Shown here: piece after piece, positions 1-64,000 of the stretch
Position numbering within the stretch: position 1 is the stretch's first letter
How the letters are laid out: the number at the start of each line of letters is the position of its first letter
DNA from: a phage
Strand: one strand, 5' to 3'
Sequence record: PZ445432.1
DNA: 64,000 nucleotides
Position numbers and translations under genes: made by a program
The notes under the pieces: generated by a model
Told to the model about the DNA's origin: nothing
The model's input: the letters and a program-made list of their open reading frames with translations, nothing else
Databases searched by the model: none

Positions 1-39
1 TTCTTGGCAACGTTTAATAAAGTCTTTTACATTAGTCAT

Positions 40-312
40 TTATTCTGCCTCATAGTACGTGGGTTGTCTGGTAGATCCGTGCCACGTATAATTTTTGCAA
101 AGATGCAAATATGTAGTTTTTACTAGCCTATCCGATAATGGAGAGTATATTTCAGCTATTAATACTTCTTTTTCGTAATAAAGTGAAATCAGTTTATACC
201 CAGCTCTAGTTTTAGTATACTTTTCCCCATTAATCTTTTCCTCCCACATGAGTATGAGAGGCTGTCCGATATATGGAAAAGGTTTAAGTGTACTTATATG
301 TATCTTTTTCAC
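40..312 (-). CDS. hypothetical protein
   Basis: ORF from track; conserved early promoter copy immediately upstream on minus strand (340-376). Confidence 0.5.
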   Translation of the reverse strand: MKKIHISTLKPFPYIGQPLILMWEEKINGEKYTKTRAGYKLISLYYEKEVLIAEIYSPLSDRLVKTTYLHLCKNYTWHGSTRQPTYYEAE

Positions 313-339
313 TTTGCAACCCTCTCATTAATTTATATA

Positions 340-376
340 AATATTATATAACAAAACTGAGTTGAAAGCAAATACA
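340..376 (-). promoter_or_regulatory. conserved early sigma70 promoter (TTGCTT -35 / TATAAT -10 family)
   Basis: minus-strand reading gives tatttgctttc ... tatataat upstream of ORF 40-312. Confidence 0.5.
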
Positions 377-398
377 TTTATAAAGAAAAAGCCAAGAA

Positions 399-707
399 CT
401 AGGCATTCTTGGCTTTGAGTTCTTCAGCTCGTTTCTGTACTTCATGTAAAACCTCAGATTCGCTAAGAATCTGTGTAAACGCATAGAAAAGCTGTGATGT
501 TGTTTCTAGGGTGTAAGGAAAAGAGAAGCCAGATTTCGTTGGAAACCATTCATCATTAATATCAAGAAGCCAGTAACGAATACCCATGTATAGATTCCCA
601 CGAAATTCAGATACTGTTAATCTTACTTGTTCCCCCTCCCTCTCCCAAAGTATGATGGACTGGTCATCAACGTGTCCTTCATAGTTTTGATTTACCTGTT
701 CGCTCAT
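399..707 (-). CDS. hypothetical protein
   Basis: ORF from track, same orientation as neighbours. Confidence 0.5.
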   Translation of the reverse strand: MSEQVNQNYEGHVDDQSIILWEREGEQVRLTVSEFRGNLYMGIRYWLLDINDEWFPTKSGFSFPYTLETTSQLFYAFTQILSESEVLHEVQKRAEELKAKNA

Positions 708-757
708 TTACATATCCCAAATACACAAAAAGCCCCATATAGGGGCTAATTGTTTTC

Positions 758-1054
758 TTATCGGCCTACTGGAGAAGCACGATCTAACTCTGATTGGAGG
801 CTAGTCACACGACGAACTTTCTCAACAGGAATAAAACGGAAGCTATCATTAGTACGAGAGAAGACAAGGATTTCGTCATCTTTTGGTTGACGGATACGTT
901 CGCGTTTAATACGCTCCGCCAGATATTTATCTTGGGCCGGATCAAATTCCATTGTACCCTGAAGATATGTGGTTCCTTTCTGACGAAGTTTCTCGTAATG
1001 AAGATAAAACTCACCAAATTTTTCACACTGTGCAATAATTTCAGCTTTAGTCAT
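758..1054 (-). CDS. hypothetical protein
   Basis: ORF from track; overlapping plus-strand ORFs judged spurious. Confidence 0.5.
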   Translation of the reverse strand: MTKAEIIAQCEKFGEFYLHYEKLRQKGTTYLQGTMEFDPAQDKYLAERIKRERIRQPKDDEILVFSRTNDSFRFIPVEKVRRVTSLQSELDRASPVGR

Positions 1055-1090
1055 AGCTATAGTTCCTTTTGTTGGTGGATTTATCTAAAA

Positions 1091-1501
1091 TTATTTAGTG
1101 ATGGCTCGAATTGCTTCTGCCAGATGAGCAGCCGCTTTACCGGTCAGTTTGTCGATAATTGCATCATCCAGAAAATCTGGTGCTAAGCCAGCGTCAGAGA
1201 ATGCTGAGCGAAGGTCAGCATGAGCTTGGGCTTTGGAGGTACGAGAACCACCAGAGGCTTTTTCTGCAGTAGATGCGCTAGATTTAGAAGCAGAGCCAGC
1301 AGCTTTCTTGATATACACACCTGCTTTAGTCAGCTTCATACGAAAACCGTTCGGAGTTACACCATTTTCCTGGGCAATTTCGCTAACAATTTCCATGCTA
1401 ACATTCGGACGTTCATCCTCTGGGAATTGCTCCATACGAGCAACGTATTCGGAAGACATTTTTTCGAACAGTTCATCAGTCCACTGAGTTGGAGTAGTCA
1501 T
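1091..1501 (-). CDS. hypothetical protein (Ser/Ala-rich linker)
   Basis: ORF from track. Confidence 0.5.
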   Translation of the reverse strand: MTTPTQWTDELFEKMSSEYVARMEQFPEDERPNVSMEIVSEIAQENGVTPNGFRMKLTKAGVYIKKAAGSASKSSASTAEKASGGSRTSKAQAHADLRSAFSDAGLAPDFLDDAIIDKLTGKAAAHLAEAIRAITK

Positions 1502-1604
1502 ATTTTATATTTCCTTAATTAAGAATTAAACAGAATAGTTCTTTCAAACTATGAGAATATTATATCAAGAATTATAGGATTAAGCAACTGAAATTTTTAA
1601 GTAG

Positions 1605-1880
1605 TTACTCCACCAGGCCAACAGCGAGCATATCATCAATGCTGGCAACCTCCCAATCGTCCGCAATAGCTTCGCATACTGTTAATGAAACAACCTCGCT
1701 ATATGGATAGTTACCGGCTACCCAGGTATGCTGAGTAGCTACATCTGAGTCAGCATCTAAAGTTAATAACACTAAGCCGTTATTATCGTTATCCCAGCTT
1801 CTACGATATAGCGTTTTTACTTCCCCATCTTTAAGTAAATCAGTTAGTCTACTCACTACGTTTTCCTTTTTCTTTATCAA
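1605..1880 (-). CDS. hypothetical protein
   Basis: ORF from track. Confidence 0.45.
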   Translation of the reverse strand: MIKKKENVVSRLTDLLKDGEVKTLYRRSWDNDNNGLVLLTLDADSDVATQHTWVAGNYPYSEVVSLTVCEAIADDWEVASIDDMLAVGLVE

Positions 1881-2553
1881 GTTTCAAGGCAGCCTTAACA
1901 GCTTCGTTAATCAGTGTGATAACTTCTTCCCGGGACCATTTATACCCCAGAGATTTTACGTCTACCCCCAGCTTTTCCAGATGCTTTACAGAAGCCAATT
2001 CATAATTCATATAATGAACGTTCTGTTGTTTGCCTTCTGATAGAAGCCATACACGGTAGCAACCAACAGGATTATCCATTGCTTTTTTGATTTCACCGAT
2101 ACACTGGTATCCAGGAACCCAAACAAGCTCACCTACCTCAAATTCTTCTGCTACAGCATCATCAGGAATAATTGGTGGATTCAATGGATCTACAATATCA
2201 TTCAAACGAAGCAGAGCACCATATCGTTCCAGAACAGATTTAACCATTGCTACAGAGCGGTAATTACGATCGGCAATCTCTTCAAAAGAATCGCCAGATA
2301 GATACTGTTCAATAACGTTGGCTAACTCAATACCTTCAATGAGTGTACCACGTTTCTTTTTCTTCATTTCGGCAACTTGAATCTGGCGGTCTTGCCACTC
2401 TTCAATCATCCTTTCCATAGTTGGATTGGATGATACACCGAGCATTTCACATGCTGCTTTCTTAGTACCACCGTTCTCCAGATGCTCTATAACTTTTTTA
2501 AAGACTTCATCCGGGATTTCATGGATGTGTTTCTTTCTGCGAGAACCAGCCAT
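1849..2553 (-). CDS. putative helix-turn-helix DNA-binding protein
   Basis: N-terminal HTH-like segment GGTKKAACEMLGVS; sits directly downstream of the PN25-like promoter. Confidence 0.55.
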   Translation of the reverse strand: MAGSRRKKHIHEIPDEVFKKVIEHLENGGTKKAACEMLGVSSNPTMERMIEEWQDRQIQVAEMKKKKRGTLIEGIELANVIEQYLSGDSFEEIADRNYRSVAMVKSVLERYGALLRLNDIVDPLNPPIIPDDAVAEEFEVGELVWVPGYQCIGEIKKAMDNPVGCYRVWLLSEGKQQNVHYMNYELASVKHLEKLGVDVKSLGYKWSREEVITLINEAVKAALKLDKEKGKRSE

Positions 2554-2577
2554 ATTTAAACTCCTCTCTCAAATTTA

Positions 2578-2625
2578 TGAATCTATTATACAGAAAAATT
2601 TTCCTGAAAGCAAATAAATTTTTTA
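2578..2625 (-). promoter_or_regulatory. strong early promoter, matches T5 PN25 as recalled
   Basis: minus strand reads aaaaatttatttgctttcaggaaaatttttctgtataatagattcataaatttgagagaggag. Confidence 0.7.
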
Positions 2626-2865
2626 TGATTCTTTGAGCAAAGAAGAAAGTTCAGCATATACTTTATCTAACTCAAACCCTATGCGAAGAGATACGTTAGT
2701 CCTCCGTTGTTTAAGTAACCACTCGGATATGTTAGGGATGCCAGCTAGTCTAGCAGGAACCACCCTACATAGCTTCTCCGAAGTATCATAAACAGGGACT
2801 TTACGTTCTTTTACTGGAAACTTCCTTGTTTCCCATTTTTTATTCTTCACTGTCATTTCTAGCAC
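2623..2865 (-). CDS. hypothetical protein
   Basis: ORF from track. Confidence 0.4.
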   Translation of the reverse strand: MLEMTVKNKKWETRKFPVKERKVPVYDTSEKLCRVVPARLAGIPNISEWLLKQRRTNVSLRIGFELDKVYAELSSLLKES

Positions 2866-5827
2866 CTAGCTCTGACATTGCTTCTTCTGCCATAGCCTTC
2901 TCTTCCTCTGTCATGAATTTGAAAGGAATTGGCATACACTCGATTTTACAATAGGTTCTGTACCAGTCTACGATATTCTCCGTGTTCATATCTTTACCAA
3001 TACCCATCATACCAAGATACATTCTAGCATATTTTGGGTTAGCACTCTGGCCTGTTTTAAGGAAGAAATCCTTTTTCTTACCTTTTAGAGCTTCTATGAA
3101 TGGTTTAATGGTTACATTTGAACACTTCTTAATGTCTTCCCAGAACATCTCGTGCATCTTATGAAAGAATGCAGCTCGATCATTTGGTTTATCTTTGATA
3201 TATTGTTCAACATGCTCAACTGTTACATCTTTAATAGACTCAAGATGATAATAGCGAACAATAAGTAGTTTAGCTTCATACGCATCAGCATGACGTGGAG
3301 CACAATAATCCGGAGTTGAATGTAGAATAGCTTTGATTCGCTCTTCTGTGTACTCTTTACCAGCACCTTCAATAGTTCCCCAGCTTTCACTGAAAATATC
3401 AATAGTTGCACCCTGATCAAGCAAGTAATAACGTAAAGTACTAGTATAGTTCCTAGATTCCAGCTCCCTGCGACGTGCGTATAATTGCTGTGCTAACTCC
3501 AGCCAACCCTCATCAATGTTATACTGTTCAGAACCTGCGGAGAATCCACTCGTAGATTTATCAATAAAATAATAAATGTTCTGAGCGCCACGGTCGCGCC
3601 TGATTGCTTGGAAACGCATGTTTGGCGCTTGATTACTGGTTCTAGTAATAACAAATACGTTATCAAAATAGTTGAAGTCAACTCCACTCGTTACGGATGG
3701 ACTACATAATAAGCAATCAATTTGTTGATCAATTAGCTCATTAGTTGTGTAATCCAGAATACGTCTAATATCCACATCTGATGTGGAGTTTGAGTGGATT
3801 TCCTTAACTAACGCACCAGTATTACGACGTAGTGCCATGCCCTTCTCATTCAGCTCATCAGGGCCACAATCAGATACTAGAATAGATTTCTCACCCATCT
3901 CTAGAGAAGTCTGAAGTGCAACCCAAATACTGGATTCATCGGGGAACTCATAAGCGTGAGCTTTTGACAGCATTTTACGGTGATGATTATAAAATGCTAC
4001 TGGTTTATCGAACTCAATCAAAGAACCATATGCTTCAATTGTTTCAGCACTAATATCACCATCGGATAGTATAATGATTTTTGCAGTTGCAAGAATATCA
4101 CGAAGAACCTGAATACACTCGCGACGTTGCTTAACAACTGGGGCGAATAATAGGTCATTCATTACTGCATCACATTCATCGATAAAGATTGCATCAATTT
4201 GACCAATAAAACTCTTAAACTTATGTAAAGAGTGGATAGTTGTGGACATACGGTCAATAGCACCACGCTTAAAATTAAGCATATCTACAGACTTATCATA
4301 TTGTCCTGCACTAAATTTCTTGGCATTTGAAGACACCAGTGCCCTAGTATTGGTAATTGCTAAGAAATTACCTTTAATAACTCCTGAATCTAACCAACGC
4401 ACAACTGCCGTGGTTTTACCTGTACCTAGACTTGCTTTTACAAAAGTCATATAACCTTCTGGTGGTACAGTGTTTAATTTCAAGAAGTTATCAGTTTCTA
4501 GAGAATTAGTTTCTAATTTTTTAAGTGGAACACCTTTTAATACTTCTGGGATCTCACGCTTAGAGTTATTAACAAAGGCTTTTAATGCCTGTTTTCGACC
4601 GTTATTAAAATAATCTTGAATATTACGACTATTATCTTTAGTTGCAATATACTCAGATAAAGCTGGGCGGATCTCCTTCTCTAGCCAACCAAAATCTACA
4701 CCATCCTCTAACGCTCGGTGATATAGCTTTGGAATAATACGTAGATATACACCATCCTCAGCCTCTTCTAACTCGCTAATGGTTTCTTCTACTTTATCAG
4801 AAGCAATCTTTTTGCCTTTAATTTGATCGAGTAAAGAGTAGAATTCCTCTTTAAACTCCCCTCTAGTTGTTTCATAGTCAACCAGATTATTAGGTAAATT
4901 TACTTTAGAACCCTTAACAAATACCAGACGTGAAGCACCCTCCGCTTTAAACGGATCAACTATACCATCAGTAAATAAAGGATCTGCAAAGTAATGGAGC
5001 TGTACGGAAGAGTAATAAGCTAAGTCGGCAATATCAAAGCCATACTTTTGTCTACTACTTTCATTGATAGATGTAAATAAGAACTTGATCTGACCCTGTG
5101 TAACTTTAACATTAGATTCTAGTATTAAGTGCATTCGGATACCTGGTTTTAGTCCAGCCGAAGACGATGCATGAGCAATAAACCCTGCATCAAGAGGAAA
5201 CATATCCTCACTAATACTATTCAACATTCTAATAATATGACGCGCCATGCCAACAAGATCAAACTTGTTACAACCTCCTGTATCTACAATACCATCCACG
5301 TCCATTGCAATTATATGACTTGGGTTAGATACATTAAAGTTGTCCTTCTTACGCCGCACATTATTTTTAGGTGCAAGACATCGACCTCGTACCGCAACGA
5401 TATGGGGGTCAGACGTTAAACGTCTCATAAGAGGGAGCATTTCTACTAGGGTTTGAGGATCAACTTCATCAATTACATCAAACTTGAAGGGCATTGAAGC
5501 TGGTTTACCTTCAGGATGCTTTGAGGAAAATCTTTTAGCAAAAAGATAATCTTCTGCTTTAACTTCTCGCCAATTGCCCGTGGCTAAATCGCGATGAAAT
5601 CCTGCATGACCTTGTAGGATTGAGAACACAACAATACTCCTGTGTTGGAAATGAAATAAGTTTTCTTTAGGACTATTCAGAAAGAATAGAACAACTGTTA
5701 CTGTCAATTTCTCAACAATTAATCGCAAATACTGAAGTGGGGTGGCAACTTCCACTTTCACGCTGCGCTGCTGCCTCATTATACCGCACAAATCCTTGAG
5801 GATGGCCGCTAAGCCGGATTTGCTCAC
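2840..5827 (-). CDS. putative SF2 helicase / replication origin-binding-like ATPase
   Basis: Walker A LGTGKTT, DExD-like IFIDECD, motif VI-like QAIRRDRG; N-terminal ~110 aa look non-protein-like, true start may be the internal ATG at 5494. Confidence 0.65.
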   Translation of the reverse strand: MSKSGLAAILKDLCGIMRQQRSVKVEVATPLQYLRLIVEKLTVTVVLFFLNSPKENLFHFQHRSIVVFSILQGHAGFHRDLATGNWREVKAEDYLFAKRFSSKHPEGKPASMPFKFDVIDEVDPQTLVEMLPLMRRLTSDPHIVAVRGRCLAPKNNVRRKKDNFNVSNPSHIIAMDVDGIVDTGGCNKFDLVGMARHIIRMLNSISEDMFPLDAGFIAHASSSAGLKPGIRMHLILESNVKVTQGQIKFLFTSINESSRQKYGFDIADLAYYSSVQLHYFADPLFTDGIVDPFKAEGASRLVFVKGSKVNLPNNLVDYETTRGEFKEEFYSLLDQIKGKKIASDKVEETISELEEAEDGVYLRIIPKLYHRALEDGVDFGWLEKEIRPALSEYIATKDNSRNIQDYFNNGRKQALKAFVNNSKREIPEVLKGVPLKKLETNSLETDNFLKLNTVPPEGYMTFVKASLGTGKTTAVVRWLDSGVIKGNFLAITNTRALVSSNAKKFSAGQYDKSVDMLNFKRGAIDRMSTTIHSLHKFKSFIGQIDAIFIDECDAVMNDLLFAPVVKQRRECIQVLRDILATAKIIILSDGDISAETIEAYGSLIEFDKPVAFYNHHRKMLSKAHAYEFPDESSIWVALQTSLEMGEKSILVSDCGPDELNEKGMALRRNTGALVKEIHSNSTSDVDIRRILDYTTNELIDQQIDCLLCSPSVTSGVDFNYFDNVFVITRTSNQAPNMRFQAIRRDRGAQNIYYFIDKSTSGFSAGSEQYNIDEGWLELAQQLYARRRELESRNYTSTLRYYLLDQGATIDIFSESWGTIEGAGKEYTEERIKAILHSTPDYCAPRHADAYEAKLLIVRYYHLESIKDVTVEHVEQYIKDKPNDRAAFFHKMHEMFWEDIKKCSNVTIKPFIEALKGKKKDFFLKTGQSANPKYARMYLGMMGIGKDMNTENIVDWYRTYCKIECMPIPFKFMTEEEKAMAEEAMSELGARNDSEE

Positions 5828-6330
5828 CTAATGCTTCATATACTAGCTCATACTAGATGCAATATAACTTACAGAATCACGTCTCGGTAGTTTTTCACTC
5901 CTCCCATCTCACTTCACAACCACCTCATACTAGGTTGCTTCGAGGCCTTACCAGGGTTCCTATGGGACGCAGATCGCTAAGTATTCTATTAACTATTTGT
6001 TTAAAAACTAACACGTAACAGTTAAAACAACCCTTAATGGGGCAGCCTAACTGTTCCGTATCGCGGATTGTAAACAAGAAAAAACTTTTTCGTAAAGCTC
6101 TAGCAACGTACCTTATGCAGCTATTTACGGGTCATCGATTCCTCTCGCCGTAAATCCATTGTCAGCTTCACTAAGAAAAATTAGCAAAATCAATTTTTAC
6201 TAATGTCTCTCAATTCAATATAAATATTATAGCAAGATTTTGAGCATCATGCAAGTAAATTTTTAAGGAGAATGCTATCAGTGTCTTTGAGCACAGTGAA
6301 AACCGAGCCAAAATGACTCGGTTATGTGGA

Positions 6331-6525
6331 TTAGACACTTAAAATACTTCTAATCTCTTCTATATACTTATCTACTTTTTTAGCATCTATTTTACTTAGT
6401 TTTCCTATATCAAAATCAGGATCAGTCAAATATCTTGCCATAAATTTTACTTGTTTAGCTGAAAGTTGACCCTTATTCCACTTTTTAATTTTACCATAAC
6501 ATACCCAATATTCTTTATTCATCAT
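6331..6525 (-). CDS. hypothetical protein
   Basis: ORF from track. Confidence 0.4.
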   Translation of the reverse strand: MMNKEYWVCYGKIKKWNKGQLSAKQVKFMARYLTDPDFDIGKLSKIDAKKVDKYIEEIRSILSV

Positions 6526-6907
6526 TTAGTCCCGAAACATAAATCCCAACACGGTTTAATTGTTCTTTGGCTTCTTTGAGAATATCTGGAGTGTACTCCC
6601 AAATATCATCTTCCACCTGTAAAAGATGGGGCGAACAACCGTCATCGGGCACACGACATATGGCCAAACCACGTGGATGGAACAAAGAGAAATTTAGTGC
6701 AACAATTAAACCCATAGCAGACAACTCATTCCAATCCAATTCCCATTCCCTAGCGTAGCCTGATAGGAAAACACCAATACAGGGATCGTCTATTTGCTGC
6801 TCCGGAAAAGTAAAGGAGGCTTGTCTTACCCCCAACCAACGTTGTAGCAGCTTCTCCGCACGCTTCACCAAACTAGGATCAATCTGACGCCAATATACTT
6901 GTTCCAT
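6515..6907 (-). CDS. hypothetical protein (paralog of 6917-7345)
   Basis: shares CIGVFL...W.EL.AMGL..ALN..LF.P block with the adjacent ORF. Confidence 0.5.
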   Translation of the reverse strand: MEQVYWRQIDPSLVKRAEKLLQRWLGVRQASFTFPEQQIDDPCIGVFLSGYAREWELDWNELSAMGLIVALNFSLFHPRGLAICRVPDDGCSPHLLQVEDDIWEYTPDILKEAKEQLNRVGIYVSGLNDE

Positions 6908-6916
6908 TGTGCCACC

Positions 6917-7345
6917 TTAGGCAGTTAAACCAGGAATTTGATAACCAAAACGACGAAGTTTCTGGATACCATCATTTACTTCTTCCGGTGAGTAAGACCA
7001 ACCGTAATGTTCATCAACTTGAAAGCCAGGAGATTCACTGGTTTTATAGTTAACAACAATACGGTGTTTATTGGGCATAAATAGCTTATAGTTTAATGCA
7101 AAAACCAACCCCATTTCATCCAGCTCTTTCCAGCCGACAATCTCTTCCAGACCATCCTCTACCTGCACAACTAGACCAATACACGGGGCCTCATCAATAT
7201 CATCTTTAAAAGCAAAGGAGATTTCATTATTTTCACACCATATTTTCAAGGAGTTAATAGTCTCATTATACAGGCTAGCTGGGAGAGTACGCCAGAAGTT
7301 AACCAAAATTGGATTAGCTTCTTTAGAGAATACATTATTGAACAT
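6917..7345 (-). CDS. hypothetical protein (paralog of 6515-6907)
   Basis: CIGLVVQ...WKELDEMGLVFALNYKLFMP similar to neighbour. Confidence 0.5.
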   Translation of the reverse strand: MFNNVFSKEANPILVNFWRTLPASLYNETINSLKIWCENNEISFAFKDDIDEAPCIGLVVQVEDGLEEIVGWKELDEMGLVFALNYKLFMPNKHRIVVNYKTSESPGFQVDEHYGWSYSPEEVNDGIQKLRRFGYQIPGLTA

Positions 7346-7347
7346 AT

Positions 7348-7854
7348 TTACACCTTAAGTTGTTGTAGGGCTTTACACATTTCAAGATCTGGACTAAATT
7401 CTAGCATATAGCTAACAGCCATTAAATCTTGAAGGTTTATTCCAGTTCTACCGTTGACTATAACCGTTGGATACTGGTACATCATAGCACCAGCGTCATC
7501 CAGCACACACCAATGTTTGAGCTTATGCTTTTCAACGAAGCGAAGAACAGAATTACCCCTAGATAGCCCACCACCAGTAAAATCCGTTGTACCAAGAAAA
7601 CGATCAATAAGATCTAATCTGGTCATAATCTGAACGTTCTCCATCTCATTCCTGACAGAGAACCATGAAGATACCCCAACAATCATTATTGGAGAAGGAC
7701 GAATAAAGTCCTGAAAAGCCTTGAGAAGCGGCTTAAAAACCCAGTCACTTCCAAAGAAAATCTTTTCATCATCAGGTGCATGATGGTGGGAGATGCTCGA
7801 ATTAAGCACCCCATCGATGTCTAGAAAAATAATTGGAGTATTACTTATTTCCAT
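7348..7854 (-). CDS. HAD-superfamily phosphatase-like protein
   Basis: N-terminal FLDIDGVL motif (DxDG nucleophile motif of HAD hydrolases). Confidence 0.55.
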   Translation of the reverse strand: MEISNTPIIFLDIDGVLNSSISHHHAPDDEKIFFGSDWVFKPLLKAFQDFIRPSPIMIVGVSSWFSVRNEMENVQIMTRLDLIDRFLGTTDFTGGGLSRGNSVLRFVEKHKLKHWCVLDDAGAMMYQYPTVIVNGRTGINLQDLMAVSYMLEFSPDLEMCKALQQLKV

Positions 7855-8023
7855 TTCTGTTCCTTTCTAAGAACGTATCATACTCAACCGTATCAACATA
7901 TATGACACCATAGTCATCGGATTTATAGTCCATTTCCCATAGCTCACATCGATAGCACCAACTACCATCCGCCCATACAAATATATCATCGGGATGTGTA
8001 TACACAGATTTAACTATGGACAT
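7841..8023 (-). CDS. hypothetical protein
   Basis: ORF from track. Confidence 0.35.
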   Translation of the reverse strand: MSIVKSVYTHPDDIFVWADGSWCYRCELWEMDYKSDDYGVIYVDTVEYDTFLERNRNGNK

Positions 8024-8838
8024 ATTTGTTTTCCCGGCATATAAGGTCTACCCTCTAGATGAGCTTCTACACGAGCAATAAAACCAGGATCACTGAAAGC
8101 ATCTACTGCACCTTTACTCCAGTAAGGAATACCACGATCTTCCAGTTGGTACATATCACTACGAGTCATACCTTGATAGCCTGGTTTCGACGCTAGGGCA
8201 CTATCATAGTAGTTAACTACCATAAGTTTCGCAGCAGTCCGATTAAGAACAGGGAATAGTTCCCAGTAGAAGTTAATTACTTGGTTAGAGCAACCAACTA
8301 CAACGATCATATCTTGACTGGTAATACCATCAAAAATATTGTACATTTCTGCGTACGCTGGAGCATGCTCACCAAAAAAGATTACATTAGGTTTAACCCA
8401 TTTATAATCATCTGGGTCAATAGAGTTATACCCAACATCAATAACCCGTTTATTACTACTATTGTAGCTATCAGCTACAACAACCTCTTTTAAATATCCG
8501 TGAATGTGCAGAATATCACTATGTGGAACGCCAGCACGCTCAATAAGGTCATCAACGTTGGTAGTCAAGTTTACTACTTGACCCGGATATTTCTTATACC
8601 ATTCACCAATACGCAAGTGTGCAAGATTAGGTTCAACAGTTTCTAACTCTTCACGCCGCTTGTTGTAAAACATATGGGTTTTATGATAAAAGTTACCACG
8701 AAAGGCGTGAATATTACATACTTCTTCTAGATCATAATCATCCCACAGTGCTTTACCACTAGCAGTATCGGTACGAAAAGCTCGTACACCACTTTCAACG
8801 CTCAAACCTGCACCGCTAATAATAATTAATCTACGCAC
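8014..8838 (-). CDS. Sir2-family NAD-dependent deacetylase-like protein
   Basis: GAGLSVESGVRAFR and TTNVDDL motifs characteristic of sirtuins. Confidence 0.7.
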   Translation of the reverse strand: MRRLIIISGAGLSVESGVRAFRTDTASGKALWDDYDLEEVCNIHAFRGNFYHKTHMFYNKRREELETVEPNLAHLRIGEWYKKYPGQVVNLTTNVDDLIERAGVPHSDILHIHGYLKEVVVADSYNSSNKRVIDVGYNSIDPDDYKWVKPNVIFFGEHAPAYAEMYNIFDGITSQDMIVVVGCSNQVINFYWELFPVLNRTAAKLMVVNYYDSALASKPGYQGMTRSDMYQLEDRGIPYWSKGAVDAFSDPGFIARVEAHLEGRPYMPGKQICP

Positions 8839-9032
8839 TATACGATTCCTCGCTTAAATCCTTCGATAATATTTCGGAGTAAAATTGCTTCCTCCGGGCG
8901 TACCTTCTCTTGCTTAATAAGCATATCCAATCCAGCAATACAACTAGTTACACCAGCATTATAACCAGAGTTCCATTGCTCAATGAGCATGTTTTCTAGA
9001 TTACTTTTTAGATTCTGATTCAAGAAGTCCAT
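8838..9032 (-). CDS. hypothetical protein
   Basis: ORF from track. Confidence 0.4.
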   Translation of the reverse strand: MDFLNQNLKSNLENMLIEQWNSGYNAGVTSCIAGLDMLIKQEKVRPEEAILLRNIIEGFKRGIV

Positions 9033-9225
9033 AAAGTTTCTCCTCTAGTCCCATAATACGATTTTCATAAGAAGCACGCAACTTTTCAATTGCCAGCGCA
9101 CGCACTGTAACCTCATTAGAATTAATAGCTAACTGGGCCAGATCTTCTGTTTCCATACGTCCGTTGTAAATTAAGCGATATTTAAGGTGTTTCACATTCT
9201 TGGTCATTATTAAACTCCACTGCAA
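9001..9225 (-). CDS. hypothetical protein
   Basis: ORF from track. Confidence 0.4.
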   Translation of the reverse strand: MQWSLIMTKNVKHLKYRLIYNGRMETEDLAQLAINSNEVTVRALAIEKLRASYENRIMGLEEKLYGLLESESKK

Positions 9226-9580
9226 CTGTTTCTAGGTCTTCGTCAAAAAAACTAGAGTATGTATCTTTAAGATACTGTTTAATACTCCAAGTAATATCTT
9301 CGTATCCATCTGGACTACGTTGGTATACTTTTAACACTCTATTATACACAAATTCAAGATTACATTTTACTTCATCTCTGTCTTCATCAAACAAGCAATA
9401 TGGGTTATATGGCGATACATCTAGATTTGTTTCCACCCAATCACCAATAACGGTGGGGTATCCAGCACCATCTATATGAGAGTAATCACCTGTGGCAGCA
9501 AAGACAGCCTCAGCAATATCATCCACGCCCAGATGGAAATCACCACATGTAGATTCAACTATATAGGGCTTTAATTCCAT
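9182..9580 (-). CDS. hypothetical acidic protein
   Basis: ORF from track; conserved promoter copy upstream at 9603-9648. Confidence 0.5.
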   Translation of the reverse strand: MELKPYIVESTCGDFHLGVDDIAEAVFAATGDYSHIDGAGYPTVIGDWVETNLDVSPYNPYCLFDEDRDEVKCNLEFVYNRVLKVYQRSPDGYEDITWSIKQYLKDTYSSFFDEDLETVAVEFNNDQECETP

Positions 9581-9602
9581 ATCTTTCTCCTCTCAAATTT
9601 AT

Positions 9603-9648
9603 AAATCTATTATACATAAATTTTTAGCTGAAAGCAAATAAAATAAAA
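9603..9648 (-). promoter_or_regulatory. conserved early sigma70 promoter
   Basis: minus strand: tatttgctttcagc ... tatgtataatagat. Confidence 0.5.
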
Positions 9649-9679
9649 GCCAGGTCGACTAGCAACCCGGCTGATTAGC

Positions 9680-11506
9680 TTACTTAAGATTTAAGTGTTT
9701 TACTCTACCAAGAACTTCTTTTTGTTTCCCAGAATTGAAAGGCCTACTGCTAGGGGATCCCAAGTACCCGCAAACCCTACGTGTAACCTCTATTTCTTCA
9801 GACCCACAACTCGGACATACAAACCCACGTTCAGAGGCAACAGATTCACCCATATACCCACAGTTGAAGCACTCATCAATTGGTATATTAACACCAATAT
9901 AATGGCTACATTCTAGCCCCTTATCCACCACATACTCAAGAGCTTTGTGGAACTTTTTCATTTGAGGTAGTTCCACAAATGATATATTACCACCATTAGC
10001 TATTTTGGTAAAATGAGCCTCGTACTCAAATTTAGTATCTGGGGCTACCTTCTCTCTTACGTCCAAATGGTGACTATTAGTGAGATAGCCTTTATCTGTT
10101 AGCCAAGAATACTCTGGGAATCTACGTTCTAGTAATTTATTAAAACGATTACATAGAGACTCACTAGGAGTAGCGTATAAGCTAAATCCAAGATTAGTCT
10201 CATTAGCTTTAACTTCGCAACGATTTTTTAGGTGAGTAAGAACTTCTTCTGTAAATTCAATACAATCCCTATGGGTTTGTGGTAGACCAAACATTATTTG
10301 GCACATCTCATAGACCCCAATGTATCCAAGAGATACAGAAGATCTACCCTCAAAAATAGGCCATACATACTCTTCCCCATCTAAACGCACACCAAAACCA
10401 CCGTGCATATAAAGAATAGGGGCTTGTTTAGCCTTAACTTTCTTCAGTCTGTTTAAGAAGAAGTCATGCGCTTCAAAAGCCTCATCCACATATTTGTCTA
10501 GAATATCCCAGAAATCTTCAAAAACCCCATCTGCCTCAGCAGCAACCATAGGTAGATTAATAGACACTACACCTAAATTATTGCGCCCTGCAATTTCTCC
10601 GGAGGGGATAGCAGATAAAAAGCTACGACAACCCATAGGTGCTTTAAAATCACCAGTAACAGCTACAACTTTCTCATAGCTTAAATAGTCCGGGTACATA
10701 CGGGTAGCAGAACACTCAAGTGCTAGCTGTTTTATATCGTAGTTAGGATCGCCTGGATTTTTATTTAACCCTTCTTTAACTGAGAATACTAGTTTAGGGA
10801 AGATAGGGGTTGACTCAGCAGCACCTAAACCTTTAATACGGTTTTGGAGGATGGCTTTCTGAATCATCCTTTCCTCCCACTCCTGTCCTAGCCCAAAGCC
10901 AAGCGTAACAAAAGGAGTCTGTCCATTAGAGTTAAATAATGAATTAGTTTCATACTCTAGGGCTTGGAATGCGTCATAACACTCTTTTTCAGTGAGTTCA
11001 GTAGCATATACAGCAGCTTTCCTTTCATCCTTGAGCCAACGTAGACCACGACCCAGGTGCTTATCATAAGACTTTCTGACATAAGGGGCTAAAACCTCAT
11101 CGATACGATCAATAGAAGTGCCACCATACTGAGCACCAGATACTTGGGCAATAATCTGAGCAGTGATTGCACATGCAGTAGTTATGGATTTAGGAGTTTC
11201 AATATTTGCATTACCAATTTTAGTACCATTCTTCAGCATGCCACCAAGGTCTACTAAACAACAGTTAGTGTATCCCTGTGCCCTGTAATCCATATCATGG
11301 ATGTGTATTTTACCTAGATTATGGGAGTCTAATAGATGTTTAGGTAATTCTTGTGCTACTAAATACTTGTTGATTTCTCCAGCTAATAAGTCTCTTTGGG
11401 TATGGAACATCTCACTAGGCTTATTAGCATTATTATGTTGTAAGTCCTTATCAGCAGTTAGAGTGAGCAGGCCTTTGCAATTCTCAATTAATTCATTCTC
11501 TGTCAT
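9680..11506 (-). CDS. nrdD: anaerobic ribonucleoside-triphosphate reductase
   Basis: C-terminal glycyl-radical motif RRVCGYLG and CxxC...CPSC zinc site; 608 aa. Confidence 0.9.
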   Translation of the reverse strand: MTENELIENCKGLLTLTADKDLQHNNANKPSEMFHTQRDLLAGEINKYLVAQELPKHLLDSHNLGKIHIHDMDYRAQGYTNCCLVDLGGMLKNGTKIGNANIETPKSITTACAITAQIIAQVSGAQYGGTSIDRIDEVLAPYVRKSYDKHLGRGLRWLKDERKAAVYATELTEKECYDAFQALEYETNSLFNSNGQTPFVTLGFGLGQEWEERMIQKAILQNRIKGLGAAESTPIFPKLVFSVKEGLNKNPGDPNYDIKQLALECSATRMYPDYLSYEKVVAVTGDFKAPMGCRSFLSAIPSGEIAGRNNLGVVSINLPMVAAEADGVFEDFWDILDKYVDEAFEAHDFFLNRLKKVKAKQAPILYMHGGFGVRLDGEEYVWPIFEGRSSVSLGYIGVYEMCQIMFGLPQTHRDCIEFTEEVLTHLKNRCEVKANETNLGFSLYATPSESLCNRFNKLLERRFPEYSWLTDKGYLTNSHHLDVREKVAPDTKFEYEAHFTKIANGGNISFVELPQMKKFHKALEYVVDKGLECSHYIGVNIPIDECFNCGYMGESVASERGFVCPSCGSEEIEVTRRVCGYLGSPSSRPFNSGKQKEVLGRVKHLNLK

Positions 11507-11696
11507 TGATTATTTCCTCAATAAACTTTATAGCTACTTTTGGTTCAATATTGAAGAATTCCGTAGCGCCGTCAAAATCTTTGTACTGGCAATTCTGCTC
11601 TTTAAAGTAGTTATGGGCTAATTTTTCTATTCGAACTGCACTACTATATTCTCCAATTTCAAATACTTTAATTTTTTCGGCATTACTCTTCTCCAC
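11493..11696 (-). CDS. hypothetical protein
   Basis: ORF from track, translationally coupled to nrdD; no radical-SAM Cys motif, so not NrdG. Confidence 0.45.
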   Translation of the reverse strand: MEKSNAEKIKVFEIGEYSSAVRIEKLAHNYFKEQNCQYKDFDGATEFFNIEPKVAIKFIEEIINDRE

Positions 11697-11869
11697 AGAA
11701 TTTTCACACCTATTATACTAAACATTATCCACTATGTCAATTAAAATTTTCTTTCGCCACCTAATACTGTAATATTCCGCGTATAAATAAATGATTATCT
11801 AATACCATACATTTCCCGTTAAAAGCAAGCAAATTTTTTATTTAAATGCAATATCATAGGCTTATTTAA

Positions 11870-11910
11870 AATTGTAGTTGCTTTTTACTGCATATACTGG
11901 TATAATATAT
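11870..11910 (+). promoter_or_regulatory. sigma70 promoter (TTGCTT, 17-bp spacer, extended TGgTATAAT)
   Basis: agttgctttttactgcatatactggtataat upstream of phoH. Confidence 0.5.
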
Positions 11911-11973
11911 TTGTAAGTTGATAAACAAGATCTCTTTGTTGATCCTCTGTTAGAAGCGAAGTACACTATAGGA

Positions 11974-12735
11974 GTGTTATGTATGGGAAAAGCACGTCAA
12001 AAAAGAGAGAACCGCAATGGTTCAAGAAAGCGTGGCAACAAATATGAGAATAACGTAATTCAGGCTGATTTTTCTAATGATTACGCTAACCCAGTTGCTA
12101 AATCCCTAGTAGGTAAAAACCGAGAGCAAAAATCATATATCAATATGATCAAGAACAACACAGTGACTGTGGGTATCGGTGAGCCAGGTACAGGTAAAAC
12201 CTTTATCCCGTCTGTTCTTGCAGCTCAGGAACTCGTAGACATTCACTCAGATATTGAGCAAGTGATCCTCGTACGTCCTAATGAACCTCTAGGTAAGTCT
12301 CTTGGTATGCTTCCTGGTGATCTAGCAGAAAAGCTAGAGCCTTGGTTGGAGCCAATAGCTGATGGTATGAAATGGGCCATCGGTGATCATGCCTATAGGG
12401 GATACGTCGAACGTCAGAAAATTAAATTTTTGGCTATCGAACATGCTCGTGGCAGAACTTTCAACAACTCCTATGTAATTGTCGATGAAGCTCAGAATAT
12501 TTCCGTTGAGGCAATGATTTGTCTCCTAACTCGTGTAGGACAAGACTGCCGTTTAATTATCTGCGGAGATATAGCTCAGAAAGACATTAAAGGTGACTCA
12601 GGTCTAGCACTCCTTATGGAAGTCTATGAGAAATACGAAAATGCCCCCTTCTCAATGATCGAATTGATTGATAACGTTCGTTCTGCTGAGTCTAAAGCAT
12701 TCTACGATATTTTTAAAGACATGGGGAAGGTGTAA
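11974..12735 (+). CDS. phoH: PhoH-like ATPase
   Basis: Walker A GEPGTGKT and PhoH-like length and pattern. Confidence 0.85.
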   Translation: MLCMGKARQKRENRNGSRKRGNKYENNVIQADFSNDYANPVAKSLVGKNREQKSYINMIKNNTVTVGIGEPGTGKTFIPSVLAAQELVDIHSDIEQVILVRPNEPLGKSLGMLPGDLAEKLEPWLEPIADGMKWAIGDHAYRGYVERQKIKFLAIEHARGRTFNNSYVIVDEAQNISVEAMICLLTRVGQDCRLIICGDIAQKDIKGDSGLALLMEVYEKYENAPFSMIELIDNVRSAESKAFYDIFKDMGKV

Positions 12736-12736
12736 T

Positions 12737-12934
12737 ATGGGAGACGTTGTACATCTACACCGAAAAACTAAAATACATCGTACTTCACTGAGTGCTGCTA
12801 ATATGATTACACGTAAGGAAGGGGAAGAAAGTCCTAAGACTACCCTAGCGTGGAAAATTGTAACCTCAAATCCAAATCGGCCCTTCAATTATAACGAACT
12901 AAGTACCTCAATAGATATTCTGCTGAGAACTTAA
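12737..12934 (+). CDS. hypothetical protein
   Basis: ATG one nt after phoH stop; the track ORF starting at 12668 overlaps phoH and is trimmed. Confidence 0.35.
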   Translation: MGDVVHLHRKTKIHRTSLSAANMITRKEGEESPKTTLAWKIVTSNPNRPFNYNELSTSIDILLRT

Positions 12935-13078
12935 GTGGCCAAAAACTAGACTGACAACACAGAAGGCCTGGGTATGAAAGTACTCGGGCCTTTTCTATCA
13001 GAAAATTTTATTTGCCAAATGACTGAGAATAAAGTAAACTATTTCCTAAATCCTGATAACTATAAAAAGGAAAGCCAA

Positions 13079-15412
13079 ATGAGCCATCGCATTGAAAAGG
13101 TAATTAAACGTGACGGTACTGTAGAAGACTTTGCTCCTGAAAAACTCAATGGTTGGGCAGAGTATGGTTGCAAAACAGTTGATGTAAGTTGGTCTGCCAT
13201 TACTATGGCTGCTCAAAAAACTCTGCCTAAAGGGGTTGTAGATTCCGACACTCTGATGGATGCGTTAATTAAAGCTGCTGAAAGTCTTATCAAAGATAAT
13301 CCAGCATACGACGTGCCAGCAAAGGAATTACGTCTTGCGCAGATGCGTAAACGCCTTTATGATTCCTTTGAACCACCTTCTCTACGCTTCTTCCACGATC
13401 ATATGGTTAGTGTAGGTGCATGGGAAGACATGAGTGCATGGATTACCGATGAGCAATTTGAAGCTCTGAATCAGGTTATCGACCATGATCGTGACCGTCT
13501 TTTCACTAGTGGAGGACTGAAACAATTCTTTGATAAGTATTCCCGTCGTAACATAGCCACCGGTGAAATTTATGAAACCCCGCAGTTTGCCTACATGGGT
13601 ATGGCAATGGCGATGCTATCTCAACCTAACTGGACAATTCTCGATGCAATCGACCTATACAACGCAATGTCACTCCACAAAATCAACGTTCCTACGCCGC
13701 CACTGGTTGGTCTGCGCTCTAGTGATCGTGGATTTGCTAGTTGTTGCCTCGTTGATTCCACTGACACATTGGATTCAATCGACACAGCCGAGCACATCGT
13801 TTTTAAAATGGTCGCAGCCAGAGCGGGAATCGGGTATCATCTTGAAAGCAGATCAATTGCTGATCCGGTGCGAAATGGGGCATTCCCGCATTCCGGAAAA
13901 CTGCCATATTATCGACACATTGACCGCTCAGTAAAGGCCAACACTCAGCAAACTCGTGGTGGTTCTGCTACAGTGTCTTATCCATACTTTGATCCTGAAA
14001 TCATTCAGTTGATGCAGGTTAAGCAACAACGTGCTACAGACGAGAATAAAATCGATAAGATGGATTATTCTCTGAGCTTCAACAATCTTTTGTTAAAACG
14101 TTATCTTAAAAATGAAGATATTACGCTAATGTCATACTTCTATGCTCCGGAAGTTCATGAAGCGTTTTATAGTGATGACGAGGCTAAATTTGAAGAAATC
14201 TATGTGGCAGCGGAGAAACGTGTGGCATCTCTTACAAAGATCGACCACGAAGGAAAAACAGTTCCAGCAGCTCCTAAAGTCTCTGCAAAAGAAATCCTAG
14301 ATACTTGGCTGCGTATCCGAATGGAAACAGGACGTATGTATGCCCACCACATTGGGGAATCTAATCGTCACGGTAACTTCCTTGATCCGATCCGTATGAC
14401 AAACCTTTGTGTTGAAATTACTCAGCCTACACGCCCGTTCCATCATATCACGGAACTGTATAAAACGAAAGAGCAGCTTGACCAAATGAAGCCGGAGGAT
14501 ATTGGGGAAGTATCTCTATGTAACTTAGGTGGTGTTGTACTAGGACGCATGGAATCTCTAGCTGAGTGGGAAAAAACTTGCTACATCCTCCTGAAATTCG
14601 TTGATACAATTATTGAAATTCAGGATTATCCGTTCCCAACTATGGAATATACGGCTAAGAAACGTCGTAATGTTGGTATTGGCCTGATGAACGCAGCAGG
14701 TGCAATGGCAGCAGAAGGTCTGGCTTATGAAGGTATTGAAGCCCGTAACTGGATTCACCGTGAGGCTGAAAAACTGTCTTACTTCCTGCATAAAGCCTCT
14801 GTACGCCTAGCTAAAGAACAGGGTGCATGTGAGTGGTTTGATCGTACTAAACCATCTAAAGGAATTCTGGTAATCGACACATACAAGAAAACTGTTGATG
14901 AGCTGGTATCCGTAGGTCTAGAAATGGATTGGGAATCTCTGCGTGCAGATATTCTGAAATACGGTATGCGTAACTCTGTTCTGACTGCGCAGATGCCTGG
15001 AGAAAGTTCCTCTGTACTATTGGGTGTTACCAACTCAATTGAGCCACCTCGTAGGATTGTATCTATCAAGGGTAGTGCAGTGAATAAAGTAATTGCAATT
15101 GCTCCGGGTGCAACTGATTGGGATACTCTCATGAGCTATAAACTGGCCTATGATATTGATCGCACTGAGTGGATCAAATGGAACGCCGTTTACCAAAAAT
15201 TCTTGAGCCAGTCATCAAGTTTCCAGATGTATTATGATTACTCTAAATTCGAGAATGAAATCATTCCTGGCCCAGTAGTAGTTCGTGACTTTATGACTGC
15301 GGTTAAGTATGGTATAAAGACCTGGTATTATGCTAACTTTAACACTGCGAATGGTGGAGGAGCTGGTGAAGAGGCGGCAACAGGTTGTGCATCAGGCGGT
15401 TGTCAGTTATAA
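13079..15412 (+). CDS. nrdA: ribonucleoside-diphosphate reductase large subunit (class Ia)
   Basis: ATP-cone start MSHRIEKVIKRDG preceded by AAGGAAAG RBS; catalytic-core motifs; track start 12974 judged too early. Confidence 0.9.
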   Translation: MSHRIEKVIKRDGTVEDFAPEKLNGWAEYGCKTVDVSWSAITMAAQKTLPKGVVDSDTLMDALIKAAESLIKDNPAYDVPAKELRLAQMRKRLYDSFEPPSLRFFHDHMVSVGAWEDMSAWITDEQFEALNQVIDHDRDRLFTSGGLKQFFDKYSRRNIATGEIYETPQFAYMGMAMAMLSQPNWTILDAIDLYNAMSLHKINVPTPPLVGLRSSDRGFASCCLVDSTDTLDSIDTAEHIVFKMVAARAGIGYHLESRSIADPVRNGAFPHSGKLPYYRHIDRSVKANTQQTRGGSATVSYPYFDPEIIQLMQVKQQRATDENKIDKMDYSLSFNNLLLKRYLKNEDITLMSYFYAPEVHEAFYSDDEAKFEEIYVAAEKRVASLTKIDHEGKTVPAAPKVSAKEILDTWLRIRMETGRMYAHHIGESNRHGNFLDPIRMTNLCVEITQPTRPFHHITELYKTKEQLDQMKPEDIGEVSLCNLGGVVLGRMESLAEWEKTCYILLKFVDTIIEIQDYPFPTMEYTAKKRRNVGIGLMNAAGAMAAEGLAYEGIEARNWIHREAEKLSYFLHKASVRLAKEQGACEWFDRTKPSKGILVIDTYKKTVDELVSVGLEMDWESLRADILKYGMRNSVLTAQMPGESSSVLLGVTNSIEPPRRIVSIKGSAVNKVIAIAPGATDWDTLMSYKLAYDIDRTEWIKWNAVYQKFLSQSSSFQMYYDYSKFENEIIPGPVVVRDFMTAVKYGIKTWYYANFNTANGGGAGEEAATGCASGGCQL

Positions 15413-15419
15413 TAAAAAC

Positions 15420-15448
15420 AAGGAGATCTTCGGGTCTCCTTTTTCTTT
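15420..15448 (+). terminator. rho-independent terminator
   Basis: ggagatcttcgggtctcc hairpin followed by tttttcttt. Confidence 0.6.
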
Positions 15449-15513
15449 GAAATTTTACTTGCTAATCGCTACCAGATTTGCTATAATATCTCCATTAGTT
15501 AAGGAGATTAGTT

Positions 15514-16029
15514 TTGATAACACAAGATGAATTAAAAAGGATTCTGGAGTATAATCCAGATGAAGGAACATTTACTTGGTTAAATAACCAGGAAGTACAC
15601 AATAAAGTAAGGGGACTACCTGCTGGCTGTTTAAAACCCCACTCAGTAGATCCTAACCGAAAAGACTTAGTAATACAAATCAAGGGTAAGAAGTATCCCG
15701 CACAAAATATTGCTTTCCTGTACATGACAGGAAACTTACCTAAAGTTATGGTTGACCATATAGATGGAGATTCACTAAACTATAAGTGGGCTAATCTAAG
15801 AGAAGCAGACTGGCAGTTAAATAGTCAAAATAGAAAAACTAGTAAAAACAATATATTGGGTACTAAGAATATTCGGAAGAAAGGGTCTGGATTTCAAGTT
15901 AGAAAATCCATTAACGGAAAAGAATATGTGAAAACTCTCCCAACTCTAGAAGAGGCGATAGAGTATCGAGATTCTTTAATCCTCTCTATAACCAAAGATC
16001 CAACACTACTTAGAAACACAGATAAATAG
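15514..16029 (+). CDS. HNH homing endonuclease
   Basis: HIDGDSLNYKWANLREA HNH signature; inserted between nrdA and nrdB. Confidence 0.75.
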   Translation: MITQDELKRILEYNPDEGTFTWLNNQEVHNKVRGLPAGCLKPHSVDPNRKDLVIQIKGKKYPAQNIAFLYMTGNLPKVMVDHIDGDSLNYKWANLREADWQLNSQNRKTSKNNILGTKNIRKKGSGFQVRKSINGKEYVKTLPTLEEAIEYRDSLILSITKDPTLLRNTDK

Positions 16030-16037
16030 GAGAACTA

Positions 16038-17183
16038 ATGACAACTTTACTTAACTTAAACTGGGATCATACCAATAAAGATCTATTTCTCGGTGATTCT
16101 CTTGGTATTGCAGATTATGTACGAGTAGCCCATCCAGAGCTGGAAAGGCTGGCGTTATTAGCTCGCTCTCAATTCTGGACTGAAACTGAAATCAGTCTGG
16201 AAGCAGATAAGAAACAATGGCCTAATCTCCCACGAGAAATTCAGGAAATTACCCTCCTGAATTTAGCATGGCAGACTCAAACTGATTCCTTTATCAGTCG
16301 AGCGCCTGAAGCAGCTATTATGCCACTTGTAAGTCGTCCAGAATTGGAAGGTATGCTAAAGCAGTGGAGCTACTTCGAAGACCTGCATAGTCGCGCCTAT
16401 AGCAATATTATTCGTAATGTGCTGACTGATCCAGCAGAATTTATTGATTCTGTAACCAAAAACCAGGAAGCATTCGCACGCATCGCTGATTCTGTTGAAC
16501 TGTTCGATGAACTGTATCAGTTAGGTCAGTATTTCCTCGCAGTACGCGATCATCGTGGTGACAATACATATCCAGAAACTGAGTTCCCTGAAGTTAAACG
16601 TGAAACTCAGGCTAAACTATTAGACGCTTACTTTGCGATCTATGGTCTGGAAGCAATGCAGTTTTACGCATCCTTTGCATGTACTTTTGCTCTAGCAGAG
16701 AACGATATTCTGCAAGGTATTGCTAAGAACCTGCAATTAATCGCTAAAGATGAGGCTCTGCACACCCAGATGTCTAAAGCAATCATCCAGATTATGTTCC
16801 AGCAGTTTGACAAAGATCTGGTAGATGAAGCAGTGGCTAAAGCACCAGCACAGCTCCTGAAAACTCTGAAAACTGAAATTGAATGGGGTCATTTCATTTT
16901 CAAAGGTCGTAGTCTGATTGGCTTGAATGCAGAACTTCTAGAAGAATATCTGTACTTTGTGGGGCGTAATGCATTTATGCACATCGGTGTAGAATGGCCT
17001 AGTCATTTACCAGTAATCACTAAGAACCCCATTCCGTGGATCATGAACTGGCTGGATACCACTTCTTTACAGCCTGCTCCACAAGAAATCCAGATTGGTG
17101 CAGCCTACCGTGTAGGTCAGGTAACTGAGACCTCTACTGATACTCTGAAAGATCTGGGTAATGAATTTGGAGATTTCTTATGA
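16038..17183 (+). CDS. nrdB: ribonucleoside-diphosphate reductase small subunit
   Basis: di-iron/tyrosyl-radical R2 fold motifs; 381 aa. Confidence 0.9.
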   Translation: MTTLLNLNWDHTNKDLFLGDSLGIADYVRVAHPELERLALLARSQFWTETEISLEADKKQWPNLPREIQEITLLNLAWQTQTDSFISRAPEAAIMPLVSRPELEGMLKQWSYFEDLHSRAYSNIIRNVLTDPAEFIDSVTKNQEAFARIADSVELFDELYQLGQYFLAVRDHRGDNTYPETEFPEVKRETQAKLLDAYFAIYGLEAMQFYASFACTFALAENDILQGIAKNLQLIAKDEALHTQMSKAIIQIMFQQFDKDLVDEAVAKAPAQLLKTLKTEIEWGHFIFKGRSLIGLNAELLEEYLYFVGRNAFMHIGVEWPSHLPVITKNPIPWIMNWLDTTSLQPAPQEIQIGAAYRVGQVTETSTDTLKDLGNEFGDFL

Positions 17184-17710
17184 TTACAGCAATGTATGCA
17201 GTTGGGCCGAATGGAGAGTTCGGCCTCCGAGGTAAACTTCCCTGGGGTTCCTTCAAAGAAGAGTTAGATGCTTTCTATTCTCAACTGGACGTGTTGAATC
17301 CAGATAACATCATCATTGGTGCGGGTACTTATTTAGCACTTCCAGAAGTTGTTAGGCAACGTATGATTGGAGAATCCGACCTCTTTATTCGTGCTGACCG
17401 ACCTCTGGCTGATAGCATCAAAGAAACTTACACTGCCATATCAAGGATAGGTGATACACTACCTACTTTCCTAAAAGATCAGCAAACAGTAGTTCTAGGC
17501 GGAGCTAATCTTCTCCTAGAAATGTATCAGCATGGGCATATAGAAAGTGCTTTTGTATCTACAATCTTTAGTGAGCAGAAGCTAGAGGCAGATACATACC
17601 TAGATAGTATGATACTGGATTATAACTATGAATCCACTCGATTAGTCTATGCAGTTGGCGCAAACAGTGATAACAGCCTGCGATTTGTACAGGAATTGGT
17701 TACTTATTAA
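17180..17710 (+). CDS. frd: dihydrofolate reductase
   Basis: MITAMYAVGPNGEFG...LPW DHFR N-terminus; overlaps nrdB stop. Confidence 0.85.
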   Translation: MITAMYAVGPNGEFGLRGKLPWGSFKEELDAFYSQLDVLNPDNIIIGAGTYLALPEVVRQRMIGESDLFIRADRPLADSIKETYTAISRIGDTLPTFLKDQQTVVLGGANLLLEMYQHGHIESAFVSTIFSEQKLEADTYLDSMILDYNYESTRLVYAVGANSDNSLRFVQELVTY

Positions 17711-18549
17711 TGCAACAATACTTAAAAATTTTGACAGATGTAATTTTACTAGGTGAACCCCGTAATGACCGTACAGGAACAGGCACAGTTTCAATTTTTG
17801 ATTCCTATGCTAAGTTCGATCTACGTGAGGGATTCCCTGCCGTAACCACTAAACGTCTAGCCTGGAAATCAGTAGTAGGAGAACTTTTATGGTTCTTGTC
17901 TGGTTCCACAAATCTTCATGATCTACGTGTATTCACATTTGGGCGTGACGAAGGACAGTGGACCATCTGGACTCCAAATTATGAAGACCAAGCTATAAGT
18001 ATGGGGTATGATAAGGGTAATCTAGGACCGGTATATGGTAAACAGTGGCGTAACTTTGGTGGGCGAGATCAGATTCTAGAACTTATTGAAGGACTCAAGA
18101 ATAATCCTCATGGCCGCAGACATCTAGTTTCTGCATGGAACGTAGCTGAACTTGATAAAATGGCATTACCGCCCTGCCACTACGGCTTCCAGTGCTATGT
18201 AAGTAACGATGGATACCTAGATCTTAAATGGACACAACGTTCTGTAGATTGTTTCCTCGGTTTACCCTTCAATATTGCTAGTTATGCTTTATTAACGCAT
18301 ATATTAGCAAAACTGACAGGATTAAAACCTCGTTATCTCATCTTTAGTGGTGGAGATACTCATATCTATAATGACCACATGGAACAGGTAGAAGAACAGG
18401 TAAAACGCAAGCCACGCCCTCTACCAACTCTAGTAATGCCAGAGTTTGTAGATCTTTACGATTTATTAGAAAATAATACGGCAGCTTGGTCCTTCCAGCT
18501 TGAAGGATATGATCCGCATCCGGCTCTTAAAGCTAAAATGTCTTCCTAA
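17710..18549 (+). CDS. thyA: thymidylate synthase
   Basis: RNDRTGTGT, ELLWFL and PPCH active-site region. Confidence 0.9.
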   Translation: MQQYLKILTDVILLGEPRNDRTGTGTVSIFDSYAKFDLREGFPAVTTKRLAWKSVVGELLWFLSGSTNLHDLRVFTFGRDEGQWTIWTPNYEDQAISMGYDKGNLGPVYGKQWRNFGGRDQILELIEGLKNNPHGRRHLVSAWNVAELDKMALPPCHYGFQCYVSNDGYLDLKWTQRSVDCFLGLPFNIASYALLTHILAKLTGLKPRYLIFSGGDTHIYNDHMEQVEEQVKRKPRPLPTLVMPEFVDLYDLLENNTAAWSFQLEGYDPHPALKAKMSS

Positions 18550-18553
18550 CTCA

Positions 18554-18585
18554 AATAGCCCTTCGGGGCTATTATATTTAAATTT
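18554..18585 (+). terminator. rho-independent terminator
   Basis: aatagcccttcggggctatt hairpin with T-rich tail. Confidence 0.55.
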
Positions 18586-18620
18586 CATTTGCTTATTTAG
18601 TGAAATTTAAATATAATATA
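18580..18620 (+). promoter_or_regulatory. conserved early sigma70 promoter
   Basis: catttgctta ...17 bp... tataat. Confidence 0.55.
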
Positions 18621-18642
18621 TTTTATAAATTGGAGGTATATA

Positions 18643-18924
18643 ATGATTTCAGCCAAAGAAGCTCAAGAACTTGCAGGATTAACAGAAGTACCCGCATTCC
18701 TAAAGTTTATAGAAGAAAAGATTGTAGAAGCTGCTAAGTCTGGAAATACAGAAGTAATTATTCGAGATAATCCTTACGCTAGGTGGCTATATAATCCTAG
18801 AGAAATGCCAGGAGCAGCTAAATCGGTACTAAAAACCTTATCGGATAAGGGGTATCACCTCTCACAATACTACCGAGAAGCCGCCTTTGTAGACATGGGT
18901 CTTAAAATTAGTTGGGAGGTATAA
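18643..18924 (+). CDS. hypothetical protein
   Basis: ORF with GGAGG RBS. Confidence 0.5.
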   Translation: MISAKEAQELAGLTEVPAFLKFIEEKIVEAAKSGNTEVIIRDNPYARWLYNPREMPGAAKSVLKTLSDKGYHLSQYYREAAFVDMGLKISWEV

Positions 18925-19400
18925 TGTCGGTTTTCCACATTTACACAGATGGTGCTTGTAAGTCTAACCCAGGTCCAGGTGCTTGGGGTTTTATTGTCTA
19001 TAATGATAACGACGATCGTTTAGGTTCTAAATCTGGTTATAATCCTAAAACTACAAATAATGAGATGGAACTCACAGCTATTGTAGAAGCTCTACGTTGG
19101 TCTGTTAAAAAAGATAATAGACCAATTGCTATCTATACTGATTCTGCTTATTGCAAAAATGGCATGGAAAGTTGGATGTTTTCTTGGCAAAGGAAAGGCT
19201 GGAAGAAAGCAGATGGTGAAGTTCCCCTTAATCTAGAACTTTGGCAGGAAGCATTTAAATTAACACAGCAGTATATCAACTTTCATAATATTAACCCTAC
19301 TTTTATTAAGGTTAAAGGACATTCTGGTATTAGTGGTAATGAAGCTGTAGACGCCTTATGTAACACAGTTATTACTGAGCAAGAACTTGCCGAGATGTGA
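18912..19400 (+). CDS. rnhA: ribonuclease HI
   Basis: YTDGAC, TDS and HSG...NE.D catalytic motifs. Confidence 0.85.
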   Translation: MGGIMSVFHIYTDGACKSNPGPGAWGFIVYNDNDDRLGSKSGYNPKTTNNEMELTAIVEALRWSVKKDNRPIAIYTDSAYCKNGMESWMFSWQRKGWKKADGEVPLNLELWQEAFKLTQQYINFHNINPTFIKVKGHSGISGNEAVDALCNTVITEQELAEM

Positions 19401-19409
19401 TAAGTAAAT

Positions 19410-19452
19410 TAAAAATTCAATTGCTTAAAGCCCTCTAATTTAGTATAATATT
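19410..19452 (+). promoter_or_regulatory. conserved early sigma70 promoter
   Basis: aaaaattcaattgcttaaag...tagtataat. Confidence 0.55.
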
Positions 19453-19476
19453 CGTATTGAAAGTGAGGAGGGCTTT

Positions 19477-19761
19477 ATGAGAATTTATAACTCAAATTCA
19501 TTAGGATTTAAACCATTGAGAAAACGTGCACAATCACCTCGTCAAATAAGAAAGGCTAATATTGGTGAACCAGAAACACGTCTTCCACCTCCTCCAGAAC
19601 AACGTTTAGTTTATCTGGACGAAGAATTAGCGGAACGCGAAAGAAAAGCTCAAGAAGAGATTAAGCATAAGAAAATGTGTACTGCTCCAGCCTACTCCAA
19701 AGGGGCTTATCAATATATCTATACAGCCGAGGAGGCTAAAGATGCGGGGCGTAAAAAATGA
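19477..19761 (+). CDS. hypothetical protein
   Basis: ORF from track. Confidence 0.5.
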   Translation: MRIYNSNSLGFKPLRKRAQSPRQIRKANIGEPETRLPPPPEQRLVYLDEELAERERKAQEEIKHKKMCTAPAYSKGAYQYIYTAEEAKDAGRKK

Positions 19762-20207
19762 AGATTACTGAATTTAAAGGTACTTATAGTTTTTTATCTA
19801 ACTTTTATTTATCACCAATTACTTTCGAATATCTAAATGAGATATGGCATGCTGATACTGTAGAACATGCTTTTCAGGCTATGAAATCCGACCAAAAAGA
19901 TGATGTAGCTCATGTGCTGCGCTCCCTAAATGCAGGAGTTGCCAAACGTAGAGGACGTAAATTAACTCTGCGCTCTGACTGGGATAAGGTAAAAGATGAT
20001 GTAATGTTAGAGCTTTTACGGTTAAAGTTTGCAATCCCTGATTTGAGGGACAAACTGTTAGCAACAAAAAATGCAACTTTGATCGAAGGAAATACCTGGG
20101 GAGATACATACTGGGGTGTTTGCCGAGGCATCGGGGATAATACTTTAGGAGTTCTTTTGATGCAGGTAAGGTCTGAAATTAAAAGAAGTTTACAGTTAAT
20201 AAATTAA
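19758..20207 (+). CDS. NADAR/YbiA-like (DUF1768) domain protein
   Basis: GTYSFLSNFY ... HAFQAMK ... GDTYWG pattern typical of the YbiA/NADAR family. Confidence 0.6.
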   Translation: MKITEFKGTYSFLSNFYLSPITFEYLNEIWHADTVEHAFQAMKSDQKDDVAHVLRSLNAGVAKRRGRKLTLRSDWDKVKDDVMLELLRLKFAIPDLRDKLLATKNATLIEGNTWGDTYWGVCRGIGDNTLGVLLMQVRSEIKRSLQLIN

Positions 20208-20246
20208 AAATTCATTTGCTAAACGCTTCAAATTCTAGTATAATAT
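20205..20246 (+). promoter_or_regulatory. conserved early sigma70 promoter
   Basis: aaaaattcatttgctaaacg...tagtataat. Confidence 0.55.
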
Positions 20247-20282
20247 ACTTCATAAATTGATAAACAAAAAGGAAAATAAATA

Positions 20283-20798
20283 ATGGCTAAGCAGAAAAAC
20301 GCAAAAACTCAAGCAGCAACTACAGTTAAAACTTTCCCTCAGACTGAGGCTAACCGCAAAGCTCGTCTGGAACGCCACCTGCGCAAGCATCCTACTGATG
20401 CTCAAGCTGCACAGGCACTGAATCGTCCGGCTCCGATTCGTCAAAAGCCGAAGGCTAAGAATGCTACTCGTTCTGTAACCCGCCTTGTGACCTATGTACA
20501 GGGTTATGGCCACAAATCTGTTCCAGTAACACTGAGTTTCAATGCTGGAGCTGAATTGTTCCCTCGTAATGGCATGGCCATGAAAGATTACGAGAAAGCA
20601 GTTAACCAGAAACGCAAGCCAACGGCAGATGTGCTTCGTGACACTCATGGACAGTTTGGCTCTGTTAAGCCAAATATCTTTGGCGTAGAGTATAGTAAAG
20701 ATAGTGTTCGTGCTCTGTGTTACGGTGTAGGCATTAAGTTCACTGGTGATTCTGCTCGTAAATCTGCTAAACCAGCTCGTAAACGTAAAGCGAAGTAA
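20283..20798 (+). CDS. hypothetical basic protein
   Basis: good RBS; plus strand consistent with operon; antisense ORF 20250-20825 rejected. Confidence 0.55.
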   Translation: MAKQKNAKTQAATTVKTFPQTEANRKARLERHLRKHPTDAQAAQALNRPAPIRQKPKAKNATRSVTRLVTYVQGYGHKSVPVTLSFNAGAELFPRNGMAMKDYEKAVNQKRKPTADVLRDTHGQFGSVKPNIFGVEYSKDSVRALCYGVGIKFTGDSARKSAKPARKRKAK

Positions 20799-20806
20799 TA
20801 GATAGG

Positions 20807-20830
20807 AGGGGCGAAAGCCCCTCATATTTT
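20807..20830 (+). terminator. hairpin terminator/attenuator
   Basis: aggggcgaaagcccct followed by catatttt. Confidence 0.45.
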
Positions 20831-20839
20831 GGAGAAACT

Positions 20840-21076
20840 ATGCGTAATTTTGTAGTAAAGAATGATTTTAACCGTGCTAGCACCCATAAGTCCGCTAGAG
20901 ATTATACACGACTTTCTAGTCATGAGGTAATGGATACCTGTTATGAAGAGCTGGAAGATAACTGGAATGAATGGCCAGACTTTTCTATGGAAGAAAACTG
21001 GGATGTTAGTGAAGATATGCTTCCTGGTTTTAAAGACCCCAAGAAGTGGGAGTCTATTAAAGAGACAGCTCTTTAA
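20840..21076 (+). CDS. hypothetical acidic protein
   Basis: ORF from track with GGAG RBS. Confidence 0.5.
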   Translation: MRNFVVKNDFNRASTHKSARDYTRLSSHEVMDTCYEELEDNWNEWPDFSMEENWDVSEDMLPGFKDPKKWESIKETAL

Positions 21077-21104
21077 TAGTTTTCTACACAATAAAGGATA
21101 AGTT

Positions 21105-21806
21105 ATGAAAGTAAAACCATTTGGTATGCTAGATATTGAATCTCTAGGAACTCCGGGGGATTGTGGTACTACTCATATCGCAATGCCTTCTTTCGCTTTT
21201 GTGGCTATGCATGGGATTGATAAAGACCCTGACTTAGTATTTGCTACTTTGGATGTGCAGGATCAGCTTAATTCTGGTGCCAAAGTTACAGCATCTACTC
21301 TAGCATTCTGGATGGATCAAGCTAAAAATAGCCCGTCTGCTATTCACATTATGGAAGCTATGAAGGAACGTAATCCAAAACTGATTGCCTTCCAAAATGG
21401 TAAACATCATTGCACTACTAAATTAGGCTCAAACTATGCTGCCTTCTCTATGGCTCAAAATATTATGGAGTTGGCTCTAGGCGAAAATGCTTTGTATTAT
21501 GGCAATGGCCCAGAGTTTGATATGACTATCTACTCTGCAAACACGTTCCATGCTGGAACCAATGAAGAGGTAGTTCCGTGGAAATTCTGGAATTTAGGCA
21601 ATGTTCGATCTCTTCGTAATCTCTGGATGCAAGCGGGTTATAGTTACAAAGATCTAGAGGCTGAAGGTATTAGCTGGGCAAAAGCTAAAATGGAGAAGAT
21701 GGACACCATTCGTTATGGGATCTATCCGGTTAAGCACGACCCAGCATTCGATGCCCTAGTTGAGGGCTATTGTGTTGCAGCTATGATCGAAAAAATGAAA
21801 ATTTGA
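21105..21806 (+). CDS. hypothetical protein (possible DEDD-type exonuclease, weak)
   Basis: N-terminal LDIESLG resembles exonuclease motif I; weak. Confidence 0.45.
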   Translation: MKVKPFGMLDIESLGTPGDCGTTHIAMPSFAFVAMHGIDKDPDLVFATLDVQDQLNSGAKVTASTLAFWMDQAKNSPSAIHIMEAMKERNPKLIAFQNGKHHCTTKLGSNYAAFSMAQNIMELALGENALYYGNGPEFDMTIYSANTFHAGTNEEVVPWKFWNLGNVRSLRNLWMQAGYSYKDLEAEGISWAKAKMEKMDTIRYGIYPVKHDPAFDALVEGYCVAAMIEKMKI

Positions 21807-21840
21807 TTTGCTTCCGGCTCCAAAATTCTGTATAATATAT
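21798..21840 (+). promoter_or_regulatory. conserved early sigma70 promoter
   Basis: atttgatttgcttccgg...ctgtataat. Confidence 0.55.
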
Positions 21841-21877
21841 TTATAAATTTGAGAAAACAATAAAAGGAAAAACAAAT

Positions 21878-22060
21878 ATGCCAGTATCTAAAAATGTTCG
21901 TAAAAATGGTAAGAAAGCTACTCGTAATCTGGGTATCCGTCGTATGGCCGAACGTCAATCAGGTGTCCAGAAAATCTTTGATCTGTTAAATCGTGCTAAT
22001 CCTAAAATTGATAACAGTAATGATACTGTTCTGCGCACTCTGCTGGCAATTGGTCTGTAA
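21878..22060 (+). CDS. hypothetical basic protein
   Basis: ORF from track. Confidence 0.45.
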   Translation: MPVSKNVRKNGKKATRNLGIRRMAERQSGVQKIFDLLNRANPKIDNSNDTVLRTLLAIGL

Positions 22061-22113
22061 TAGATCAAATTTAAACAAATTCAAATCTCAAACTTCATAT
22101 AAGGAAGCAAATA

Positions 22114-22752
22114 ATGACTACTCGTATTTCTAAAACTCGCGCTCTGGCAACTATCAAATCTCTGGAAGCTAAAATCCGTAAAGCTGCTGAACAGCAGGTT
22201 CTGATCGCTGTTGGTGAAGGTAAGGATAAAAATAAGGTTGTAGTTGGCGCTGCAATCGAAGTAGACGATCTGTCCGCCCGTATTAAGGCAGATTTCCAAT
22301 CTCTCCTGGATATGATGTCCCAGCGTGATCGTATCAAAGCTGCTCTGATTAAGAGCAATGCGGAAACAATCGTTGAGATTGGCTCTCGTAAGATGACTGT
22401 TGCGGAAGCAATTGAAGCTAAGCGTTCTATGGAACTTAAAGCCCAACTGCTGGCTAACATGCGTAAGCAGTTCCAAGCCGCTACGGCTAAGTTTAATACG
22501 CAGAAAGCACAGTTTGATGCTAAATATGAGCGTTTGCAGGATAGCATGGCTACCCGCGATAAGAAAACTTCCGAAGATGAAGTTAAAATGCAGCTCAACC
22601 TGCTGGAACTCAAGAATACTCCATTCTTGATTGATCCGCTGGAACTGGAGAAGCTGATTAAGCAGCATGACGAGGAATACCAGGACTTTGCAACAAATGT
22701 TGACTTTGTTCTGTCCGAGTCTAACGCCTCTACCTTCATTGAAGTAGAGTAA
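22114..22752 (+). CDS. hypothetical coiled-coil protein
   Basis: AAGGAAG RBS before the ATG; antisense ORFs rejected. Confidence 0.55.
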   Translation: MTTRISKTRALATIKSLEAKIRKAAEQQVLIAVGEGKDKNKVVVGAAIEVDDLSARIKADFQSLLDMMSQRDRIKAALIKSNAETIVEIGSRKMTVAEAIEAKRSMELKAQLLANMRKQFQAATAKFNTQKAQFDAKYERLQDSMATRDKKTSEDEVKMQLNLLELKNTPFLIDPLELEKLIKQHDEEYQDFATNVDFVLSESNASTFIEVE

Positions 22753-23124
22753 TAATTTAAAAGCTAGTAAATCGGTAGACGAAAGCCCAAGCATCTTACC
22801 TCGCAGCAGCGGTTGAAATACGAGGTTAAATAAGACCGCTGACCATACTATAAAGTATAATCTATTGGAGATTATGTTTATTACATCAGACATTTAATCT
22901 GACACGTAAAAACAAAGCGTCGTTGATATTACCGACACAACTTCAAAGATCAACATTTAAGTATGAAAGCTGAAAAGTTTAAAGAACTCAAACTTCTAAA
23001 CTTCTAAAGCTAAAAGATGCAAAGTATTCGTTGATGATTCAAACCCTAGATCAAAGGTACATGGCTCATAAGATATGGCCTGTGGCGCCTCTAGGCTGTT
23101 TATCGGTTTACTAGTTTCACAATT

Positions 23125-23166
23125 TAAAAATGTATTTGCTAATTTATTAAGTTATCTGTATAATAT
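23125..23166 (+). promoter_or_regulatory. conserved early sigma70 promoter
   Basis: aaaaatgtatttgctaattt...ctgtataat. Confidence 0.55.
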
Positions 23167-23194
23167 ATTTTTAAATTGATGAAACGAGGCTATT

Positions 23195-24016
23195 ATGGGT
23201 AAATTACAAAAACAAATACTACCATATATAGATTATATCCGAGAAATTATAGAGTATAATCCCTATACTGGTAAATTATTCTATAAGCCTAATAAATATA
23301 AGAATAAAACTTGGCATACTTTATATGCTGGGAGAGAAATATGTAGTAAGAACTCTGATGGGTACATCAGAGTTAGTTTGCTCTTAGATAATAAACCCAC
23401 AATTATTTATGGACACCGAATAGCGTGGCTCCTTCACTATGGGGAGGAACCACCTGCTATGATTGATCATATAAATACTATACCGTGGGATAATAGAATT
23501 ATTAACCTAAGAGAGACAAATTTTAAGTTAAACAGACTTAATACTAACAAAACGGTAGGTGTAGAGCTGCTGCCAGAAGGATTTGTGTACAGCATTACAT
23601 TAGGTGAAAAGTTTTTTGTATCCCCCGGCTTCCCCACTTTCGAACAAGCTAAAGTGGAAAGAGAAAAACTAGTAAATGGTTTATGTAATGCAGAAATTGG
23701 GAAGCAGACCAATATTCTAATAGACGATGTTAGAGATTTACCTGAAATGTCCATTATTTGTCGTACAGTTATAGGTGCGCTGGAACTATCAGATGTGTTT
23801 AGTTTCACAGGATCCTATTTATTTATGGACTCAGATTTAGGAGATTCAGAGGTACAAGGAAAAGATTTATTAGATCATATACTATTATTAGGTCAAAGAC
23901 CCCTAAAAGTGATTCTAGTAACATCTAATCCTGTTGACGCAGAGTACATGAGAGGTACTCTTACGTCTTATGGATACCGAGAAAATCCCAATAGATTAGA
24001 ATATGATCTATTTTAA
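23195..24016 (+). CDS. HNH homing endonuclease-like protein
   Basis: IDHINTIPWDNRIINLRE HNH signature; N-terminus paralogous to the other HNH ORFs. Confidence 0.65.
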   Translation: MGKLQKQILPYIDYIREIIEYNPYTGKLFYKPNKYKNKTWHTLYAGREICSKNSDGYIRVSLLLDNKPTIIYGHRIAWLLHYGEEPPAMIDHINTIPWDNRIINLRETNFKLNRLNTNKTVGVELLPEGFVYSITLGEKFFVSPGFPTFEQAKVEREKLVNGLCNAEIGKQTNILIDDVRDLPEMSIICRTVIGALELSDVFSFTGSYLFMDSDLGDSEVQGKDLLDHILLLGQRPLKVILVTSNPVDAEYMRGTLTSYGYRENPNRLEYDLF

Positions 24017-24028
24017 GGAGTAAAAAGA

Positions 24029-24478
24029 ATGAAGGCAGCTTTGCTTTTAGTAGCTGCCCTTACCTTCAGCTTCAATAGTCATGCGACCTACGACTCAAAG
24101 CAGATTGATTGCATTGCAAAAAATATCTACTTCGAAGCACGAGGTGAGGGCATAAAGGGAATGACGGCGATTGCACACGTTACTAAAAACCGTGTTAACT
24201 CTGGTACTTTTCCTGATTCTTACTGTAAAGTAGTATATCAGTCTAACCAGTTCTCTTGGGTATCTAAGAGACCAAAAGTTGATAAAACTGATGAGGCTTG
24301 GAAAACCGCCAAGAATTTAGCTAGAGTGATATACTACGTTGATTCACCACAAGATCCTACACATGGAGCGTTATACTTCCATAGTGGTAAAGATAAACCG
24401 CGCTGGACAAAGAAGTTTAAGAAAACAACTAAGATTGAGGGACATACATTTTATAAGCCTGTTGTCACTAAAACTTAA
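24029..24478 (+). CDS. secreted SleB/CwlJ-type cell-wall hydrolase
   Basis: signal peptide plus NIYFEARGE motif typical of the Hydrolase_2 family. Confidence 0.65.
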   Translation: MKAALLLVAALTFSFNSHATYDSKQIDCIAKNIYFEARGEGIKGMTAIAHVTKNRVNSGTFPDSYCKVVYQSNQFSWVSKRPKVDKTDEAWKTAKNLARVIYYVDSPQDPTHGALYFHSGKDKPRWTKKFKKTTKIEGHTFYKPVVTKT

Positions 24479-24517
24479 AAATTTATTTGCTTAAATACTT
24501 AAACTTCTGTATAATAC
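24478..24517 (+). promoter_or_regulatory. conserved early sigma70 promoter
   Basis: aaaatttatttgcttaaat...ctgtataat. Confidence 0.55.
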
Positions 24518-24546
24518 TTTCATAAATTAATGAGAGGAAGCGAAAT

Positions 24547-24717
24547 ATGAAAAACTTGATCGTCATTGGTGTTAACACTCGCGGTATTCGTACTACGAAA
24601 ACTGTTAAAACTTCTAACGTTGCTGAGATCACTACGAACCCTAAAAAGTTTGATTTCGCCAAAGTCTCAGCAGTTATGACAGAACAATCTTTTAACCAAG
24701 CGTTAGGAATGAAATAA
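24547..24717 (+). CDS. small hypothetical protein (56 aa)
   Basis: hand-translated MKNLIVIGVNTRGIRTTKTV...; stop overlaps next start (TAATG); absent from the >=60 aa track. Confidence 0.35.
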   Translation: MKNLIVIGVNTRGIRTTKTVKTSNVAEITTNPKKFDFAKVSAVMTEQSFNQALGMK

Positions 24718-25160
24718 TGGGAGAGAATATTTTAGATGTTTTGCGTAGAGCTTTGCAGGATTCTAAGTTTAATGGTTCTGATAAAGAAGTCGCTAAAAGC
24801 TATCAGACCATAATCGGGGATCTTCAGCGTATTGATAAAGATTTCATCACTTCTGAACAATTTGTGTCTTATCTCAAAGCTCAACTAAAAAGCATTAACC
24901 AGATGAAAGCTAAACTTCATGGTCAAGATCTTGATAGTTATAGCTTGCAGTCCGCTCAGTATGAATACATTCTAAATAAGTGGTTGCAGGAGTATCTGCC
25001 TCCTCAGTTATCTGATACTGAGATTCGTAAATACTTTGCAGAATTAGTTAAGCTAAACCCTGGAATTACAAAAGGTATGCTGATGAAAGCGATTAAGGAA
25101 GAATTTCCTGGGCGTTATGATGGTGGTACTGCTGCTCAGATTGCTGGCGAATTTAATTAA
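24717..25160 (+). CDS. hypothetical protein
   Basis: ORF from track. Confidence 0.5.
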   Translation: MGENILDVLRRALQDSKFNGSDKEVAKSYQTIIGDLQRIDKDFITSEQFVSYLKAQLKSINQMKAKLHGQDLDSYSLQSAQYEYILNKWLQEYLPPQLSDTEIRKYFAELVKLNPGITKGMLMKAIKEEFPGRYDGGTAAQIAGEFN

Positions 25161-25200
25161 AAATTTATTTGCTAAATGCCTATAAATTCTGTATAATATA
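25160..25200 (+). promoter_or_regulatory. conserved early sigma70 promoter driving an ORF-free region
   Basis: aaaatttatttgctaaatgcctataaattctgtataat. Confidence 0.55.
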
Positions 25201-25201
25201 T

Positions 25202-25993
25202 TAATAAATTAGAGAACAGCGGGCCGATTACGCTGAGTGCAGAATCCAAACCGGAGTGCATTGAATAGAGTCGGTGGGTTAGTTGTAAAACTAGTACACA
25301 GTGGGCGGCAATCCCGGTTAGTGGCTAGAACGTGTAAAATGGGGCGTCTGAAACCTCTCCCCTAAACTCTTCTCTAGTTTATAAATAGTGGGGTGTGGAA
25401 ATCACTTATGTAGTAACACTGCCGATCTAGTATAAACGGTATTATCAAGCCGTAACTGGTGGAAGATGTAGGTTCGAATCCTACGATCGGTAAGAACTGG
25501 ATAACTGGTGCTTTTAACGTAAAAGCTTCCGAGGTTAGTTGCGCACTGCCTAAACCACGCGGTAGTTGGTTCCAGACTAACCAACCAGTCTGCTGAATAG
25601 TTTTATTACGATTTAACTATGTCCAGGCTAAAGAAGAACTTTAGAAGGTATTCTAGGTGGTGAAGTTTTTCCTCCATATCGGAGTAGTTTTTCAAGCTAC
25701 CAACAAAGTGGGAAATGCTGACATGAGAGATGTCACTAATGGTGCACAATAGCACAGGTAATTCGCGATAACTCCTGTTGAGTAGCAGCAAAAGGCGGGA
25801 AGTCATGACCCCAAGCCTAACCGAGTCCTCAATATACCGCAGGACATAACCACTAAGTCACCCTGACTTAAACTGGAAAATAATAGACGTTACTGTATTT
25901 TGTCTTGAAATACTTAATGAGTGAGACTTATGACTCTCCCGGTATCGTCTGTATTTTTAAGAGTTTTTACGAGAGTTCTTAAAAATACTTAAA
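25202..25993 (+). ncRNA. candidate non-coding RNA region (ORF-free, promoter-driven)
   Basis: ~800 nt downstream of a consensus promoter with no plausible plus-strand ORF; contains hairpins and one tRNA-like element. Confidence 0.3.
25421..25492 (+). other. tRNA-like element (canonical T-arm and acceptor pairing, other arms unresolved)
   Basis: gtaggttcgaatcctac T-arm; gccgatc/gatcggt acceptor; D and anticodon arms did not fold canonically by hand. Confidence 0.35.
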
Positions 25994-26068
25994 CGGGGTG
26001 TAGTCTAAGGGAGAGGCAGGAGTCTTCTAAATTCCTTTATGCAGGTTCGAATCCTGTCACCTCGGCCA
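25994..26068 (+). tRNA. tRNA-Arg (anticodon UCU)
   Basis: hand-folded cloverleaf: acceptor cggggtg/cacctcg, D stem gtct/aggc, anticodon loop cTTCTaa, T-arm gcaggttcgaatcctgt, encoded CCA. Confidence 0.8.
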
Positions 26069-26102
26069 ATTTTATTAACTGTAACTAAAACAAAGGAAAT
26101 AT

Positions 26103-27050
26103 ATGTTTAATACTAAAAATATGAAAGAACTGACTTCTGAGCAAAAAGTAATTCGCACTATTAAACGTTGGGGTATTGGTTCTGTAGTTGGTTTAGCAGG
26201 TTTAATCCTAGCTTTTAATTCATATACTATTGTTTCTGATGGTACAGTTAAAACCCAAACATTTCTGGGTAAAGTAGATCCTAACCCAGTATTACCTGGT
26301 TTCCATCTTGTAAACCCATTTGCATCTTTCGATACTTTTAGTACAAAAGATATTGCTGTAAAATTAGATAAACTTCAGGTTCCTAGCCAGGATAAGTTTA
26401 AATCCACTGTTGACCTGACTGTTATGTTGCAGTTTGATGGTTCTAAGGCACCGATCAACCGTATTAATGCAGGTACTCAGGATCAGGCGTTAGACAAATA
26501 TGTTACTGAAAAATTACTGTCTACCATCCGTGAGTTTGGTAAGTCTGTACCTAAAGCACAAGATTTGTTTGATGCTAAAATTCAAGCACAATTACAAACT
26601 GCAATTCAACAGGAAGTTGAAGAGTATGCACGCCCTTATGGTTACACAGTTAAGCAAGTGTTCCTTCAGGATATTACATTGCCACCGGTAATTATGGAAC
26701 AGGTACAGAATACCAAAGTTCGTGAAGAACAAGTTAATGCTGCGAAAGCTGAATTGGCTCGTGTTGAACAAGAAGCACAGCAGAAGGTTAAACAAGCAGA
26801 AGCAGATCGTGAAGCTCGTAACAACCAAGCTATTGCAAACGAACGTGATGCAGATGCTAAACTGTATGCAGCTAAGAAAGAAGCCGAAGCTAACGCCGCT
26901 CTGCAACGTACTATTACTCCTGAGATGATTCGCTGGAAACAACTAGAAGTTGAAATGACTCGTGCTCAGAAGTATCAAGGTGGTGTGCCTCAGACTGTAG
27001 TAGGTACTGGTTACGATGGTCAAATGATCATGGATATGCGTAACAAGTAA
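26103..27050 (+). CDS. SPFH (band-7 / HflK/C-like) domain membrane protein
   Basis: N-terminal TM segment, SPFH-like core, C-terminal coiled-coil QEAQQKVKQAEADREARN. Confidence 0.65.
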   Translation: MFNTKNMKELTSEQKVIRTIKRWGIGSVVGLAGLILAFNSYTIVSDGTVKTQTFLGKVDPNPVLPGFHLVNPFASFDTFSTKDIAVKLDKLQVPSQDKFKSTVDLTVMLQFDGSKAPINRINAGTQDQALDKYVTEKLLSTIREFGKSVPKAQDLFDAKIQAQLQTAIQQEVEEYARPYGYTVKQVFLQDITLPPVIMEQVQNTKVREEQVNAAKAELARVEQEAQQKVKQAEADREARNNQAIANERDADAKLYAAKKEAEANAALQRTITPEMIRWKQLEVEMTRAQKYQGGVPQTVVGTGYDGQMIMDMRNK

Positions 27051-27073
27051 TAGTTACACGTAATCTTCGAAGT

Positions 27074-27114
27074 AAGCCCTGTGTTCCCTGGAGAGCGCAG
27101 GGCTTTTCTGTTTT
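27074..27114 (+). terminator. rho-independent terminator
   Basis: aagccctg...cagggctt hairpin followed by ttctgtttt. Confidence 0.65.
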
Positions 27115-27264
27115 AAGGTAGAGGATAAGTGTGTCTCTTTGGTCACTCAGCTATGACAAATACTTTACACTATATCACATTGAAAATCAAGTGGGGATAA
27201 CAATTTTGGGGTCTATCCACTTACCTGCTACCCTTAAGCATCCTGTTATTTTCCTCTAAAAAGT

Positions 27265-27308
27265 TAAAAAATTCAATTGCTTGAATGCTAAATTCTCTGT
27301 ATAATATA
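27265..27308 (+). promoter_or_regulatory. conserved early sigma70 promoter
   Basis: aaaaaattcaattgcttgaatg...ctgtataat. Confidence 0.55.
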
Positions 27309-27337
27309 CTTATAAATTTGAGAGAGAGGAATCTAGT

Positions 27338-27856
27338 ATGACTGTTGATGAACTAACAGAACATCTCTTATCTAGAGGGTTTGATACAGATAAGTATCAT
27401 TGCTGGTTAAGTCCGGAAGGATGGCTAACAGTCCCGTTGTATGACTTCTCTGGGATGTTGAGAGGCTATCAGACTTATAATCCTTCTGCTCCAAAAGGTC
27501 ATGGTAAGTGCCCCTTTGAAGCTAAATATTTTACTTATTCAACTACACAGTGTGTATGGGGATTAGAAACTCTCAATGGAGATGAAAAAGTAGTATTGAT
27601 TGCTGAATCTGTATTTAAGGCAGTTGCGTTACATAACGCTGGTTATCCAGCCCTGGCAATGTTGGGTTCTTCCCCCGGAAAAGCATTGTTAAAGCAATTG
27701 AAATTATTACCTTTTAAATTGGTAGCTGTCGGAGATAATGATCCTGCGGGTGAAAAATTTGCTAGAAAATTAAACGGCTTTGTTTCTCCTGTAGATGTAG
27801 ATGAGATGTCTACCGAAAACTTGAAAAATTTTCTTGCTATGAAGCTAAATTTCTAA
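27338..27856 (+). CDS. hypothetical protein
   Basis: ORF from track. Confidence 0.5.
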   Translation: MTVDELTEHLLSRGFDTDKYHCWLSPEGWLTVPLYDFSGMLRGYQTYNPSAPKGHGKCPFEAKYFTYSTTQCVWGLETLNGDEKVVLIAESVFKAVALHNAGYPALAMLGSSPGKALLKQLKLLPFKLVAVGDNDPAGEKFARKLNGFVSPVDVDEMSTENLKNFLAMKLNF

Positions 27857-27864
27857 TATAATAT
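27830..27864 (+). promoter_or_regulatory. sigma70 promoter for the tRNA cluster
   Basis: ttgcta, 17-bp spacer, tataat, embedded in the 3' end of the preceding ORF. Confidence 0.45.
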
Positions 27865-27876
27865 ATTTATAAATTC

Positions 27877-27965
27877 GGAAGAATAGCATAACGGTATTGC
27901 AGCAGATTGCTAATCTGTCGGTTTGAAATATAGCCTTGTGGGTTCGATTCCCACTTCTTCCGCCA
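27877..27965 (+). tRNA. tRNA-Ser (anticodon GCU), type II
   Basis: acceptor ggaagaa/ttcttcc, anticodon arm gcaga-ttGCTaa-tctgt, long variable arm, T-arm gtgggttcgattcccac, CCA. Confidence 0.8.
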
Positions 27966-27971
27966 AATTCT

Positions 27972-28049
27972 GGTTCTCAAGCTCATATGGTATGAGCACC
28001 CAGCTCATAACTGGAAGGTACGTAGGTTCGAATCCTCGGGGAGCCACCA
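27972..28049 (+). tRNA. tRNA with CAU anticodon (Met or Ile2)
   Basis: anticodon loop ctCATaa; D stem gctc/gagc; acceptor ggttctc/gggagcc with G-U pairs; T stem imperfect; CCA. Confidence 0.6.
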
Positions 28050-28068
28050 AATTAAATAAGGACAACTA

Positions 28069-28257
28069 ATGGAATTATTCATAGTTTCTGTTAAATTTGC
28101 ACAAGATAGAGAACGTTCGGATGAGTTTAAACAAGGGTACAGACTAGTAAAGGCTACATCTGAACTCCATGCTATGGACAAAGTAGTAGACTATATGTAT
28201 AATGTAGAAGATGTTTACTACGTCAATGCTTTAGAAGCCTCAAAAGTAATTGACTAA
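28069..28257 (+). CDS. hypothetical protein
   Basis: ORF from track. Confidence 0.45.
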   Translation: MELFIVSVKFAQDRERSDEFKQGYRLVKATSELHAMDKVVDYMYNVEDVYYVNALEASKVID

Positions 28258-28266
28258 GGAGACTAT

Positions 28267-28452
28267 ATGTCTAAGTTTCAAGAACTCAAGCAAGAGCTAG
28301 AAGAATGTGCCTGCCCTGAGTGTAGAGGAATTGGTGAAAGTTCTGATGCAGAAGCAGTGGATACTTTTTGCAATATCTGGGTTTGCCCAAATTGCAAGGG
28401 TACAGGTATTAATCCTAACTGTGGTATTTCTCTAGATATTGAAAGAGGATAA
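28267..28452 (+). CDS. small Cys-rich zinc-ribbon-like protein
   Basis: CACPEC...CNIWVCPNC paired Cys motifs. Confidence 0.45.
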   Translation: MSKFQELKQELEECACPECRGIGESSDAEAVDTFCNIWVCPNCKGTGINPNCGISLDIERG

Positions 28453-28552
28453 TACCTGTGAAACTAAAAGATTATTATATTGGTTGGTTTGTGGGACTAG
28501 TAGTAGGATTTTCACTAGGCTATAATATGTATCAACTAATAAACTGATTACA

Positions 28553-28627
28553 TGGGGGTGTAATCGAATTGGCATAGGTACTGTACTTAAAATTCAGGTT
28601 TTGTGGGTTCGAATCCCAGCGAGGCGT
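28553..28627 (+). other. tRNA-like element (unresolved fold)
   Basis: gtgggttcgaatcccag T-arm; no canonical acceptor partner found by hand. Confidence 0.3.
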
Positions 28628-28675
28628 AACTGCCTGGTGTGATAGAGGCATCATTCCACTAATATTGGAAAACTA

Positions 28676-28906
28676 ATGAAACGAAAATTAAAAAAATCTT
28701 ATATAATTAAGATAAATAAGCTAAGAAGTAGGGCAAAAGGATGGCCACTTCGGATATTAATTGCGGATAACCATATTAGATACCATGCGGAACAACGTCA
28801 TTATAAACAGTGGGAGTCATACTGCCGCTCAAAAGCAGGTCGTTTAGATGGATCTTATGAGTTTCTATTTGGTAAGAAGCCTACTAGAGTAGCTTTAGGT
28901 AATTAA
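28676..28906 (+). CDS. hypothetical basic protein
   Basis: ORF from track. Confidence 0.4.
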   Translation: MKRKLKKSYIIKINKLRSRAKGWPLRILIADNHIRYHAEQRHYKQWESYCRSKAGRLDGSYEFLFGKKPTRVALGN

Positions 28907-28992
28907 TACTTGGAAGAGCAAATCGAATTGGCGACGAAAACCGCTTGGAAAGTGGCTGACCGGTAAAACGGCTTGAGAGTTCAAATCTCTCC
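28902..28992 (+). tRNA. tRNA-Ser (anticodon GGA), type II
   Basis: acceptor ggaagag/ctcttcc, anticodon loop ttGGAaa, long variable arm, T-arm gagagttcaaatctctc, CCA. Confidence 0.8.
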
Positions 28993-29004
28993 TCTTCCGC
29001 CAAA

Positions 29005-29099
29005 CAATTTATATGGTAGGTCAATCCAACGGCTGGCGCTGGACTCCGACTTGAAATCGGTTGATCGTAGTGATACGGTGTAAGGGTTCGATCCCCTTA
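29005..29099 (+). tRNA. tRNA-Ser (anticodon UGA), type II
   Basis: acceptor ggtaggt/acctacc, anticodon loop cTTGAaa, long variable arm, T-arm aagggttcgatcccctt, CCA. Confidence 0.75.
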
Positions 29100-29465
29100 C
29101 CTACCTCCAAATCTTGAAGTATGCCGGAATCGGTAGACGGGGCTGCCTAAAAGGTTTATAGGGAACATCCACTCCCTGCAACATACCTCATAAAGCGGCT
29201 GAGATAAATGGTCTATCTCGTGAAGGTTCAAGTCCTTCTGCTTCTTGATACATCTATGGCTCAAAGTGTAACGGTGCTATTTGATGCTCTTGGTAAGACT
29301 TCCCCGACATGCGTTCGGGAGTAAGCTGCTAAGACTAGAGTAGAAGAGTTTCTGAGAGCCGCCACAATTGAAAATTCGTACTCGTCTTGAGCTGCGTGCA
29401 ATAGGAGATAACTTGATTAGTATTCTAGAACATGCTAATTGAGGATGGTTTCGCTAACCCTGCGA
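29100..29465 (+). ncRNA. candidate structured RNA region including a tRNA-like T-arm (29212-29228)
   Basis: ORF-free 365 nt between tRNAs; gaaggttcaagtccttc T-arm-like hairpin; 13-bp inverted repeat ccacaattgaaaa/ttttcaattgtgg (29353-29365 and 29457-29469). Confidence 0.3.
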
Positions 29466-29542
29466 GTTTTCAATTGTGGCTATATCATAATTGGTTAATG
29501 ATCCTGATTGTGAATCAGGCCTATGTGGATTCGAATTCCACT
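29466..29542 (+). tRNA. tRNA-His (anticodon GUG)
   Basis: acceptor gtggcta/tagccac, D stem tcat/atga, anticodon arm cctga-ttGTGaa-tcagg, T-arm gtggattcgaattccac, CCA. Confidence 0.8.
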
Positions 29543-29577
29543 AGCCACCCCAAATTAACTTAAATAGGAAATAAAAT

Positions 29578-29775
29578 ATGGCTGATTTCTGCAAACAATG
29601 CTCCATTGATATGTGGGGCAGAGATACTGGTGATCTTTCTGGTTTGATTACAGAAGCCGAAGTCAAAGAAGGTTATGGTGCAGTTGTGGTTTGCGAAGGA
29701 TGCGGAGTTATTCGAGTAGATCATGAAGGCAAACGTTTAGAAGAACCGGAAAATTTAGGAGAAACAAATGAGTAA
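29578..29775 (+). CDS. small zinc-ribbon-like protein
   Basis: CKQC ... CEGC paired Cys motifs. Confidence 0.45.
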   Translation: MADFCKQCSIDMWGRDTGDLSGLITEAEVKEGYGAVVVCEGCGVIRVDHEGKRLEEPENLGETNE

Positions 29776-30004
29776 TGCTTTAATTAGTGAAATTATGTTA
29801 ACACGTCTTGCAGAACTGCAAACTCTTCGAGATGAATCTCAGAATAACTTATCCTACCATAAACAGATGGTAGATACTCTTACTACTCGTATTGAAACTT
29901 ACGAGCGTGATATTGCAGCATTACAAGCTCTTTTCTCCGTATCAGCACCAGATACGTTAGAACAGCCTGCTGTATCTCAGCCAGTAGAGACAGCATCTAG
30001 TTAA
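29768..30004 (+). CDS. hypothetical coiled-coil protein
   Basis: ORF from track. Confidence 0.45.
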   Translation: MSNALISEIMLTRLAELQTLRDESQNNLSYHKQMVDTLTTRIETYERDIAALQALFSVSAPDTLEQPAVSQPVETASS

Positions 30005-30013
30005 TAGCATTTT

Positions 30014-30089
30014 TGGAGTGTAGATCAATTGGCAGATCGTCGGCCTCTGACTCCGAAGGTTCCTGGTTCGATCCCAGGCACTCCAGCCA
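30014..30089 (+). tRNA. tRNA-Gln (anticodon CUG)
   Basis: U1-A72 acceptor tggagtg/cactcca, D stem gatc/gatc, anticodon loop cTCTGac, T-arm cctggttcgatcccagg, CCA. Confidence 0.75.
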
Positions 30090-30095
30090 AATAAT

Positions 30096-30171
30096 TGGAG
30101 AGTAGTGTAACGGTTAGCACAACGGCCTTTGACTCCGTTAATGGTAGGTTCGATTCCTCCTTCTCCAGCCA
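30096..30171 (+). tRNA. tRNA-Gln (anticodon UUG)
   Basis: U1-A72 acceptor tggagag/ttctcca, anticodon loop cTTTGac, T-arm gtaggttcgattcctcc, CCA. Confidence 0.75.
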
Positions 30172-30178
30172 AAATAAT

Positions 30179-30253
30179 GCGTGATTAGTTCAGTGGCTAG
30201 AACAACTGGCTTCCAACCAGTAGACACGAGTTCGACTCTCGTATCCCGCACCA
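30179..30253 (+). tRNA. tRNA-Gly (anticodon UCC)
   Basis: anticodon arm actgg-cTTCCaa-ccagt, D stem gttc/gaac, T-arm acgagttcgactctcgt, CCA; one U-C mismatch in acceptor. Confidence 0.75.
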
Positions 30254-30267
30254 AATAAGGAATCTCT

Positions 30268-30519
30268 ATGCACGTTTTTGAGTTTCGTAATAAAAGTACC
30301 AATAAACGAGTTATTGTTATTGGGGAAACATATCGAGCATATGAACAAACTGACGGCTCTGTTATCTTGAATGATGAGAAAGGGGGTTTTAGCTTTTATC
30401 CAGAAGAACCTTATGAAGAGTTTCGAAAACAATTTAACCTAGACTGGAGAAAGCATTTAAACACTGTTGCTTCATCTGTAGTACTGCCAACTACCAGTAC
30501 TGTACTATCTAATGGCTGA
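30268..30519 (+). CDS. hypothetical protein
   Basis: ORF from track. Confidence 0.45.
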   Translation: MHVFEFRNKSTNKRVIVIGETYRAYEQTDGSVILNDEKGGFSFYPEEPYEEFRKQFNLDWRKHLNTVASSVVLPTTSTVLSNG

Positions 30520-30676
30520 TAACCTAAAAGTCAAGATCGACAAACAAAAGAAACGTGTAGAAGTAGAGATTGGTGAAGAACGTGTAGCCTTCACCTTTGA
30601 ATTTCTACAACAAATGGCAATGACAGTTATGACTGATAAGTCTCCTGTTATTGAAAAAGAAATCCCGTTGAAATAA
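30512..30676 (+). CDS. small hypothetical protein (54 aa)
   Basis: hand-translated MADNLKVKIDKQKKRVEVEIGEER...; followed by cccgttgaaataacggg hairpin. Confidence 0.3.
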   Translation: MADNLKVKIDKQKKRVEVEIGEERVAFTFEFLQQMAMTVMTDKSPVIEKEIPLK

Positions 30677-30684
30677 CGGGTTCT

Positions 30685-30771
30685 GCTGGGTTGGCAGAAT
30701 GGTTGAATGCACCTGATTTGTAATCAGGAGGAGTAATCCCGTTGCAGGTTCGAATCCTGTGCCCAGCACCA
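30685..30771 (+). tRNA. type II tRNA, anticodon read as UGU (identity uncertain)
   Basis: acceptor gctgggt/gcccagc, anticodon arm cctga-ttTGTaa-tcagg, 15-nt variable arm, T-arm gcaggttcgaatcctgt, CCA. Confidence 0.55.
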
Positions 30772-30785
30772 ATTTAAGGACTATT

Positions 30786-30953
30786 ATGTTTAAACTGTTA
30801 GTAGTTATCTGGTATAGTCAATCAAATAGAGCGAATACCTCCCACGTTATAGACTTTACTACTAAAAATGAAGCTGAAAAAGCATATGCTAATTTAATAG
30901 AACGCAATAAAGAATCTCGTAGTATAGTTTATGAAGTGACTAAACTTTATTAA
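30786..30953 (+). CDS. hypothetical protein
   Basis: internal ATG with AAGGA RBS; track ORF start 30759 overlaps the tRNA and is trimmed. Confidence 0.4.
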   Translation: MFKLLVVIWYSQSNRANTSHVIDFTTKNEAEKAYANLIERNKESRSIVYEVTKLY

Positions 30954-30992
30954 AAATTCATTTGCTTTCCCTCTTATTTATTGTTATAATAT
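30952..30992 (+). promoter_or_regulatory. conserved early sigma70 promoter
   Basis: aaaaattcatttgctttccc...ttgttataat. Confidence 0.55.
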
Positions 30993-31020
30993 TTATATAA
31001 ATTAATGAGAGGGAAACCAA

Positions 31021-31311
31021 ATGAAACGTTATCTTTCTGTTATGTTCCAAACCGGCGGCCAAAGATACACCTATGAATTTCCACCTTCCTGGAAAATCAG
31101 GGAAGGTGATCAAATAGTTGTGTTGACACCGCGTGAAGAATATAAAGTAGTGACGGTTAAACAAGTATTTCCAAAAGATCATGAACCAGCTATAGGCATC
31201 CGATATAAGATGATTCATGGCGTGGTTCGTCAAGTACCACGAACTGAGGTAGAAGTAGATAATACTGGAGAAACTAAATTCCATTATACTTCTTACTTAG
31301 ACAGTGTGTGA
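31021..31311 (+). CDS. hypothetical protein
   Basis: ORF from track. Confidence 0.5.
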   Translation: MKRYLSVMFQTGGQRYTYEFPPSWKIREGDQIVVLTPREEYKVVTVKQVFPKDHEPAIGIRYKMIHGVVRQVPRTEVEVDNTGETKFHYTSYLDSV

Positions 31312-31326
31312 TGTAAATATTTTAAT

Positions 31327-31403
31327 GCTTCGGTAGCTTAGCGATCTAAAGCACTCGGCTGATAACCGAGAGATCAGGGGTTTAAATCCCTCCCGGAGTA
31401 CCA
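31327..31403 (+). tRNA. tRNA-Ile (anticodon GAU)
   Basis: acceptor gcttcgg/ccggagt with G-U pairs, D stem gctt/aagc, anticodon arm ctcgg-ctGATaa-ccgag, T-loop tttaaat, CCA. Confidence 0.75.
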
Positions 31404-31499
31404 AATCTAGGAATTAAGACTATGCGTCCAGGAAAGTTTAAAAAAGCTAGTTGGTCTAAAGAGTACAAAGAATACTTACTTAGCCTAGTAAAACGTAAT

Positions 31500-31575
31500 A
31501 GTTAGTTGGCAGAGTGGTTATGCGCCTCCTTCATACGGAGCGACTACAGTGGTTCAAATCCACTACTAACTACCA
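31500..31575 (+). tRNA. tRNA with CAU anticodon (Met or Ile2)
   Basis: acceptor agttagt/actaact, anticodon loop ttCATac, T-arm agtggttcaaatccact, CCA. Confidence 0.7.
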
Positions 31576-31588
31576 AACAGGAGATCTA

Positions 31589-31957
31589 ATGAAAGCGTAT
31601 CAAAATCTTAAATCTGGCGTAATTAATATTGTTCATAATAATCAGATTATTCAACTGTACTCTAAAGATGGTGAACTTAAACAAAAGGTTCTAGTTGAAG
31701 ATCTAGATGGTATCACACCTCATTTTGACCCAGAATCCTTTCGTGAAGTCAAAGTGGAAGTCGCCCCTCAAATTGAAGGTGGTCAACACCTAAATGTCAA
31801 TGTGTTAAGTCGTGATCAGCTTTTGGATGCGCAGAAACATCCTGAAAAATACCCTCAATTAACTATCCGTGTTTCAGGGTACGCTGTGCGTTTTAACGCA
31901 CTGACGCGTGAACAGCAGAACGACGTTATTAGTCGTACATTTACTCAGGCGATGTAA
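31589..31957 (+). CDS. grcA: autonomous glycyl radical cofactor GrcA(YfiD)-like protein
   Basis: C-terminus [10 protein letters not shown]...[34 protein letters not shown] closely matches E. coli GrcA as recalled; AGGAG RBS; track start 31514 overlaps the tRNA. Confidence 0.8.
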
Positions 31958-32038
31958 TGGGGCTTGGATACGGTTTCTACGAACTACGTAAGGTAGTCGA
32001 GCAAACTCCATTTATCTCCCAAGTTTTAGGAGAAATGT

Positions 32039-32353
32039 GTGGATCGAGCATTAAGACGTCATCACCGGCAACGTGTAAAGAACAACCGCAAGAAGTATTG
32101 GACAGTCTTCCCACATGAAGAAAGCCCTAAACGGTTAGGTATTATCACTACTACTCCTTGTATCTGTTCTTGTTGGATGTGCGGGAACCCTCGCAAACAC
32201 TTTAAGAATAGTAAAGCAGGGATGAAAACCTCGGAGATTAGGAAAATGGAAGCAATGATTACGGATATTTCAAATGATGAATTTGATGGCTTCGTAGGAT
32301 TCGGGGAAGATATTAGCTCGGACTGTTTCGAAGATGAGCTCCCAGGTCTATGA
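32039..32353 (+). CDS. hypothetical basic Cys-rich protein
   Basis: GTG start with AGGAG RBS; CICSCWMCGNP cluster. Confidence 0.5.
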   Translation: MDRALRRHHRQRVKNNRKKYWTVFPHEESPKRLGIITTTPCICSCWMCGNPRKHFKNSKAGMKTSEIRKMEAMITDISNDEFDGFVGFGEDISSDCFEDELPGL

Positions 32354-32362
32354 TTAATAACA

Positions 32363-32398
32363 AACCCCAGCTATTGAATAAGTAGTCTGGGGTTTTTC
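32363..32398 (+). terminator. rho-independent terminator
   Basis: aaccccag...ctggggtt hairpin followed by tttt. Confidence 0.65.
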
Positions 32399-32474
32399 TG
32401 TATACAGGTAGATAATTTATGTATAATAAAATTCATCCACATTAGGTTAATTCAAAAGACTTAATGGAGGTAAT

Positions 32475-32822
32475 ATGAGCCGTACTTATCGTAGACAAAC
32501 TGGTGATCAGTGGTGGAAGTCTAAAGCTAATTACACCCAGGGATATACTTTCCTCAAAGCAAGTGACTACTACATTCGTGTTACTTATGCTAAATCCTGG
32601 GATGAGGTAGAACAGGAAATGGAAGAAGCAACCATTCGTAATGAGAAAAAGGATGGTTATAGCTGGAATTCTGTTAGTAAGAATGTTAAGTGGCATTCTA
32701 ATAAAATGGTTCGTCAAGGAAATCGTCAAGAACTCCACCGCGTGATGAAAGACCCAGAAAATTACGACTATAATCGCGATCATGACATGCGTAAGCGTGG
32801 GTTACGGTGGTGCTATGACTAA
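32475..32822 (+). CDS. hypothetical protein
   Basis: GGAGG RBS. Confidence 0.5.
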   Translation: MSRTYRRQTGDQWWKSKANYTQGYTFLKASDYYIRVTYAKSWDEVEQEMEEATIRNEKKDGYSWNSVSKNVKWHSNKMVRQGNRQELHRVMKDPENYDYNRDHDMRKRGLRWCYD

Positions 32823-32829
32823 ATTCTGA

Positions 32830-32870
32830 AATAATTCATTTGCTAAACCTCTCTTTTCTTGCTATAATAT
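32830..32870 (+). promoter_or_regulatory. conserved early sigma70 promoter
   Basis: aattcatttgctaaacc...gctataat. Confidence 0.55.
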
Positions 32871-32898
32871 ATTTATAAATTGATGAGAGAGGTTTGAA

Positions 32899-33180
32899 AT
32901 GAAAACTCGTCTAGACTGTGCTGTTCATGTTCTTGAACATGATGTTGTGGGAACCTGTATGTCTTATCACGAAGCAGGTCGTTTAATTAAAGAACGTGTG
33001 GCAGATGTATGTGGGTTGAAGATTACTGCTGAGGAAGCTGATGATCTTCTAGACCAGGCACTGGGGAAAACAGAAATATTCCTCTGCGATTCCTGCTCCT
33101 GGTGGTGTGAAGCTCACGAACATTCCTTCAACGATTATGATGTATGCCGTGACTGTAATGAGGGGGACCATGATGAATAA
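32899..33180 (+). CDS. hypothetical Cys-rich protein
   Basis: ORF from track; C...CDSCSWWC...CRDC. Confidence 0.5.
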   Translation: MKTRLDCAVHVLEHDVVGTCMSYHEAGRLIKERVADVCGLKITAEEADDLLDQALGKTEIFLCDSCSWWCEAHEHSFNDYDVCRDCNEGDHDE

Positions 33181-33472
33181 GTTTATTGTTGCACTGATGG
33201 TTTCAGCAGTTAGTTTCGGTTCTCTAGCATCTACCAAAGTTTTTATGAAAAACGGTAATGTTAGGGTACAACAGAATGGTATTATTACCGAGTATGGTAA
33301 AGTGCGTGATATTAAAGAACGTAATGGCAAAGTAGAAATATATACTAATAAAAACTTCTCTACTCCAGCCGTTACTGTTAGCAAACGCGGTGAAATAACC
33401 ACTCAACGTACTAATAGCTCTAGTTCTTTTACTTGTCGTTATGATTGCGACTTTGAAGGTGAAGATGAATAA
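33170..33472 (+). CDS. secreted hypothetical protein
   Basis: signal-peptide-like MMNKFIVALMVSAVSFGSLAS; track start 33107 trimmed to the internal ATG. Confidence 0.5.
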   Translation: MMNKFIVALMVSAVSFGSLASTKVFMKNGNVRVQQNGIITEYGKVRDIKERNGKVEIYTNKNFSTPAVTVSKRGEITTQRTNSSSSFTCRYDCDFEGEDE

Positions 33473-33815
33473 TTTAGATCCTAGAATTAAATTTGCAATT
33501 ACAGAAATCCAAGATCAAATTGATGAAGACTTCACTGTTTGGTCAAGGTCCGGTAACGGGGAATACTGCCAGCTTTATAGCATGAAAATGGGTATCTCAA
33601 TTGAGCTTAATATCAACTCTGAAGGTAGAGTAGAAGCCCAACCCATGTTCAGTGTTCCAGGCTTCTCTGGATTTGTTGCAGGTATGAAATTGTGTCTACC
33701 AAATAACCATCTTCATCGAGTTATTTGTCAACTAGAGACTATTAAACACTTCTTGCCAGAAGGTAATATTAATGACTACTACCATGAAGTTGTAGCAGCT
33801 CATATGATGAAATAA
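33465..33815 (+). CDS. hypothetical protein
   Basis: internal ATG with GAAGG RBS. Confidence 0.5.
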   Translation: MNNLDPRIKFAITEIQDQIDEDFTVWSRSGNGEYCQLYSMKMGISIELNINSEGRVEAQPMFSVPGFSGFVAGMKLCLPNNHLHRVICQLETIKHFLPEGNINDYYHEVVAAHMMK

Positions 33816-33837
33816 TGCAAACGTCGGAGAGAAGAAC

Positions 33838-34134
33838 GTGAAAAGACTAAACATCAACAGCACAGTGCAGATTCCAGCAACTAAGGATATTTTAACCTTC
33901 CTACGGAGTGAAAACGCTCAGTTTTGGCATGATCATGTTGTAAAGAACGGTAGTACTCCAGATGTAGTTGCCTTTGCTAAAAAACGTATCGAGGAGTACA
34001 AAGATCCAGAGATTAAAGATGGTATGATTACTATGCAGTTGTGGGTAGCTATGCAAACCTTTGGCCCCACCATGTGTTTAGGAAATACTCCATTATTTAC
34101 AAATATTTTAATTAATGAAAAGGATTTGAAATGA
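33838..34134 (+). CDS. hypothetical protein
   Basis: ORF from track. Confidence 0.5.
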   Translation: MKRLNINSTVQIPATKDILTFLRSENAQFWHDHVVKNGSTPDVVAFAKKRIEEYKDPEIKDGMITMQLWVAMQTFGPTMCLGNTPLFTNILINEKDLK

Positions 34135-34415
34135 TTGTTTCTCCATTTGCTCTTTGGTTCGTCATTGGGTCTATAGTTGCTATTTATAGTCTAATAGATG
34201 ATTTATTCATCTCCAAGAATAAAGATGTGTTCTTATATGTTGCACACAAAACACGCCCATCAGACCTAGCACCTCTTGATGATAAAACGCTACTAAGATG
34301 TGCTAGAGCTGCAATATTTATTATGGATATTCTGCTAGGACCAGCATCTGTATTTTTCTATTACCGAAAAACTCGTAATATGAAAAAATTTAAAGCAGAA
34401 ATGCAGAATAACTAA
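34131..34415 (+). CDS. small membrane protein
   Basis: hydrophobic N-terminal helix. Confidence 0.5.
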   Translation: MIVSPFALWFVIGSIVAIYSLIDDLFISKNKDVFLYVAHKTRPSDLAPLDDKTLLRCARAAIFIMDILLGPASVFFYYRKTRNMKKFKAEMQNN

Positions 34416-34489
34416 AGAACTCGCGTAGGACCGAGTTGCGTCACCTGCAACTGTTACGGATAAGGGAGTCGTGCCCCTTAGTGCGGTAA

Positions 34490-34870
34490 GTGGTGAGTTG
34501 GTCGCTGACCCTAACTGGAGATGATATGACTATATTACTAATTCTTGTTACTACCTGGTTTTTAATCGGTGCTGGATATGCAATAGCTATTATTAGACAT
34601 TTGGATGAACATTCTGCTGAATGGTTTGTTAAATATCTACGTATAGACAACAAGGATCACGAGTTTAAAGATGAAAAGCAGAAAAAAGCAGTTGAAGAAA
34701 TGACAGGCGAAGAATGTTTATTCTATATGCGTGCAATAGGATTCTTAGGATTATTTAGTGCTGGCCCACTAGGTTTTACCATAGCTCCTTATAAAGAAAC
34801 AGTAGACGATATTAAGTTATGGAGAAATGCAGGGGTACTACGCAAAGCTAGAGAAACTAATATTACATAA
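34490..34870 (+). CDS. membrane protein
   Basis: two hydrophobic segments. Confidence 0.5.
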   Translation: MVSWSLTLTGDDMTILLILVTTWFLIGAGYAIAIIRHLDEHSAEWFVKYLRIDNKDHEFKDEKQKKAVEEMTGEECLFYMRAIGFLGLFSAGPLGFTIAPYKETVDDIKLWRNAGVLRKARETNIT

Positions 34871-34913
34871 GATTGACACTAAGTCAGCTTACTAGCAAAA
34901 GCAAATAATGACA

Positions 34914-34950
34914 AAGCCCAGCCTGCACTTTTGCAACTGGGCTATTTTTA
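34914..34950 (+). terminator. rho-independent terminator
   Basis: aagcccag...ctgggct hairpin followed by attttta. Confidence 0.6.
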
Positions 34951-34954
34951 TAAT

Positions 34955-34995
34955 AAAATTTTAGTTGCTTAGATGCCCAAACTTTTGTATAATAT
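34955..34995 (+). promoter_or_regulatory. conserved early sigma70 promoter
   Basis: aaaattttagttgcttagatg...tgtataat. Confidence 0.55.
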
Positions 34996-35024
34996 GTTTA
35001 TAGATTGAGGCAAGAGGATTAAAT

Positions 35025-35705
35025 ATGAGGATTATTTCTAAGTTCGCCGATGTGTATGATCTGCAGAACAGTTTGTTTGACCCAGATCGTGTGTGGGAAC
35101 GTAAAACTGAAGAGCTAACAATAAAAGCCCCAGATGATGACAACTATACGATCATGCAAGAACGTAGGATTGCTCGTATTGAGGGAAAGATTGGTTACTT
35201 TAAAATTTTGCCTTTCTTCCTAGCTGGGGAGATTTACTGGTTATACCACATTGATGTACTGGATACCCAAGTAAAAACCTTCAGTTTGGACGAGGCGTTA
35301 GAAATTTTGGAGGAGAAGGGATGGTCAACAGGGTTTTCTTTGCTAGACATAAATAGGGGGAAGCCAAAAGAGTCTATCTTAGCATGGCAAGAAGAAGTTA
35401 CCCCCAAAGCTAAAGAAGCCTTAACTGAGTTAAGAGTACCCTTAGCAATTCTAGACTCAGTAGTTCCAAATGATAAAGATAACAATAAATACTTCAAGGT
35501 TATAACTAATCCACGCCTACACCTATCAGGAATACCGTGGCAGAGTGTGGAACCTAACTTATATCGACTGCACCAAAGAATCGAGCAGTATATTTGGGGT
35601 GTACTAGGAACTGGTGAGCCTGATATGATTACTGTGTCAGATAAAGACCGCCTAGCAGCACATGGATTTGATACGGTTACGTCATTCAGGAATATGAAAA
35701 GATGA
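35025..35705 (+). CDS. hypothetical protein
   Basis: ORF from track. Confidence 0.55.
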   Translation: MRIISKFADVYDLQNSLFDPDRVWERKTEELTIKAPDDDNYTIMQERRIARIEGKIGYFKILPFFLAGEIYWLYHIDVLDTQVKTFSLDEALEILEEKGWSTGFSLLDINRGKPKESILAWQEEVTPKAKEALTELRVPLAILDSVVPNDKDNNKYFKVITNPRLHLSGIPWQSVEPNLYRLHQRIEQYIWGVLGTGEPDMITVSDKDRLAAHGFDTVTSFRNMKR

Positions 35706-36145
35706 TAAAAAACTTTATTAGTTCTCTATGGCAAGGTAAATGGTATATCCTGGGAGCAGGTCTAGCGATAGGCATCGGATTCGGTGCTTATCACTTAGTA
35801 GATAAAGTGGAGACTTTAGCAGGAGATCTTGCGGTAGCTACTAAAAAGATTTCTTCCCTAGAAACTTCCCTCAATAAGGTGAAAGCTGAAAGCGAACTTC
35901 GTGAGACTAGAATGAATCAGTATTTCACAATGAATAATATTTCGCAAGCAGATCTAGACAAAAAGATTAAGCAGTTAGATAAAGCTCTTAGTCGCCAAGA
36001 TATTATAGCTGCAAAGCCTGGATTGGTAACATTAATTGCTAAAAAGCAGAGTAAAGAATTTGAGGAGAGATTAGCATGTCTTTCTGGAAGTGTGGAATAC
36101 TGCTCGCAGCCGCAATCACAATCACAGGCTGTGCACAAGAAATAA
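35702..36145 (+). CDS. membrane-anchored coiled-coil protein
   Basis: N-terminal TM helix then heptad-like region. Confidence 0.5.
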   Translation: MIKNFISSLWQGKWYILGAGLAIGIGFGAYHLVDKVETLAGDLAVATKKISSLETSLNKVKAESELRETRMNQYFTMNNISQADLDKKIKQLDKALSRQDIIAAKPGLVTLIAKKQSKEFEERLACLSGSVEYCSQPQSQSQAVHKK

Positions 36146-36429
36146 AGCCAGAGCCCTCTCATGAGCTACCAACAGCTCACGTAGATTGGCCTAAAGGACT
36201 TCAACCTTGTAGCTTTGACTTTAAGTTTGAAAAGAAAGTAGCTACAAATGGAGAAGAGGGCGTAGTAGTTGTTGTACCATATAAAGATTGGAATATGTTG
36301 GCAAAATGCCGTGAGGCAGAATATTCCTTTATTTCACGACTGACTAGTATGGTTTGCTTCTATCGCCAAGATTTACAAGAAAAACGTTGCTTAATTTACT
36401 ATCCACCCATTAACAGTAGGAAAGATTAA
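36076..36429 (+). CDS. putative lipoprotein
   Basis: signal peptide with lipobox-like ITGC; overlaps the preceding ORF in another frame. Confidence 0.45.
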   Translation: MSFWKCGILLAAAITITGCAQEIKPEPSHELPTAHVDWPKGLQPCSFDFKFEKKVATNGEEGVVVVVPYKDWNMLAKCREAEYSFISRLTSMVCFYRQDLQEKRCLIYYPPINSRKD

Positions 36430-37181
36430 TGTCAGTATTAGTAGGTTTACATGGCGAGGCAGGTGCAGGAAAAGATACCGTTGCAAAATTAATTATCGAT
36501 TGGTGTAATGACACGTATCCAACGTGTTTACCACGTCGTTACAGTTTTGCTAAACCAGTTTATGAGCTTGCATCCGTAATCCTCGGGGTAACTCCAGAGT
36601 TTCTAGGAGAGCGCAGGGGAAAAGAAATTGACCAATGGTTTACGGTCACACAATCTCAATTGGAGCGAGCTAGAGACGTATGGTTTAAATATGGTATCGA
36701 TAAGTTTGAAGACTTCTCGTACGTTTGGCCGATTTTTGAGGAAAAATATCTTAATCCTCAACAACTTATCTCAGAGAATAAAGAAGACGGACTTTATAGT
36801 TTATTTATTTCTCCGAGAAAAATGTTACAGCTCGTAGGAACAGAGCTAGGAAGGCAGCTGGTACATGAACGCATTTGGCTCATAATTCTGGAGCAATCCA
36901 TCGCTAAAGACGACCCAGATGTCGCCGTAATAACAGATGTGAGATTCCCCAATGAAGGAGAGTTACTCAGAGAAACGAACCATTTAGATATGGATTCTTT
37001 ACTAATAAATGTAGTGCCCGCTGAGCAGAAGTTCACTATTAAATCAGATCATCCATCTGAAAGTGGTATTCCTACAAAATATATCACTCACGAATTAGTT
37101 AATAAATTCGATGGTATCAATAACCTTAAACTAGAAGTGTATAACTTCTGTGACTTAGAGCTAGAACCACTAGTTGGATAA
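36429..37181 (+). CDS. dnk: deoxynucleoside monophosphate kinase
   Basis: P-loop GEAGAGKDT; size and position consistent with T5 dNMP kinase. Confidence 0.7.
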   Translation: MSVLVGLHGEAGAGKDTVAKLIIDWCNDTYPTCLPRRYSFAKPVYELASVILGVTPEFLGERRGKEIDQWFTVTQSQLERARDVWFKYGIDKFEDFSYVWPIFEEKYLNPQQLISENKEDGLYSLFISPRKMLQLVGTELGRQLVHERIWLIILEQSIAKDDPDVAVITDVRFPNEGELLRETNHLDMDSLLINVVPAEQKFTIKSDHPSESGIPTKYITHELVNKFDGINNLKLEVYNFCDLELEPLVG

Positions 37182-37193
37182 TCAAGGATTGCT

Positions 37194-37787
37194 ATGGCTA
37201 ATAAAAAAGAAGAAAAGACTAACCTGTTTCACTCCATTCGCCAATCTAACGAGTATACCTTTTTCTTTGATGAAGAACTTGGTCCGCCTGATGAATACCG
37301 TGATTTATCAATGGTACTTATGCAGGCAAATGAGGACGACGAAATTAATCTGATGATTAATGGCCCTGGTGGCTATGTTGATACCGCTGCACAGTTATCT
37401 AACTTAATTGCCAATTGCCGTGGAACAGTTATAGGACATCTGATTGGTCCTAGTGCTTCTGCTTATTGCACAATTTTCCTATCCTGTCATAGATGGGTAG
37501 TACATCCACATGCTACGCTAATGGGACACACGTTCTCTGGCGGATTCTGTGAGAAAGGTCAAGAAATCAAGAAAGCCTATGAATCTTACAACAAGTTTGT
37601 AGAAGATATGATGCTAGATGTCTACTATCCGTTCTTCTCAATAGATGAAATCGACGAGATGGTAAAAGACAACAAAAATATCTATCTAGATAGCAAGGAA
37701 ATTCATAAGCGTATTGAAATCTTGGCAAAATATCGATCTGAGCAATATAATAAAGCCCAGTTACCTCAATCCTGGGGGCACAACTAA
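37194..37787 (+). CDS. ClpP-like serine protease
   Basis: INGPGGYVDTAAQ and GPSASAY...H.H...MGH resemble ClpP catalytic-core motifs. Confidence 0.55.
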   Translation: MANKKEEKTNLFHSIRQSNEYTFFFDEELGPPDEYRDLSMVLMQANEDDEINLMINGPGGYVDTAAQLSNLIANCRGTVIGHLIGPSASAYCTIFLSCHRWVVHPHATLMGHTFSGGFCEKGQEIKKAYESYNKFVEDMMLDVYYPFFSIDEIDEMVKDNKNIYLDSKEIHKRIEILAKYRSEQYNKAQLPQSWGHN

Positions 37788-37803
37788 GAGTAAGTAGTTT
37801 TAA

Positions 37804-37835
37804 GCCAGGGTTTAACGACCCTGGCCTTTCTTTTA
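37804..37835 (+). terminator. rho-independent terminator
   Basis: gccagggtttaacgaccctggc followed by ctttctttt. Confidence 0.65.
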
Positions 37836-37905
37836 TCTAAAATTCTTCTTGACAACGACATAATTTTGTGCTCCAAGTGTAACGTTTAAAAACCAATTGA
37901 AATTT

Positions 37906-37936
37906 TCCTCCAAAATTAGTATAATGGTACTGGTTA
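37906..37936 (+). promoter_or_regulatory. sigma70 promoter (TTGAAA, 17-bp spacer, TATAAT)
   Basis: ttgaaattttcctccaaaattagtataat. Confidence 0.5.
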
Positions 37937-37950
37937 GAGGAGGTTACAAA

Positions 37951-38607
37951 TTGGAAAAGTTCTTACAATTATTAACAGTACTGCTCCAAGAAGCGAAAGA
38001 CCCAGCATCGCTTCTTAAACGTCTGCTAACTATCTTAGTTGCTGTCATTATTTTCTTATTTGTTAGTAATACTAGTGAGGTGATGTCATTCTTAAAGACT
38101 TTCTCCACGTCTGCGGTTCTACAGGATGTTCAAACTCAAAGGATAAGTAATTTTCCTAACGTAGCTAGAGAAAAGAGCATGGTGCTTTTTTCCCAAACGG
38201 GTGCGGATGCTGTTTTTGTAGTCAAGTATAAACCCGATGCCATTAATGATTATTCTAACATTATTGCATGGGAAAGCAATGCGCAATTAGATAGGGCTGA
38301 CTTGGCTGATAAAGCGGTAAATAAGACGTCTGAGCTATATAGACGTCACTTAGACGGCTTTAACTACGCATCGGATTTAAGTGTAAAAGTAAATAAATAC
38401 ATGGGGTTAAATATACCTGCGTTTAAGAACGTTACTTTTAATTACATATACACTTGTCCGTATTTCAATCTAAACAATATCTATGCTGGATATATTGGTA
38501 TTGCTTGGAAAGATAATCCTGTAGATACAGCTGATTCTGAACAGTTCAAGGAATATTTAGCAAAGCTCTGTTCCCCACAACAGAGATCTTTAGGTAGGTC
38601 AATATGA
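37951..38607 (+). CDS. holin-like membrane protein
   Basis: TTG start 7 nt after GAGGAGG; TM helix LLTILVAVIIFLFV; immediately upstream of and overlapping the endolysin gene. Confidence 0.5.
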   Translation: MEKFLQLLTVLLQEAKDPASLLKRLLTILVAVIIFLFVSNTSEVMSFLKTFSTSAVLQDVQTQRISNFPNVAREKSMVLFSQTGADAVFVVKYKPDAINDYSNIIAWESNAQLDRADLADKAVNKTSELYRRHLDGFNYASDLSVKVNKYMGLNIPAFKNVTFNYIYTCPYFNLNNIYAGYIGIAWKDNPVDTADSEQFKEYLAKLCSPQQRSLGRSI

Positions 38608-39017
38608 GTTTTAAATTTAGTAAAAGAAGTTTAGATAGATTAAAGGGTGTTCATCCAGATTTAGTAAAAGTAACTCATAGAGCTTTAGAATTAAGCCCAT
38701 ATGATTTTACTATTACAGAAGGATTACGTTCCTTAGAACAAAGCGCCCAAAATATTAAGAATGGAACCTCGTTTTTAAAAGACCCGAGCAAGTCAAAACA
38801 CGTACAAGGGCTGGCTGTTGACTTTGCTCCTCTTAAAAATGGGGAGATTGATTGGAATGATTTAGAATCATTCAAATTAGTGGCAGATGCCTTCTTTAAG
38901 GCAGCAGAAGAGCTAGGAGTAAAGATTAGATGGGGTGGTGATTGGAACCAGAACGGAAGTTATAAGGATGAAATCCAACGTGGTACTTTTGATGGCCCAC
39001 ATATAGAATTGATTTAA
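38604..39017 (+). CDS. lys: endolysin, L-alanyl-D-glutamate peptidase (M15-like)
   Basis: 137 aa; H..GLAVDF and DGPHIEL zinc-peptidase motifs; matches T5 endolysin size and family. Confidence 0.8.
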   Translation: MSFKFSKRSLDRLKGVHPDLVKVTHRALELSPYDFTITEGLRSLEQSAQNIKNGTSFLKDPSKSKHVQGLAVDFAPLKNGEIDWNDLESFKLVADAFFKAAEELGVKIRWGGDWNQNGSYKDEIQRGTFDGPHIELI

Positions 39018-39026
39018 GTAAAATAC

Positions 39027-39051
39027 GGCGGGAATACTCCCGCCTTTTTAG
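39027..39051 (+). terminator. rho-independent terminator
   Basis: ggcgggaatactcccgcc followed by ttttt. Confidence 0.7.
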
Positions 39052-39092
39052 GCAAAGGGGGCTTTAATAACTTTTGAAGATAGGAGAAAGCC

Positions 39093-39509
39093 ATGTTTGC
39101 AGAACTATTCACTACGATGCTGCTAGGTATCTGGAAAATAAGTCTAGTAGTATTCGTTTTAATAATAGTCTTTACTATCCTTGCACTAACTACCAGAAAT
39201 ATCTTATTAATAAAGATTACTCATGGACTAGAGTATATAATTATGGGTTCATTCGGCGTTTGTAAATGCAATTGCCATAGAGATACGAAATATTGTTGGT
39301 TATGGATGGAACTAGAGAATCCTATATCCATAGCTTTGGCTGTTTCATTCGGTATGATTCTTATGGCCCTTACTCTAGCATTAATACCTTTGATGTTAGC
39401 TGGGGGAGTTACAGCGTATTTCACCCTTTTATCCCCGATACTTATGTACTCAATTTACCCAATAACTATGTATCTAGTTAGGAAAAGATTTATACATGCA
39501 GTAGATTAA
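39093..39509 (+). CDS. multi-pass membrane protein
   Basis: several hydrophobic helices; AGGAG RBS. Confidence 0.5.
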   Translation: MFAELFTTMLLGIWKISLVVFVLIIVFTILALTTRNILLIKITHGLEYIIMGSFGVCKCNCHRDTKYCWLWMELENPISIALAVSFGMILMALTLALIPLMLAGGVTAYFTLLSPILMYSIYPITMYLVRKRFIHAVD

Positions 39510-39514
39510 GATAA

Positions 39515-39553
39515 AAAAGTAGTTGACTTTTAGCCCTAGTTATTATATAATAT
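39515..39553 (+). promoter_or_regulatory. sigma70 promoter (TTGACT, TATAAT)
   Basis: agttgacttttagccctagttattatataat. Confidence 0.5.
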
Positions 39554-39584
39554 ATACATAAATTAGTTAAGAGAGGTATATATT

Positions 39585-39992
39585 ATGTCTGATCGTTTCT
39601 ATACTCAAATGGCGGAACATTATAACATGGCTCCATATGAGTTGAACATCGCATTACGTGACCTCGATTCACCAGAGCGTAAAAAACTTGAGAAGAAGGC
39701 AGGAACTACTATGTCTAAAGGCAAAAAGTTAACTCGTCTTGATCTTAATAAAATTTTAACTGAACTTTTGGGTACTGATATTGAAGGTGCTAAATTACCG
39801 CTTCTTGTACTAGAGACTATGATTAAAAAGGTCAAAAATAAAGAATATAAGAAGGTAGAAGTCCCAGAAGGCAGATTAAAGGCTCCTTATCAGGAAGCAT
39901 TAACCGAGTGTTTGGGTGTAAATCTTGATCTGAGCACCGCAACCGTAAAAACTATGAAAAACTTCTTAGAGGCCATTAATAACTATGAGTAA
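39585..39992 (+). CDS. hypothetical protein
   Basis: ORF from track. Confidence 0.5.
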   Translation: MSDRFYTQMAEHYNMAPYELNIALRDLDSPERKKLEKKAGTTMSKGKKLTRLDLNKILTELLGTDIEGAKLPLLVLETMIKKVKNKEYKKVEVPEGRLKAPYQEALTECLGVNLDLSTATVKTMKNFLEAINNYE

Positions 39993-40275
39993 ATTAGTAT
40001 ATCTATTAAAAGGTTCCACGTGTCGTCCTTGTGCTCTTTTCGAGCCAGTATTTGATAAAGTAGTCAATGAGTATAATTTGGAAGTCCATAAAGAGACTGA
40101 TAATACAGAATTAATGCAGAAATTTGGCGTACGCCAAGTTCCTGTAGTAGTTCTGGCGGATCGCTTACCTAATGGTCGAGTAGAAGCTAATCATATTTTG
40201 ATTGGACGTCAGCTTCGTAAAGAAACTATGCACGAAGCTATTAAAAATTTCCTGGATGATAATCCAGAAGGTTAA
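39985..40275 (+). CDS. thioredoxin/glutaredoxin-like (NrdH-like) protein
   Basis: CRPC redox motif near the N-terminus, ~96 aa. Confidence 0.55.
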   Translation: MSKLVYLLKGSTCRPCALFEPVFDKVVNEYNLEVHKETDNTELMQKFGVRQVPVVVLADRLPNGRVEANHILIGRQLRKETMHEAIKNFLDDNPEG

Positions 40276-40281
40276 TAAACC

Positions 40282-40315
40282 AAGCCTGATCTTAGCGGAT
40301 CAGGCTTTTATTTTA
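40282..40315 (+). terminator. rho-independent terminator
   Basis: aagcctgatc...gatcaggctt hairpin followed by ttatttt. Confidence 0.65.
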
Positions 40316-40347
40316 CTTGCTTTTTGCTAAAAATTTTGGTATAATAC
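40310..40347 (+). promoter_or_regulatory. conserved early sigma70 promoter
   Basis: acttgctttttgctaaaaattttggtataat. Confidence 0.5.
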
Positions 40348-40402
40348 TTATATAAATTGATAAGAAGGCTATCTACGCACTACAAAAAATAGGAGTATTC
40401 CA

Positions 40403-40780
40403 ATGAACTATGCATATCTAATTATTAATAATAACGTAGTTTGTGGTACTCGCGCTGTTGAGATGGGTATTACAGAAGAAGAGTATAAGTCACTTCCAGA
40501 AAAGGAACAACAATATTATGTTGAAGAAGCTGCTTGGGAGTATGCTGAGGTTTATCCCGAACAACGTGAAGATCGCGTTACTATTGTTGTTTCTTTGGGG
40601 CTGGTTGGCTGTGATACCGAAGTTGATACAGACCTAGAGACTTTAGAGGAGTGGGAAGAGTTAGATATTTCAGCTAAAAACTCCTTAATCCGTGAAGCCT
40701 TTTGGGAAGCTGTAGATTGCCACGTAGTATTTGAGCCTAATGATGAAGAGGCTGAAAAACATACTAACCATTGGAGATAA
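40403..40780 (+). CDS. hypothetical acidic protein
   Basis: ORF from track. Confidence 0.5.
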   Translation: MNYAYLIINNNVVCGTRAVEMGITEEEYKSLPEKEQQYYVEEAAWEYAEVYPEQREDRVTIVVSLGLVGCDTEVDTDLETLEEWEELDISAKNSLIREAFWEAVDCHVVFEPNDEEAEKHTNHWR

Positions 40781-40784
40781 TTAA

Positions 40785-41030
40785 ATGTTAGCAGAGCGAG
40801 CAAAACGTTTAGCTAGGGTTAATAGAGCTGCTCTTCTCAAGAGCAGGAAGAAATCATATAAGTATGTTAAAAGACGGATTATAGCTTCTGTAGAGGCTGG
40901 AGGTTCTTATGTGCAGTTTAACCGTGACGAAATTAGTTATGAAGCTATAAAAGCCCTCAATAAAGATGGTTATACTCTCAAACTATCTAATGAGTATGGC
41001 ACAACTATTTTAACTGTTATTTGGGAATAA
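40785..41030 (+). CDS. hypothetical protein
   Basis: ORF from track. Confidence 0.45.
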   Translation: MLAERAKRLARVNRAALLKSRKKSYKYVKRRIIASVEAGGSYVQFNRDEISYEAIKALNKDGYTLKLSNEYGTTILTVIWE

Positions 41031-41032
41031 TT

Positions 41033-41884
41033 ATGAAAAAAGAATTTAATGTACATAAAACTCTAGTAGTGCCAGATGATGCCAACTTGTTTTTCGTTGG
41101 TGATATTCATGGGTGCAACGATTTGCTAGAAGATGCACTACAATTAGCTGGCTATAACGGCAAGAAAGATTGCGTTGTATGCGTAGGGGATTTAATTGAC
41201 CGAGGCACGCAGAACCTACAAGTTTTAGCCAAATTCCTGTATAATCCACGCTTTATCAGTGTCCGTGGTAATCATGACCAATTTATGATTGTGGGAGATT
41301 GGGCTAACTGGATGTATAACGGTGGTATGTGGGCTATGAATGAACTAGATGCAGATACCATTAAAAATATTGCCGAAGACATGGCTGAAAAAATGCCAGT
41401 ATTCCTAACTGTTAAACATCGTGGCAAGAAGTATGGTGTTGTTCACGGTGCGGTTCCCTACAGGCATAAAGGGGATAATAACATATCTAAAATCCCAAAT
41501 TGGGACACTCTTATTCTGGAGGCAGAGCAGGCCAAAGGGCTTGATTTAGCAGATATTATAGACGATGCTCTATGGGATAGGGATGTGATCCAAGATGTAT
41601 TTTCCCATATGTCTGAGGATGCTGACCACCCGTATTTTCAAAGATATGCTGGACTTCCAGAAAACTTAATTAATCACATTCCTAAGGTAGAAGGAGTAGA
41701 ATTCGTATTTCACGGGCATACTGGAGTTCCTTACCCAATATTATATAAGAACCGTGTCTATCTTGATACTGGCGGTGTTTTCAACGGGCAGTTGACGGTT
41801 GCGCAGGTTAATGATGAAACTGGCAAAATCACCACATTTACCACAGACAAAAATGATAGCTGCGGTGTACAGAGGGTTCTTTAA
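41033..41884 (+). CDS. Ser/Thr protein phosphatase (calcineurin-like metallophosphoesterase)
   Basis: GDIHG, GDLIDRG and GNHD motifs. Confidence 0.75.
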   Translation: MKKEFNVHKTLVVPDDANLFFVGDIHGCNDLLEDALQLAGYNGKKDCVVCVGDLIDRGTQNLQVLAKFLYNPRFISVRGNHDQFMIVGDWANWMYNGGMWAMNELDADTIKNIAEDMAEKMPVFLTVKHRGKKYGVVHGAVPYRHKGDNNISKIPNWDTLILEAEQAKGLDLADIIDDALWDRDVIQDVFSHMSEDADHPYFQRYAGLPENLINHIPKVEGVEFVFHGHTGVPYPILYKNRVYLDTGGVFNGQLTVAQVNDETGKITTFTTDKNDSCGVQRVL

Positions 41885-42171
41885 TGAATGATAGAATGAA
41901 AGAAGTACAAGAAGAGTTACGAGCAATGCGTATTGATGCCCTTCGTTGGAGGGCATTAGTTAATGCTTTCGTAAAAGGAGATACCGGAGTAATATATTCT
42001 GGAATAGCAGTCAATTTTTGTTTTAATTCTCCTGCTGAAATAGAGATAGAAACAAGGCTTACTACCTTCCTTAATGAGGTAGACCTTAAGGAAGGAGAGA
42101 CTCCCGAGGAGTTTAAAACTAGAGTATTAACTACCTGGGTTGATAATTTAATACAAAAAAGGAGTAAGTGA
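41884..42171 (+). CDS. hypothetical protein
   Basis: ORF from track. Confidence 0.45.
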   Translation: MNDRMKEVQEELRAMRIDALRWRALVNAFVKGDTGVIYSGIAVNFCFNSPAEIEIETRLTTFLNEVDLKEGETPEEFKTRVLTTWVDNLIQKRSK

Positions 42172-42761
42172 TGAGGGTTAAATTCTGGTCAGACTTGCAC
42201 TTAGACCACCCTGGAGCACTACGTTTCCGTCCGTGGTTTAAGAACATGAAAGAGCACGATGAGTATATTCTAGATACTTTGTCCAAGCATATTGGTAAAC
42301 GAACAAAACTTATTTTGCTAGGAGATATTGCAGTAGGTCGTGAAGGTCTGGCCAAATTAAAGTCGGTTATCCACAATGTCCCTAATCAACTCATTATGGG
42401 TAATCATGATGCGGAGCGTCAAGGACTGAGTATTAGGGACTTAGCGGAAGTTTATGACGATATTCAAGCTCTAGGCAAACAGACTGGAGGTGGCAAAAAG
42501 TTTTGGCTATCTCATTGCCCTTTGCACCCCAATGAGCTTCGGGGCAAATTAAATATTCACGGACACGTACATGCTACTTCTATACGTGACCCTCGTTACA
42601 TCAATGTCTCATTTGAAATGAGCAAAACTCCTATTCCTCTAGAAGATATTGTATCAGGTAAGTTTACTAGCTATGATAGAGTAGTTAATTGTACTACTGG
42701 CGAAGTATTACAAATAGGGGAAGATGTAGCTGCTGTATTACGTGGCGATATAAATGTCTAA
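42168..42761 (+). CDS. calcineurin-like metallophosphoesterase
   Basis: SDLHLD, GDIA and GNHD motifs. Confidence 0.65.
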   Translation: MMRVKFWSDLHLDHPGALRFRPWFKNMKEHDEYILDTLSKHIGKRTKLILLGDIAVGREGLAKLKSVIHNVPNQLIMGNHDAERQGLSIRDLAEVYDDIQALGKQTGGGKKFWLSHCPLHPNELRGKLNIHGHVHATSIRDPRYINVSFEMSKTPIPLEDIVSGKFTSYDRVVNCTTGEVLQIGEDVAAVLRGDINV

Positions 42762-42849
42762 GTATATAGCTGGGGCTATAATTAAACGAGTCATACAAGC
42801 AGTAGCAATACTTATAATCATTTGTATTGCTATTGGTACAGGACTAGGC

Positions 42850-42890
42850 ATTTTAATTAAAAGTTTTATTTGCTAAAATGCCTAAGTTTC
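42850..42890 (+). promoter_or_regulatory. conserved early sigma70 promoter
   Basis: aaaagttttatttgctaaaatg...ctgtataat. Confidence 0.55.
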
Positions 42891-42928
42891 TGTATAATTA
42901 CTTTATAAATTGATGAGAGGGAAACAAA

Positions 42929-43360
42929 ATGAACAAAGTAGATAAAGCTCTAGTTTTTGCAGCAGCAGATAAGTTTGAACAAGTTAAAGCTACTTTCCGA
43001 ACCCTGTTCCAGTCTTACGTTCAGGATAAGTCTAATCCTATTTCTGAACGCTTGATGGTTTGGGAGTGTCATGCTTGCAATGCCTTGCTAATTGCTGATT
43101 ACCGTAGTGATATAGATAAAGATCTTTGTGAAATCCTTATCCCCGAGGAAGCAGAACGTTATCAGTTAATCTCTTTTCAAGATTTAGCAGAACAGATCAT
43201 CCCTGATGATCTTTGGGACAAGTATTATGGTGATCCTGAAGACGAAGGAATGACTCCAGAAGCATGTATTGAACTGATCTGCAAAGATCATCCTGAAATT
43301 GCAGAAAAATTTGAGAAAGTTTTTGTTTCTGAGTTCTCCGGTGTTGTTAACGATTGGTAA
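42929..43360 (+). CDS. hypothetical protein
   Basis: ORF from track. Confidence 0.5.
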   Translation: MNKVDKALVFAAADKFEQVKATFRTLFQSYVQDKSNPISERLMVWECHACNALLIADYRSDIDKDLCEILIPEEAERYQLISFQDLAEQIIPDDLWDKYYGDPEDEGMTPEACIELICKDHPEIAEKFEKVFVSEFSGVVNDW

Positions 43361-43367
43361 GTAATTA

Positions 43368-43408
43368 AAAAATTCAGTTGCTTCAAGCCTTAAAATTCTG
43401 TATAATAA
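43368..43408 (+). promoter_or_regulatory. conserved early sigma70 promoter
   Basis: aaaaaattcagttgcttcaag...ctgtataat. Confidence 0.55.
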
Positions 43409-43438
43409 GTTCATAAATTAATGAGAGAGGAAATTCTA

Positions 43439-43717
43439 ATGGAAAACATGACTAAAGACTTCGACGCCTCTAACCTTACCAAGACTGAAATGGCCAATGT
43501 ATTAGCAATTCTCCTCGACATGCAAGGATTTGAGGGGCAACTGATGAAAATGTCTATTCCGGCGATGAAGAAGATGTATGATTCTCTTAACAAGAACGCC
43601 ATGGCCTTTAACTTAGCAAAACAAGAGGCACGCTTTGCTAAGGAGCACCAAGCAGTGGCAGAACGCCGAGCAGCTAGCTTTGAGCGTGAAGTTAAGCAAT
43701 TAAAGAAAAAATGCTAA
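43439..43717 (+). CDS. hypothetical protein
   Basis: second ATG directly after GAGAGAGG RBS. Confidence 0.5.
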   Translation: MENMTKDFDASNLTKTEMANVLAILLDMQGFEGQLMKMSIPAMKKMYDSLNKNAMAFNLAKQEARFAKEHQAVAERRAASFEREVKQLKKKC

Positions 43718-44247
43718 CACAAGAAAGATTAAAAGAGCTATTTGAATACCGCCCGGAAACGGGCGAGTTTATTAGATTAGTAAGTATAGGTAATCAAAAA
43801 GCTGGTAGTACTGCTGGCTGTCTAAGAAAGACTGGGTATATAGAAATAAGAGTAGATAAAGTAGGCTACAAAGCACATCGACTAGCCTTCCTCTATATGG
43901 AAGGTTATATTCCCGAAGTAATAGACCACGTAAATCGTATACGGAGTGATAATAGGTGGGCTAACCTTAGAGAATCTAATAACCAAGAAAATTCTAGAAA
44001 TAGAACAGCAAGGAGCAAATCATGGTATTTGGGAATCTTTTGGCATAAACAAAAGCAAAAATGGGAAGTAAGGGTTGTAGATTCGTACAAAAAGTTAGTG
44101 CATGGTGGGTATTTTGATTTTCTAGATCTAGAATTAGCGGTTCAAAGAGCTAATGAACTACGTTTAGAACTACATGGGCCTAACGCTGTTATAGAAACTT
44201 TTGATCATACAAAACCCTTACCTACTTTAGAGGAATTAAATAAATGA
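43711..44247 (+). CDS. HNH homing endonuclease
   Basis: IDHVNRIRSDNRWANLRE HNH signature; N-terminus paralogous to ORFs at 15514, 23195 and 59791. Confidence 0.7.
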   Translation: MLTQERLKELFEYRPETGEFIRLVSIGNQKAGSTAGCLRKTGYIEIRVDKVGYKAHRLAFLYMEGYIPEVIDHVNRIRSDNRWANLRESNNQENSRNRTARSKSWYLGIFWHKQKQKWEVRVVDSYKKLVHGGYFDFLDLELAVQRANELRLELHGPNAVIETFDHTKPLPTLEELNK

Positions 44248-44525
44248 TTACAGAAATTCTTATTGGGTTACTAGTTCTTACTACACTAGTAGCGATTGGC
44301 GGAGTTATTGGGATTGTGAATGCACGAAAAAACATGGAAAATATGCTCATTACTAATGATGGGCTACACCACCGCTTGCTAGAGCAAGAGCAGGATATTG
44401 AACTAGCACAGAGACGCTCAGATATTCTTAAAGAAAAATTAAATAATATAGAAGCAATAGTTGGGAATAATAAATTACCTGCTAAAGTAATGCGTACACA
44501 GATAATTACGGAGATTAAAAAATGA
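44244..44525 (+). CDS. membrane-anchored hypothetical protein
   Basis: N-terminal TM helix. Confidence 0.45.
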   Translation: MITEILIGLLVLTTLVAIGGVIGIVNARKNMENMLITNDGLHHRLLEQEQDIELAQRRSDILKEKLNNIEAIVGNNKLPAKVMRTQIITEIKK

Positions 44526-44764
44526 TGTTTATTCTAGCGTTTTATTTGATTGTGGTAGGAGTTCTGGTTACTAAGTACCATACATGGGCACCAAAGAATG
44601 TAGCTAAGGTAGCACTATTTGTTATCCCAGTTCCACTTATTATACTTTCTATGTTACTGGTGATGTTAATCGGTAAAGTGACGAAGACCGATATTAAGCG
44701 CATTGCTGACGAATTGCAACAGTCCTGTGATATGATTGAGGATATTATTAAAGATGAAACTTAA
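44522..44764 (+). CDS. small membrane protein
   Basis: two hydrophobic segments. Confidence 0.45.
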   Translation: MMFILAFYLIVVGVLVTKYHTWAPKNVAKVALFVIPVPLIILSMLLVMLIGKVTKTDIKRIADELQQSCDMIEDIIKDET

Positions 44765-45080
44765 TTTCAATGAGTTAAATACCTTGCATGAGCTGTTACA
44801 GTTTGTAAATAATAATATTAGTATTCCAGCTGACACACTAGAAGTTCTCACGGTAATCGAGAAAAAGGTAGGAATTGAAATTGAGGACTCTTGGAAACCA
44901 CTTTCTGTATTAACGCCACTCAATATGAAAGTGATTGTTAAAAATATCAATACCGGAGAAGAACGTGAGATGGTTCGTACAGAACTGGCTGATAGTTACT
45001 CTCCAACGTCTGTAGTGATGCAACATGATGGTGTTTCTGAAGTTCTACAGACAGCTAATTACGTATGGCGTCTCCCATGA
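44754..45080 (+). CDS. hypothetical protein
   Basis: internal ATG chosen. Confidence 0.45.
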   Translation: MKLNFNELNTLHELLQFVNNNISIPADTLEVLTVIEKKVGIEIEDSWKPLSVLTPLNMKVIVKNINTGEEREMVRTELADSYSPTSVVMQHDGVSEVLQTANYVWRLP

Positions 45081-45179
45081 TTGATCTAGTACCAATTACT
45101 GCGGGACTAATAGCACTATTAGTGCTCGCAGTTTTCATTATTGTGGAGCAGGCCAAAGTAATAAGGAGACTTAAAAACA

Positions 45180-45380
45180 ATGATAAAACGTCTTGTTTAT
45201 CAGACACCAAAGATTGTAACTGAGTATTTTGTATTACTGCCTCAAATTGTATTTCTAACAGCATTATTTAATATACTTTTTCGACATCTAGGAATAACAG
45301 AAAATATATTCTATACTTCTGGGTTACTTCCTTTTATGTACGAAGGCATCATTATGGCGATTAACGGGGTTCGTAAATGA
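45180..45380 (+). CDS. small membrane protein
   Basis: ORF from track. Confidence 0.35.
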   Translation: MIKRLVYQTPKIVTEYFVLLPQIVFLTALFNILFRHLGITENIFYTSGLLPFMYEGIIMAINGVRK

Positions 45381-45844
45381 CAGCGCTACAACAACTACAG
45401 AATTACTGGTTTGATAACCAATTTAACGATCTTTTCATCCAGTTGTTTGTCGAAACGAACGGACGCTTCAACTACCGATTCTTTAATAAGTTTCATGAAA
45501 CAAAATTCTCACATACAGAAATTAATGCAGCGATCCAAGACCTAACTGGTTCTAAAGTAATTCAATATCGCGAAGTAGACTTTACACCAGATTGTTTTGG
45601 GTTTGAATTGTTTAAGAAAGCATATAAGTTTGGTAAGTTTGAAGATGCTCGTCAATGGGTTCACGATTTTTGGTATAACACCGATATTGTTCCTAGTCGC
45701 GTGCTGATTCTTAACTGGATTGCTAAGCAACATCCACCTAAAATGCAATCATCCTTCTTACCGACTGCCACAGGAAACCTCTACCATGACAGAAAAGAAG
45801 AATCCATTATTGGAGCAGATGAAGGAGTGGGAGAGCAATATTGA
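45377..45844 (+). CDS. hypothetical protein
   Basis: ORF from track. Confidence 0.5.
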   Translation: MTALQQLQNYWFDNQFNDLFIQLFVETNGRFNYRFFNKFHETKFSHTEINAAIQDLTGSKVIQYREVDFTPDCFGFELFKKAYKFGKFEDARQWVHDFWYNTDIVPSRVLILNWIAKQHPPKMQSSFLPTATGNLYHDRKEESIIGADEGVGEQY

Positions 45845-46157
45845 ATCTGGTCTAATAGACGGTGAAGATATTGTTAATTCCATGTTAGAAGTAACAGTAG
45901 ATAATATTAATCCTATTTTGGAGGGAGAAACCTCAGATCTTATAGGACTCTCTAGCACATTTGATTCTTTGGCTAAATTAGCTTTAGACGATGAAGAGAT
46001 AACCAAAGAAGATCTCGCTACAGCTATGAATATGGCTATTAATGCTTACATCGGTAAACGTACTGATGAACTTGGTAAACAGATCAAAAAGCGTGATGCT
46101 ACGCTAGGTCTTATGGAAACGGCCACTATGTTACGAAGTGGTAAACAACTTCATTAA
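45786..46157 (+). CDS. hypothetical acidic protein
   Basis: internal ATG chosen; overlaps upstream ORF end. Confidence 0.5.
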   Translation: MTEKKNPLLEQMKEWESNIESGLIDGEDIVNSMLEVTVDNINPILEGETSDLIGLSSTFDSLAKLALDDEEITKEDLATAMNMAINAYIGKRTDELGKQIKKRDATLGLMETATMLRSGKQLH

Positions 46158-46164
46158 TTTTAGG

Positions 46165-46200
46165 GGGCCAGGGCTTAACTGTTCTGGCCTTTTATGTTTT
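46165..46200 (+). terminator. rho-independent terminator
   Basis: ggccagggcttaactgttctggcc followed by ttttatgtttt. Confidence 0.65.
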
Positions 46201-46213
46201 CAAGGAAATTCAA

Positions 46214-46417
46214 ATGCAAGTATATGTCCTTACTAGAGATATAAATGAGTATAATCAGGATGGTGAGTATTTTGTAAAAGTATTCGCTGAAAAGCCAAGT
46301 AAACAACAATTATTAGATGTTGGAGTACCGGAAGACCAGGCTAAGTGTTTATTACAGGATAAAGAGTTTACTGGAGATGCTTACGAATGTTTCCACCTTA
46401 GCTGTGAGACTATTTAG
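46214..46417 (+). CDS. hypothetical protein
   Basis: ORF from track. Confidence 0.45.
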   Translation: MQVYVLTRDINEYNQDGEYFVKVFAEKPSKQQLLDVGVPEDQAKCLLQDKEFTGDAYECFHLSCETI

Positions 46418-46418
46418 T

Positions 46419-46865
46419 ATGAGAGAAAAAGTAAATGAATTATTAATCGAGGAAGCTAACAACTTTCCAATAAATAGGTTCGTCAAATCAGATGGGTCTA
46501 TTAATAGAACTAAGATTAAGCAGCTACACCCCGACTTCCAGCAAGAAGCGCTAAACCTTATCTTTATCAAGAAAGCCATTGCAGCTCACGGGGCTTTCTT
46601 TGGGTATGAGCGTGTAAATTATAAAACAATGCAGCAGCAAGTCGAGATCTATTGTCCAGACCATGATGGTTATTACTGGCAAACTGCTAGATCTCATTTA
46701 GAAGGGCATGGATGTCGACTGTGCGCACACAAGGTTGTGCAGCGTGTCACGGATTATGGAACTTATACCGTACCAGCATGTTACCATAAATTTGTAATTG
46801 ACGATAATCACATAGTTTGGTATAATAAGTTTTCAAAGTTAAGAATGGAGATAAGTAGTGAGTAG
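46419..46865 (+). CDS. hypothetical Cys/His-rich protein (possible nuclease-associated domain)
   Basis: CPDHDGYYW...HLEGHGCRLC cluster; start at ATG overlapping upstream stop. Confidence 0.45.
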   Translation: MREKVNELLIEEANNFPINRFVKSDGSINRTKIKQLHPDFQQEALNLIFIKKAIAAHGAFFGYERVNYKTMQQQVEIYCPDHDGYYWQTARSHLEGHGCRLCAHKVVQRVTDYGTYTVPACYHKFVIDDNHIVWYNKFSKLRMEISSE

Positions 46866-47148
46866 CTATATTGTATGGTCAAACCCACTAGCAGCACTTA
46901 GTAACAAACTATTTAAAACAACGTGGGGGTATAATGAAATAGACTTAGGTAGTCACCCAATACCAAACAAACATCCCTTAGTTCCAGAGCTGTATAGGGT
47001 AGTGATAAATGGCGCGGAGTATTTGGTTGATAAATTTGACAGAAAACGTTTACTAGAGGGTATCTACGATAATTCTACATCAATAAATGAATTAGTAGAA
47101 CATGCCCAAATATATGATAAAAGCTGGATGTTAATATGGAGATCATAG
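46858..47148 (+). CDS. hypothetical protein
   Basis: ORF from track. Confidence 0.45.
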   Translation: MSSYIVWSNPLAALSNKLFKTTWGYNEIDLGSHPIPNKHPLVPELYRVVINGAEYLVDKFDRKRLLEGIYDNSTSINELVEHAQIYDKSWMLIWRS

Positions 47149-47360
47149 TAATTATTTTAGCAGTTATGTTGTTTATTGTAACATTTGTATCATTTGCTAT
47201 TATGCGCAGAGCTAGAGAACTAGCGGAAGATATAACAAAATTACGTGGTGAGTTGGCTGCCCTTAAACTACAGCGCGAGGCTTTAAAGTTATTTGTGGTT
47301 CAAGTAGCGTGGAGCATACAACAGAAGACTTCATCACGTATCTCAAACATTACATGGTAA
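47136..47360 (+). CDS. small membrane protein
   Basis: N-terminal TM helix. Confidence 0.4.
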   Translation: MEIIVIILAVMLFIVTFVSFAIMRRARELAEDITKLRGELAALKLQREALKLFVVQVAWSIQQKTSSRISNITW

Positions 47361-47367
47361 TTAAATA

Positions 47368-47553
47368 ATGGAAACTCTTTTTCTTTTAATGCTTGTAGGT
47401 TCCCTGCTAGTCATATTAGCACTTCTACTAATCTGCAATATTCTTAATAATAAGAATTTAGAGTTAAAGTGTGAGAACCAAATCCTTAATCGTGAACTTA
47501 AACAATATAATCTAGCAGCTCATAAACTGCTAGACAAACTGGAGAATAAATAA
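47368..47553 (+). CDS. small membrane protein
   Basis: N-terminal TM helix. Confidence 0.4.
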   Translation: METLFLLMLVGSLLVILALLLICNILNNKNLELKCENQILNRELKQYNLAAHKLLDKLENK

Positions 47554-48161
47554 TGTTTACACAACAACCTATTCAAGTAGTACCAGATCATGAACTGAAT
47601 ACATGGGATTATAGCTTTAAAGATTTAACTGCTACTGTACAATTCAAATCTATGAAGCTAACCTTTGCACACACTAATATTAAAGCATGTAAAGATTTTG
47701 AAGGTAGGCTCAACAACGCTCGTAAGATTTTTGGTACGGCTCGGATTCCAGCTGATAACCTTATTAACGCATTAATAGATGCGGGCTATAAACTCGTGAA
47801 GGCTGAGGTGAACCGCCCTAGTACTCCAGTAACTGTTAGTGATCCGTGGCAGTCAGGGCCAATTATAAGGTGGAACAGTCCTAAAATAACGTCGGATTTG
47901 CACAATGTTCCATGCGGTGGTGCGCTGTCGTCTAATCAGTCCTATCGAGTTGGGGAAGATTATGGGCCTTCTGCACAGTTGAAACATACTCAAGAAGCTT
48001 TTGAATCTGACATGAAAAGCGTAGCACCTGCAGATGCTGGAGTTTCTAGGAGTTCTGTTTGTACTATTCATTTTAATAATCCTAGTAAACATGGAAGTCT
48101 AGAAGATGCTATTATGGGGGCGTTGGGAGCTGCTCTTAATGAAGATAAGAGAGGTAATTAA
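47553..48161 (+). CDS. hypothetical protein
   Basis: ORF from track. Confidence 0.5.
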   Translation: MFTQQPIQVVPDHELNTWDYSFKDLTATVQFKSMKLTFAHTNIKACKDFEGRLNNARKIFGTARIPADNLINALIDAGYKLVKAEVNRPSTPVTVSDPWQSGPIIRWNSPKITSDLHNVPCGGALSSNQSYRVGEDYGPSAQLKHTQEAFESDMKSVAPADAGVSRSSVCTIHFNNPSKHGSLEDAIMGALGAALNEDKRGN

Positions 48162-48886
48162 TGAGTATTAAAAAGAATTTAGCAGAGATTATTAAATTAG
48201 CTAGAGCTTGTAATGGAAAATGTGTTTCTCAACTTAATGAACTAGAGGCACATGCAGTAGCGTTTTGTGCAGAGTTTTATCCTGCATATATTAACGCTAG
48301 TGGACAGCCGAAATATAATAAAGATGCAGAAGAAGTTACGTTAGCTCCTTCGTATATTAGTATACGTCGTCTGATTCAAACTGTTGACCCTAATATTAAA
48401 GGATTTTCAGCAGATTCATTCCATGTTTTTGCGGATAAAGAACTCCCACATTTTAAAGAAGGAAGTGCAAAGACAGCCCTAGAATGTTATCCTAATATTT
48501 TGATGATTCCACCTAAGCAATGTAAGTATGATCATCTTCCTAGACTTACAAAGAAAGTAGAACCACCTTATTCTTCTCTATCTGAATTAAAGCTAGGAAT
48601 TGTATCTACACTTGCGCAGGTTCATCTAAGTATAGTTGACGACTCAACAACATCTAATCCAGTCTTAGATGCTGCACATTATGAAATTTTACGTGACCCT
48701 GAACAGGCTAGAAAAGTTGCGAAGTCTGTTAAGTTTGACATCTCAACAATTCTTGATACGATGCAAGATACGAGACCTAGAGGAAGTGTAGATTATTCTG
48801 CGCTAAATTCCGAGTCATCTTACCTAGCAACATTCCTTTTCATGGCATCGAAGGGAATCATACTCAAAGTCAATCACGATGTATAA
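48161..48886 (+). CDS. hypothetical protein
   Basis: ORF from track. Confidence 0.5.
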   Translation: MSIKKNLAEIIKLARACNGKCVSQLNELEAHAVAFCAEFYPAYINASGQPKYNKDAEEVTLAPSYISIRRLIQTVDPNIKGFSADSFHVFADKELPHFKEGSAKTALECYPNILMIPPKQCKYDHLPRLTKKVEPPYSSLSELKLGIVSTLAQVHLSIVDDSTTSNPVLDAAHYEILRDPEQARKVAKSVKFDISTILDTMQDTRPRGSVDYSALNSESSYLATFLFMASKGIILKVNHDV

Positions 48887-48902
48887 ACGTTAACAAAATC
48901 TT

Positions 48903-48931
48903 CTTGACATTATTTGAGCTGTATGTTATAA
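48903..48931 (+). promoter_or_regulatory. perfect-consensus sigma70 promoter (TTGACA, 17 bp, TATAAT)
   Basis: ttgacattatttgagctgtatgttataat; no ORF for ~1.7 kb downstream. Confidence 0.6.
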
Positions 48932-49225
48932 TAATCTCATAGATTAAAAACATCAACTTGTTTTTACCTCTAGGCCGTAGATTTACATCATTCCTCGTAG
49001 GAAAACACTTGATGACGGTTCTGTTCGCAGGTTCTCGTCAATTGTTCTTCCTCCCCGAGACTCAGGAGGATGTATCAAATCGCACGCGCCTAGAGGGGCT
49101 AACTCTCATGAAATGGGGGTATATTAACTTTTAAATAACTGATAAATATTTAAAGGCAATATCTGTGTTCAAGATGATACACCTGTTGCCGCTCATCTGC
49201 TAGGATGGCACAACACTTTCTTCTA

Positions 49226-50065
49226 GACTCCTAAGTTTCTAGGAAATTGATAAGCACAAATTCTAGAGATCGCACAAAAATATTCATCGGATTTGCACAT
49301 ATTCTAGGAAATTGATAAGTACAAAAATATTCATCGGATTTGCACATATTCTAGGGCAGTTTCTCTCAAACGTTACACATACTAGGCGGTTAATATAGGG
49401 CGGTTATAGGGAGGGCGGTTATTTCTAGGAGACATTTTTTGAAAACACATTTCTGGATTTTACTGTCGGATTTGCACACTGCATTTCTAGAAATTTATGG
49501 TCGGATTTGCACAAACGCCTAAGTTTTTAGGAACATATAATCTCTTGAAAATGGCAGCATTATTTCGGGCCGAAGGCCCATGATTGCCTGAGTTTTTAGA
49601 GCCACAGGAATTTTCACTTGTCAAGCTATTTTGCCCCATTTTGCTAATAAAATTTTACTTTTTCTGCACCTATCTCAAATTTCCCCAAATTATCTCAACT
49701 CTTCCCCAAAACCCCGCAAATCAGGTGCTCCGCACCAATCCTGCGCCCACACCATTCTAGCCTCCCAAATTTCTCTCGCTCTCTCATCTTCTCCTCAAAC
49801 CTATACAATCACACACCCTCTCATCGAAGTCACAAAAATTTCATCGGATTCGCACAAATAAACCCATGTCGGATTTGCACATATTCTAGCTAATTCCACA
49901 GGATTGATGCGCAGCATCGGATTGCTGGAGTTTTTGGGAAAATTCGTCGTCGGATTCGCACATCACAAAAGTTTTTAGGGTCGGATTTGCACACTACCAA
50001 AAATTGTCGGATTCGCACATACACGCCCGCACGTAACACCCGTGGAGCAATGTCGGATTTGCACA
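49226..50065 (+). repeat. array of ~12 direct copies of core tcggat(t/c)(t/c)gcaca, some inside longer ~50-bp repeat units
   Basis: repeated atcggatttgcacatattctag, gtcggatttgcacactgc, gtcggattcgcacat and similar, all on one strand. Confidence 0.7.
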
Positions 50066-50071
50066 AAAGCG

Positions 50072-50089
50072 CAGGGCAATTGCCCTGCG
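50072..50089. repeat. 18-bp perfect palindrome gcagggcaattgccctgc
   Basis: read directly. Confidence 0.7.
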
Positions 50090-50094
50090 ACTTT

Positions 50095-50335
50095 GAATGA
50101 GAATCATTATCATTTAAGAAGTGGAATGCAAATGATAATTATTCTCATTTAAGAAGTGGAATGATTCTCATTTAATAAGTGGAATGCAAATGATAATTAT
50201 TCTCATTTAAGAAGTGGAATGAGAACTATTCAAGAAGTGAAACGATTCTCATTAAAGAAGCGAAACGATTCTCATCCTAGAAAGGGAATGCAAATGATAA
50301 TGATTCTCATTTAAAAACGGAAGTGAGAAACACTG
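50095..50335 (+). repeat. tandem degenerate repeats of (g)attctcatttaagaagtggaatg
   Basis: about 8 copies with variants aagaagtgaaacg / aagaagcgaaacg / aaaaacggaagtg. Confidence 0.7.
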
Positions 50336-50344
50336 TTATTTAAG

Positions 50345-50452
50345 TTATCCACAGACTTATTAACAGCACGATTTGACTTGACAGAATCCTAGCCATTTTG
50401 AGGCGTTATCCACAGACTTATCCACAGCTTATTCTACTGTATAAATATACAG
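50345..50452. repeat. left inverted module with three DnaA-box 9-mers (TTATCCACA) and 16-bp palindrome ctgtataaatatacag
   Basis: ttatccaca at ~50345, ~50406 and ~50418; palindrome at 50437-50452. Confidence 0.7.
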
Positions 50453-50648
50453 TATTCCTACGCAGTGAATAATTCTAATATAGGCCTAAAACGTCCTGAA
50501 TCGCATTCTAGCGCGTTTTATTTTGGCGGGGATACTAAAACAAGGGCAAAACTGGAGGAGGCTTAGAAATTAGTTAGCTCGCTAACGATCACACAAGGCG
50601 ACACGTAACACCCTAATCATTAGCAGGCTAACCATCGCGGGCGCGGTC

Positions 50649-50669
50649 AAATGAGAATCATTCTCATTT
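50649..50669. repeat. 21-bp palindrome aaatgagaatcattctcattt
   Basis: read directly; related to the gattctcattt repeat unit. Confidence 0.6.
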
Positions 50670-50709
50670 GAGGATTGGGGGCACTTCCTGATAATTGCCC
50701 CCGTGATTA

Positions 50710-50904
50710 TTAGTCCGGTAATTGATGCGTGATCTTCTCCTCTTCCCCGTAGGAATCGACTAAATGCTGATAATAACCATCATGATCATAAATGACTTTA
50801 TCATATTCGCCCAGCTCGACCGCTTGCCGGTTTTCCGGAGTATCGGGCACATAAAAAACGTCAACCATTGTGGTAGTTTTGGTCACAATAATTTTATCGC
50901 TCAT
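50710..50904 (-). CDS. hypothetical protein
   Basis: ORF from track. Confidence 0.45.
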   Translation of the reverse strand: MSDKIIVTKTTTMVDVFYVPDTPENRQAVELGEYDKVIYDHDGYYQHLVDSYGEEEKITHQLPD

Positions 50905-50919
50905 AATAACGCCCCGTTA

Positions 50920-51114
50920 TTAGTTGACTATCTCAAAGATAGCGTTCTCAAGTGTCGCCCTTAGGATCCCATCGCGCCCTACTACGGAATACTTGAGATC
51001 AGGTATTTTGTAACGCTCAATTGCTTTGAGTAATTGATCTTTTTGGGCTTTATATTTTTGCCCTTCTCGCGCTATCGTGTCGCCTTCGGCTTTAATGCAA
51101 ATCAGTGTAACCAT
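50920..51114 (-). CDS. hypothetical protein
   Basis: internal ATG preceded by AGGGGG RBS; track ORF extends to 51201. Confidence 0.45.
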   Translation of the reverse strand: MVTLICIKAEGDTIAREGQKYKAQKDQLLKAIERYKIPDLKYSVVGRDGILRATLENAIFEIVN

Positions 51115-51396
51115 AATAATCCCCCTAGTAAATATATTTTTGCCAATAGCGGCGAACGTTATCGCCACCAGCGGAATCATTAGCTGCCTTACTATTACCA
51201 ACGAAAATATATAATCTCATTAGTATTATTTTCCCCGCATTAATTTATACATAACTAACATCCCGCAAAACTGACCTAAGATAGTGCAGACAACAAGGGA
51301 TAACACAATATTGCCTATGGTGTTATAAGTAACCACACCAACAATAAGGGATAATGCATACCCTAGCAGGGCAATATAAACAGCCATATTATTTAC

Positions 51397-51732
51397 CTAT
51401 TTTCGAAACGCTGTTTCAATACTATCAGCCGTGGATTGAATATACGCGCCTTTCATTATCAGGCGCTCGGTGCATACTTTGCGAAAAATATTAATAAAAT
51501 CATCTTCATTTTCTGCGATTAACGCCTCCCCCATGACCTGAATATCACACGATGCAAAGGTCAAAAATTGAAACGCTAGTTCACGGGCGACGACCGCATT
51601 AATTTTATAATGCGCCTTTCCATCGTAAATATTAACAACGCCCTTATATTCAGGCGAAAGCTGATTTAAGTAGTTTGCTAATAATCCCGGGCGGCAATTA
51701 GTAACAAAGCGATTCCCTTCATAAATTACCAT
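51397..51732 (-). CDS. hypothetical protein
   Basis: ATG preceded by GGGAGG RBS. Confidence 0.5.
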   Translation of the reverse strand: MVIYEGNRFVTNCRPGLLANYLNQLSPEYKGVVNIYDGKAHYKINAVVARELAFQFLTFASCDIQVMGEALIAENEDDFINIFRKVCTERLIMKGAYIQSTADSIETAFRK

Positions 51733-51855
51733 TTTATAACCTCCCAATCAGATAGCCAGATAAAAGCATAAAAATCCCCAGCGAACTAGGGTCATTCTTA
51801 AACAAGGTGGCGGTAAAACCGCCAACCATTGCAAGGATAACAACAATAACGCTTT

Positions 51856-52068
51856 TCATAGTACCCCACGAAACGCAGCGTAAAAGGTGGCAAAGTGTCT
51901 AACCGTTTCAGCTATCACGTTGCCGCGCTTATCGAATTTTTTCTCGGTAACACGAAAGGCGTTTTTATTCCGTGCTACATATTCGATTTTACAATCTTCC
52001 CGCTCGAACGTGTTAACGTCCACCAGCTTAAAGCCTTTGGAACGAGCAAGGGAAACATTACGAATCAT
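51856..52068 (-). CDS. hypothetical protein
   Basis: ORF from track. Confidence 0.45.
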   Translation of the reverse strand: MIRNVSLARSKGFKLVDVNTFEREDCKIEYVARNKNAFRVTEKKFDKRGNVIAETVRHFATFYAAFRGVL

Positions 52069-52070
52069 TT

Positions 52071-52259
52071 TTATTCTCCTTTACTATTCATGCAGCCCAG
52101 CAGATAAGAAAATACAGCGACACCCGCGCCAATAATAACCATAGGTTTAGTATTTGCTAAACTGCAATAAGAATCCTGAATACCATAAGCGGTGGCGAAA
52201 AGAGTCAAAATAGCGCCCAAGATACCTGCTAAAAAAGCCCGAAAAATAACCATTTTCAT
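52071..52259 (-). CDS. small membrane protein
   Basis: two hydrophobic helices. Confidence 0.4.
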   Translation of the reverse strand: MKMVIFRAFLAGILGAILTLFATAYGIQDSYCSLANTKPMVIIGAGVAVFSYLLGCMNSKGE

Positions 52260-52299
52260 TCTCCTAGTTAGTGGGGCGAAAGTAGCGCCCCGTTATTAC

Positions 52300-52530
52300 T
52301 TACATTAAAACGATTTTGGCGGCTTGTTTTTTGGTGCAATGTTCTGCTTTCAGGGTATCCAGCAAAAAGCCCGCCGTTTGCTGATCGATTTGATCATTAT
52401 CATAAAGCGCCTGAATGGTAGTGTAAGTTTTAGCAATGCCGTATTCTTGCACCATTTCTTGAATGATCCAGCGATTTGATACCCAGCCTTTTCCAGTGAA
52501 AAGATGACTAGCAGAAGAATAAGCAACCAT
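52300..52530 (-). CDS. hypothetical protein
   Basis: ORF from track. Confidence 0.45.
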   Translation of the reverse strand: MVAYSSASHLFTGKGWVSNRWIIQEMVQEYGIAKTYTTIQALYDNDQIDQQTAGFLLDTLKAEHCTKKQAAKIVLM

Positions 52531-52648
52531 TATAAGCCTCCAAAATTTTTTGGGAAATTTTCAACCGTCCTCAAACGGTGTAAGGGCATTATAACAAAAA
52601 GGCCGCCATAATCGGCGACCTTTACAAAACTTTACATTAGATTATTTA

Positions 52649-53641
52649 TTACTCGTTTTCGGTGTTAGTGGTAAAAGTAGAAATATCGATACCTTTTACC
52701 ATTTCATCAATCATCTCAGCGATGTTAAAACTTTGCACCATTTCCAACATTGCCGCTTCCATAGCCGCTCCTGCTACCGCTTTCGCTTTCTGGTTATTCG
52801 GGGCGTACTGGTCAACCGCTACACTCAGCAGGTTAGCGATCACTACTCGACCGATCGGCGTATCAATATAGCCTTTAATCATAAATGGCGCTTTTTTAGC
52901 CGCTACTTTCGTGATTTGAGTTAGTGCAATTTTACCCGCTTCCAGTTTTGCAGCATTTACAACAGCGGATTTATTAGCGGCAACGATGTTAGCGATCTTA
53001 GTCATGGTATTTTTTCCTTTGTTTTCAGTGGTTTGAGTGTTAACGCTTTGAGTGTTAGAATTTACAGCATGTTTTTCTATATTGTCAATAGGCTGATCTT
53101 CATCTTTCCAGAAAGAAAAGCCCGCGCTTTCTATATCCCCATCGTATACGTATGGGTATACTTCCGACGGTAGCAAAAAATTGCCATCATCATCAAAGGC
53201 CATTACAGCCGCCAGACGATACCCGTCACCGATTGACCGATTCCAGCCAACTGATAAATAACGCCAAAATGAATCAAGAAAGTTTTCAACGTCATAAAGA
53301 TCCTTATCATAAGGCTCATAATTTTCTATTGAAAAAACTTCTAAGCCCGCCCCAGCATCATAGGCTTTTACTGTGCTACCTTTTACGATTATGAAATCAG
53401 TGTCCGGCCCCCTACTAGTAAGCAGGTGATTATCCCTATTATATAAGATAATAGTTGCCCCTTGCTTATATAATGGTAGAAAACTACTCATATCATAGGC
53501 GTCGAAATCATCAAAAAAATTCTGGTGAATATCTTCGGCCTTGTTAACAAAGTGCTTAATGCTGGTTGTTCTGCTACCGTCCAGCAGGTTGCGCAGCGCA
53601 CCTTTTAAGACGGTTGCGTTATCTGGTTTATATAGCCTCAT
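52649..53641 (-). CDS. hypothetical protein (330 aa)
   Basis: ORF from track; largest gene in the inverted-repeat-bracketed block. Confidence 0.55.
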   Translation of the reverse strand: MRLYKPDNATVLKGALRNLLDGSRTTSIKHFVNKAEDIHQNFFDDFDAYDMSSFLPLYKQGATIILYNRDNHLLTSRGPDTDFIIVKGSTVKAYDAGAGLEVFSIENYEPYDKDLYDVENFLDSFWRYLSVGWNRSIGDGYRLAAVMAFDDDGNFLLPSEVYPYVYDGDIESAGFSFWKDEDQPIDNIEKHAVNSNTQSVNTQTTENKGKNTMTKIANIVAANKSAVVNAAKLEAGKIALTQITKVAAKKAPFMIKGYIDTPIGRVVIANLLSVAVDQYAPNNQKAKAVAGAAMEAAMLEMVQSFNIAEMIDEMVKGIDISTFTTNTENE

Positions 53642-53907
53642 TTGTTGGCCTCCCTCGTTAATCGGTGAGTGAATGATAAAGGCAATTTTCTAGCATAGGC
53701 AAATATTATTTTACCTTTTTATTTTCCTTGCCTAGCGCCTAGTTTTATGCTAACCGCGCAGCGGTACAGTAAAGAGCAAAACACGGTGAAGCCACCAGGC
53801 CGACGCGTTGAGGCTTTACTTTAATATTACCCCACTGCGTTTAGCTCGTTAGAAAGCGATTTAGGCCGCTTAAAATTGATTGCAGTTGTTAACACTACCT
53901 TTTTACC

Positions 53908-54015
53908 CTGTATATTTATACAGTAGGATAACCTGTGGATAAGTCTGTGGATAAGCCCTTATATCGCCGCCTATTGTGTCAAATCATTTTGTGCTGTGAT
54001 TAAGTCTGTGGATAA
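53908..54015. repeat. right inverted module with three DnaA-box 9-mers on the opposite strand and palindrome ctgtatatttatacag
   Basis: tgtggataa at 53934, 53946 and 54007; palindrome at 53908-53923; reverse complement matches the left module. Confidence 0.7.
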
Positions 54016-54039
54016 CTTAAATGATAGTTTTTCTCACTT

Positions 54040-54420
54040 AGGCCGATAGTTTCTTATAGTGATTATTTTTATAGTGATTATTTTTATAGTTATTATTTCT
54101 CATTAATTTATATGTATATTATATAATATGAAATAGTTAGTTGGCTAATGAGATTTTACGGGATTAGTAGTCTGCTAATGGTTCAGGCTGTTACAATCCA
54201 CCAGCACGATTATCATTCTAGTAATTATTAGTCTGCTATCTTTCTAATACACAACAACAAATAAAAGTCAATTAATTAATTTTATAAAATAACTCATTTA
54301 GTCTTGATTTTTAAAAGTCAATACCTTTTACAACTATTTTTCAATTTTGCTTTTATTAAATATTTGTTAAGTCGAAAATAAGCCGCCTAAAACGCCCTAG
54401 AAAGCGGTAAAATTTTCAGG
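54040..54420. repeat. AT-rich region with short direct repeats (ttatagtgattattttta copies; agtctgctaa copies)
   Basis: read directly; adjacent to the DnaA-box module. Confidence 0.55.
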
Positions 54421-54765
54421 TATCCCATCATAAGGGGATAGCCCGTTTATCGTCACCTGATGGATTCTAGAAAAATCAAGTAGGGCAAGGCAAATATAAG
54501 TGAAAAAATTACTTGCCTATCTGCTATGTTTTGTGGTATCCGCGCGCCCGTTTCCTTTAAACTTGGGCAATCGCCGGACACCTTGCTTTCTTTACATTTC
54601 TTTACAAAAATAAGGTTGCGCCATTTTTGGTATTTGCTATTATTTACCTCGTAGGGCGGCAATGACGAACTACACGGCGGGAAGTTTACCGCCGCGCTCT
54701 TTAAAAATTGGGTATATCTTAAAGTCTATCGGCGGCAAACTTATACATTATAAGGAATCGCAGAT

Positions 54766-54969
54766 ATGAAACAAACTTTATTGATCACTGGCAAGCCAGC
54801 TAAAAAACTGGATGGCAATACTAGAAAGCTGTTGACAGTAGCGCAAAGATCAGTAAAATATCGATTTAAGCAGTACAAGAAAGGCCGCCAGCAAGGTCTA
54901 GAAATGATCTGGCGAAATATTATGATCGACCTAAAGGAAAATCATAAAAAACTGCAAAAAATTGTTTGA
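54766..54969 (+). CDS. hypothetical basic protein
   Basis: AAGGA RBS. Confidence 0.45.
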   Translation: MKQTLLITGKPAKKLDGNTRKLLTVAQRSVKYRFKQYKKGRQQGLEMIWRNIMIDLKENHKKLQKIV

Positions 54970-55134
54970 CAACCTAGCCGATAGGCTTTAAGATGTACCC
55001 AGTTCGATAAGAGCGATAACTTGATACAATTTGACGGCCGGTACTTGCCATAATGTGCCCCGCCCCCTAACTGGGATATAGCGGCCCGCGTGGAGTTCTT
55101 TAAATTGATTATATTGGCAAGCGGATTTTTTCTT

Positions 55135-55160
55135 ATTACCTGCTAGAAAGTAGCAGGTAA
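55135..55160. promoter_or_regulatory. palindromic operator-like site ttacctgctagaaagtagcaggtaa
   Basis: perfect 11-bp arms around a 4-bp centre, ~40 bp upstream of ORF 55198. Confidence 0.4.
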
Positions 55161-55197
55161 TGCGGAACAATCCACTAAATAAACTGGAGTTTATACT

Positions 55198-55449
55198 ATG
55201 CAAAACATTACTAATGCGCCGAAAGTTGGTCAATCCGTTTTTATCCCTTTCGTTACTAAAACGGACGAGGCAACCGGAAAGGCCGAACGCATCAAAGGCG
55301 CGGCGCTTATGCCGTTTGATGTGATTGATGCGGTATACGCTGAAACGGAACAGAGTAACAACGGGAAAACCGTTTTTAGCGTTCGCGTTAAATCCGGCGA
55401 CGTTGTAAAGGTTGCCCAGCGTAACGAAAAATGGGAAGCTGTAGCGTAA
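55198..55449 (+). CDS. hypothetical protein
   Basis: GGAG RBS. Confidence 0.5.
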   Translation: MQNITNAPKVGQSVFIPFVTKTDEATGKAERIKGAALMPFDVIDAVYAETEQSNNGKTVFSVRVKSGDVVKVAQRNEKWEAVA

Positions 55450-55552
55450 TATAGTGTTAACTTTATATTCCCCCAGTAGTTCGGGGGGAATATAACGATT
55501 AACATTATGTTAATCATTTAATCCCTTAAATTAAATCGATAGGAGCTATATC

Positions 55553-55969
55553 ATGACTAACGTTAAAGCCGAAAAATCCGCAAAATTTGCTTGGAATGAA
55601 GAAAACACCCAGCAGGCGGTTACTATGTATCAGCAGTTAATTAATGAAAACGGATTAGATTTTGCAAATAGCGACGGTTTAAAAGAGATTGCGAAAGCAG
55701 TTGGCGCGGCTTCTCCCGTGTCCGTTCGGTCAAAATTGACCAGCGCGAAAGCCTATCAAAAAAGCGATAAGCCGCGCAAAGTTGGCGGCGGCAGTTCAAT
55801 CCGCAAAGCGCATTACGTGCGCGTTATTGCAAAACATGCCATCGATTCCGGCATTATCAAGGACGCCGATGATCTGGCATCACTGGAAAGCGCAAAATTA
55901 GAAACGTTGGACGTCGTGGCGCAGATGTTAGGCGTTGCCGATGAAGTAAAACAAGCCGCAGGCGAATAA
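55553..55969 (+). CDS. hypothetical protein
   Basis: ORF from track. Confidence 0.5.
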   Translation: MTNVKAEKSAKFAWNEENTQQAVTMYQQLINENGLDFANSDGLKEIAKAVGAASPVSVRSKLTSAKAYQKSDKPRKVGGGSSIRKAHYVRVIAKHAIDSGIIKDADDLASLESAKLETLDVVAQMLGVADEVKQAAGE

Positions 55970-56058
55970 TAGTTATATCTTGCCCCTTCTAGCGAGGGGG
56001 CAATAATATAACTGTTTAGCGATAGTTATTTTCTTCCCCTAAATCAGGAGTTTTAAAA

Positions 56059-56256
56059 ATGATCTTTTACCCTACTGAATCGCTCATTCTAGGATTATTT
56101 ATTATGGCGGCCTCATTATTGTTTGCTTATTTCCAAAATGATCTGGATTCGTATTATTTTAAGCGCAAAGCTAAATTAGCAAAGCGGTTGGGCTTACTTT
56201 GCTTAATTGCCGCCGTTGCTTGTGGTGTTAGTTCTAGCCTGATGCCGATTAGTTAA
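56059..56256 (+). CDS. small membrane protein
   Basis: two hydrophobic helices. Confidence 0.4.
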   Translation: MIFYPTESLILGLFIMAASLLFAYFQNDLDSYYFKRKAKLAKRLGLLCLIAAVACGVSSSLMPIS

Positions 56257-56353
56257 ATATCGCAAGTTATAACGCCTATTATTTAAGGCGTTATATCTGG
56301 CAATATTGCCAATAACAAACGTTTTTTAATCCCTTTAATGGAGTTTTATTATT

Positions 56354-58024
56354 ATGGTTATTTCCGCAGAAAAACAAACCCAGATCCTCAACCTTGCCGC
56401 TGATTTCAATTTCTATGGTAAACGTCTGCGCGCTACTAAGCTGGAAGTTTGTGACGATATTTCAAAAGCTGTTTATGATACGCCGAAACATTCCACCGCT
56501 ATTTGTGACTGGTTGGAAGCAAATAAACCAGCGAAACCGAAAGCGGCGAAAGTAGCAAAAGCCATAAAAAACGATGACCGCCCTGAAGCCGCTGGAGTTA
56601 TTTCTAGCACGGTGGAGCAATGGGAAGTAAAACAAGGCAAACGCTTTATCATTACATCGATTCAGAATAATACTTTCCCGCATAAAAACTTTTTGGCCGC
56701 GCTTGAACAATATGCCCAATTTATTGGAGCTGATTTGCTGGTTAGCAAGTATATTTATAATAAAAACGGTTTTCAAAATGGGGAAGGGGCAGACGGAATC
56801 AAATATGATTCTGCATTTGACAAATATATTTGCAGCAAAAACGTGTTTTTAAATAACCGCCGCTTTGCTTTCATGGCTGAAATTAATGTTTTGCCAACCG
56901 CAGATTATCCGCTATCTGGATTTGCTGAAACTGCAACCGCGCTTAATCTGGAAGGTCTGGCAATTGGTCACGCTAAAATCACCGCCGAAAGCGTGCCAGC
57001 TTTAAAAGGTGAAGTAGTGCGCCGCATGTATTCAACCGGAACGGCAACGCTAAAAAATTACATTCAGCAGAAGGCAGGGCAAAAAGCGGAAGCGTTACAT
57101 AATTTTGGTGCGCTGATTGTCGAGTTCGACGAGGACGGAGAATTTTTTGTTCGCCAGCTTGAAACGATGGACGAAAGCGGCGTTTTTTACGATTTGAATA
57201 TTTGCGCCACTCCCACCGGATGCTATGAAACAACGGGGCACGTTTTAGGTTTACAGTATGGTGACATCCACGCTGAAAAATTAGATGAAGAGTGCGCCGC
57301 TGCATCATGGGGGCATGGTGATACCTATGGGCTTGTGGATATTCTCAAACCAAAATATCAATTCGTCCATGACGTGCATGATTTTACATCACGCAACCAT
57401 CACAACCGCGCCTCCGGTGTATTCCTAGCAAAACAGTACGCCGCCGGACGTGATAAGGTTCTGGATGATCTTATCGATACGGGGCGCGTACTGGAAGCAA
57501 TGGAGCGTGATTTCTCTCAAACAATCATTGTTGAATCGAATCACGATCTGGCGTTATCCCGCTGGCTTGATGATCGTAATGCTAACATTAAAGACGACCC
57601 AGCAAACGCGGAACTATATCACCGCCTGAATGCCGCGATTTACGGAGCTATCGCAGAAAAAGACGAAACCTTCAACGTGCTTGATTATGCGTTGCGCAAG
57701 GTTGCAGGTTGCGAGTTTAACGCCATTTTCCTAACGACTGACCAATCTTTCAAGATTGCAGGCATTGAATGCGGCGTACACGGTCACAATGGCATTAACG
57801 GGAGTCGTGGCAATCCTAAACAGTTTAAGAAATTGGGCAAATTAAACACGGGGCATACTCATACGGCAAGCATTTACGGCGGTGTATATACCGCTGGCGT
57901 TGCTGGTAGTCTGGACATGGGTTACAACGTTGGCGCGTCAAGCTGGACGCAAACGCATATTATTACCTATGTAAACGGTCAGCGCACTTTGATTGACTTT
58001 AAGAATGGTAAATTTTTCGCATAA
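56354..58024 (+). CDS. A1: pre-early protein A1-like (metallophosphatase-like motifs)
   Basis: 556 aa as recalled for T5 A1; GDIHAE and GHNG...GHTHTA motifs; synteny with A2-like and dmp-like genes. Confidence 0.7.
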   Translation: MVISAEKQTQILNLAADFNFYGKRLRATKLEVCDDISKAVYDTPKHSTAICDWLEANKPAKPKAAKVAKAIKNDDRPEAAGVISSTVEQWEVKQGKRFIITSIQNNTFPHKNFLAALEQYAQFIGADLLVSKYIYNKNGFQNGEGADGIKYDSAFDKYICSKNVFLNNRRFAFMAEINVLPTADYPLSGFAETATALNLEGLAIGHAKITAESVPALKGEVVRRMYSTGTATLKNYIQQKAGQKAEALHNFGALIVEFDEDGEFFVRQLETMDESGVFYDLNICATPTGCYETTGHVLGLQYGDIHAEKLDEECAAASWGHGDTYGLVDILKPKYQFVHDVHDFTSRNHHNRASGVFLAKQYAAGRDKVLDDLIDTGRVLEAMERDFSQTIIVESNHDLALSRWLDDRNANIKDDPANAELYHRLNAAIYGAIAEKDETFNVLDYALRKVAGCEFNAIFLTTDQSFKIAGIECGVHGHNGINGSRGNPKQFKKLGKLNTGHTHTASIYGGVYTAGVAGSLDMGYNVGASSWTQTHIITYVNGQRTLIDFKNGKFFA

Positions 58025-58079
58025 TTAAATTATTCCCTAGCGGCTTGAAATATAGCCGCTATTACAGGAGCCACAAAAA

Positions 58080-58370
58080 ATGAAAATTAATTTACCTAGC
58101 AATGAATTTTCCCCTAAAACTTCTTTACTAGATGATATTTCTTATCAAGATGCTTATATAAATGAGGAAGTATATCGCGCTTGTTCTGACCTCCTAGAAT
58201 ATCCCGATTATCCAATCTATAAAGGTGATTTCATTATACCCGTTTATAATGGTGTGCTAGTAGTAGGCAAAGCTGGGGTTATTGTTATAGATAGTTGTAC
58301 ATTGTCACAAGAAACGTTTAAAGTGCCACTAGAGTTAACTAATTATTCTCCTAGTATTACAGTACAATAA
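58080..58370 (+). CDS. hypothetical protein
   Basis: ORF from track. Confidence 0.45.
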   Translation: MKINLPSNEFSPKTSLLDDISYQDAYINEEVYRACSDLLEYPDYPIYKGDFIIPVYNGVLVVGKAGVIVIDSCTLSQETFKVPLELTNYSPSITVQ

Positions 58371-58407
58371 ATTAAGTCCCTTATTAAACTAATTGGAGTT
58401 TATAAAT

Positions 58408-58800
58408 ATGAAAAAGCAAAATATCCCATTCGATCGCGCTCAGTCTTCTATCGTTCTGGTTTATTCTAATGGTGCGCGGTATCACGTCGAGGCCGGTCAC
58501 GTTGTCGATGACTTAATCGAGTTTAATGACGTTTTGCAGGTTACTACTTTCGCCTATACCACGGGCAAGCTATCCAGCCGCATCAAGGCGAAAGGCGTTC
58601 ACATTGACACGATGAAACAAGAAACCATCATTATTGACGCGGTAAAATCCGGCCTAGCCTTTGCAGTTGTCGCGCCTTGCCCCGCTTGCCTTGATGATCA
58701 GCTAATGAGCGCAAAAGTATTTACTTGTGCGGGGATTCGTTCCGATGTATCAGGTGAAGATATTAGTTTTATCGCTGATGCGCTGGCTTATGGTCTTTGA
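58408..58800 (+). CDS. A2: pre-early protein A2-like
   Basis: ~130 aa between A1 and dmp; start at ATG after GGAG RBS. Confidence 0.5.
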   Translation: MKKQNIPFDRAQSSIVLVYSNGARYHVEAGHVVDDLIEFNDVLQVTTFAYTTGKLSSRIKAKGVHIDTMKQETIIIDAVKSGLAFAVVAPCPACLDDQLMSAKVFTCAGIRSDVSGEDISFIADALAYGL

Positions 58801-58880
58801 TAGTTGATTTATTATTGCCCGCTGATAAATAGCGGGCAATGCTGGATAAACTAAATCCCTTTAATGGAGAACGTAACAAA

Positions 58881-59615
58881 ATGAATCAAGTTAAAACGAA
58901 TATTACCCGTAATTTCCCGCATGTTTCCCGCGTCATGATCTGGGATCTGGATGGCACTATCGTTAACTCATTCCATCGCGTAGCGCCTTGCTTTGATAGT
59001 GATGGTAATCTAGATCTGAATAAGTATAAAAATGAAGCGTGCAAACATGATTTAATAATGCAAGATACTTTATTGCCGCTTGTTACATATATGCGCCAAT
59101 GCATGAATGACGCAAATACTTTAAACATTATTTGTACCGCTCGACTGATGAGCAAGTCGGACTATTATTATTTGCGCAAACAAGGCTTGCGAGGGCGTGG
59201 GAATAGCAATATCCGTGTATTTTCCCGCGATACACTGCATAAGTATTTTGAAGCTGATAAAGTTAGCGAAATATACCACAGTAAGGACGCAGTTTATAAA
59301 AGCCACTACTTTGAGTTATTTAAGCAGTTATATCCGAACGCTGATTTCACGATGATAGACGATCATAAAGGTGTGCTAGCAGCGGCGGCATCATACGGAT
59401 TTAAAACGTTGGACGCGCAAGCCGTTAACGATATTCTATCAATCGGTGTTACATTGATAGGCGAAACCTTTATCGACGAATCTCTTGAGGATGATAATGA
59501 TTATCAGTTCCTAGTCGATCGCTTGCAATTATGTTGGGAAAGTATGACCGAGGAAGAACGCGCAGAATATAGTTGCAGCCCGCAACAATATATCGAGAAA
59601 CTAAAAGTTGCATAG
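58881..59615 (+). CDS. dmp: 5'-deoxyribonucleotidase (HAD family)
   Basis: MIWDLDGTIVNS HAD motif I; 244 aa from the internal ATG with GGAG RBS. Confidence 0.7.
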   Translation: MNQVKTNITRNFPHVSRVMIWDLDGTIVNSFHRVAPCFDSDGNLDLNKYKNEACKHDLIMQDTLLPLVTYMRQCMNDANTLNIICTARLMSKSDYYYLRKQGLRGRGNSNIRVFSRDTLHKYFEADKVSEIYHSKDAVYKSHYFELFKQLYPNADFTMIDDHKGVLAAAASYGFKTLDAQAVNDILSIGVTLIGETFIDESLEDDNDYQFLVDRLQLCWESMTEEERAEYSCSPQQYIEKLKVA

Positions 59616-59630
59616 TAATTAAAGTTGATA

Positions 59631-59670
59631 TTGTTTCACCTTGCAATTAAAATGGTTGCAAGGTGAAACA
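59631..59670. terminator. 15-bp perfect inverted repeat hairpin between convergent genes
   Basis: tgtttcaccttgcaa ...10 nt... ttgcaaggtgaaaca; no T-tract. Confidence 0.45.
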
Positions 59671-59790
59671 GTTAGCATGATAATAGTAACGGGGGTGGCG
59701 GTTAGCAGACTAAGTATTTTCGCCCAGCCCACTGCACCCACCCACGCGTACGTAATCCAAAGAATTTGGCAAAAGTCATTTTAGCGCTAA

Positions 59791-60330
59791 TTACCTGTTT
59801 AATTGGGCAACGTCTGGTATACTTCCTTTGAACATCTCCTGTATTGCAAAGTCACCATGAAATGTCCTTCTTAGTAAATTTGCATAATTTACGGCATCTT
59901 CTAATTCGCTATAGGGAAAGTACTTAGTAGTGCCCCTTATCAGCCCCTGTTTATCGTGTAATCTTACCATCCACTTCTGAAGTTCTTTATGCCATGTAAC
60001 ATTTAGATAGCCTGATGATGCTCTTGAGATTCTGCCATTATGATTATTCTCTGTAATTGAAGCCTCTCTTAAATTTGACCATCTATTATTTAGTTTATTC
60101 CTATCTATGTGGTCTACACATTCCTCTGGCCATCTATTCTCCATAATAACAAAAGCTACTTGATGTGCATAAGCTTTAAACCCTCGATACTTGAGCTGCC
60201 TATATCCCCTATTTAAAGTACCTGCTTCTTTACCCTTACGATTGCCGCTTTTCCAGGTAAAAACTCCAGTTTCGGGGTCATAAGCAAATACTTCTTGTAT
60301 TTCCTGTATATTTAGATTATTCTTCACCAT
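59791..60330 (-). CDS. HNH homing endonuclease
   Basis: VDHIDRNKLNNRWSNLRE HNH signature; N-terminus paralogous to the other HNH ORFs. Confidence 0.7.
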   Translation of the reverse strand: MVKNNLNIQEIQEVFAYDPETGVFTWKSGNRKGKEAGTLNRGYRQLKYRGFKAYAHQVAFVIMENRWPEECVDHIDRNKLNNRWSNLREASITENNHNGRISRASSGYLNVTWHKELQKWMVRLHDKQGLIRGTTKYFPYSELEDAVNYANLLRRTFHGDFAIQEMFKGSIPDVAQLNR

Positions 60331-60372
60331 GAACCTCCATGTGTAATCTTATGAAATTTGGCAAAAGTCAAA

Positions 60373-60618
60373 TTAGTGCATAGAAGGGTCATCAAACCTG
60401 TGTTCTGGTCTAAACTCACGGAATCTCTTCCGCGACGCCCGAGAACCATCATTCCACTCCCGTTCAAACTCCGCACGTTTCTCATCGAACTTCCGCTCCC
60501 TTTCCGCAATCTCCCGCGATACTTCCGCAATATATTTACGATGCCTGTCGATAGCCGCAGTCATCCCGAAAACTCCCGCAAGTACCCCGATAATAAAAGC
60601 AATTATAATACTAAACAT
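60373..60618 (-). CDS. membrane-anchored hypothetical protein
   Basis: N-terminal TM helix then charged region. Confidence 0.4.
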   Translation of the reverse strand: MFSIIIAFIIGVLAGVFGMTAAIDRHRKYIAEVSREIAERERKFDEKRAEFEREWNDGSRASRKRFREFRPEHRFDDPSMH

Positions 60619-60805
60619 CTAATTCCCTCTCAATTTGCAGAATACGGGTGCTACCACAACGTTGCAGTAGTACTAGCTTTTCTAGAGCAACTTGTTGTTG
60701 TTTTACTTGAGCTTCTAGAGTTTTTAGGCGAACATACGCGTTATAAGAAACAATGAAAGTTGCCCAGACTAGTATTACTATTAGTGTAGCTACTATTTCC
60801 ATCAT
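60611..60805 (-). CDS. small TM/coiled-coil peptide (tandem paralog family)
   Basis: MEIVATLIVILVW... TM helix followed by LEAQVKQQQ coiled-coil. Confidence 0.4.
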   Translation of the reverse strand: MMEIVATLIVILVWATFIVSYNAYVRLKTLEAQVKQQQVALEKLVLLQRCGSTRILQIERELDV

Positions 60806-60908
60806 TTACGCTTCTCCGTTAATAAGGTTTCAATTCTAGCTAAGTGATTATCTAAAATACATTGCCCGATAATCACAATCCCTAGTAGTGCAATAATTAC
60901 CCATTCCA

Positions 60909-61094
60909 TTATTTACGCTCCTCTAATAAAGTTTCAATTCTAGATAATCTATTGCTCAACTGCATTAATTTAACCTCTACTTGGGTTACAGAGGTATCTA
61001 TTACACGTAAGCCTACAAAGAGAAGTATTAGTAAGACGAATATGCCAATAATTACCCATTCCATTAAATCCACCCCGCCATAGCTGCTAACCAA
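60909..61094 (-). CDS. small TM/coiled-coil peptide (tandem paralog family)
   Basis: MEWVIIGIFVLLILLFVG... then RLSRIETLLEERK; a third 35-aa copy lies at ~60808-60910. Confidence 0.4.
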   Translation of the reverse strand: MVSSYGGVDLMEWVIIGIFVLLILLFVGLRVIDTSVTQVEVKLMQLSNRLSRIETLLEERK

Positions 61095-61368
61095 AAACCT
61101 ACGAAAATAAAGAATAGAATAGTTCCGAATCCAAAGCTATTAATCCAGCTATCGTACACTTCCCCACGTCTACTTTTTCTTCTGTTTGACATATCTTTCA
61201 TGCTCCTATAAGTGCGGTATTTGAAATATTCTATAACTTGTGCACAACCAACCGTGCCTATGAACTCCTAGAAGGACTTCTACTTTTCCTACCTAGTGGT
61301 TTCTGCCAGTACACCATCCGAGAAATAAAAAATTTAGTTTACTTGGATGTCTTTTTGCTTTATACTAA

Positions 61369-61635
61369 TTACAGGTAGTTAGATTGCTCTAGTTTAAATT
61401 TACAATCACCGTATTTAAGATCAAACTGACTGAGATCCCACCACCCAAACTTAGTACGGAGCTGTACTACTGGAAAGCGATCTCCCTTAATACGAACTTT
61501 TTGAACCTTGAGGCCGTAATGCTCCTCCCCAGCACCGCCAAAAGATTTTACAAATCCCGTACAAAATGGTTTGGGAGCAGGTGCACAACCAGATAACATA
61601 GCTGCGGCAACTAGTGCAATTACAAACTTTTTCAT
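61369..61635 (-). CDS. llp: Llp-like lipoprotein (receptor-blocking superinfection exclusion candidate)
   Basis: lipoprotein signal with lipobox LSGC; divergent from and adjacent to the putative receptor-binding protein gene. Confidence 0.6.
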   Translation of the reverse strand: MKKFVIALVAAAMLSGCAPAPKPFCTGFVKSFGGAGEEHYGLKVQKVRIKGDRFPVVQLRTKFGWWDLSQFDLKYGDCKFKLEQSNYL

Positions 61636-61659
61636 ATTTATCTCTCCATTTCTAATTTA

Positions 61660-61702
61660 TGAATCTATTATAGCAAAATAGAGGGATGAAAGCAAATACA
61701 TT
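61660..61702 (-). promoter_or_regulatory. conserved early sigma70 promoter driving the llp-like gene
   Basis: minus strand: aaaaatgtatttgctttcatcc ... gctataat. Confidence 0.55.
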
Positions 61703-61720
61703 TTTATAATAGGAGATTAT

Positions 61721-63508
61721 ATGGGTTTTTTCGCTGGAAAATATAGTGATGGTAAAACTGTATTATCACTAAACAAGGTGAATGGGGGGGATATTAATGC
61801 TCACAAAACTCCTAACGCCAATACTATATTTCATTCTGACATGCCATTTGTTCTAGTTGAGAGTACGTATGAGAGTGCGTTAAGTAGTGCTGGTAATGGG
61901 TTCTTTGTATGTCAAATGCCTTCTGATATAGCTAATTTAAAGAGCAACGACCCTGGTAGAGTTATACTAACCGCTGTTGAGATAAACGGTACACATAGAG
62001 CTTTTCTTAATGGTACTCAATCCCAGGTTGGGCAGTTCTCAGCATTTTTCGAGGATTTTGCTAGTGGTAGGGCTGGTGCTGAATTATCTGTAACATCTGC
62101 TTTTGCGATCGGTGATAGTTTAGCACACGGTACTTATACTTATAACTCTGGTTTAGGCCATGAGGAATCTATTGCTCGACAAGGTTCTGGGGGCAGTTTA
62201 CTACAGGCCTCTGGGTTCCTGATCTATAGACCTGGTGGTGTTTCTGCTGGTGAAGCCATTTCCAGAGCCTGGAATCTTATGGGTTTTCCAGCGGGTGTCT
62301 CTACTGTTCCTTTAGATAGTAATCACGCAGATTATTGGGAGCCTAACTGGCAGGCACCTATTGGGTCTGCTGGTAGAGGTCACAATTGGTTTTATGTTTG
62401 TAACTCCAATATTCGTGGCTTTGCAGGTAAGAAAGGTGTATTACCAAATAACGTAAACGTTATTTATAAATCCCCCGCATACCCAGAAAAAATCTATGTT
62501 TGTAGAGGTTCTACCTCTAACTTAGCGAATCAAAGTGCTAAAAAAATGATTGTACAAGATAATTTTAATGTAACTCCAACTAAGGTTATTTGGTACGTAT
62601 TGAATCTTAAGTACTCTAATGGGGGTATGAGTGTTGCTAGTAATCCCTTTACTGGATCCGATATTCATATAAGTCCATCTAACTTTACTATAAAAGGTGT
62701 TAGTCTTCCAAACACTAGCTACAAATTCATTAATCAGAATGCTTTTGGTAATTTAGCGTCTAGACCTGATATGGAGTATGTTGGTAATAACGCTGCGTAT
62801 ACCGGAGTTTTTGGTGATAATACTGCAAGATGTGAAATTGTAGGTTCTAATAAAGGCTCTTTATGGTCTCCAGTAGATTATGGTGGTTCTAAGTCTCAGA
62901 TAAGTATTTACAAATTCTCTGCTGGTAAGCAATGGTATGTTAATTCCAACAATAATACTATAGGTAATGAGCATGGAGTTGTTTGGGGACCCTCTTCAGT
63001 ACCTTTACGATTACTACCAAATAACGTAGCCAGTACTTATATAGGTGATGACATAAACCCTTCTTACCCGGGTACAGGTAACAAGTATGTAGCCTTATCC
63101 ACAGTAAGTCTTGGACTACCAAATGCAAACTCTACAGTAATCCTAACTACTGAAGTAGTTGCTGGAAATCTTAATACTGCTGGAATGCCTGTGCGTACTT
63201 ACAGTGGTAGCGCTTGGCAGGTACAAGGTAGACGTAAACAAAGTTACACAGCTGGTGATGGCATATTCCATCAAATATTAACTTTACCACCCAACCATCT
63301 AGTACCATTCCATACTACAGCTTCCTATAGCTATGCACAAACTCAGGCTAGTAGGCCTGATGATTTAACATTTACTAGAAATGGGTTTATTTATACTATT
63401 AAAAATTTGGGTAACGGTAACGTTGAGTTGGGTGTAGTTATACATGCTGCGGAAGCGGCAGCTGTTTTCTTACCAAGACTACGTGTAACAGTTCAACGCC
63501 TTACCTAA
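61721..63508 (+). CDS. putative receptor-binding tail protein (pb5/Oad-like)
   Basis: 595 aa; placed divergently next to the llp-like gene as in T5; Gly/Ser/Asn-rich beta-type composition. Confidence 0.55.
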
Positions 63509-63518
63509 AGGAGGAAAT

Positions 63519-64000
63519 ATGGCAAATGATGTATTAGTACCAGATCTTATGTCCCCTGAAGGGATGGATGTAATTGAAGCATATTTACAGTGTGGCAGCG
63601 ATGTGCCTTCTGCCGCACGTAGTCTTGGAATGTCTGAAATTGCTTTCCGAGATATTATGAATCGTAGCGAAGTTAAAAACTACTTAAATGATATTTTTAT
63701 GGAGAGTGGTTTCCGTAATAGAGATCGTTTATTTGGTGTTCTAGATGAAGTTATTAAGCGTAAACTAGAGGAACTGGAAGAAACTGGCATGGGTTCTGAC
63801 CAAGATATTATGGATATTCTCTGGAAAGCACATAAAATGAAAATGGAAGAAATGAAAATGATGGTAGAACTGGAGAAAGTGAAGGCAGCAGCCCGCACTC
63901 CAGCTAACCAGACCAACATCCAGAATAATATTATTGCTGGAGCTGGGGATCAAAACTACATGGACTTAATTACTTCCCTAGCTACTGGAGGTAAGAAGTA
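63519..64000 (+). CDS. hypothetical protein, partial (runs off window end; HTH-like N-terminus)
   Basis: GGAGG RBS; [20 protein letters not shown]-like segment; 3' end truncated. Confidence 0.45.

Follow-up and report, generated by a model that had tools for sequence, protein, structure and literature searches.

The window analysed here, 64,000 nucleotides of record PZ445432.1, derives from Escherichia phage HildyBeyeler (Bas33), genus Tequintavirus, which is a different phage, distinct from T5. The window is 100% identical to the public HildyBeyeler record (MZ501074.1), except that 5,041 bp of the tRNA region are deleted. A single promoter architecture recurs in it as 23 strong copies, 17 on the plus strand and 6 on the minus strand (Table 1), in keeping with the original prediction of about 20 conserved copies distributed over both strands. 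The outermost copies both lie on the minus strand, the first with its -10 at 343-348 and its -35 at 366-371 and the last at 61667-61695; these agree with the predicted limits of 340 and 61702.

Table 1. Promoter copies in the window, with two further promoters in the last rows; scores are those of the class weight matrix.
Feature	Coordinates	Strand	Score (bits)	Assignment and context
Orthologue of unnamed T5 promoter 65284-65358	329..384	-	63.0	T5 mapping; -35 at 371-366; precedes bas33_0043, then ligA; predicted +1 24 nt ahead of start codon; terminator hairpin 416-388 just upstream
T5 PN26 orthologue	1545..1600	-	54.3	5' of D3 homologue; single mismatch, in the spacer, to T5 feature 'promoter P-N 26'
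T5 PN25 orthologue	2571..2626	-	75.2	5' of D2 homologue; +1 is A at 2578
Orthologue of unnamed T5 promoter 58999-59073	6212..6267	-	47.4	T5 mapping; -35 TTGCAT; long leader before origin-binding/primase gene, next annotated start 590 nt downstream
T5 promoter 55708-55782 orthologue	9595..9650	-	57.6	Mapping; leads 8-gene unit including Sir2-like gene; adjoins terminator hairpin 9672-9648
T5 promoter 53638-53712 orthologue	11865..11920	+	56.3	Mapping; leads phoH-nrdA
T5 promoter 50061-50135 orthologue	15446..15501	+	50.6	Mapping; leads homing endonuclease, nrdB, dihydrofolate reductase and thymidylate synthase genes; terminator 15420-15441 just upstream
T5 promoter 46937-47011 counterpart	18576..18631	+	41.9	Mapping; 5' of bas33_0067 and RNase H gene; T5 homology stops at 18625
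T5 promoter 46337-46411 orthologue	19408..19463	+	51.7	Mapping
T5 PH207 orthologue	20203..20258	+	56.8	Maps to T5 feature 'promoter P-H 207'
T5 promoter 44393-44467 orthologue	21795..21850	+	65.2	Mapping
T5 promoter 43067-43141 orthologue	23123..23178	+	64.7	Mapping; 5' of intein-containing gene
T5 PD/E33 orthologue	24474..24529	+	72.7	Mapping; T5 identity 75/75
T5 P16-17 orthologue	25156..25211	+	65.3	Mapping; tRNA-like Rfam hit downstream, at 25421-25492
T5 P15a orthologue	27264..27319	+	73.3	Mapping
T5 P15b orthologue	27821..27876	+	57.5	T5 identity 75/75
T5 P11 orthologue, tRNA region	30949..31004	+	66.9	Mapping
T5 promoter 26722-26796 orthologue	32827..32882	+	64.7	Mapping; leads six small ORFs
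T5 promoter 24443-24517 orthologue	34952..35007	+	67.5	Mapping; unit includes dNMP kinase, Clp-like protease, holin and endolysin genes
T5 promoter 18550-18624 orthologue	40304..40359	+	57.8	Mapping; strong terminator hairpin immediately 5' (fold -27.7 kcal/mol); overlapping terminator in T5 annotation
T5 PF30 counterpart	42857..42912	+	68.5	5' of T5.033 homologue; within colinear HSP 42751-43699 to T5 16926-16005; T5 PF30 region scores 51.6 bits
T5 promoter 16245-16319 counterpart	43365..43420	+	70.9	Colinear alignment
T5 llp promoter counterpart, llp/pb5 intergenic region	61653..61708	-	64.9	Synteny; +1 25 nt 5' of llp start; T5 promoter annotated at matching syntenic place scores 42 bits
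Divergent relative, T5 promoter 19368-19442 orthologue	39510..39565	+	24.9	Mapping; -35 TTGACT; normal -10 and ATAAATT
Consensus sigma-70 promoter TTGACA-17-TATAAT, 5' of nrdD	11712..11740	-	14.9	12/12 consensus

Architecture and enrichment of the repeats

Each copy begins with an A/T-rich upstream block (consensus TTAAAAATTyAt, at about -48 to -37), followed by a -35 hexamer that reads TTGCTT in 15 copies, TTGCTA in 7 and TTGCAT in 1. A 17-nt spacer and a -10 of TATAAT are common to all 23; the gap of about 17 bp in the original prediction is thus correct for the two hexamers, but not for the longer blocks that it quoted. An A/T-rich discriminator leads from TATAAT to the start at ATAAATT, which is exact in 14/23 copies, the predicted +1 being A in 19/23, and a GAGAGG Shine-Dalgarno usually lies about 8 nt 5' of the ATG. 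Only 7/23 window copies have an exact match to ATATT, the published discriminator of the early class.

The window contains 22 exact matches to the core TTGCT-N18-TATAAT, and 24 when one mismatch is tolerated (3.7 expected); the upstream block AAAAATTCATTTGCTWAA and the full leader TTATAAATTGATGAGAGG, each with up to 3 mismatches, occur 14 and 8 times (0.67 and 0.06 expected), and TATAAT-N6-ATAAATT with up to one mismatch 19 times (0.75 expected). The weight-matrix scan that had been proposed, run over 75 nt, places the 23 copies at 42-75 bits, the top score of 50 shuffles being 7.5 bits. A two-block scan permitting spacers of 15-19 nt recovers the identical 23 copies, every one with a spacer of 17 nt, and gave zero matches in 10 shuffles. 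The upstream block, the -35, the -10 and +1 to +7 hold most of the information and the spacer is almost unconstrained, a distribution that points to functional constraint and not to copied DNA. Because TTGCTT agrees with TTGACA at only 3/6 positions, most copies are missed by a generic sigma-70 scan, which showed no enrichment in the window (47 hits, 57 expected). The nrdD promoter, with its perfect consensus hexamers, lies outside the early-class type.

Genes and units behind the copies

All 23 copies are co-oriented with the local downstream genes, and in 18 the +1 falls 19-35 nt 5' of an annotated start codon. Five copies, at 6254 (-), 1587 (-), 11878 (+), 40317 (+) and 43378 (+), have a long leader or no nearby annotated ORF; that at 43378 (+) lacks one because its ORF (43421 or 43439 to 43717) is absent from the annotation of the public record. 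Two copies drive tRNA or stable-RNA genes rather than ORFs. T5 P16-17 drives the stable RNA 'RNAX' and tRNA-Arg in T5, and the P15b orthologue drives tRNA-Ser directly, its predicted +1 lying 8 nt 5' of the tRNA; this copy retains ATAAATT and has no Shine-Dalgarno. Since the copies ahead of RNA genes keep ATAAATT without a Shine-Dalgarno, the ATAAATT start is best regarded as part of the promoter and not as a translational element.

The proposal that the motif stands upstream of most small early genes is overstated, as a copy lies within 80 nt upstream of only 19/120 annotated CDS and only 9/70 of those of 120 aa or less. The suggestion that the small ORFs are individually transcribed likewise goes too far, since a copy leads a unit of anything from 1 to 19 genes, usually 2-3. 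Several copies follow immediately on a terminator hairpin, giving terminator-promoter junctions from one unit to the next.

Correspondence with annotated T5 promoters

The T5 record AY543070 carries an annotated promoter, under historical names, at every place corresponding to the 23 copies, which bears out the assignment of the motif to the early promoters of a T5-type phage. Twenty copies were assigned via flanking homology, two via colinear alignment and the llp copy via synteny. Applied to T5, the window-derived matrix gives 38-61 bits for 31 promoters outside the terminal repeat (early region and llp) and 19 and 23 bits for two further promoters outside it; PH22, two other scored terminal-repeat promoters, oad, PK28b, P12 and holin fall between -16 and -36. 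The negative scores of the T5 pre-early and late-type promoters show the motif to be specific to the early class. Across 17 window/T5 orthologous pairs, identity is 98-100% in the -35, the -10 and +1 to +10, 92-95% in the spacer and discriminator, and 84% in +11 to +25. Counterparts of T5 P13a/b, P14a/b and P15c are missing from the window because of the 5,041-bp deletion; P12 also has no counterpart, and HildyBeyeler lacks the P12 genes. Of the 80 loci listed in a scan of viral contigs, all with more than one match lie on contigs of 103-128 kb, the T5-like genome range.

The minus-strand copy at 2578-2625 had been equated with PN25, and the proposed comparison with T5 returned a match rather than none: the window copy is identical over the full T5 feature 'promoter P-N 25' (AY543070 63043-63117), and PN25/T5N25 oligonucleotides in two papers match it. 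The sequence originally quoted is found at 2628-2561 (-), and 2578-2625 spans about -48 to +1, the +1 being fixed by the ApU-primed published start. The context is that of T5, the copy being preceded by the T5.110 homologue and followed by the D2 homologue, and the sole difference from AY543070 in the HildyBeyeler PN25 stretch is an extra T just 5' of the start codon, present also in two other T5 records. The 75-nt PN25 block occurs at 99% identity or more in 36 phage records and is recognisable in 509, so that it marks the T5-like group and not T5. The original identification, as T5 or one of its very close relatives, goes too far: the T5-like character stands, but the phage is HildyBeyeler.

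Early-class promoters and alternative readings

The repeats are, with a probability of about 95%, early-class promoters of a T5-like phage that are read by host sigma-70 RNA polymerase. The architecture of the copies, their enrichment and orientation, their orthology to promoters annotated in T5 and their class specificity were observed directly; for initiation at PN25 by E. coli RNA polymerase holoenzyme and for early kinetics we draw on published work with identical or orthologous T5 sequences, and homology to these suggests that each HildyBeyeler copy is active. Strong promoters precede the T5 early genes and have a common class-specific discriminator (PMC7472727), and P15A behaves as an early promoter by primer extension in T5-infected cells (PMC7472727). 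Each copy would act as a compact expression module, in which the block at about -48 to -37 resembles an UP element and initiation is predicted at the A of ATAAATT, 7 nt past the -10. Leaders of mRNA units are unstructured and rich in purines, presenting GAGAGG about 8 nt ahead of the start codon. The copies lead short early operons for nucleotide metabolism, replication, tRNAs, lysis and llp, whose genes can be transcribed only after the second DNA-transfer step has delivered their DNA to the cell.

That the matches arise by chance, or serve a phage-encoded polymerase or sigma factor instead of host sigma-70, might be entertained for a genome of about 61% A+T with a -35 hexamer that deviates from TTGACA, yet no shuffle produced a comparable match and the layout is canonical for sigma-70 (17-nt spacer, TATAAT, start 7 nt downstream). 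The identical PN25 is moreover a standard in vitro template for E. coli sigma-70 RNA polymerase, and T5 relies on the host enzyme for all three of its gene classes (PMC7472727); this reading is refuted by the enrichment statistics together with the use of PN25 in published in vitro work, and is next to impossible. A less remote but still improbable proposal is that the conserved discriminator and the ATAAATT(G/A)ATGAGAGG leader form a class-specific operator, in DNA or RNA, through which a phage factor jointly silences the early genes at the early-to-late switch. The factor would target either RNA polymerase at the discriminator or the shared leader, which it would bind or cleave. Conservation of the +1 to +10 block equals that of the hexamers, among paralogues as well as in the comparison of HildyBeyeler with T5 (98.8%), and T5 promoters of the late and pre-early types lack the block; gpT5.026 is reported to bind RNA polymerase, to weaken its -5/+2 contact on T5N25 and to lower early transcripts, and the mechanism of the switch is stated to be unknown (PMC7472727). 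The reported effect of gpT5.026 is modest, however, and the sequence does not require an extra factor, since a strong promoter with strong translation already predicts an A/T-rich discriminator, an A start and a purine-rich leader. In addition, the GAGAGG portion is a plain Shine-Dalgarno, absent from the copies driving RNA genes, and an Rfam search of the leader gave no family match.

The copies might also be portable recombination cassettes, preferred crossover points that shuffle modules among T5-like phages in the manner of the PeSL (promoter-early stem-loop) cassettes reportedly described in T4-type phages by Arbiol et al. in 2010. The 23 promoter spans contain 7/65 window-versus-T5 homology breakpoints, where uniform placement would give 2.0 (binomial p = 0.004), the seven fall at the edges of the promoter blocks, and the promoter at 6254 (-) sits within an isolated 153-nt island of T5 homology. 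The signal nevertheless vanishes once the general intergenic preference of breakpoints is allowed for: against T5, 11/23 promoter junctions and 33/109 other junctions contain one (p = 0.14), and for 136 deduplicated breakpoints from 64 T5-like loci the figures are 15/23 and 57/107 (p = 0.36), or 15/23 and 20/34 when the comparison is with junctions measuring 40 nt or more (p = 0.78). The cassette reading is not supported, and we consider it very unlikely.

T4-type PeSL and the window copies are alike in that many near-identical early promoters, often beside a hairpin, are set among small early genes; unlike the PeSL picture, the window copies show no excess of mosaic breakpoints over other gene junctions. 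The link to expression vectors drawn in the original prediction holds with a qualification, the Bujard/pQE-type T5-lacO promoter being PN25-like in that it keeps AAATCATAAAAAATTTATTTGCTTT (upstream block and -35) and ATAATAGATTCA (-10 to +1), whereas its 17-nt spacer and initial transcribed region have given way to lac operators, and the natural leader and Shine-Dalgarno of PN25 are absent. This T5/lacO hybrid promoter of pDS/pQE-type vectors is said to go back to Bujard et al. in 1987. A further close comparison is with the T5 early-promoter set itself (PN26, PH207, PD/E33, P16-17, P15a/b, P11, PF30, llp and unnamed members), reportedly described by Gentz and Bujard in 1985 and Klimuk et al. 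in 2020: its consensus is common with that of the window, and all 23 copies correspond to it one-to-one in position. The repeated motif belongs to the long-known strong early promoters of T5-like coliphages.

A recurrent early-promoter architecture

The original prediction, of about 20 copies of one early promoter with T5 PN25 among them, was right at its core: the copies are early promoters and one of them is PN25. The feature is a textbook promoter class and biologically nothing new: the mapping and cloning of T5 early promoters and their use in expression vectors go back to the late 1970s and 1980s, and the T5 genome records already annotate them. The motif itself is real and precise. The proposed weight-matrix check, run on the window with a 75-nt matrix built from 22 exact-core copies, found 23 sites at 42-75 bits, against 7.5 bits for the top site in 50 first-order Markov shuffles; 17 lie on the plus strand and 6 on the minus strand, and the outermost copies match the predicted outer limits. 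A two-block scan allowing spacers of 15-19 nt returned the same 23 sites, all with a 17-nt spacer, and none in the shuffles. The variable-spacer search added no strong copies, only three divergent relatives (39523+, 11740- and 54147-), and neither the weight-matrix nor the two-block scan found a strong copy in the window's pre-early region. Enrichment was also evident in pattern searches of the window: with up to three mismatches, AAAAATTCATTTGCTWAA was found 14 times (0.67 expected) and TTATAAATTGATGAGAGG 8 times (0.06 expected), and with up to one mismatch, TTGCT-N18-TATAAT was found 24 times (3.7 expected) and TATAAT-N6-ATAAATT 19 times (0.75 expected).

The -10 hexamer is an exact TATAAT in every copy. 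The -35 hexamers (TTGCTT in 15, TTGCTA in 7, TTGCAT in 1) are a weak sequence match to TTGACA, equal at 3-4 of 6 positions, and lie 17 nt from the -10, inside the 16-18 nt expected of sigma-70 promoters. Because TTGCTT equals TTGACA at only three of six positions, a generic sigma-70 consensus scan of the window missed most copies and was uninformative (47 matches, 57 expected). Immediately next to the -35 lies an A/T-rich block with the consensus tTtAAAAaTTtAt; the 17-nt spacer holds little information. The six bases 3' of the -10 are A/T-rich, most commonly ATATTT; the discriminator ATATT is exact in seven copies (ATATTT in six, ATATTA in one), the rest being A/T-rich variants, and that of PN25 itself is AGATTC. 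At the predicted +1, 7 nt past the -10, 19 of 23 copies have A, and ATAAATT is exact in 14 of 23; most mRNA units then have a GAGAGG-type Shine-Dalgarno, with the start codon about 8 nt on. The copies thereby show the -10, the spaced -35 and the purine start co-oriented with a gene that define sigma-70 promoters. They do not form an extended -10 (TGn) class, TG standing at -15/-14 in only 8 of 23. In 10 of 23, TG directly abuts TATAAT (-14/-13), as in the CTGTATAAT of the original prediction, which places it one base nearer the hexamer than the canonical register; TG before the -10 is no feature of this promoter class. Two copies that drive tRNA or stable RNA, 27834+ (P15b) and 25169+ (P16-17), keep ATAAATT and have no proper Shine-Dalgarno, from which it was concluded that the start block is part of the promoter and the GAGAGG block part of translation.

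In alignments of the window with T5, homology frequently stops where a promoter copy begins or ends (7 of 65 breakpoints, with 2.0 expected under a uniform null; p = 0.004), and this excess suggested that the promoters are recombination cassettes. Breakpoints relative to T5, however, fall at 11 of 23 promoter junctions and 33 of 109 other gene junctions (p = 0.14), and with 64 T5-like loci, which give 136 breakpoints after deduplication, the figures are 15 of 23 and 57 of 107 (p = 0.36). With no significant excess over other gene junctions, the idea that the copies are mobile promoter cassettes (PeSL-like) or preferred recombination boundaries was rejected on present evidence. The concentration of information in discrete blocks around a free spacer argues for functional constraint rather than for recent copying.

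Genome layout and transcription units

Escherichia phage HildyBeyeler (Bas33; MZ501074.1; Demerecviridae, Tequintavirus) matches the window at 100% identity, so that "T5 or a very close relative" holds as to a T5-like phage but not as to T5 itself. Colinearity with the public record is incomplete. Since its last 482 nt are the first 482 of the record, the window spans the record's end-to-start junction, and it lacks 5,041 bp of tRNA genes and small ORFs (record 71667-76707). At the deletion junction a 15-nt stretch ending in GGGTTCGAATCCCA, from a tRNA T-arm, is identical at both ends, and the loss appears to have arisen naturally between tRNA genes, like the deletions of classical T5 deletion mutants. 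A hybrid tRNA at the junction was called by neither ARAGORN nor Rfam, and two tRNA-Ser genes of the public record were likewise uncalled by ARAGORN, or by Rfam at its gathering threshold; in the Rfam scan of the window, tRNAs were the only matches and the common leader matched no family. A promoter that seemed to lie antisense within gene A1 proved to be a single-offset artefact: remapped across the deletion, copy 61695- falls in the llp/pb5 intergenic region, with llp on the minus strand to one side and the gene for the receptor-binding protein on the plus strand to the other.

Positions of features in the window
Feature	Position	Strand	Remark
Outermost copy (371-)	343-371	-	
Outermost copy (61695-)	61667-61695	-	llp copy
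Quoted region with PN25 orthologue (2613-)	2628 to 2561	-	followed by ATG
Divergent relative	39523	+	
Divergent relative	11740	-	consensus sigma-70 promoter upstream of nrdD
Partial early-type promoter	54147	-	good -10/ATAAATT, poor -35, 18-nt spacer
Terminator-like hairpins	388-416; 9648-9672; 15420-15441; upstream of 40317		directly 5' of copies
ORF behind copy 43378+	43421 or 43439 to 43717	+	up to 98 aa
Record 43049-71666	1-28618		
Record 76708-111607	28619-63518		
Record 1-482	63519-64000		terminase small subunit gene
Deletion point	28618/28619		5,041 bp absent
Deletion junction	28604-28633		15-nt identity
Two tRNA-Ser genes	28912-29109	+	public record
tRNA-like match	25421-25492	+	Rfam, 39 bits
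Gene with annotated intein	23195-24016	+	behind promoter 23136; intein from codon 3
bas33_0043	40-312		
Start of T5 homology	322		just downstream of promoter 371-
Perfect sigma-70 consensus	48905-48945	+	TTGACA, 17 nt, TATAAT, then ATAGATT
DnaA-box-like repeats	~53930-54030	read on -	several TTATCCACA

All copies are co-oriented with their downstream genes, and in 18 of 23 the predicted +1 lies 19-35 nt upstream of an annotated start codon. The proposal of one promoter per small ORF was too strong: a copy lies at most 80 nt upstream of only 19 of 120 CDS, and of only 9 of 70 CDS of at most 120 aa, and the inferred units hold 1-19 features each. Several copies are directly preceded by terminator-like hairpins, the T-run of which merges into the promoter's A/T-rich block. 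No promoters are listed in the examined parts of the public HildyBeyeler record. The 23 copies define the early transcription units of this phage, and one reveals an ORF that the annotation lacks. This ORF, directly 3' of copy 43378+ and unannotated in MZ501074.1, occupies the T5.032 position and likely starts at 43439, after GAGAGAGG.

Two copies indicate that their units make tRNA or stable RNA, not the small "hypothetical proteins" annotated there, and the small ORFs annotated in the P16-17-copy unit may not be genes. Inside that unit an Rfam tRNA-like match overlaps "hypothetical protein" bas33_0081, and at its T5 counterpart the annotation gives the stable RNA "RNAX". Other local features were noted. 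T5 homology stops at the start codon (23197) of the gene with the annotated intein. At the start of the window, T5 homology begins at 322, which makes bas33_0043 an insertion, relative to T5, between promoter 371- and ligA. The perfect sigma-70 consensus lies past the last early gene, facing the terminal-repeat boundary, and has no annotated gene downstream. The DnaA-box-like repeats lie between divergent pre-early transcription units and are adjoined by the partial promoter 54147-.

Relation to T5 early promoters and PN25

By flanking homology, 20 copies map to annotated T5 promoters (including PH207, PD/E33, P16-17, P15a, P15b and P11); two map by colinear alignment (HSP) to PF30 and to the promoter before T5.032, and the llp copy corresponds by synteny to the T5 llp promoter. 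With the window-derived matrix, 31 T5 promoters annotated in the early region and at llp, outside the terminal repeat, score 38-61 bits. Pre-early PH22, two further terminal-repeat promoters (the only others scored there) and the oad, PK28b, P12 and holin promoters give -16 to -36 bits, a gap which indicates that the motif is peculiar to early promoters. Across 17 window/T5 orthologous pairs, identity is 98-100% in the -35, -10 and +1 to +10 blocks, 92-95% in the spacer and discriminator, and 84% in +11 to +25.

Class features are cited here from Klimuk et al. 2020 (PMC7472727) and the T5 GenBank annotations; the literature searched yielded no genome-wide map of transcription start sites for T5. 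T5 relies on host sigma-70 RNA polymerase for all three of its gene classes, and early genes, carried on second-step-transfer DNA, are preceded by strong promoters with the discriminator consensus ATATT; early kinetics in infection are reported for P15A and llp expression, and the early-to-late switch is described as mechanistically unexplained (PMC7472727). The clean separation of early from pre-early and late-type promoters by the class matrix could help studies of this switch. There is a small chance that the class-invariant block, from the discriminator through ATAAATT, is a shared handle for joint shut-off of early units in T5-like phages; gpT5.026 or another partner, for example, would then act either on the polymerase at -5/+2 or on the 5' leader that the units share. 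In that case the 23 near-identical copies would offer a regulon, already in place, for tests of the switch.

The quoted region with copy 2613- reads tcataaaaaatttatttgctttcaggaaaatttttctgtataatagattcataaatttgagagaggag and, as predicted, this copy is identical to T5 PN25 across the annotated feature, which is named "promoter P-N 25" in AY543070 and AY692264 and "putative early promoter T5P33" in AY587007. The same sequence is contained in PN25 primers (PMC4447248) and in a T5N25 template (bioRxiv 10.1101/042432). Published use of ApU as initiating dinucleotide places the PN25 +1 at the A of CATAAATT; initiation by sigma-70 holoenzyme is published only for the identical PN25 sequence and some T5 orthologues. 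The 75-nt PN25 block matches 509 phage records, with at least 99% identity in 36 (Escherichia, Salmonella and other hosts), and of the 80 loci listed from a viral-contig pattern scan, those with more than one match are all in contigs 103-128 kb long. Exact PN25 is therefore the mark of a T5-like phage, not of T5 itself. The copy adjoining 2613- differs from T5 PN26 by one substitution, in the spacer. The predicted link to pQE-vector promoters holds with a qualification: in the synthetic, pQE-type T5/lacO promoter of Bujard et al. 1987, as given in PMC2951906, the PN25 upstream/-35 and ATAATAGATTCA blocks are retained, but lac operators stand in place of the PN25 spacer and initial transcribed region.

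Follow-up and report, generated by a model that had tools for sequence, protein, structure and literature searches.

Evidence for a conserved structured RNA element upstream of the D2 helicase gene in T5-like phages

The helicase gene and its start

The window (the whole 64,000-nt stretch of DNA that was analyzed) is sequence record PZ445432.1 of Escherichia phage HildyBeyeler, a relative of T5. Its minus strand carries an open reading frame (ORF) of 995 amino acids (2840..5827) whose first codon is GTG. Within it lies the gene for the D2 helicase, or 'replication origin binding protein' (2840..5629, minus strand; 929 amino acids). We conclude with near certainty that the protein starts at GTG 5629, the CDS start in the HildyBeyeler GenBank record. 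A Shine-Dalgarno motif, AGGAG, can be read from the sequence 7 nt before this codon (5637..5641, minus strand) and is invariant throughout the Markadamsvirinae. From its first residue onward, the N-terminus, MFSIL(Q/E)GH, can be aligned in six genera, Vibrio phage pVp-1 included, with M1 and G7 invariant; My1, Klebsiella EK80, and pVp-1 have ATG at the position equivalent to GTG 5629. Positions 1-927 of the PHROG 3712 profile match residues 1-926 of the 929-aa protein. The first codon of the long ORF, at 5827, was rejected as a start. In T5, D2 expressed from the same GTG is an active helicase (PMC3632103).

The protein matches Pfam Herpes_ori_bp (PF02399) at residues 394-533 (E = 3e-7) and UL9-type chains in the PDB at residues 388-532. 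This places it with the UL9-type origin-binding helicases, which are marked by a helicase core with a UL9-like Walker A motif; the match is limited to this core, and origin binding by D2 is putative. The gene is annotated as either 'replication origin binding protein' or 'DNA primase'.

The preliminary description had instead started the helicase at an in-frame ATG at 5494 (MPFKFDVIDE), with all of 5495 to 6330 non-coding, and had judged the first ~110 codons of the long ORF to be unlike protein. That judgment holds for the first 66 codons (5827-5630) but fails for codons 67-111 (5629-5495), which encode conserved protein that varies mainly in third positions (6/4/18 differences from T5 by codon position). 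The check on homologous N-termini divides the same way: residues 67-111 of the long ORF are conserved in homologs and residues 1-66 are not. The ATG does exist in frame, and in Vibrio Athena-type and Aeromonas phages, the relatives farthest removed, tblastn similarity starts only near residues 112-114 of the long ORF. Against this, all six genera, pVp-1 included, conserve the 45 codons that precede the ATG as protein from the aligned start codon, and these codons show the third-position bias; the methionine of the ATG, residue 112, is leucine in My1 and PR1; and the PHROG profile is covered from position 1. Moreover, ATG 5494 is preceded by GGTAAACCAGCTTCA, with no site comparable to the strong AGGAG of GTG 5629. 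We therefore consider a start at ATG 5494 extremely improbable.

Upstream of the true start, the frame stays open for 66 codons (5630..5827, minus strand). This stretch belongs to the RNA leader. Among relatives, the open in-frame length before the conserved start ranges from 0 to 66 codons, many have stop codons just upstream of it, and the region carries one-base indels. The first 66 codons of the long ORF (5827-5630) are untranslated. Fixing the gene start is of practical use for expression constructs and for annotation, where some pipelines extend the ORF. Note that the Sw2 and oselot records place the start of the helicase ORF upstream of the GTG equivalent.

The gap before the gene

The non-coding gap (5630-6330, 701 bp) comprises a terminator-like hairpin, a predicted T5-type early promoter, and a leader of ~590 nt. 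A non-coding region had been proposed here at ~830 bp; the region is real but shorter. The proposal that it is free of ORFs stands, as the space from the helicase gene to the small ORF ending at 6331 contains no conserved ORF. Leader ORFs of at least 30 aa differ between types in position, strand, and sequence, and none is conserved in frame among relatives. A small protein gene or leader peptide was accordingly rejected, one-base indels also occurring inside one type. The ORF that bounds the gap (64 aa; 6331..6525, minus strand) is unannotated in the HildyBeyeler record, matches PHROG 29527 over its full length (E = 2e-40), is annotated in phage NR01, and is absent from T5. Gaps of 590-715 bp without an annotated gene also precede the helicase gene in My1, PR1, Klebsiella EK80, and Vibrio pVp-1. 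When T5-like genomes are annotated, gene-free gaps of 500-700 bp such as these should be left without small hypothetical ORFs.

The terminator-like hairpin (6299..6322, minus strand; inverted repeat I21) reads ACCGAGUC-AUUUU-GGCUCGGU and is followed by UUUU. With its 8-bp stem and UUUU, it falls below the threshold of a simple terminator scan; the equivalent hairpin is annotated as a putative rho-independent terminator in the T5 and Bf23 records. This putative terminator is predicted to end the upstream transcription unit.

The predicted early sigma-70 promoter (6226..6254, minus strand) has a −35 box TTGCAT (6254-6249), a 17-nt spacer, and a −10 box TATAAT (6231-6226) that is preceded by TGC and reads on as TATAATA. 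Together with the AT-rich region upstream, AAAAATTTA, these are the features of a T5-type early promoter. It fits the T5 consensus TTGCTT-N17-18-TATAATA as given in the AKFV33 record, and it is homologous to the T5 'putative early promoter T5P32' (AY587007 annotation). A generic promoter scan did not list it, as the −35 box agrees with TTGACA at 3/6 positions only. Transcription presumably starts at ~6219, judging by the spacing after the −10 box and by the T5 promoter PN25. The start of the leader, AUUGAAUUGAGAGACAUUAGUAAAAAUUGAUUUUGCUAA (6181..6219, minus strand), is near-identical across the Markadamsvirinae.

The 5' part of the leader also holds an optional insert of 97 nt (6084..6180, minus strand), with TTTTTCTT on both flanks. 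It occurs in 51 of about 530 related phage records (~10%), at one place in each, and is found with both core types of the element described below; T5, Bf23, Sw2, oselot, and AKFV33 lack it. Inside this insert lies the hairpin singled out by the preliminary description (atttacggg...cccgtaaat), in which ATTTACGG (6155-6148) pairs with CCGTAAAT (6130-6123, minus strand). It has 8 bp and a 17-nt loop; the ninth pair implied by that description is a C/C mismatch. By our estimate, ~0.2 short-loop inverted repeats of 8 bp are expected by chance in 700 bp, which makes this one weakly unexpected. It is part of a dispensable insert outside the conserved element, and the minimum-energy fold of the insert excludes it.

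Helices of the element and their conservation

The leader also holds an element of ~400 nt (5673..6071, minus strand) with about 12 helices, P1-P12, including a closing stem of ~38 bp. For the HildyBeyeler sequence type, here called H type, 16 sequences were folded with RNAalifold and their pairs counted; the T5 sequence type is referred to as T type. We think it very probable that a conserved, structured, sense-strand RNA precedes the D2 gene.

P1 (6071-6065 with 6033-6027) closes the 21-nt loop motif m1, ACGGAACAGUUAGGCUGCCCC (6039..6059, minus strand). The window contains m1 only once, and across five sequence types its distance to the downstream start codon is 401-426 nt. Within Sugarlandvirus, P1 shows a compensatory change (GCAU/AUGC in L039 versus GUAU/AUAC in L066). 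The long closing stem, P2, joins 5980..6024 (5' strand of the stem) to 5692..5733 (3' strand), both on the minus strand, over ~38 bp in five segments, of which P2a (10 bp) and P2b (11 bp) give 21 bp with one bulged G. An exact 9-nt inverted repeat within it (5693-5701 and 6015-6023; repeat pair I16) was found independently. At the base of P2, HildyBeyeler has a G-C pair, T5 has G·U, and Bf23 and Sw2 have A-U; in DU_PP_V and My1, wholly different P2 sequences pair at 10/10 positions. All types retain a long AU-rich stem like P2.

An inner domain (5763..5972, minus strand) is closed by P3 (5972-5967 with 5768-5763) and contains P4 (5966-5962 with 5907-5903), P6 (5938-5933 with 5921-5916), P7 (5901-5897 with 5891-5886), and P9 (5859-5852 with 5832-5825), all on the minus strand. 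Within H type, compensatory changes on both sides are seen in P3 (two pairs), P4, and P7, and P3 reads CUGCG/CGCAG, CUACA/UGUAG, CUGUG/CACAG, CUAGAA/UUCUAG, or CUACAC/GUGUAG across types. The P10 hairpin (5788..5823, minus strand) carries motif m2, CGGCUUAGCGGCC (5816-5804; single copy in the window), with an inner 4-bp stem and a UAGC loop. The flanking helix of 5-10 bp differs in eight lineages (GCAAAUCC, AAUAGAAUC, CCACAUGG, UGGGUGCGGG, GAUACGGG, CCACG, CACCU, and CCACCU), and two changes on both sides separate T5 from Sw2-like phages.

P11 (5735..5757, minus strand) has the loop AAGUUGCCACC, a motif that DU_PP_V, My1, and Sugarlandvirus also keep; the hairpin that T type forms at this place is a different one. 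Both hairpins show compensatory changes, U-A to G-C within H type and A-U to G-C in T type. P12 (CUAUUC-UUUCU-GAAUAG; 5673..5689, minus strand) lies between the closing stem and the ribosome-binding site, and its site reads CUUUCC/GGAAAG in DU_PP_V and CUAUC/GAUAG in Sugarlandvirus. P12 was rejected as a terminator, as no U-tract follows it.

The H-type sequences are ~97% identical, and their alignment is unambiguous. In it, 99.8% of cells are paired, and five pairs (23 cells) are changed on both sides, against zero to one pair in slid controls. The covariation score is 0.050 (0.006-0.015 in controls) and was reached by 0/500 shuffles. T type adds six further pairs changed on both sides. Among one-sided changes, 11 pairs are kept via G·U and 3 broken in H type, and ~25 kept and 7 broken in both types together. 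G·U makes up 20 of the 125 pairs (about 16%), so that the structure is open to the sense strand alone and not to its antisense or to a DNA cruciform. The locus thus shows compensatory pairs beyond controls and tolerance of G·U on one strand, as generally expected of a structured RNA.

The helices of the HildyBeyeler type recur at anchor-mapped positions in five other types of 41-60% identity (z = 3.9-5.7), a recurrence matched by 0/300 local shuffles; these cross-genus helices were located by complementarity in ±5-nt windows, so that the shuffle control is the sole guard against over-fitting. Klebsiella and Pectobacterium phages have the same helices with unrelated sequences, and one hairpin is also found in Proteus and Providencia phages. 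The spacing from m1 to m2 is constant at 231-241 nt although the intervening sequence has been replaced. The inner domain of T type (P4-P9) gave no helix-by-helix match to the HildyBeyeler type. Across the enterobacterial Demerecviridae, the predicted fold is kept by compensatory changes and through full sequence replacement.

The locus might instead act as DNA, for example through D2 binding sites, or be a neutral spacer of recent ancestry, with the RNA fold an artifact of fitting. The flanking blocks, ~100% identical in the Markadamsvirinae, would suit DNA sites or recent ancestry equally well, and folding energy is unexceptional (z = −1.3 sense, −1.7 antisense). However, the changes on both sides occur in alignments that need no structural fitting, tolerance of G·U is strand-specific, helices keep fixed positions despite full sequence replacement, and there are no repeated sites. 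We consider this explanation very unlikely.

In all seven lineages with traceable motifs (7/7), the element lies directly upstream of the helicase gene. The insertions seen in relatives lie either ahead of the promoter or within the 5' part of the leader, and none separates the core from the gene. A motif search of IMG/VR found m1 together with m2 in T5-like phages only; the motifs could not be traced in Vibrio or marine relatives. When Rfam 15 (4227 models, among them riboswitches, ribozymes, RNase P, and tmRNA) was run over the window, only tRNAs reached the gathering score. Relaxed scans gave one spurious 14-bit match in the region at E ≤ 10 and, in seven relatives at E ≤ 1, one unrelated sub-threshold match at a terminator. 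A literature search found no paper on the ~400-nt element. The structure, conserved in T5-like phages, is apparently undescribed.

Possible roles and comparison with known systems

Among the roles proposed earlier for the gap (promoter or regulatory region, origin, non-coding RNA), a T5P32-type promoter and a conserved structured RNA are borne out, and a classical origin, lacking iterons and a skew switch, is not. Our tentative preference, for which we claim somewhat less than even confidence as a whole, anatomy and mechanism included, is that the leader controls or processes the D2 helicase mRNA in cis. The promoter would drive a transcript from near 6219, and the folded element would therefore form the 5' leader of the D2 mRNA and act on it in cis. 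P2, long and near-perfect, is possibly, though not quite probably, a processing site for host RNase III, which is specific for double strands. The enzyme requires a duplex of a certain length, which P2, with 21 bp around a single bulge and ~38 bp overall, provides: P2a and P2b give the near-continuous duplex of at least 20 bp, about two turns, that RNase III sites have, although recognition is unpredictable from sequence. Cleavage there would separate a folded core of ~300 nt from a D2 message beginning near P12, and this would determine how stably and how strongly, or else when, an essential replication helicase is expressed. The conserved loops may make tertiary contacts within the RNA or bind a protein partner. 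No pairing of the element with either the ribosome-binding site or the start codon was found to be conserved; from genus to genus the best partner site changes, and the pairing candidate with the translation start in the Markadamsvirinae shows no covariation. A simple sequestration switch is thus unsupported.

The lack of conserved pairing with the D2 translation start would also suit a stand-alone non-coding RNA, a core released from the leader to act in trans as a platform or decoy for host or phage proteins or as a counter-defense RNA. Its position upstream of D2 would then give early expression only. The core of ~300 nt, with at least 10 helices and several invariant loops, exceeds what known translational operators need, and its long closing stem resembles the processing stalks from which rRNAs are released. 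The HildyBeyeler and T5 core types have been swapped between near-identical flanks, as a self-contained module would be. Nevertheless, wherever it can be traced the element is immediately upstream of D2, and an independent gene should occasionally have changed place. Between the element and D2 there is no terminator, and there is no second copy in the window and none outside T5-like phages. We regard action in trans as unlikely.

Cis control also competes with a role in replication, in which the structured transcript would form a persistent R-loop near D2 and prime or mark initiation, much as ColE1 RNA II or T4 oriF and oriG do, with D2 as an initiator helicase beside its own gene. RNA II is likewise a structure of ~500 nt that must fold correctly. 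The element is directly upstream of the presumed initiator gene, promoter, RNA, and gene are conserved as a unit, and, by record coordinates, the locus lies ~49% of the way along the T5 genome. DNA synthesis is absent in D2 amber mutants, and D2 has been proposed as an initiator (PMC3632103). On the other side, GC skew does not switch at the site, being negative through 1-11.5 kb, and there are no iterons and no obvious AT-rich unwinding block (GC 0.37-0.40, as in the surroundings). A repeat search returned only scattered short repeats in two or three copies, unlike an origin of the iteron or DnaA-box type, and the promoter scan showed no antisense promoter or RNA I-like partner. Furthermore, T5 replication is dominantly unidirectional from one end according to a recombitron study (PMC10055335). 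We judge a primer or origin role to be quite unlikely.

The closest comparison is the D2 locus of T5 itself (AY587007; Wong et al. 2013, PMC3632103), which is orthologous and has the same terminator hairpin, promoter, and GTG start with AGGAG. T5 likewise has a long untranslated gap (~470 nt from promoter to start), in which its record annotates nothing beyond the promoter and terminator. It carries the other core type, ~45% identical to HildyBeyeler inside and ~100% at the flanks, and has neither the 97-nt insert nor the 64-aa ORF. T5 has long served as a model phage. Fixed before D2 in seven or more lineages (six named genera), a ~400-nt fold supported by covariation is a candidate for either a T5 replication origin or a control element of the essential D2 helicase.

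The operators of T4 gene 32, gene 43, and the regA targets are likewise cis-acting RNAs in the leaders of replication genes, and autoregulation by the encoded nucleic acid–binding protein is plausible here by analogy. Those operators, however, span 20-50 nt and overlap the ribosome-binding site, whereas the element has ~400 nt, stops ~45 nt short of the start codon, and has no conserved pairing to either site. In the RNase III stems of T7 early mRNAs and the lambda N leader, and in rRNA stalks, a long duplex is similarly built from sequences flanking a folded domain or gene. The T7 and lambda stems, as is predicted for this element, occur in early phage transcripts made by host RNA polymerase. 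P2 shares no sequence similarity with them, its cleavage is putative, and it closes a 300-nt domain, whereas the T7 sites are short local hairpins between genes.

With ColE1 RNA II and T4 oriF and oriG the element would share a promoter of the sigma-70 type, a transcript several hundred nucleotides long whose fold is selected, and a place near replication functions. In contrast to these systems, the element showed no antisense regulator, unwinding element, skew change, or homology. The large RNAs OLE, GOLLD, ROOL, HEARO, and raiA resemble it in having at least 300 nt, many covariation-supported helices, and invariant loops. Neither these nor any other Rfam family matched the element at the gathering score, and none came up repeatedly when the locus and seven relatives were scanned at relaxed thresholds. 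The element is set apart by being a predicted 5' leader bound to a single gene, as opposed to a free-standing gene near tRNAs; GOLLD and ROOL are, like it, phage-associated. It is possible, though we hold it doubtful, that the element is more than a passive 5' untranslated region and represents a new large RNA class specific to T5-like phages, a functional partner of the D2 initiator helicase. If so, it could be an RNA II-like primer or R-loop defining the long-sought T5 origin, or an excised RNA that recruits or regulates D2 or a host factor. RNAs of such size and structure are few, and new classes have tended to reveal new biology.

The D2 gene and its start codon

The region matches Escherichia phage HildyBeyeler (Bas33, MZ501074; Demerecviridae, Tequintavirus) at 100% identity; subtracting 43048 from a position in the HildyBeyeler record gives the window coordinate. 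There, the 995-codon open reading frame (ORF) at 2840..5827 (-) is annotated as a 929-aa 'DNA primase' with its start at record position 48677, which is window position 5629. We identify this ORF as orthologous to T5 gene D2, which encodes a biochemically characterized bipolar helicase required for DNA replication (PMC3632103). Pfam recognizes only a UL9-like helicase core in the protein, in agreement with a PDB sequence search, and the records of relatives name the homolog 'replication origin binding protein'.

The D2 ortholog starts at GTG 5629, residue 67 of the long ORF, which has an AGGAG 7 nt upstream. This assignment follows from aligned N-termini, upstream stop codons, third-position bias, a protein family match and published expression of the T5 enzyme. 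Translated from the equivalent start, the proteins of T5, Bf23, AKFV33, Pectobacterium My1, Providencia PR1 and Klebsiella EK80 all begin MFSIL(Q/E)GH.GF.RD..TG.W, and the N-terminus from Vibrio phage pVp-1 is recognizably homologous. The GTG is replaced by ATG in My1, EK80 and pVp-1. In a MAFFT alignment, D2 homologs align from their first residue, and M1 and G7 do not vary. In many relatives, stop codons lie a few codons before the conserved start; the in-frame stop-free run there ranges from 0 to 66 codons, and among 20 sequences with the HildyBeyeler version of the leader core (H type) only five attain 66. Differences within codons 1-45 (5629-5495) fall in excess on third positions (6/4/18 versus T5 and 11/6/23 versus Sugarlandvirus), and the PHROG 3712 match begins at profile position 1. 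Wong et al. obtained active T5 D2 by expression from the equivalent GTG (PMC3632103).

The preliminary description had judged the beginning of the long ORF not to be protein and favoured ATG 5494, residue 112, as the start. The beginning is indeed untranslated, but the extent was overstated, as the conserved protein already begins at residue 67. ATG 5494 itself is not the start, since the conserved N-terminus runs from the equivalent of GTG 5629 and the Met encoded there is Leu in the MAFFT-aligned My1 and PR1 proteins. Among relatives, the RefSeq records of Sw2 (L005, 1974) and oselot (L006, 2019) place the D2 start within the RNA element described below, 32-41 codons before the conserved GTG, and those of Sw2 and Stubb also show small hypothetical ORFs in the leader. 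Such entries are probably over-annotations like those that the earlier reading had suspected. ORF comparison across relatives found no conserved ORF in the element.

Layout of the leader and its accessory parts

The gap between the genes (5630-6330) is read on the minus strand. It opens with a putative terminator hairpin (ACCGAGUC/GGCUCGGU followed by UUUU; 6322-6299), annotated as putative in T5 and Bf23. A predicted promoter follows, with -35 box TTGCAT (6254-6249) 17 nt before a TGC-TATAAT whose -10 box lies at 6231-6226; its T5 ortholog is 'early promoter T5P32', and it agrees with the T5 consensus quoted in the AKFV33 record. An additional promoter inside the leader was rejected: the candidate TATAAT at -154 lacks a -35 box and is confined to a subset of H-type sequences. 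Next come the conserved start of the predicted leader (about 6219-6181), a 97-nt insert (6180-6084) and about 450 nt from the insert to the start codon. By annotation, My1, PR1, Klebsiella EK80 and Vibrio pVp-1 also have a gene-free stretch of 590-715 bp ahead of their D2 homologs.

The 97-nt insert is an accessory module, distinct from the conserved feature, because it is absent from many relatives, is found in 51 records only and carries a hairpin that lies outside the minimum-energy fold. By alignment, T5, Bf23, Sw2, oselot and AKFV33 lack it; the 51 records make up about 10% of T5-like genomes, with a single site in each, always at this position, and the insert occurs on both core sequence types. 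The preliminary description had pointed to a hairpin upstream of the gene, and this 8-bp hairpin (6155-6148 with 6130-6123) is present, but it sits in the insert and thus outside the conserved element. The 8-nt direct repeats TTTTTCTT on both sides of the insert resemble the duplication that an insertion or recombination event leaves behind.

Several further features surround or vary the leader. In oselot, ATTTTGCTA from the conserved 5' leader part occurs in three tandem copies (1636-1666), annotated as a repeat_region, with one copy in other phages. In AKFV33 (L007, 1016-1468), an inserted putative homing endonuclease gene separates the DUF7415-family gene from the D2 promoter, leaving the promoter-leader-D2 unit intact. 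A 64-aa ORF (6331-6525, -) is unannotated in the HildyBeyeler GenBank record, annotated in phage NR01 and missing from T5; PHROG 29527 matches it along the entire length (E = 2e-40), and it shares 11 nt with the upstream DUF7415 gene (6515-6907), at the stop of that gene. The DUF7415 gene is the first of two adjoining paralogous small genes (6515-7345, -; 130 and 142 aa) and has two stretches that match this Pfam family. T5-like phages keep both paralogs on the upstream side of the D2 leader. Elsewhere in the window, a tRNA gene cluster (25420-31575, +) holds 11 tRNAs by Rfam and 10 by ARAGORN; the one at 27972-28046 is called by Rfam only, and at 25420-25493 the anticodon given by ARAGORN, Ser(ACU), is unusual.

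The predicted fold of the leader RNA

Five very different sequence types share two short motifs whose distance from the start codon is almost constant, m1 (ACGGAACAGUUAGGCUGCCCC, -401 to -426) and m2 (CUUAGCGG, -170 to -187), spaced 231-241 nt apart. They belong to an element of about 400 nt (5673-6071, -) with the following predicted helices. P1 (6071-6065 with 6033-6027) encloses the m1 loop. P2 (6024-5980 with 5733-5692) is a stem of about 38 bp in five segments, with one bulge in its first 21 bp. P3 pairs 5972-5967 with 5768-5763, and P4 (5966-5962 with 5907-5903) encloses hairpins P5 and P6. These are followed by P7 (5901-5897 with 5891-5886), P9 (5859-5852 with 5832-5825), P10 (5823-5816 with 5795-5788), which bears m2, P11 (5757-5752 with 5740-5735; loop AAGUUGCCACC) and P12 (5689-5684 with 5678-5673). 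A poorly conserved linker of about 30 nt then leads to the AGGAG and the GTG. We leave P8 (about 5869-5860 with 5787-5778) unclaimed; its changes are mixed, part supporting and part disruptive. Pairing between the m1 and m2 loops (GGCUGC with GCGGCC) is possible in all types, without informative covariation by eye. A local hairpin, AACAGUUA/UAACUGUU (6059-6048 with 6024-6013), was rejected: the compensation for a G-to-A change in Bf23/Sw2 is found in the distal partner rather than in m1, and My1 and DU_PP_V lack such complementarity.

The case for this predicted fold is comparative; folding energy is not distinctive on either the sense or the antisense strand. The H-type test set comprised 16 sequences with 97% mean column identity, and its alignment is therefore independent of any structure. 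RNAalifold gave 125 pairs, with standard pairs in 99.8% of cells. Both sides changed in five pairs (23 cells; two in P3 and one each in P4, P7 and P11), compared with 0-1 pairs in slid controls. The covariation score was 0.050, versus 0.006-0.015 for slid structures, and was reached by none of 500 shuffles. One-sided variation left 11 pairs paired and broke three, in single sequences. The T5 version of the core (T type) adds six both-side changes, in P3, P8/P10 and P11, and the base of P2 is G-C in HildyBeyeler, G·U in T5 and A-U in Bf23/Sw2. Because G·U accounts for 20 of the 125 pairs, the element is foldable only as the D2-sense strand, which rules out both antisense RNA and a DNA cruciform and is concordant with promoter orientation. 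We consider it highly improbable that the element is an artefact or acts as DNA.

The fold also transfers between genera. HildyBeyeler helices were mapped by interpolation between sequence anchors, with pairing sought within +/-5 nt, and all five other types beat all 300 local shuffles (z = 3.9-5.7). P2a reads UAACUGUUAC/GUAACAGUUG in HildyBeyeler, GAUUAUUAUA/UAUAAUAAUU in DU_PP_V and GUUAUUAUAU/AUAUAAUAAC in My1, and P10 occurs as GCAAAUCC/GGAUUUGU, AUAGAAUC/GGUUCUAU, CCACAUGG/CUGUGUGG, GGUGCGGG/CCUGCACU and GAUACGGG/CUCGUAUU. The inner 4-bp stem at the UAGC loop covaries (GGCU/GGCC, GACU/GGUC, UGCU/GGCG and GCCU/GGGU), as does Sugarlandvirus P1, GCAU/AUGC (L039) becoming GUAU/AUAC (L066). 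The m2 hairpin recurs with other flanking helices in Proteus phage Stubb and two PR1-like phages. As MAFFT places gaps wrongly inside P10, we used a motif-plus-helix scan instead of a covariance model. The Vibrio and marine relatives compared were 99% identical or too divergent for a structure test; for the T-type inner domain and for the PR1, Stubb and Vibrio phage homologs, the comparison gives a partial picture of the proposed fold.

Markadamsvirinae leaders align with near-identical (about 100%) blocks at both ends, around a core of ~300 nt (~5735-5990 compared) that exists in two versions, H type and T type, about 45-60% identical. These alleles track neither genus nor D2 N-terminus type (T5 L033, L035, L023 and L037 compared), which suggests that the RNA core has been exchanged as a module. 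STG2 (L023) has an H-type core despite the most divergent D2 N-terminus of the Markadamsvirinae compared (33/45 identical), and L037 is HildyBeyeler-like around the D2 start, yet has a T-type core.

The element is single-copy in the window, and a search of E. coli genomes and plasmids did not find it. Rfam, at gathering and relaxed thresholds, gave no relevant family at the locus or in seven relatives. In IMG/VR, the m1 pattern co-occurs with m2 only in T5-like phages; nine m1 matches outside this group all lack m2 and are attributed to chance. Annotations of the promoter, terminator and gene start already exist for T5 or HildyBeyeler. The records examined leave the structured element unannotated, Rfam 15 lacks it and an incomplete literature search turned up no paper about it; an older description may exist.

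Possible roles of the element

The conserved sense-strand fold is situated downstream of a promoter-like site and upstream of the D2 start, with no terminator on the way to the gene. In all lineages where it can be traced, the element remains linked to D2, and insertions spare the core-to-gene interval (the AKFV33 homing endonuclease; the HildyBeyeler 64-aa ORF and 97-nt insert). From this arrangement, the element might act in cis on the D2 message, in its processing or regulation, a reading that we hold at slightly less than even odds. Excision as a trans-acting RNA seems unlikely. A role as primer or origin RNA, in the style of ColE1 RNA II or T4 oriF, is somewhat less likely still. Its appeal is that D2 is the presumed initiator and that T5 origins are unmapped, but the locus has no iterons, no skew switch and no DNA-level support.

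Within the cis reading, we do not propose a simple sequestration switch, because there is no conserved pairing with the ribosome-binding site. The best duplex site for masking this site or the start codon differs between genera, and in Markadamsvirinae the candidate site (around -150) shows no covariation with codon 2. The most suggestive feature is P2, which is near-perfect, AU-rich, longer than domain closure needs and long enough for RNase III. If RNase III cut at P2, the core would be released and the D2 mRNA would then begin near P12. RNase III sites shape phage early mRNAs, and the proposed cleavage at P2 would resemble both these sites and the stalks of rRNA.

Follow-up and report, generated by a model that had tools for sequence, protein, structure and literature searches.

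An early operon of Escherichia phage HildyBeyeler (Bas33), a T5-like Tequintavirus, encodes a Sir2-like protein and a predicted HAD phosphatase, and our tentatively favored interpretation is that the Sir2-like protein, with the HAD, carries out NAD-dependent processing of phosphorylated RNA ends. This interpretation builds on the identity of the two domains, their intact catalytic residues, sequence changes that mark the sirtuin's clade, the operon, and, in other phages, a conserved linkage with genes for RNA repair and NAD salvage. The DNA that we analyzed, here called the window, was a stretch of 64,000 nucleotides (PZ445432.1), and its positions 6300-9700 were 100% identical to the HildyBeyeler record MZ501074.1; the window and the GenBank record differ by 5 kb.

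Both genes lie in a nine-ORF early operon on the minus strand. A terminator scan placed the nrdD terminator hairpin at 9672-9648, and by eye we saw a putative operon promoter (-35 TTGCTT at 9637-9632, a 17-nt spacer, and -10 TATAAT at 9614-9609), both matching annotated positions in T5. Three small ORFs (bas33_0058, 0057, and 0056; 8838-9580; 132, about 68, and 64 residues; PHROGs 11748, 5236, and 5827) stand upstream of the gene for the Sir2-like protein (bas33_0055; 8014-8838; 274 residues with a GTG start), the ortholog of T5.102. The other genes are an unassigned 60-residue ORF (bas33_0054; 7841-8023; phrog_5116, E-value 2e-29), the gene for the HAD (bas33_0053; 7348-7854; 168 residues), the ortholog of T5.105, two genes for DUF7415 proteins (bas33_0052, T5.106, 6917-7345, 142 residues, two repeats, Pfam E-value 6.6e-34; and bas33_0051, T5.107, 6515-6907, 130 residues, Pfam E-value 1.2e-31), and an unannotated 64-residue ORF taken from the ORF list (6331-6525). 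A terminator-like hairpin seen by eye at 6323-6301 closes the operon, and T5 has an annotated terminator at the equivalent site. Since the genes sit between nrdD on one side and primase/helicase genes on the other, in a unit whose equivalent is bracketed by an annotated promoter and terminator in the T5 record, the original placement of the pair in the early region fits. The HAD had also been described as adjacent to Sir2; it is in the same operon, two genes downstream, but bas33_0054 lies between them and overlaps both. Such an ORF separates Sir2 and HAD in the majority of T5-like loci, and in Pantoea phage AAS21 a relative of the 132-residue ORF (bas33_0058) sits between them. In the record bas33_0055 is annotated as "Sir2-like protein" and bas33_0053 as "hypothetical protein". 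A counterpart of bas33_0052 was found 3' of the HAD gene in 28/28 HAD-bearing T5-like loci from IMG/VR, and the C-terminal half of bas33_0051 recurs in T4-like phages, often near nrdD, and 3' of rnlA in Aeromonas phage PX29. The distribution of DUF7415 was uninformative, as this is a small domain that is widespread among phages and often near nrdD.

The Sir2 motifs on which the original prediction was founded were present on the minus strand, at residues 9-22 (GAGLSVESGVRAFR) and 92-98 (TTNVDDL) of the protein, and profile searches bore out both domain calls. The Sir2-like protein matched Pfam SIR2 (PF02146) over profile positions 1-178 of 180 with an E-value of 1.5e-24 (87.3 bits; cut-off, 24); this was the sole family reported, with no homology to PTS_2-RNA, the ART-fold family of KptA/Tpt1. 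By sequence, its best match in the PDB was E. coli CobB (1s5p; E-value 1.3e-17), which was also the top Foldseek match (TM 0.71/0.85) to its AF2 model (pLDDT 90), with a probability of 1.00 to many sirtuin structures; the nearest structures and sequences overall were CobB, Sir2Af1/2, and SIRT5. Among 59 homologs (56–85% identity) 47 columns were invariant, including all NAD-binding and catalytic residues (G9-A10-G11, S13, F21-R22, N94, D96, H113, S184, and N209), and N94, D96, and H113 align with N130, D132, and H147 of CobB. Missing catalytic residues had been named as evidence that would speak against the original prediction, and none was missing, the Sir2 residues being invariant in 59/59 homologs and the HAD motifs in 16/16. 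As judged from these alignments, the catalytic machinery of the Sir2-like protein is intact and under selection, and we counted this in favor of a role at RNA ends.

The Sir2-like protein descends from class III (CobB/SIRT5-type) sirtuins. It keeps the class III Tyr-x-x-Arg dyad, by which these enzymes recognize acidic acyl groups, as Y58 and R61 (CobB Y92 and R95), invariant in the 59-homolog alignment, and we confirmed the register of this alignment with the CobB Y92A mutant chain 6rxs. The counterparts of the CobB acyl-pocket residues A76, Y92, I131, V187, and R95 are C41, Y58, V95, V152, and R61, to which F155 can be added, and in the FGE loop F154, F155, and E157 are invariant and G156 varies in a few homologs. 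Engineering studies of CobB mutated A76, Y92, I131, and V187 of this pocket. The main rival explanation, which we consider possible if doubtful, is that the protein is a conventional class III lysine deacylase (a desuccinylase, demalonylase, or deacetylase) that resets host or phage protein acylation early in infection, for example on nucleotide-metabolism or replication enzymes, the HAD being separate and possibly a protein phosphatase. The nearest relatives, the conserved pocket, and the near-invariant FGE loop all agree with this, and a deacylase role was argued for a Vibrio phage homolog by Skliros et al. 2016 (PMC5107563). All seven NCBIfam matches were likewise to CobB-type deacylase models, but every one was below cut-off and even the top score (NF001753, 101 bits) was far under the 243 bits required; moreover, the host already has its own CobB.

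The Sir2-like protein lacks all four zinc cysteines, the 43-residue stretch between H113 and G156, where zinc-bearing relatives carry CxxC...CxxC, being free of cysteine. The glutamine of QNxD is replaced by threonine, T93 aligning with CobB Q129, and 39 of 53 zinc-less representatives had T, S, or A there; similarly, GTS has become G(S/C/A)S in the zinc-less sirtuins and is GCS in the window. Neither the zinc-site loss nor the Gln-to-Thr change was part of the original prediction. Both substitutions are at NAD-contacting positions and co-vary with the loss of the zinc site, which is common to the whole clade and not sporadic. The clade is carried almost only by large lytic phages: the gene is in about 1,000 phage records, with carriers among T5-like, Vequintavirus, Mydovirus-like, and jumbo phages and KVP40-like vibriophages, and a motif-based contig scan of cellular genomes returned only 5 loci, the closest two in MAGs. 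As canonical sirtuins need the zinc site, its loss argues against a conventional deacylase, and the co-varying changes point to an altered reaction or substrate, although the small-domain beta ribbon was still modeled by AF2 with high confidence without its cysteines, as would suit an enzyme that had remained a deacylase. The absent cysteines and the replaced glutamine would also be expected if the protein were a decayed, catalytically dead remnant kept as a binding or structural protein. This is very improbable, given that the remaining catalytic and NAD-binding residues are invariant down to about 50% identity, that so many phage records hold the gene, and that the loss is clade-wide and leaves a confidently modeled small domain.

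The HAD covered 138 of the 139 positions of Pfam HAD_SAK_2 (PF18143; E-value 1.2e-20; 74.7 bits; cut-off, 27.5). Its motifs I-IV (DxD, S/T, K/R, and DD) correspond to D12, D14, S63, R99, D119, and D120, all invariant in 16/16 homologs (37–95% identity), so that by its sequence it looks catalytically intact, and it carries a distinctive TGGGxxRG motif. A phmmer search of the PDB gave no match at E ≤ 1, Foldseek gave E-values of at least 6e-3, and in a profile search for domain fusions HAD_SAK_2 was single-domain in all of the best 120 matches. The HAD is capless and most like the MDP-1 and Scp1/Fcp1 phosphatases, whose substrates are macromolecules, as is typical of capless HADs; this we counted for the favored RNA-end interpretation, as we did the presence of HAD_SAK_2 near RNA ligases where there is no Sir2, namely two genes from rnlA in phage PX29 and 3 kb from an RNA_ligase gene in one further locus (L110).

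The strongest contextual signal in relatives was linkage to genes that heal and seal RNA ends. Sir2 proteins of the same clade (48–63% identical, with the same invariant pocket) occur in RNA-repair-type clusters of at least two further phage groups, in which genes for a metallophosphoesterase, a T4-type RNA ligase 1, cREC, a P-loop polynucleotide-kinase-like protein, and Sir2 are co-directional and overlap or abut. An ATP-dependent DNA ligase gene directly follows the cluster in K54_rec3 and is three genes downstream of it in JeffSchatz, and on a 607-kb viral contig Rnl1 is 2.3 kb upstream of Sir2. The function of cREC is itself a prediction. In jumbo phage RaK2, Sir2 is preceded by NadV and a hypothetical gene and followed by a Nudt16-like Nudix and then cREC. 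We counted for RNA-end processing both this order and the clustering of Sir2 with RNA ligase 1, cREC, the kinase-like protein, and metallophosphoesterase. Three unrelated phosphoesterase folds recur beside the sirtuin, the HAD in T5-like phages and cREC and metallophosphoesterase elsewhere, as one would expect of a pathway that has a phosphate or cyclic phosphate to process; deacylation of lysine calls for none, and conventional deacylation gives no reason why the sirtuin repeatedly shares operons with RNA ligase, kinase, and the three kinds of phosphoesterase. Phage "RNA-repair" sirtuin neighborhoods were described by Iyer, Burroughs, Anantharaman, and Aravind in 2022 (Viruses 14:1977; PMC9503650), and we found again their type 1 (Nudix and cREC) in RaK2 and type 2 (Rnl1, cREC, kinase, MazG, and metallophosphoesterase) in JeffSchatz, K54_rec3, and 11 IMG/VR loci; type 3 (Sir2 with a SAK-like HAD) accounted for 28 of 59 IMG/VR loci and the window. 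The remaining contextual results weighed the other way or were neutral. Twelve of the 59 IMG/VR Sir2 loci had none of the panel genes nearby, which we counted against a role at RNA ends, and the gene linkage in myoviruses may go back to a single ancestral arrangement. Pfam was uninformative for the Sir2 neighbors in Vibrio and Phapecoctavirus-like phages. Finally, tblastn searches of HildyBeyeler (record positions 1-105900 and the window) for RNA ligase, PNK, and metallophosphoesterase, with JeffSchatz, K54_rec3, and PX29 proteins as queries, found nothing better than an E-value of 0.02; with no detectable RNA ligase or 5'-kinase in T5-like phages, the repair set there is incomplete.

NAD-salvage genes were linked to Sir2 or the HAD only in other phage groups. 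NadV/NAMPT lies 0.6–1.6 kb upstream of Sir2 in RaK2 and a second locus (L101), Prs and NAMPT are 2.5–8 kb from Sir2 in Mydovirus-like phages, and in Serratia phage ChuuTotoro and phage ABPH49 HAD_SAK_2 overlaps a Prs-like gene by 4 nt that is followed by a NAPRTase-family gene, a pair that we take to be the architecture described for NARP1. Prs-like or NAMPT-like genes had no match in any T5-like locus from IMG/VR, and neither these nor PnuC/NadR (NARP3-like) or other NAD-salvage genes were found among ten larger unannotated window ORFs, which matched only DUF7566, HNH, and DUF7022, with SPFH and Toprim in an earlier scan. The proposed connection to NAD+ or ADP-ribose metabolism gains plausibility from the NadV and Nudix genes by Sir2 in RaK2 and from the HAD_SAK_2 overlap. 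One rival explanation extends this connection and has Sir2 and HAD reshaping the host NAD+ pool or feeding NAD+ reconstitution, thereby blunting NAD-depleting defences; in one version Sir2 is an NAD(P)+ glycohydrolase or base-exchange enzyme, and the HAD acts on 2'-phospho-ADPR, ADPR-1''-P, NADP+, or NMN. The linked salvage genes are in keeping with it, and so is the phage's two-subunit NAD-dependent DNA ligase, for which the phage depends on NAD+. Hydrolyzing NAD+ would be of no obvious gain to a phage with such a ligase. Any NAD+ consumer would be expected to co-occur with salvage genes, and the Nudix and NadV neighbors would equally fit the recycling of O-acyl-ADP-ribose and nicotinamide in the case of a deacylase. 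We also know of no NAD+-derived immune signal containing the nicotinamide-ribosyl bond that sirtuins cleave, the T5-like operon and its surroundings are without a salvage gene, capless HADs more typically take macromolecular substrates, and the protein does not resemble Sir2 NADases of the defence type. We consider this explanation quite unlikely. The analogy to Sir2 domains of NAD-depleting defence systems in the original prediction did not hold up: PADLOC defence models gave no match at E ≤ 0.01 to Sir2 or four neighbors, and the closest relatives are CobB/SIRT5-type deacylases. A defence-type Sir2 NADase was rejected as a candidate on both grounds.

Under the favored RNA-end interpretation we infer as follows what the substrate is, which chemistry takes place, and what the HAD contributes. 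Sir2 and the HAD would be expressed from one early operon beside nucleotide-metabolism genes, and Sir2 would be an active NAD+-consuming transferase on phosphorylated nucleic-acid (RNA) ends, with NAD+ as donor of the ADP-ribose and a terminal or junction phosphate, for example an RNA 2'-phosphate, as its acceptor. In the next step His113 could assist the ribose 2''-OH in its attack, with ADP-ribose 1'',2''-cyclic phosphate released and a clean 2'-OH left behind, chemistry that would parallel KptA/Tpt1 on a different fold. The HAD might supply the phosphomonoesterase step, on an RNA 3'- or 2'-phosphate end or on a phosphorylated ADP-ribose by-product. The Y58/R61 dyad is an anion-binding site that could hold the phosphate. 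Against this, the residues of CobB's hydrophobic acyl-lysine tunnel have been kept (C41, V95, V152, and F155), and an RNA end would fit there less well than the side chain of a lysine; in addition, a 3'-phosphatase would oppose sealing by the host RtcB. A more specific proposal, which we put forward as conceivable though on the unlikely side, is that Sir2 is a convergent NAD+-dependent RNA 2'-phosphotransferase or RNA-end ADP-ribosylating enzyme derived from a class III deacylase, its Tyr/Arg carboxylate site re-used for phosphate, which with the HAD heals tRNA ends against RNA-targeting defences. In T5-like phages, with neither ligase nor kinase, the two proteins would give cleaved or trimmed tRNAs, perhaps including the phage's own large tRNA set, clean 2',3'-OH ends again, and the host CCA-adding enzyme or RtcB-independent routes could finish the repair, so that the pair would counter host defences aimed at RNA.

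Annotation of the Sir2 gene goes back to the T5 genome, and both the Sir2-HAD pairing and the RNA-repair hypothesis are already published (Iyer et al. 2022); that those authors reached the same hypothesis independently we counted in favor of it. What we add is the clade signature (zinc loss with the Gln-to-Thr and GTS changes), the finding that the class III dyad and the acyl pocket are retained, the anatomy of the operon, and the absence of ligase and kinase in T5-like phages. Searches of the openly accessible literature turned up no experimental work on T5.102, T5.105, or other phage sirtuins. Should removal or modification of RNA-end phosphates prove true, it would be a new sirtuin activity, the first sirtuin-fold enzyme working on nucleic acids, and a new RNA-repair arm of phages against tRNA-cleaving defences; should deacylation prove true, phages would be rewriting host protein acylation. 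Either way, Sir2 is a predicted NAD+ consumer in phages that depend on NAD+ (the T5 ligase) and often carry NAD+ salvage genes, and such consumption would bear on how NAD-depleting defences harm phages.

Among known systems, CobB and SIRT5 have the same fold at about 24–30% identity and share GAGxS, FR, N-x-D, the catalytic His, the FGE loop, and the Tyr/Arg dyad; unlike them, the phage Sir2 has no zinc cysteines, Thr for Gln in QNxD, GCS for GTS, and ~60 extra C-terminal residues, and it is phage-borne with other gene neighbors. The defence Sir2 NADases (ThsA, DSR1/2, Sir2-HerA, and pAgo-Sir2) belong to the same superfamily and use NAD+, and many of them are also without the zinc ribbon. In contrast to these, the phage Sir2 is PADLOC-negative, is far closer to deacylase sirtuins, comes from an early metabolic operon of a virulent phage, and is a single-domain protein without a linked sensor or partner (SLOG, HerA, pAgo, or DSR C-terminal domains). 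For the HAD, T4 polynucleotide kinase-phosphatase offers a C-terminal HAD phosphatase domain, but the HAD has no kinase domain; compared with the capless MDP-1 and Scp1, it has no solved close relative and a TGGGxxRG motif of its own. KptA/Tpt1 is the proposed functional analog of the phage Sir2. It is NAD+-dependent and acts in two steps: a phosphate oxygen is ADP-ribosylated, whereupon the ribose 2''-OH attacks. The latter step resembles the sirtuin mechanism, and like the phage sirtuin KptA/Tpt1 is linked to RNA ligases. The two show no sequence similarity, KptA/Tpt1 belonging to the ADP-ribosyltransferase superfamily and the phage Sir2 being a Rossmann-type sirtuin, and no sirtuin is known to have this activity. 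KptA-like removal of RNA 2'-phosphates is what Iyer et al. 2022 (PMC9503650) proposed for their neighborhoods, in which the sirtuin and Swiss-army-knife-like HAD of the T5-like phage SP15 are type 3. The SP15 locus has 94.6% DNA identity to the window and its HAD is 97.6% identical; the locus described here is the same thing as their type 3 neighborhood, with no substantive difference.

The Sir2 motifs quoted in the original prediction are carried by a 274-residue ORF on the minus strand (window 8014-8838), whose product is matched from end to end by Pfam SIR2 (E-value 1.5e-24), and the phosphatase is a 168-residue ORF (7348-7854, minus strand) that matches Pfam HAD_SAK_2, "HAD domain in Swiss Army Knife RNA repair proteins" (E-value 1.2e-20); both domain calls were right, and the matches are far beyond chance. 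The genes had been called adjacent, and they do share an operon, although they are separated by a 60-residue ORF (7841-8023, minus strand) that overlaps each of them. Escherichia phage HildyBeyeler (Bas33, MZ501074.1), a T5-like Tequintavirus from the BASEL collection, matches window 6300-9700 with 100% identity, and phage T5 matches it with 94%. GenBank names the two products "Sir2-like protein" (bas33_0055) and "hypothetical protein" (bas33_0053); their T5 counterparts are T5.102 and T5.105. The operon consists of nine head-to-tail minus-strand ORFs that overlap or are at most 9 nt apart: three small ORFs (9580-8838), the sirtuin, the 60-residue ORF and the HAD gene, two DUF7415 paralogs (7345-6515), and a 64-residue ORF (6525-6331). 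Upstream, the promoter that comes after the nrdD terminator hairpin (9672-9648, minus strand) has a perfect TATAAT and a spacer of 17 nt; downstream lies a second hairpin (6323-6301, minus strand), and the T5 record has a promoter and a terminator annotated at the equivalent positions. Genes of replication and nucleotide metabolism surround the unit (primase, nrdD, phoH, nrdAB, frd, and td), in keeping with its placement in the early region.

Several other features of the operon and window were noted. The first ORF (9182-9580, minus strand) encodes a very acidic 132-residue protein (phrog_11748) with no Pfam family save a sub-threshold zinc-finger match; since its homolog in the distant Pantoea phage AAS21 lies between HAD and sirtuin (L037, our fetched locus, 5506-5862), it may belong functionally with them. 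The DUF7415 genes (6515-7345, minus strand) are tandem paralogs with two repeats apiece, always found after HAD in T5-like phages; the C-terminal half of the domain is also found in many T4-like phages of Klebsiella, Enterobacter, and Aeromonas, frequently next to nrdD, and in PX29 it comes immediately after rnlA. The 64-residue ORF, which the GenBank record leaves unannotated, overlaps the stop of the second DUF7415 gene. A promoter-like TATAAT follows the downstream hairpin, where T5 has a terminator and promoter only, and the 880-nt stretch between operon and primase gene (5630-6514) holds no annotated feature. The window is not collinear with MZ501074.1: it lacks about 5.0 kb of tRNA region present in the record (about 71667-76685), and the alignments on either side share 21 nt at the junction (28598-28618), suggestive of a short direct repeat. 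Window 63519-64000 continues beyond the end of the record with the record's own first 482 nt (terminase small subunit), which means that the window comes from a permuted or circularized copy. Two "hypothetical" plus-strand genes in the tRNA region encode an SPFH/Band 7 domain (26103-27050, E-value 5.8e-19) and a small Toprim-like protein (27338-27856, E-value 2.2e-5).

The closest solved sequences to the sirtuin are E. coli CobB (1s5p, E-value 1.3e-17), Sir2Af1/2, and SIRT5, and an AlphaFold model (pLDDT 90, 59 homologs as input) superposes best on CobB (TM 0.71/0.85), then on Sir2Af1 and SIRT5. With the residue register fixed by engineered CobB chains (6rxs with Y92A, I131L, and V187Y; 6rxm with A76G and I131C), C41, Y58, R61, T93, N94, V95, D96, H113, and V152 correspond to CobB A76, Y92, R95, Q129, N130, I131, D132, H147, and V187, respectively. 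All nine are invariant among the 59 homologs (56–85% identity), as are the GAG motif, S13, F21-R22, S184, N209, and F154, F155, and E157 of the FGE loop, in which G156 varies. By this alignment the anion-binding Tyr/Arg dyad of class III is kept, as are the residues of the acyl pocket, and, given the invariant catalytic and NAD-site residues, the enzyme looks active; that it is a dead remnant we consider very improbable. The Cys4 zinc ribbon is missing, the stretch of 43 residues at the site of the CobB ribbon being free of cysteine, and the QNxD motif has Thr in place of Gln; the small-domain beta ribbon is kept at high confidence in the zinc-less model. Among 150 representatives at 50% identity, drawn from 1.8 billion proteins, the nearest were zinc-less with T/S/A at the Q position and the farther ones had four cysteines and Q. 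Zinc loss and T/S/A went together (39 with and 14 with another residue among zinc-less proteins, 13 and 81 among zinc-bearing ones; Fisher p = 4e-13), and in the zinc-less clade GTS becomes G(S/C/A)S. Of 50,697 phage records, 1,007 carry a member of this clade, and a motif-based scan of genomes of 185,579 species found only five loci, the two closest being in MAGs. The protein is thus a zinc-less branch of the class III sirtuins, carried by phages. It was rejected as a CobB equivalog, since NCBIfam CobB-type models match far under their cut-offs, and the suggested likeness to NAD-depleting defense enzymes failed, as no PADLOC defense model matched.

HAD motifs I-IV (D12 and D14, S62-S63, R99, D119-D120) are conserved down to 37% identity, and the model (pLDDT 94) has no cap domain. 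RefSeq and PHROG-based annotations name T5.105 (3832-4338 of our T5 locus, L002) and its orthologs "Sir2 (NAD-dependent deacetylase)", an error seen in many T5-like records and propagated from phrog_18062, a 92-residue profile that matches the HAD C-terminus (residues 77-168). HAD_SAK_2 also occurs without Sir2: Aeromonas phage PX29 has it two genes away from rnlA, and in another locus (L110) an RNA ligase gene is 3 kb off. In Serratia phage ChuuTotoro (L040 8001-11217) and phage ABPH49 (L108 6001-9222), at loci with no Sir2 present, it overlaps a Prs-like gene by 4 nt with an NAPRTase-family gene next, a gene pair of the architecture described for the NARP1 NAD+ reconstitution pathway; this context suggests that in some phages members of the family may act on a phosphorylated ADP-ribose or NAD(P) intermediate.

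We surveyed 59 IMG/VR loci and several GenBank loci with a panel of neighbor proteins. The T5-like order of sirtuin, small ORF, HAD, and two DUF7415 holds even at 51% sirtuin identity; Pantoea phage AAS21 and one Logan contig have HAD, small ORF, sirtuin, and Klebsiella T5-like phages keep sirtuin and DUF7415, with HAD not detected. In Vequintavirus JeffSchatz and Mydovirus-like phages (K54_rec3 and relatives) the sirtuin follows a metallophosphoesterase, a T4-type RNA ligase 1, cREC, and a P-loop polynucleotide-kinase-like protein. These clusters also include a MazG-like gene, and their genes abut or overlap, all co-directional in K54_rec3 and with the kinase and phosphoesterase genes divergent in JeffSchatz; in K54_rec3 the gene next after the cluster is an ATP-dependent DNA ligase, which JeffSchatz has three genes further downstream, and a Prs-like and NAMPT-like pair lies 5-8 kb off on the opposite strand. 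Jumbo Klebsiella phage RaK2 has an NMNAT-like cytidyltransferase and HNH upstream of a tightly packed series of co-directional genes for NadV, a hypothetical protein, sirtuin, Nudt16-like Nudix, and cREC (L112 1906-5588), with PhoH further on, so that genes for making NAD+, for consuming it, and for processing ADP-ribose or a cyclic phosphate are neighbors. One contig carried NAMPT, sirtuin, EndoVII, and NrdD, and another Rnl1, an arginase-family gene, a small ORF, and then sirtuin. No panel genes were found near the sirtuin in 12 of the 59 IMG/VR loci, Phapecoctavirus-like contigs included, or in the GenBank loci of phage WPEC4 and Vibrio phage F86.

The best supported reading, which we hold tentatively, is the published one of NAD+-dependent action on phosphorylated RNA ends. 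The sirtuin would transfer ADP-ribose from NAD+ onto a phosphorylated RNA end, attack by the 2''-OH would follow, a step sirtuins already perform, and HAD would supply a phosphomonoesterase step, on RNA or on a phosphorylated ADP-ribose by-product. Phosphoesterases of three unrelated folds (HAD, cREC, and metallophosphoesterase) recur beside the sirtuin in different phage lineages, and the retained Tyr/Arg dyad could bind phosphate. The main rival, a class III-type protein deacylase, is possible but doubtful: it would need none of these phosphoesterases, although the conserved hydrophobic acyl-lysine tunnel speaks against the RNA-end reading. Also against action on RNA ends, T5-like phages lack the ligase and kinase (neither RNA ligase nor polynucleotide kinase was detected in HildyBeyeler), the gene linkage may go back to few ancestral events, and cREC function is itself a prediction. 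The role first suggested, small-molecule NAD+/ADP-ribose metabolism or counter-defense, finds some backing in the NadV, Nudix, and Prs-NAPRTase neighborhoods, but these are equally expected for any NAD+ consumer, and we regard it as unlikely; the original interpretation is borne out only in part. In addition to the sirtuin, HildyBeyeler encodes a second NAD+ consumer, an essential one: its two-subunit NAD-dependent DNA ligase (A and B) lies just past the left end of the window (window 1-39, minus strand; MZ501074.1 41134-43087), on the same strand as the operon.

A Sir2-like gene was already in the original T5 records; experiments on a phage sirtuin did not turn up in full-text literature searches. 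Skliros et al. (2016; PMC5107563) reported that the zinc ligand is missing from phage Sir2/CobB homologs, listed T5 as a carrier, and proposed deacetylation of host enzymes. The published study of NARP3 NAD+ reconstitution in T5-like phages does not deal with the Sir2 gene (PMC13464706). KptA-like removal of RNA 2'-phosphates by the sirtuin has been proposed (Iyer et al. 2022; PMC9503650) by authors who named the neighborhood of sirtuin and Swiss-army-knife-like HAD in phage SP15, and SP15, a T5-like phage, matches this window. The feature is already known, from annotation and from a published comparative-genomic hypothesis, to which the non-homologous replacement of phosphoesterases is our main added argument.
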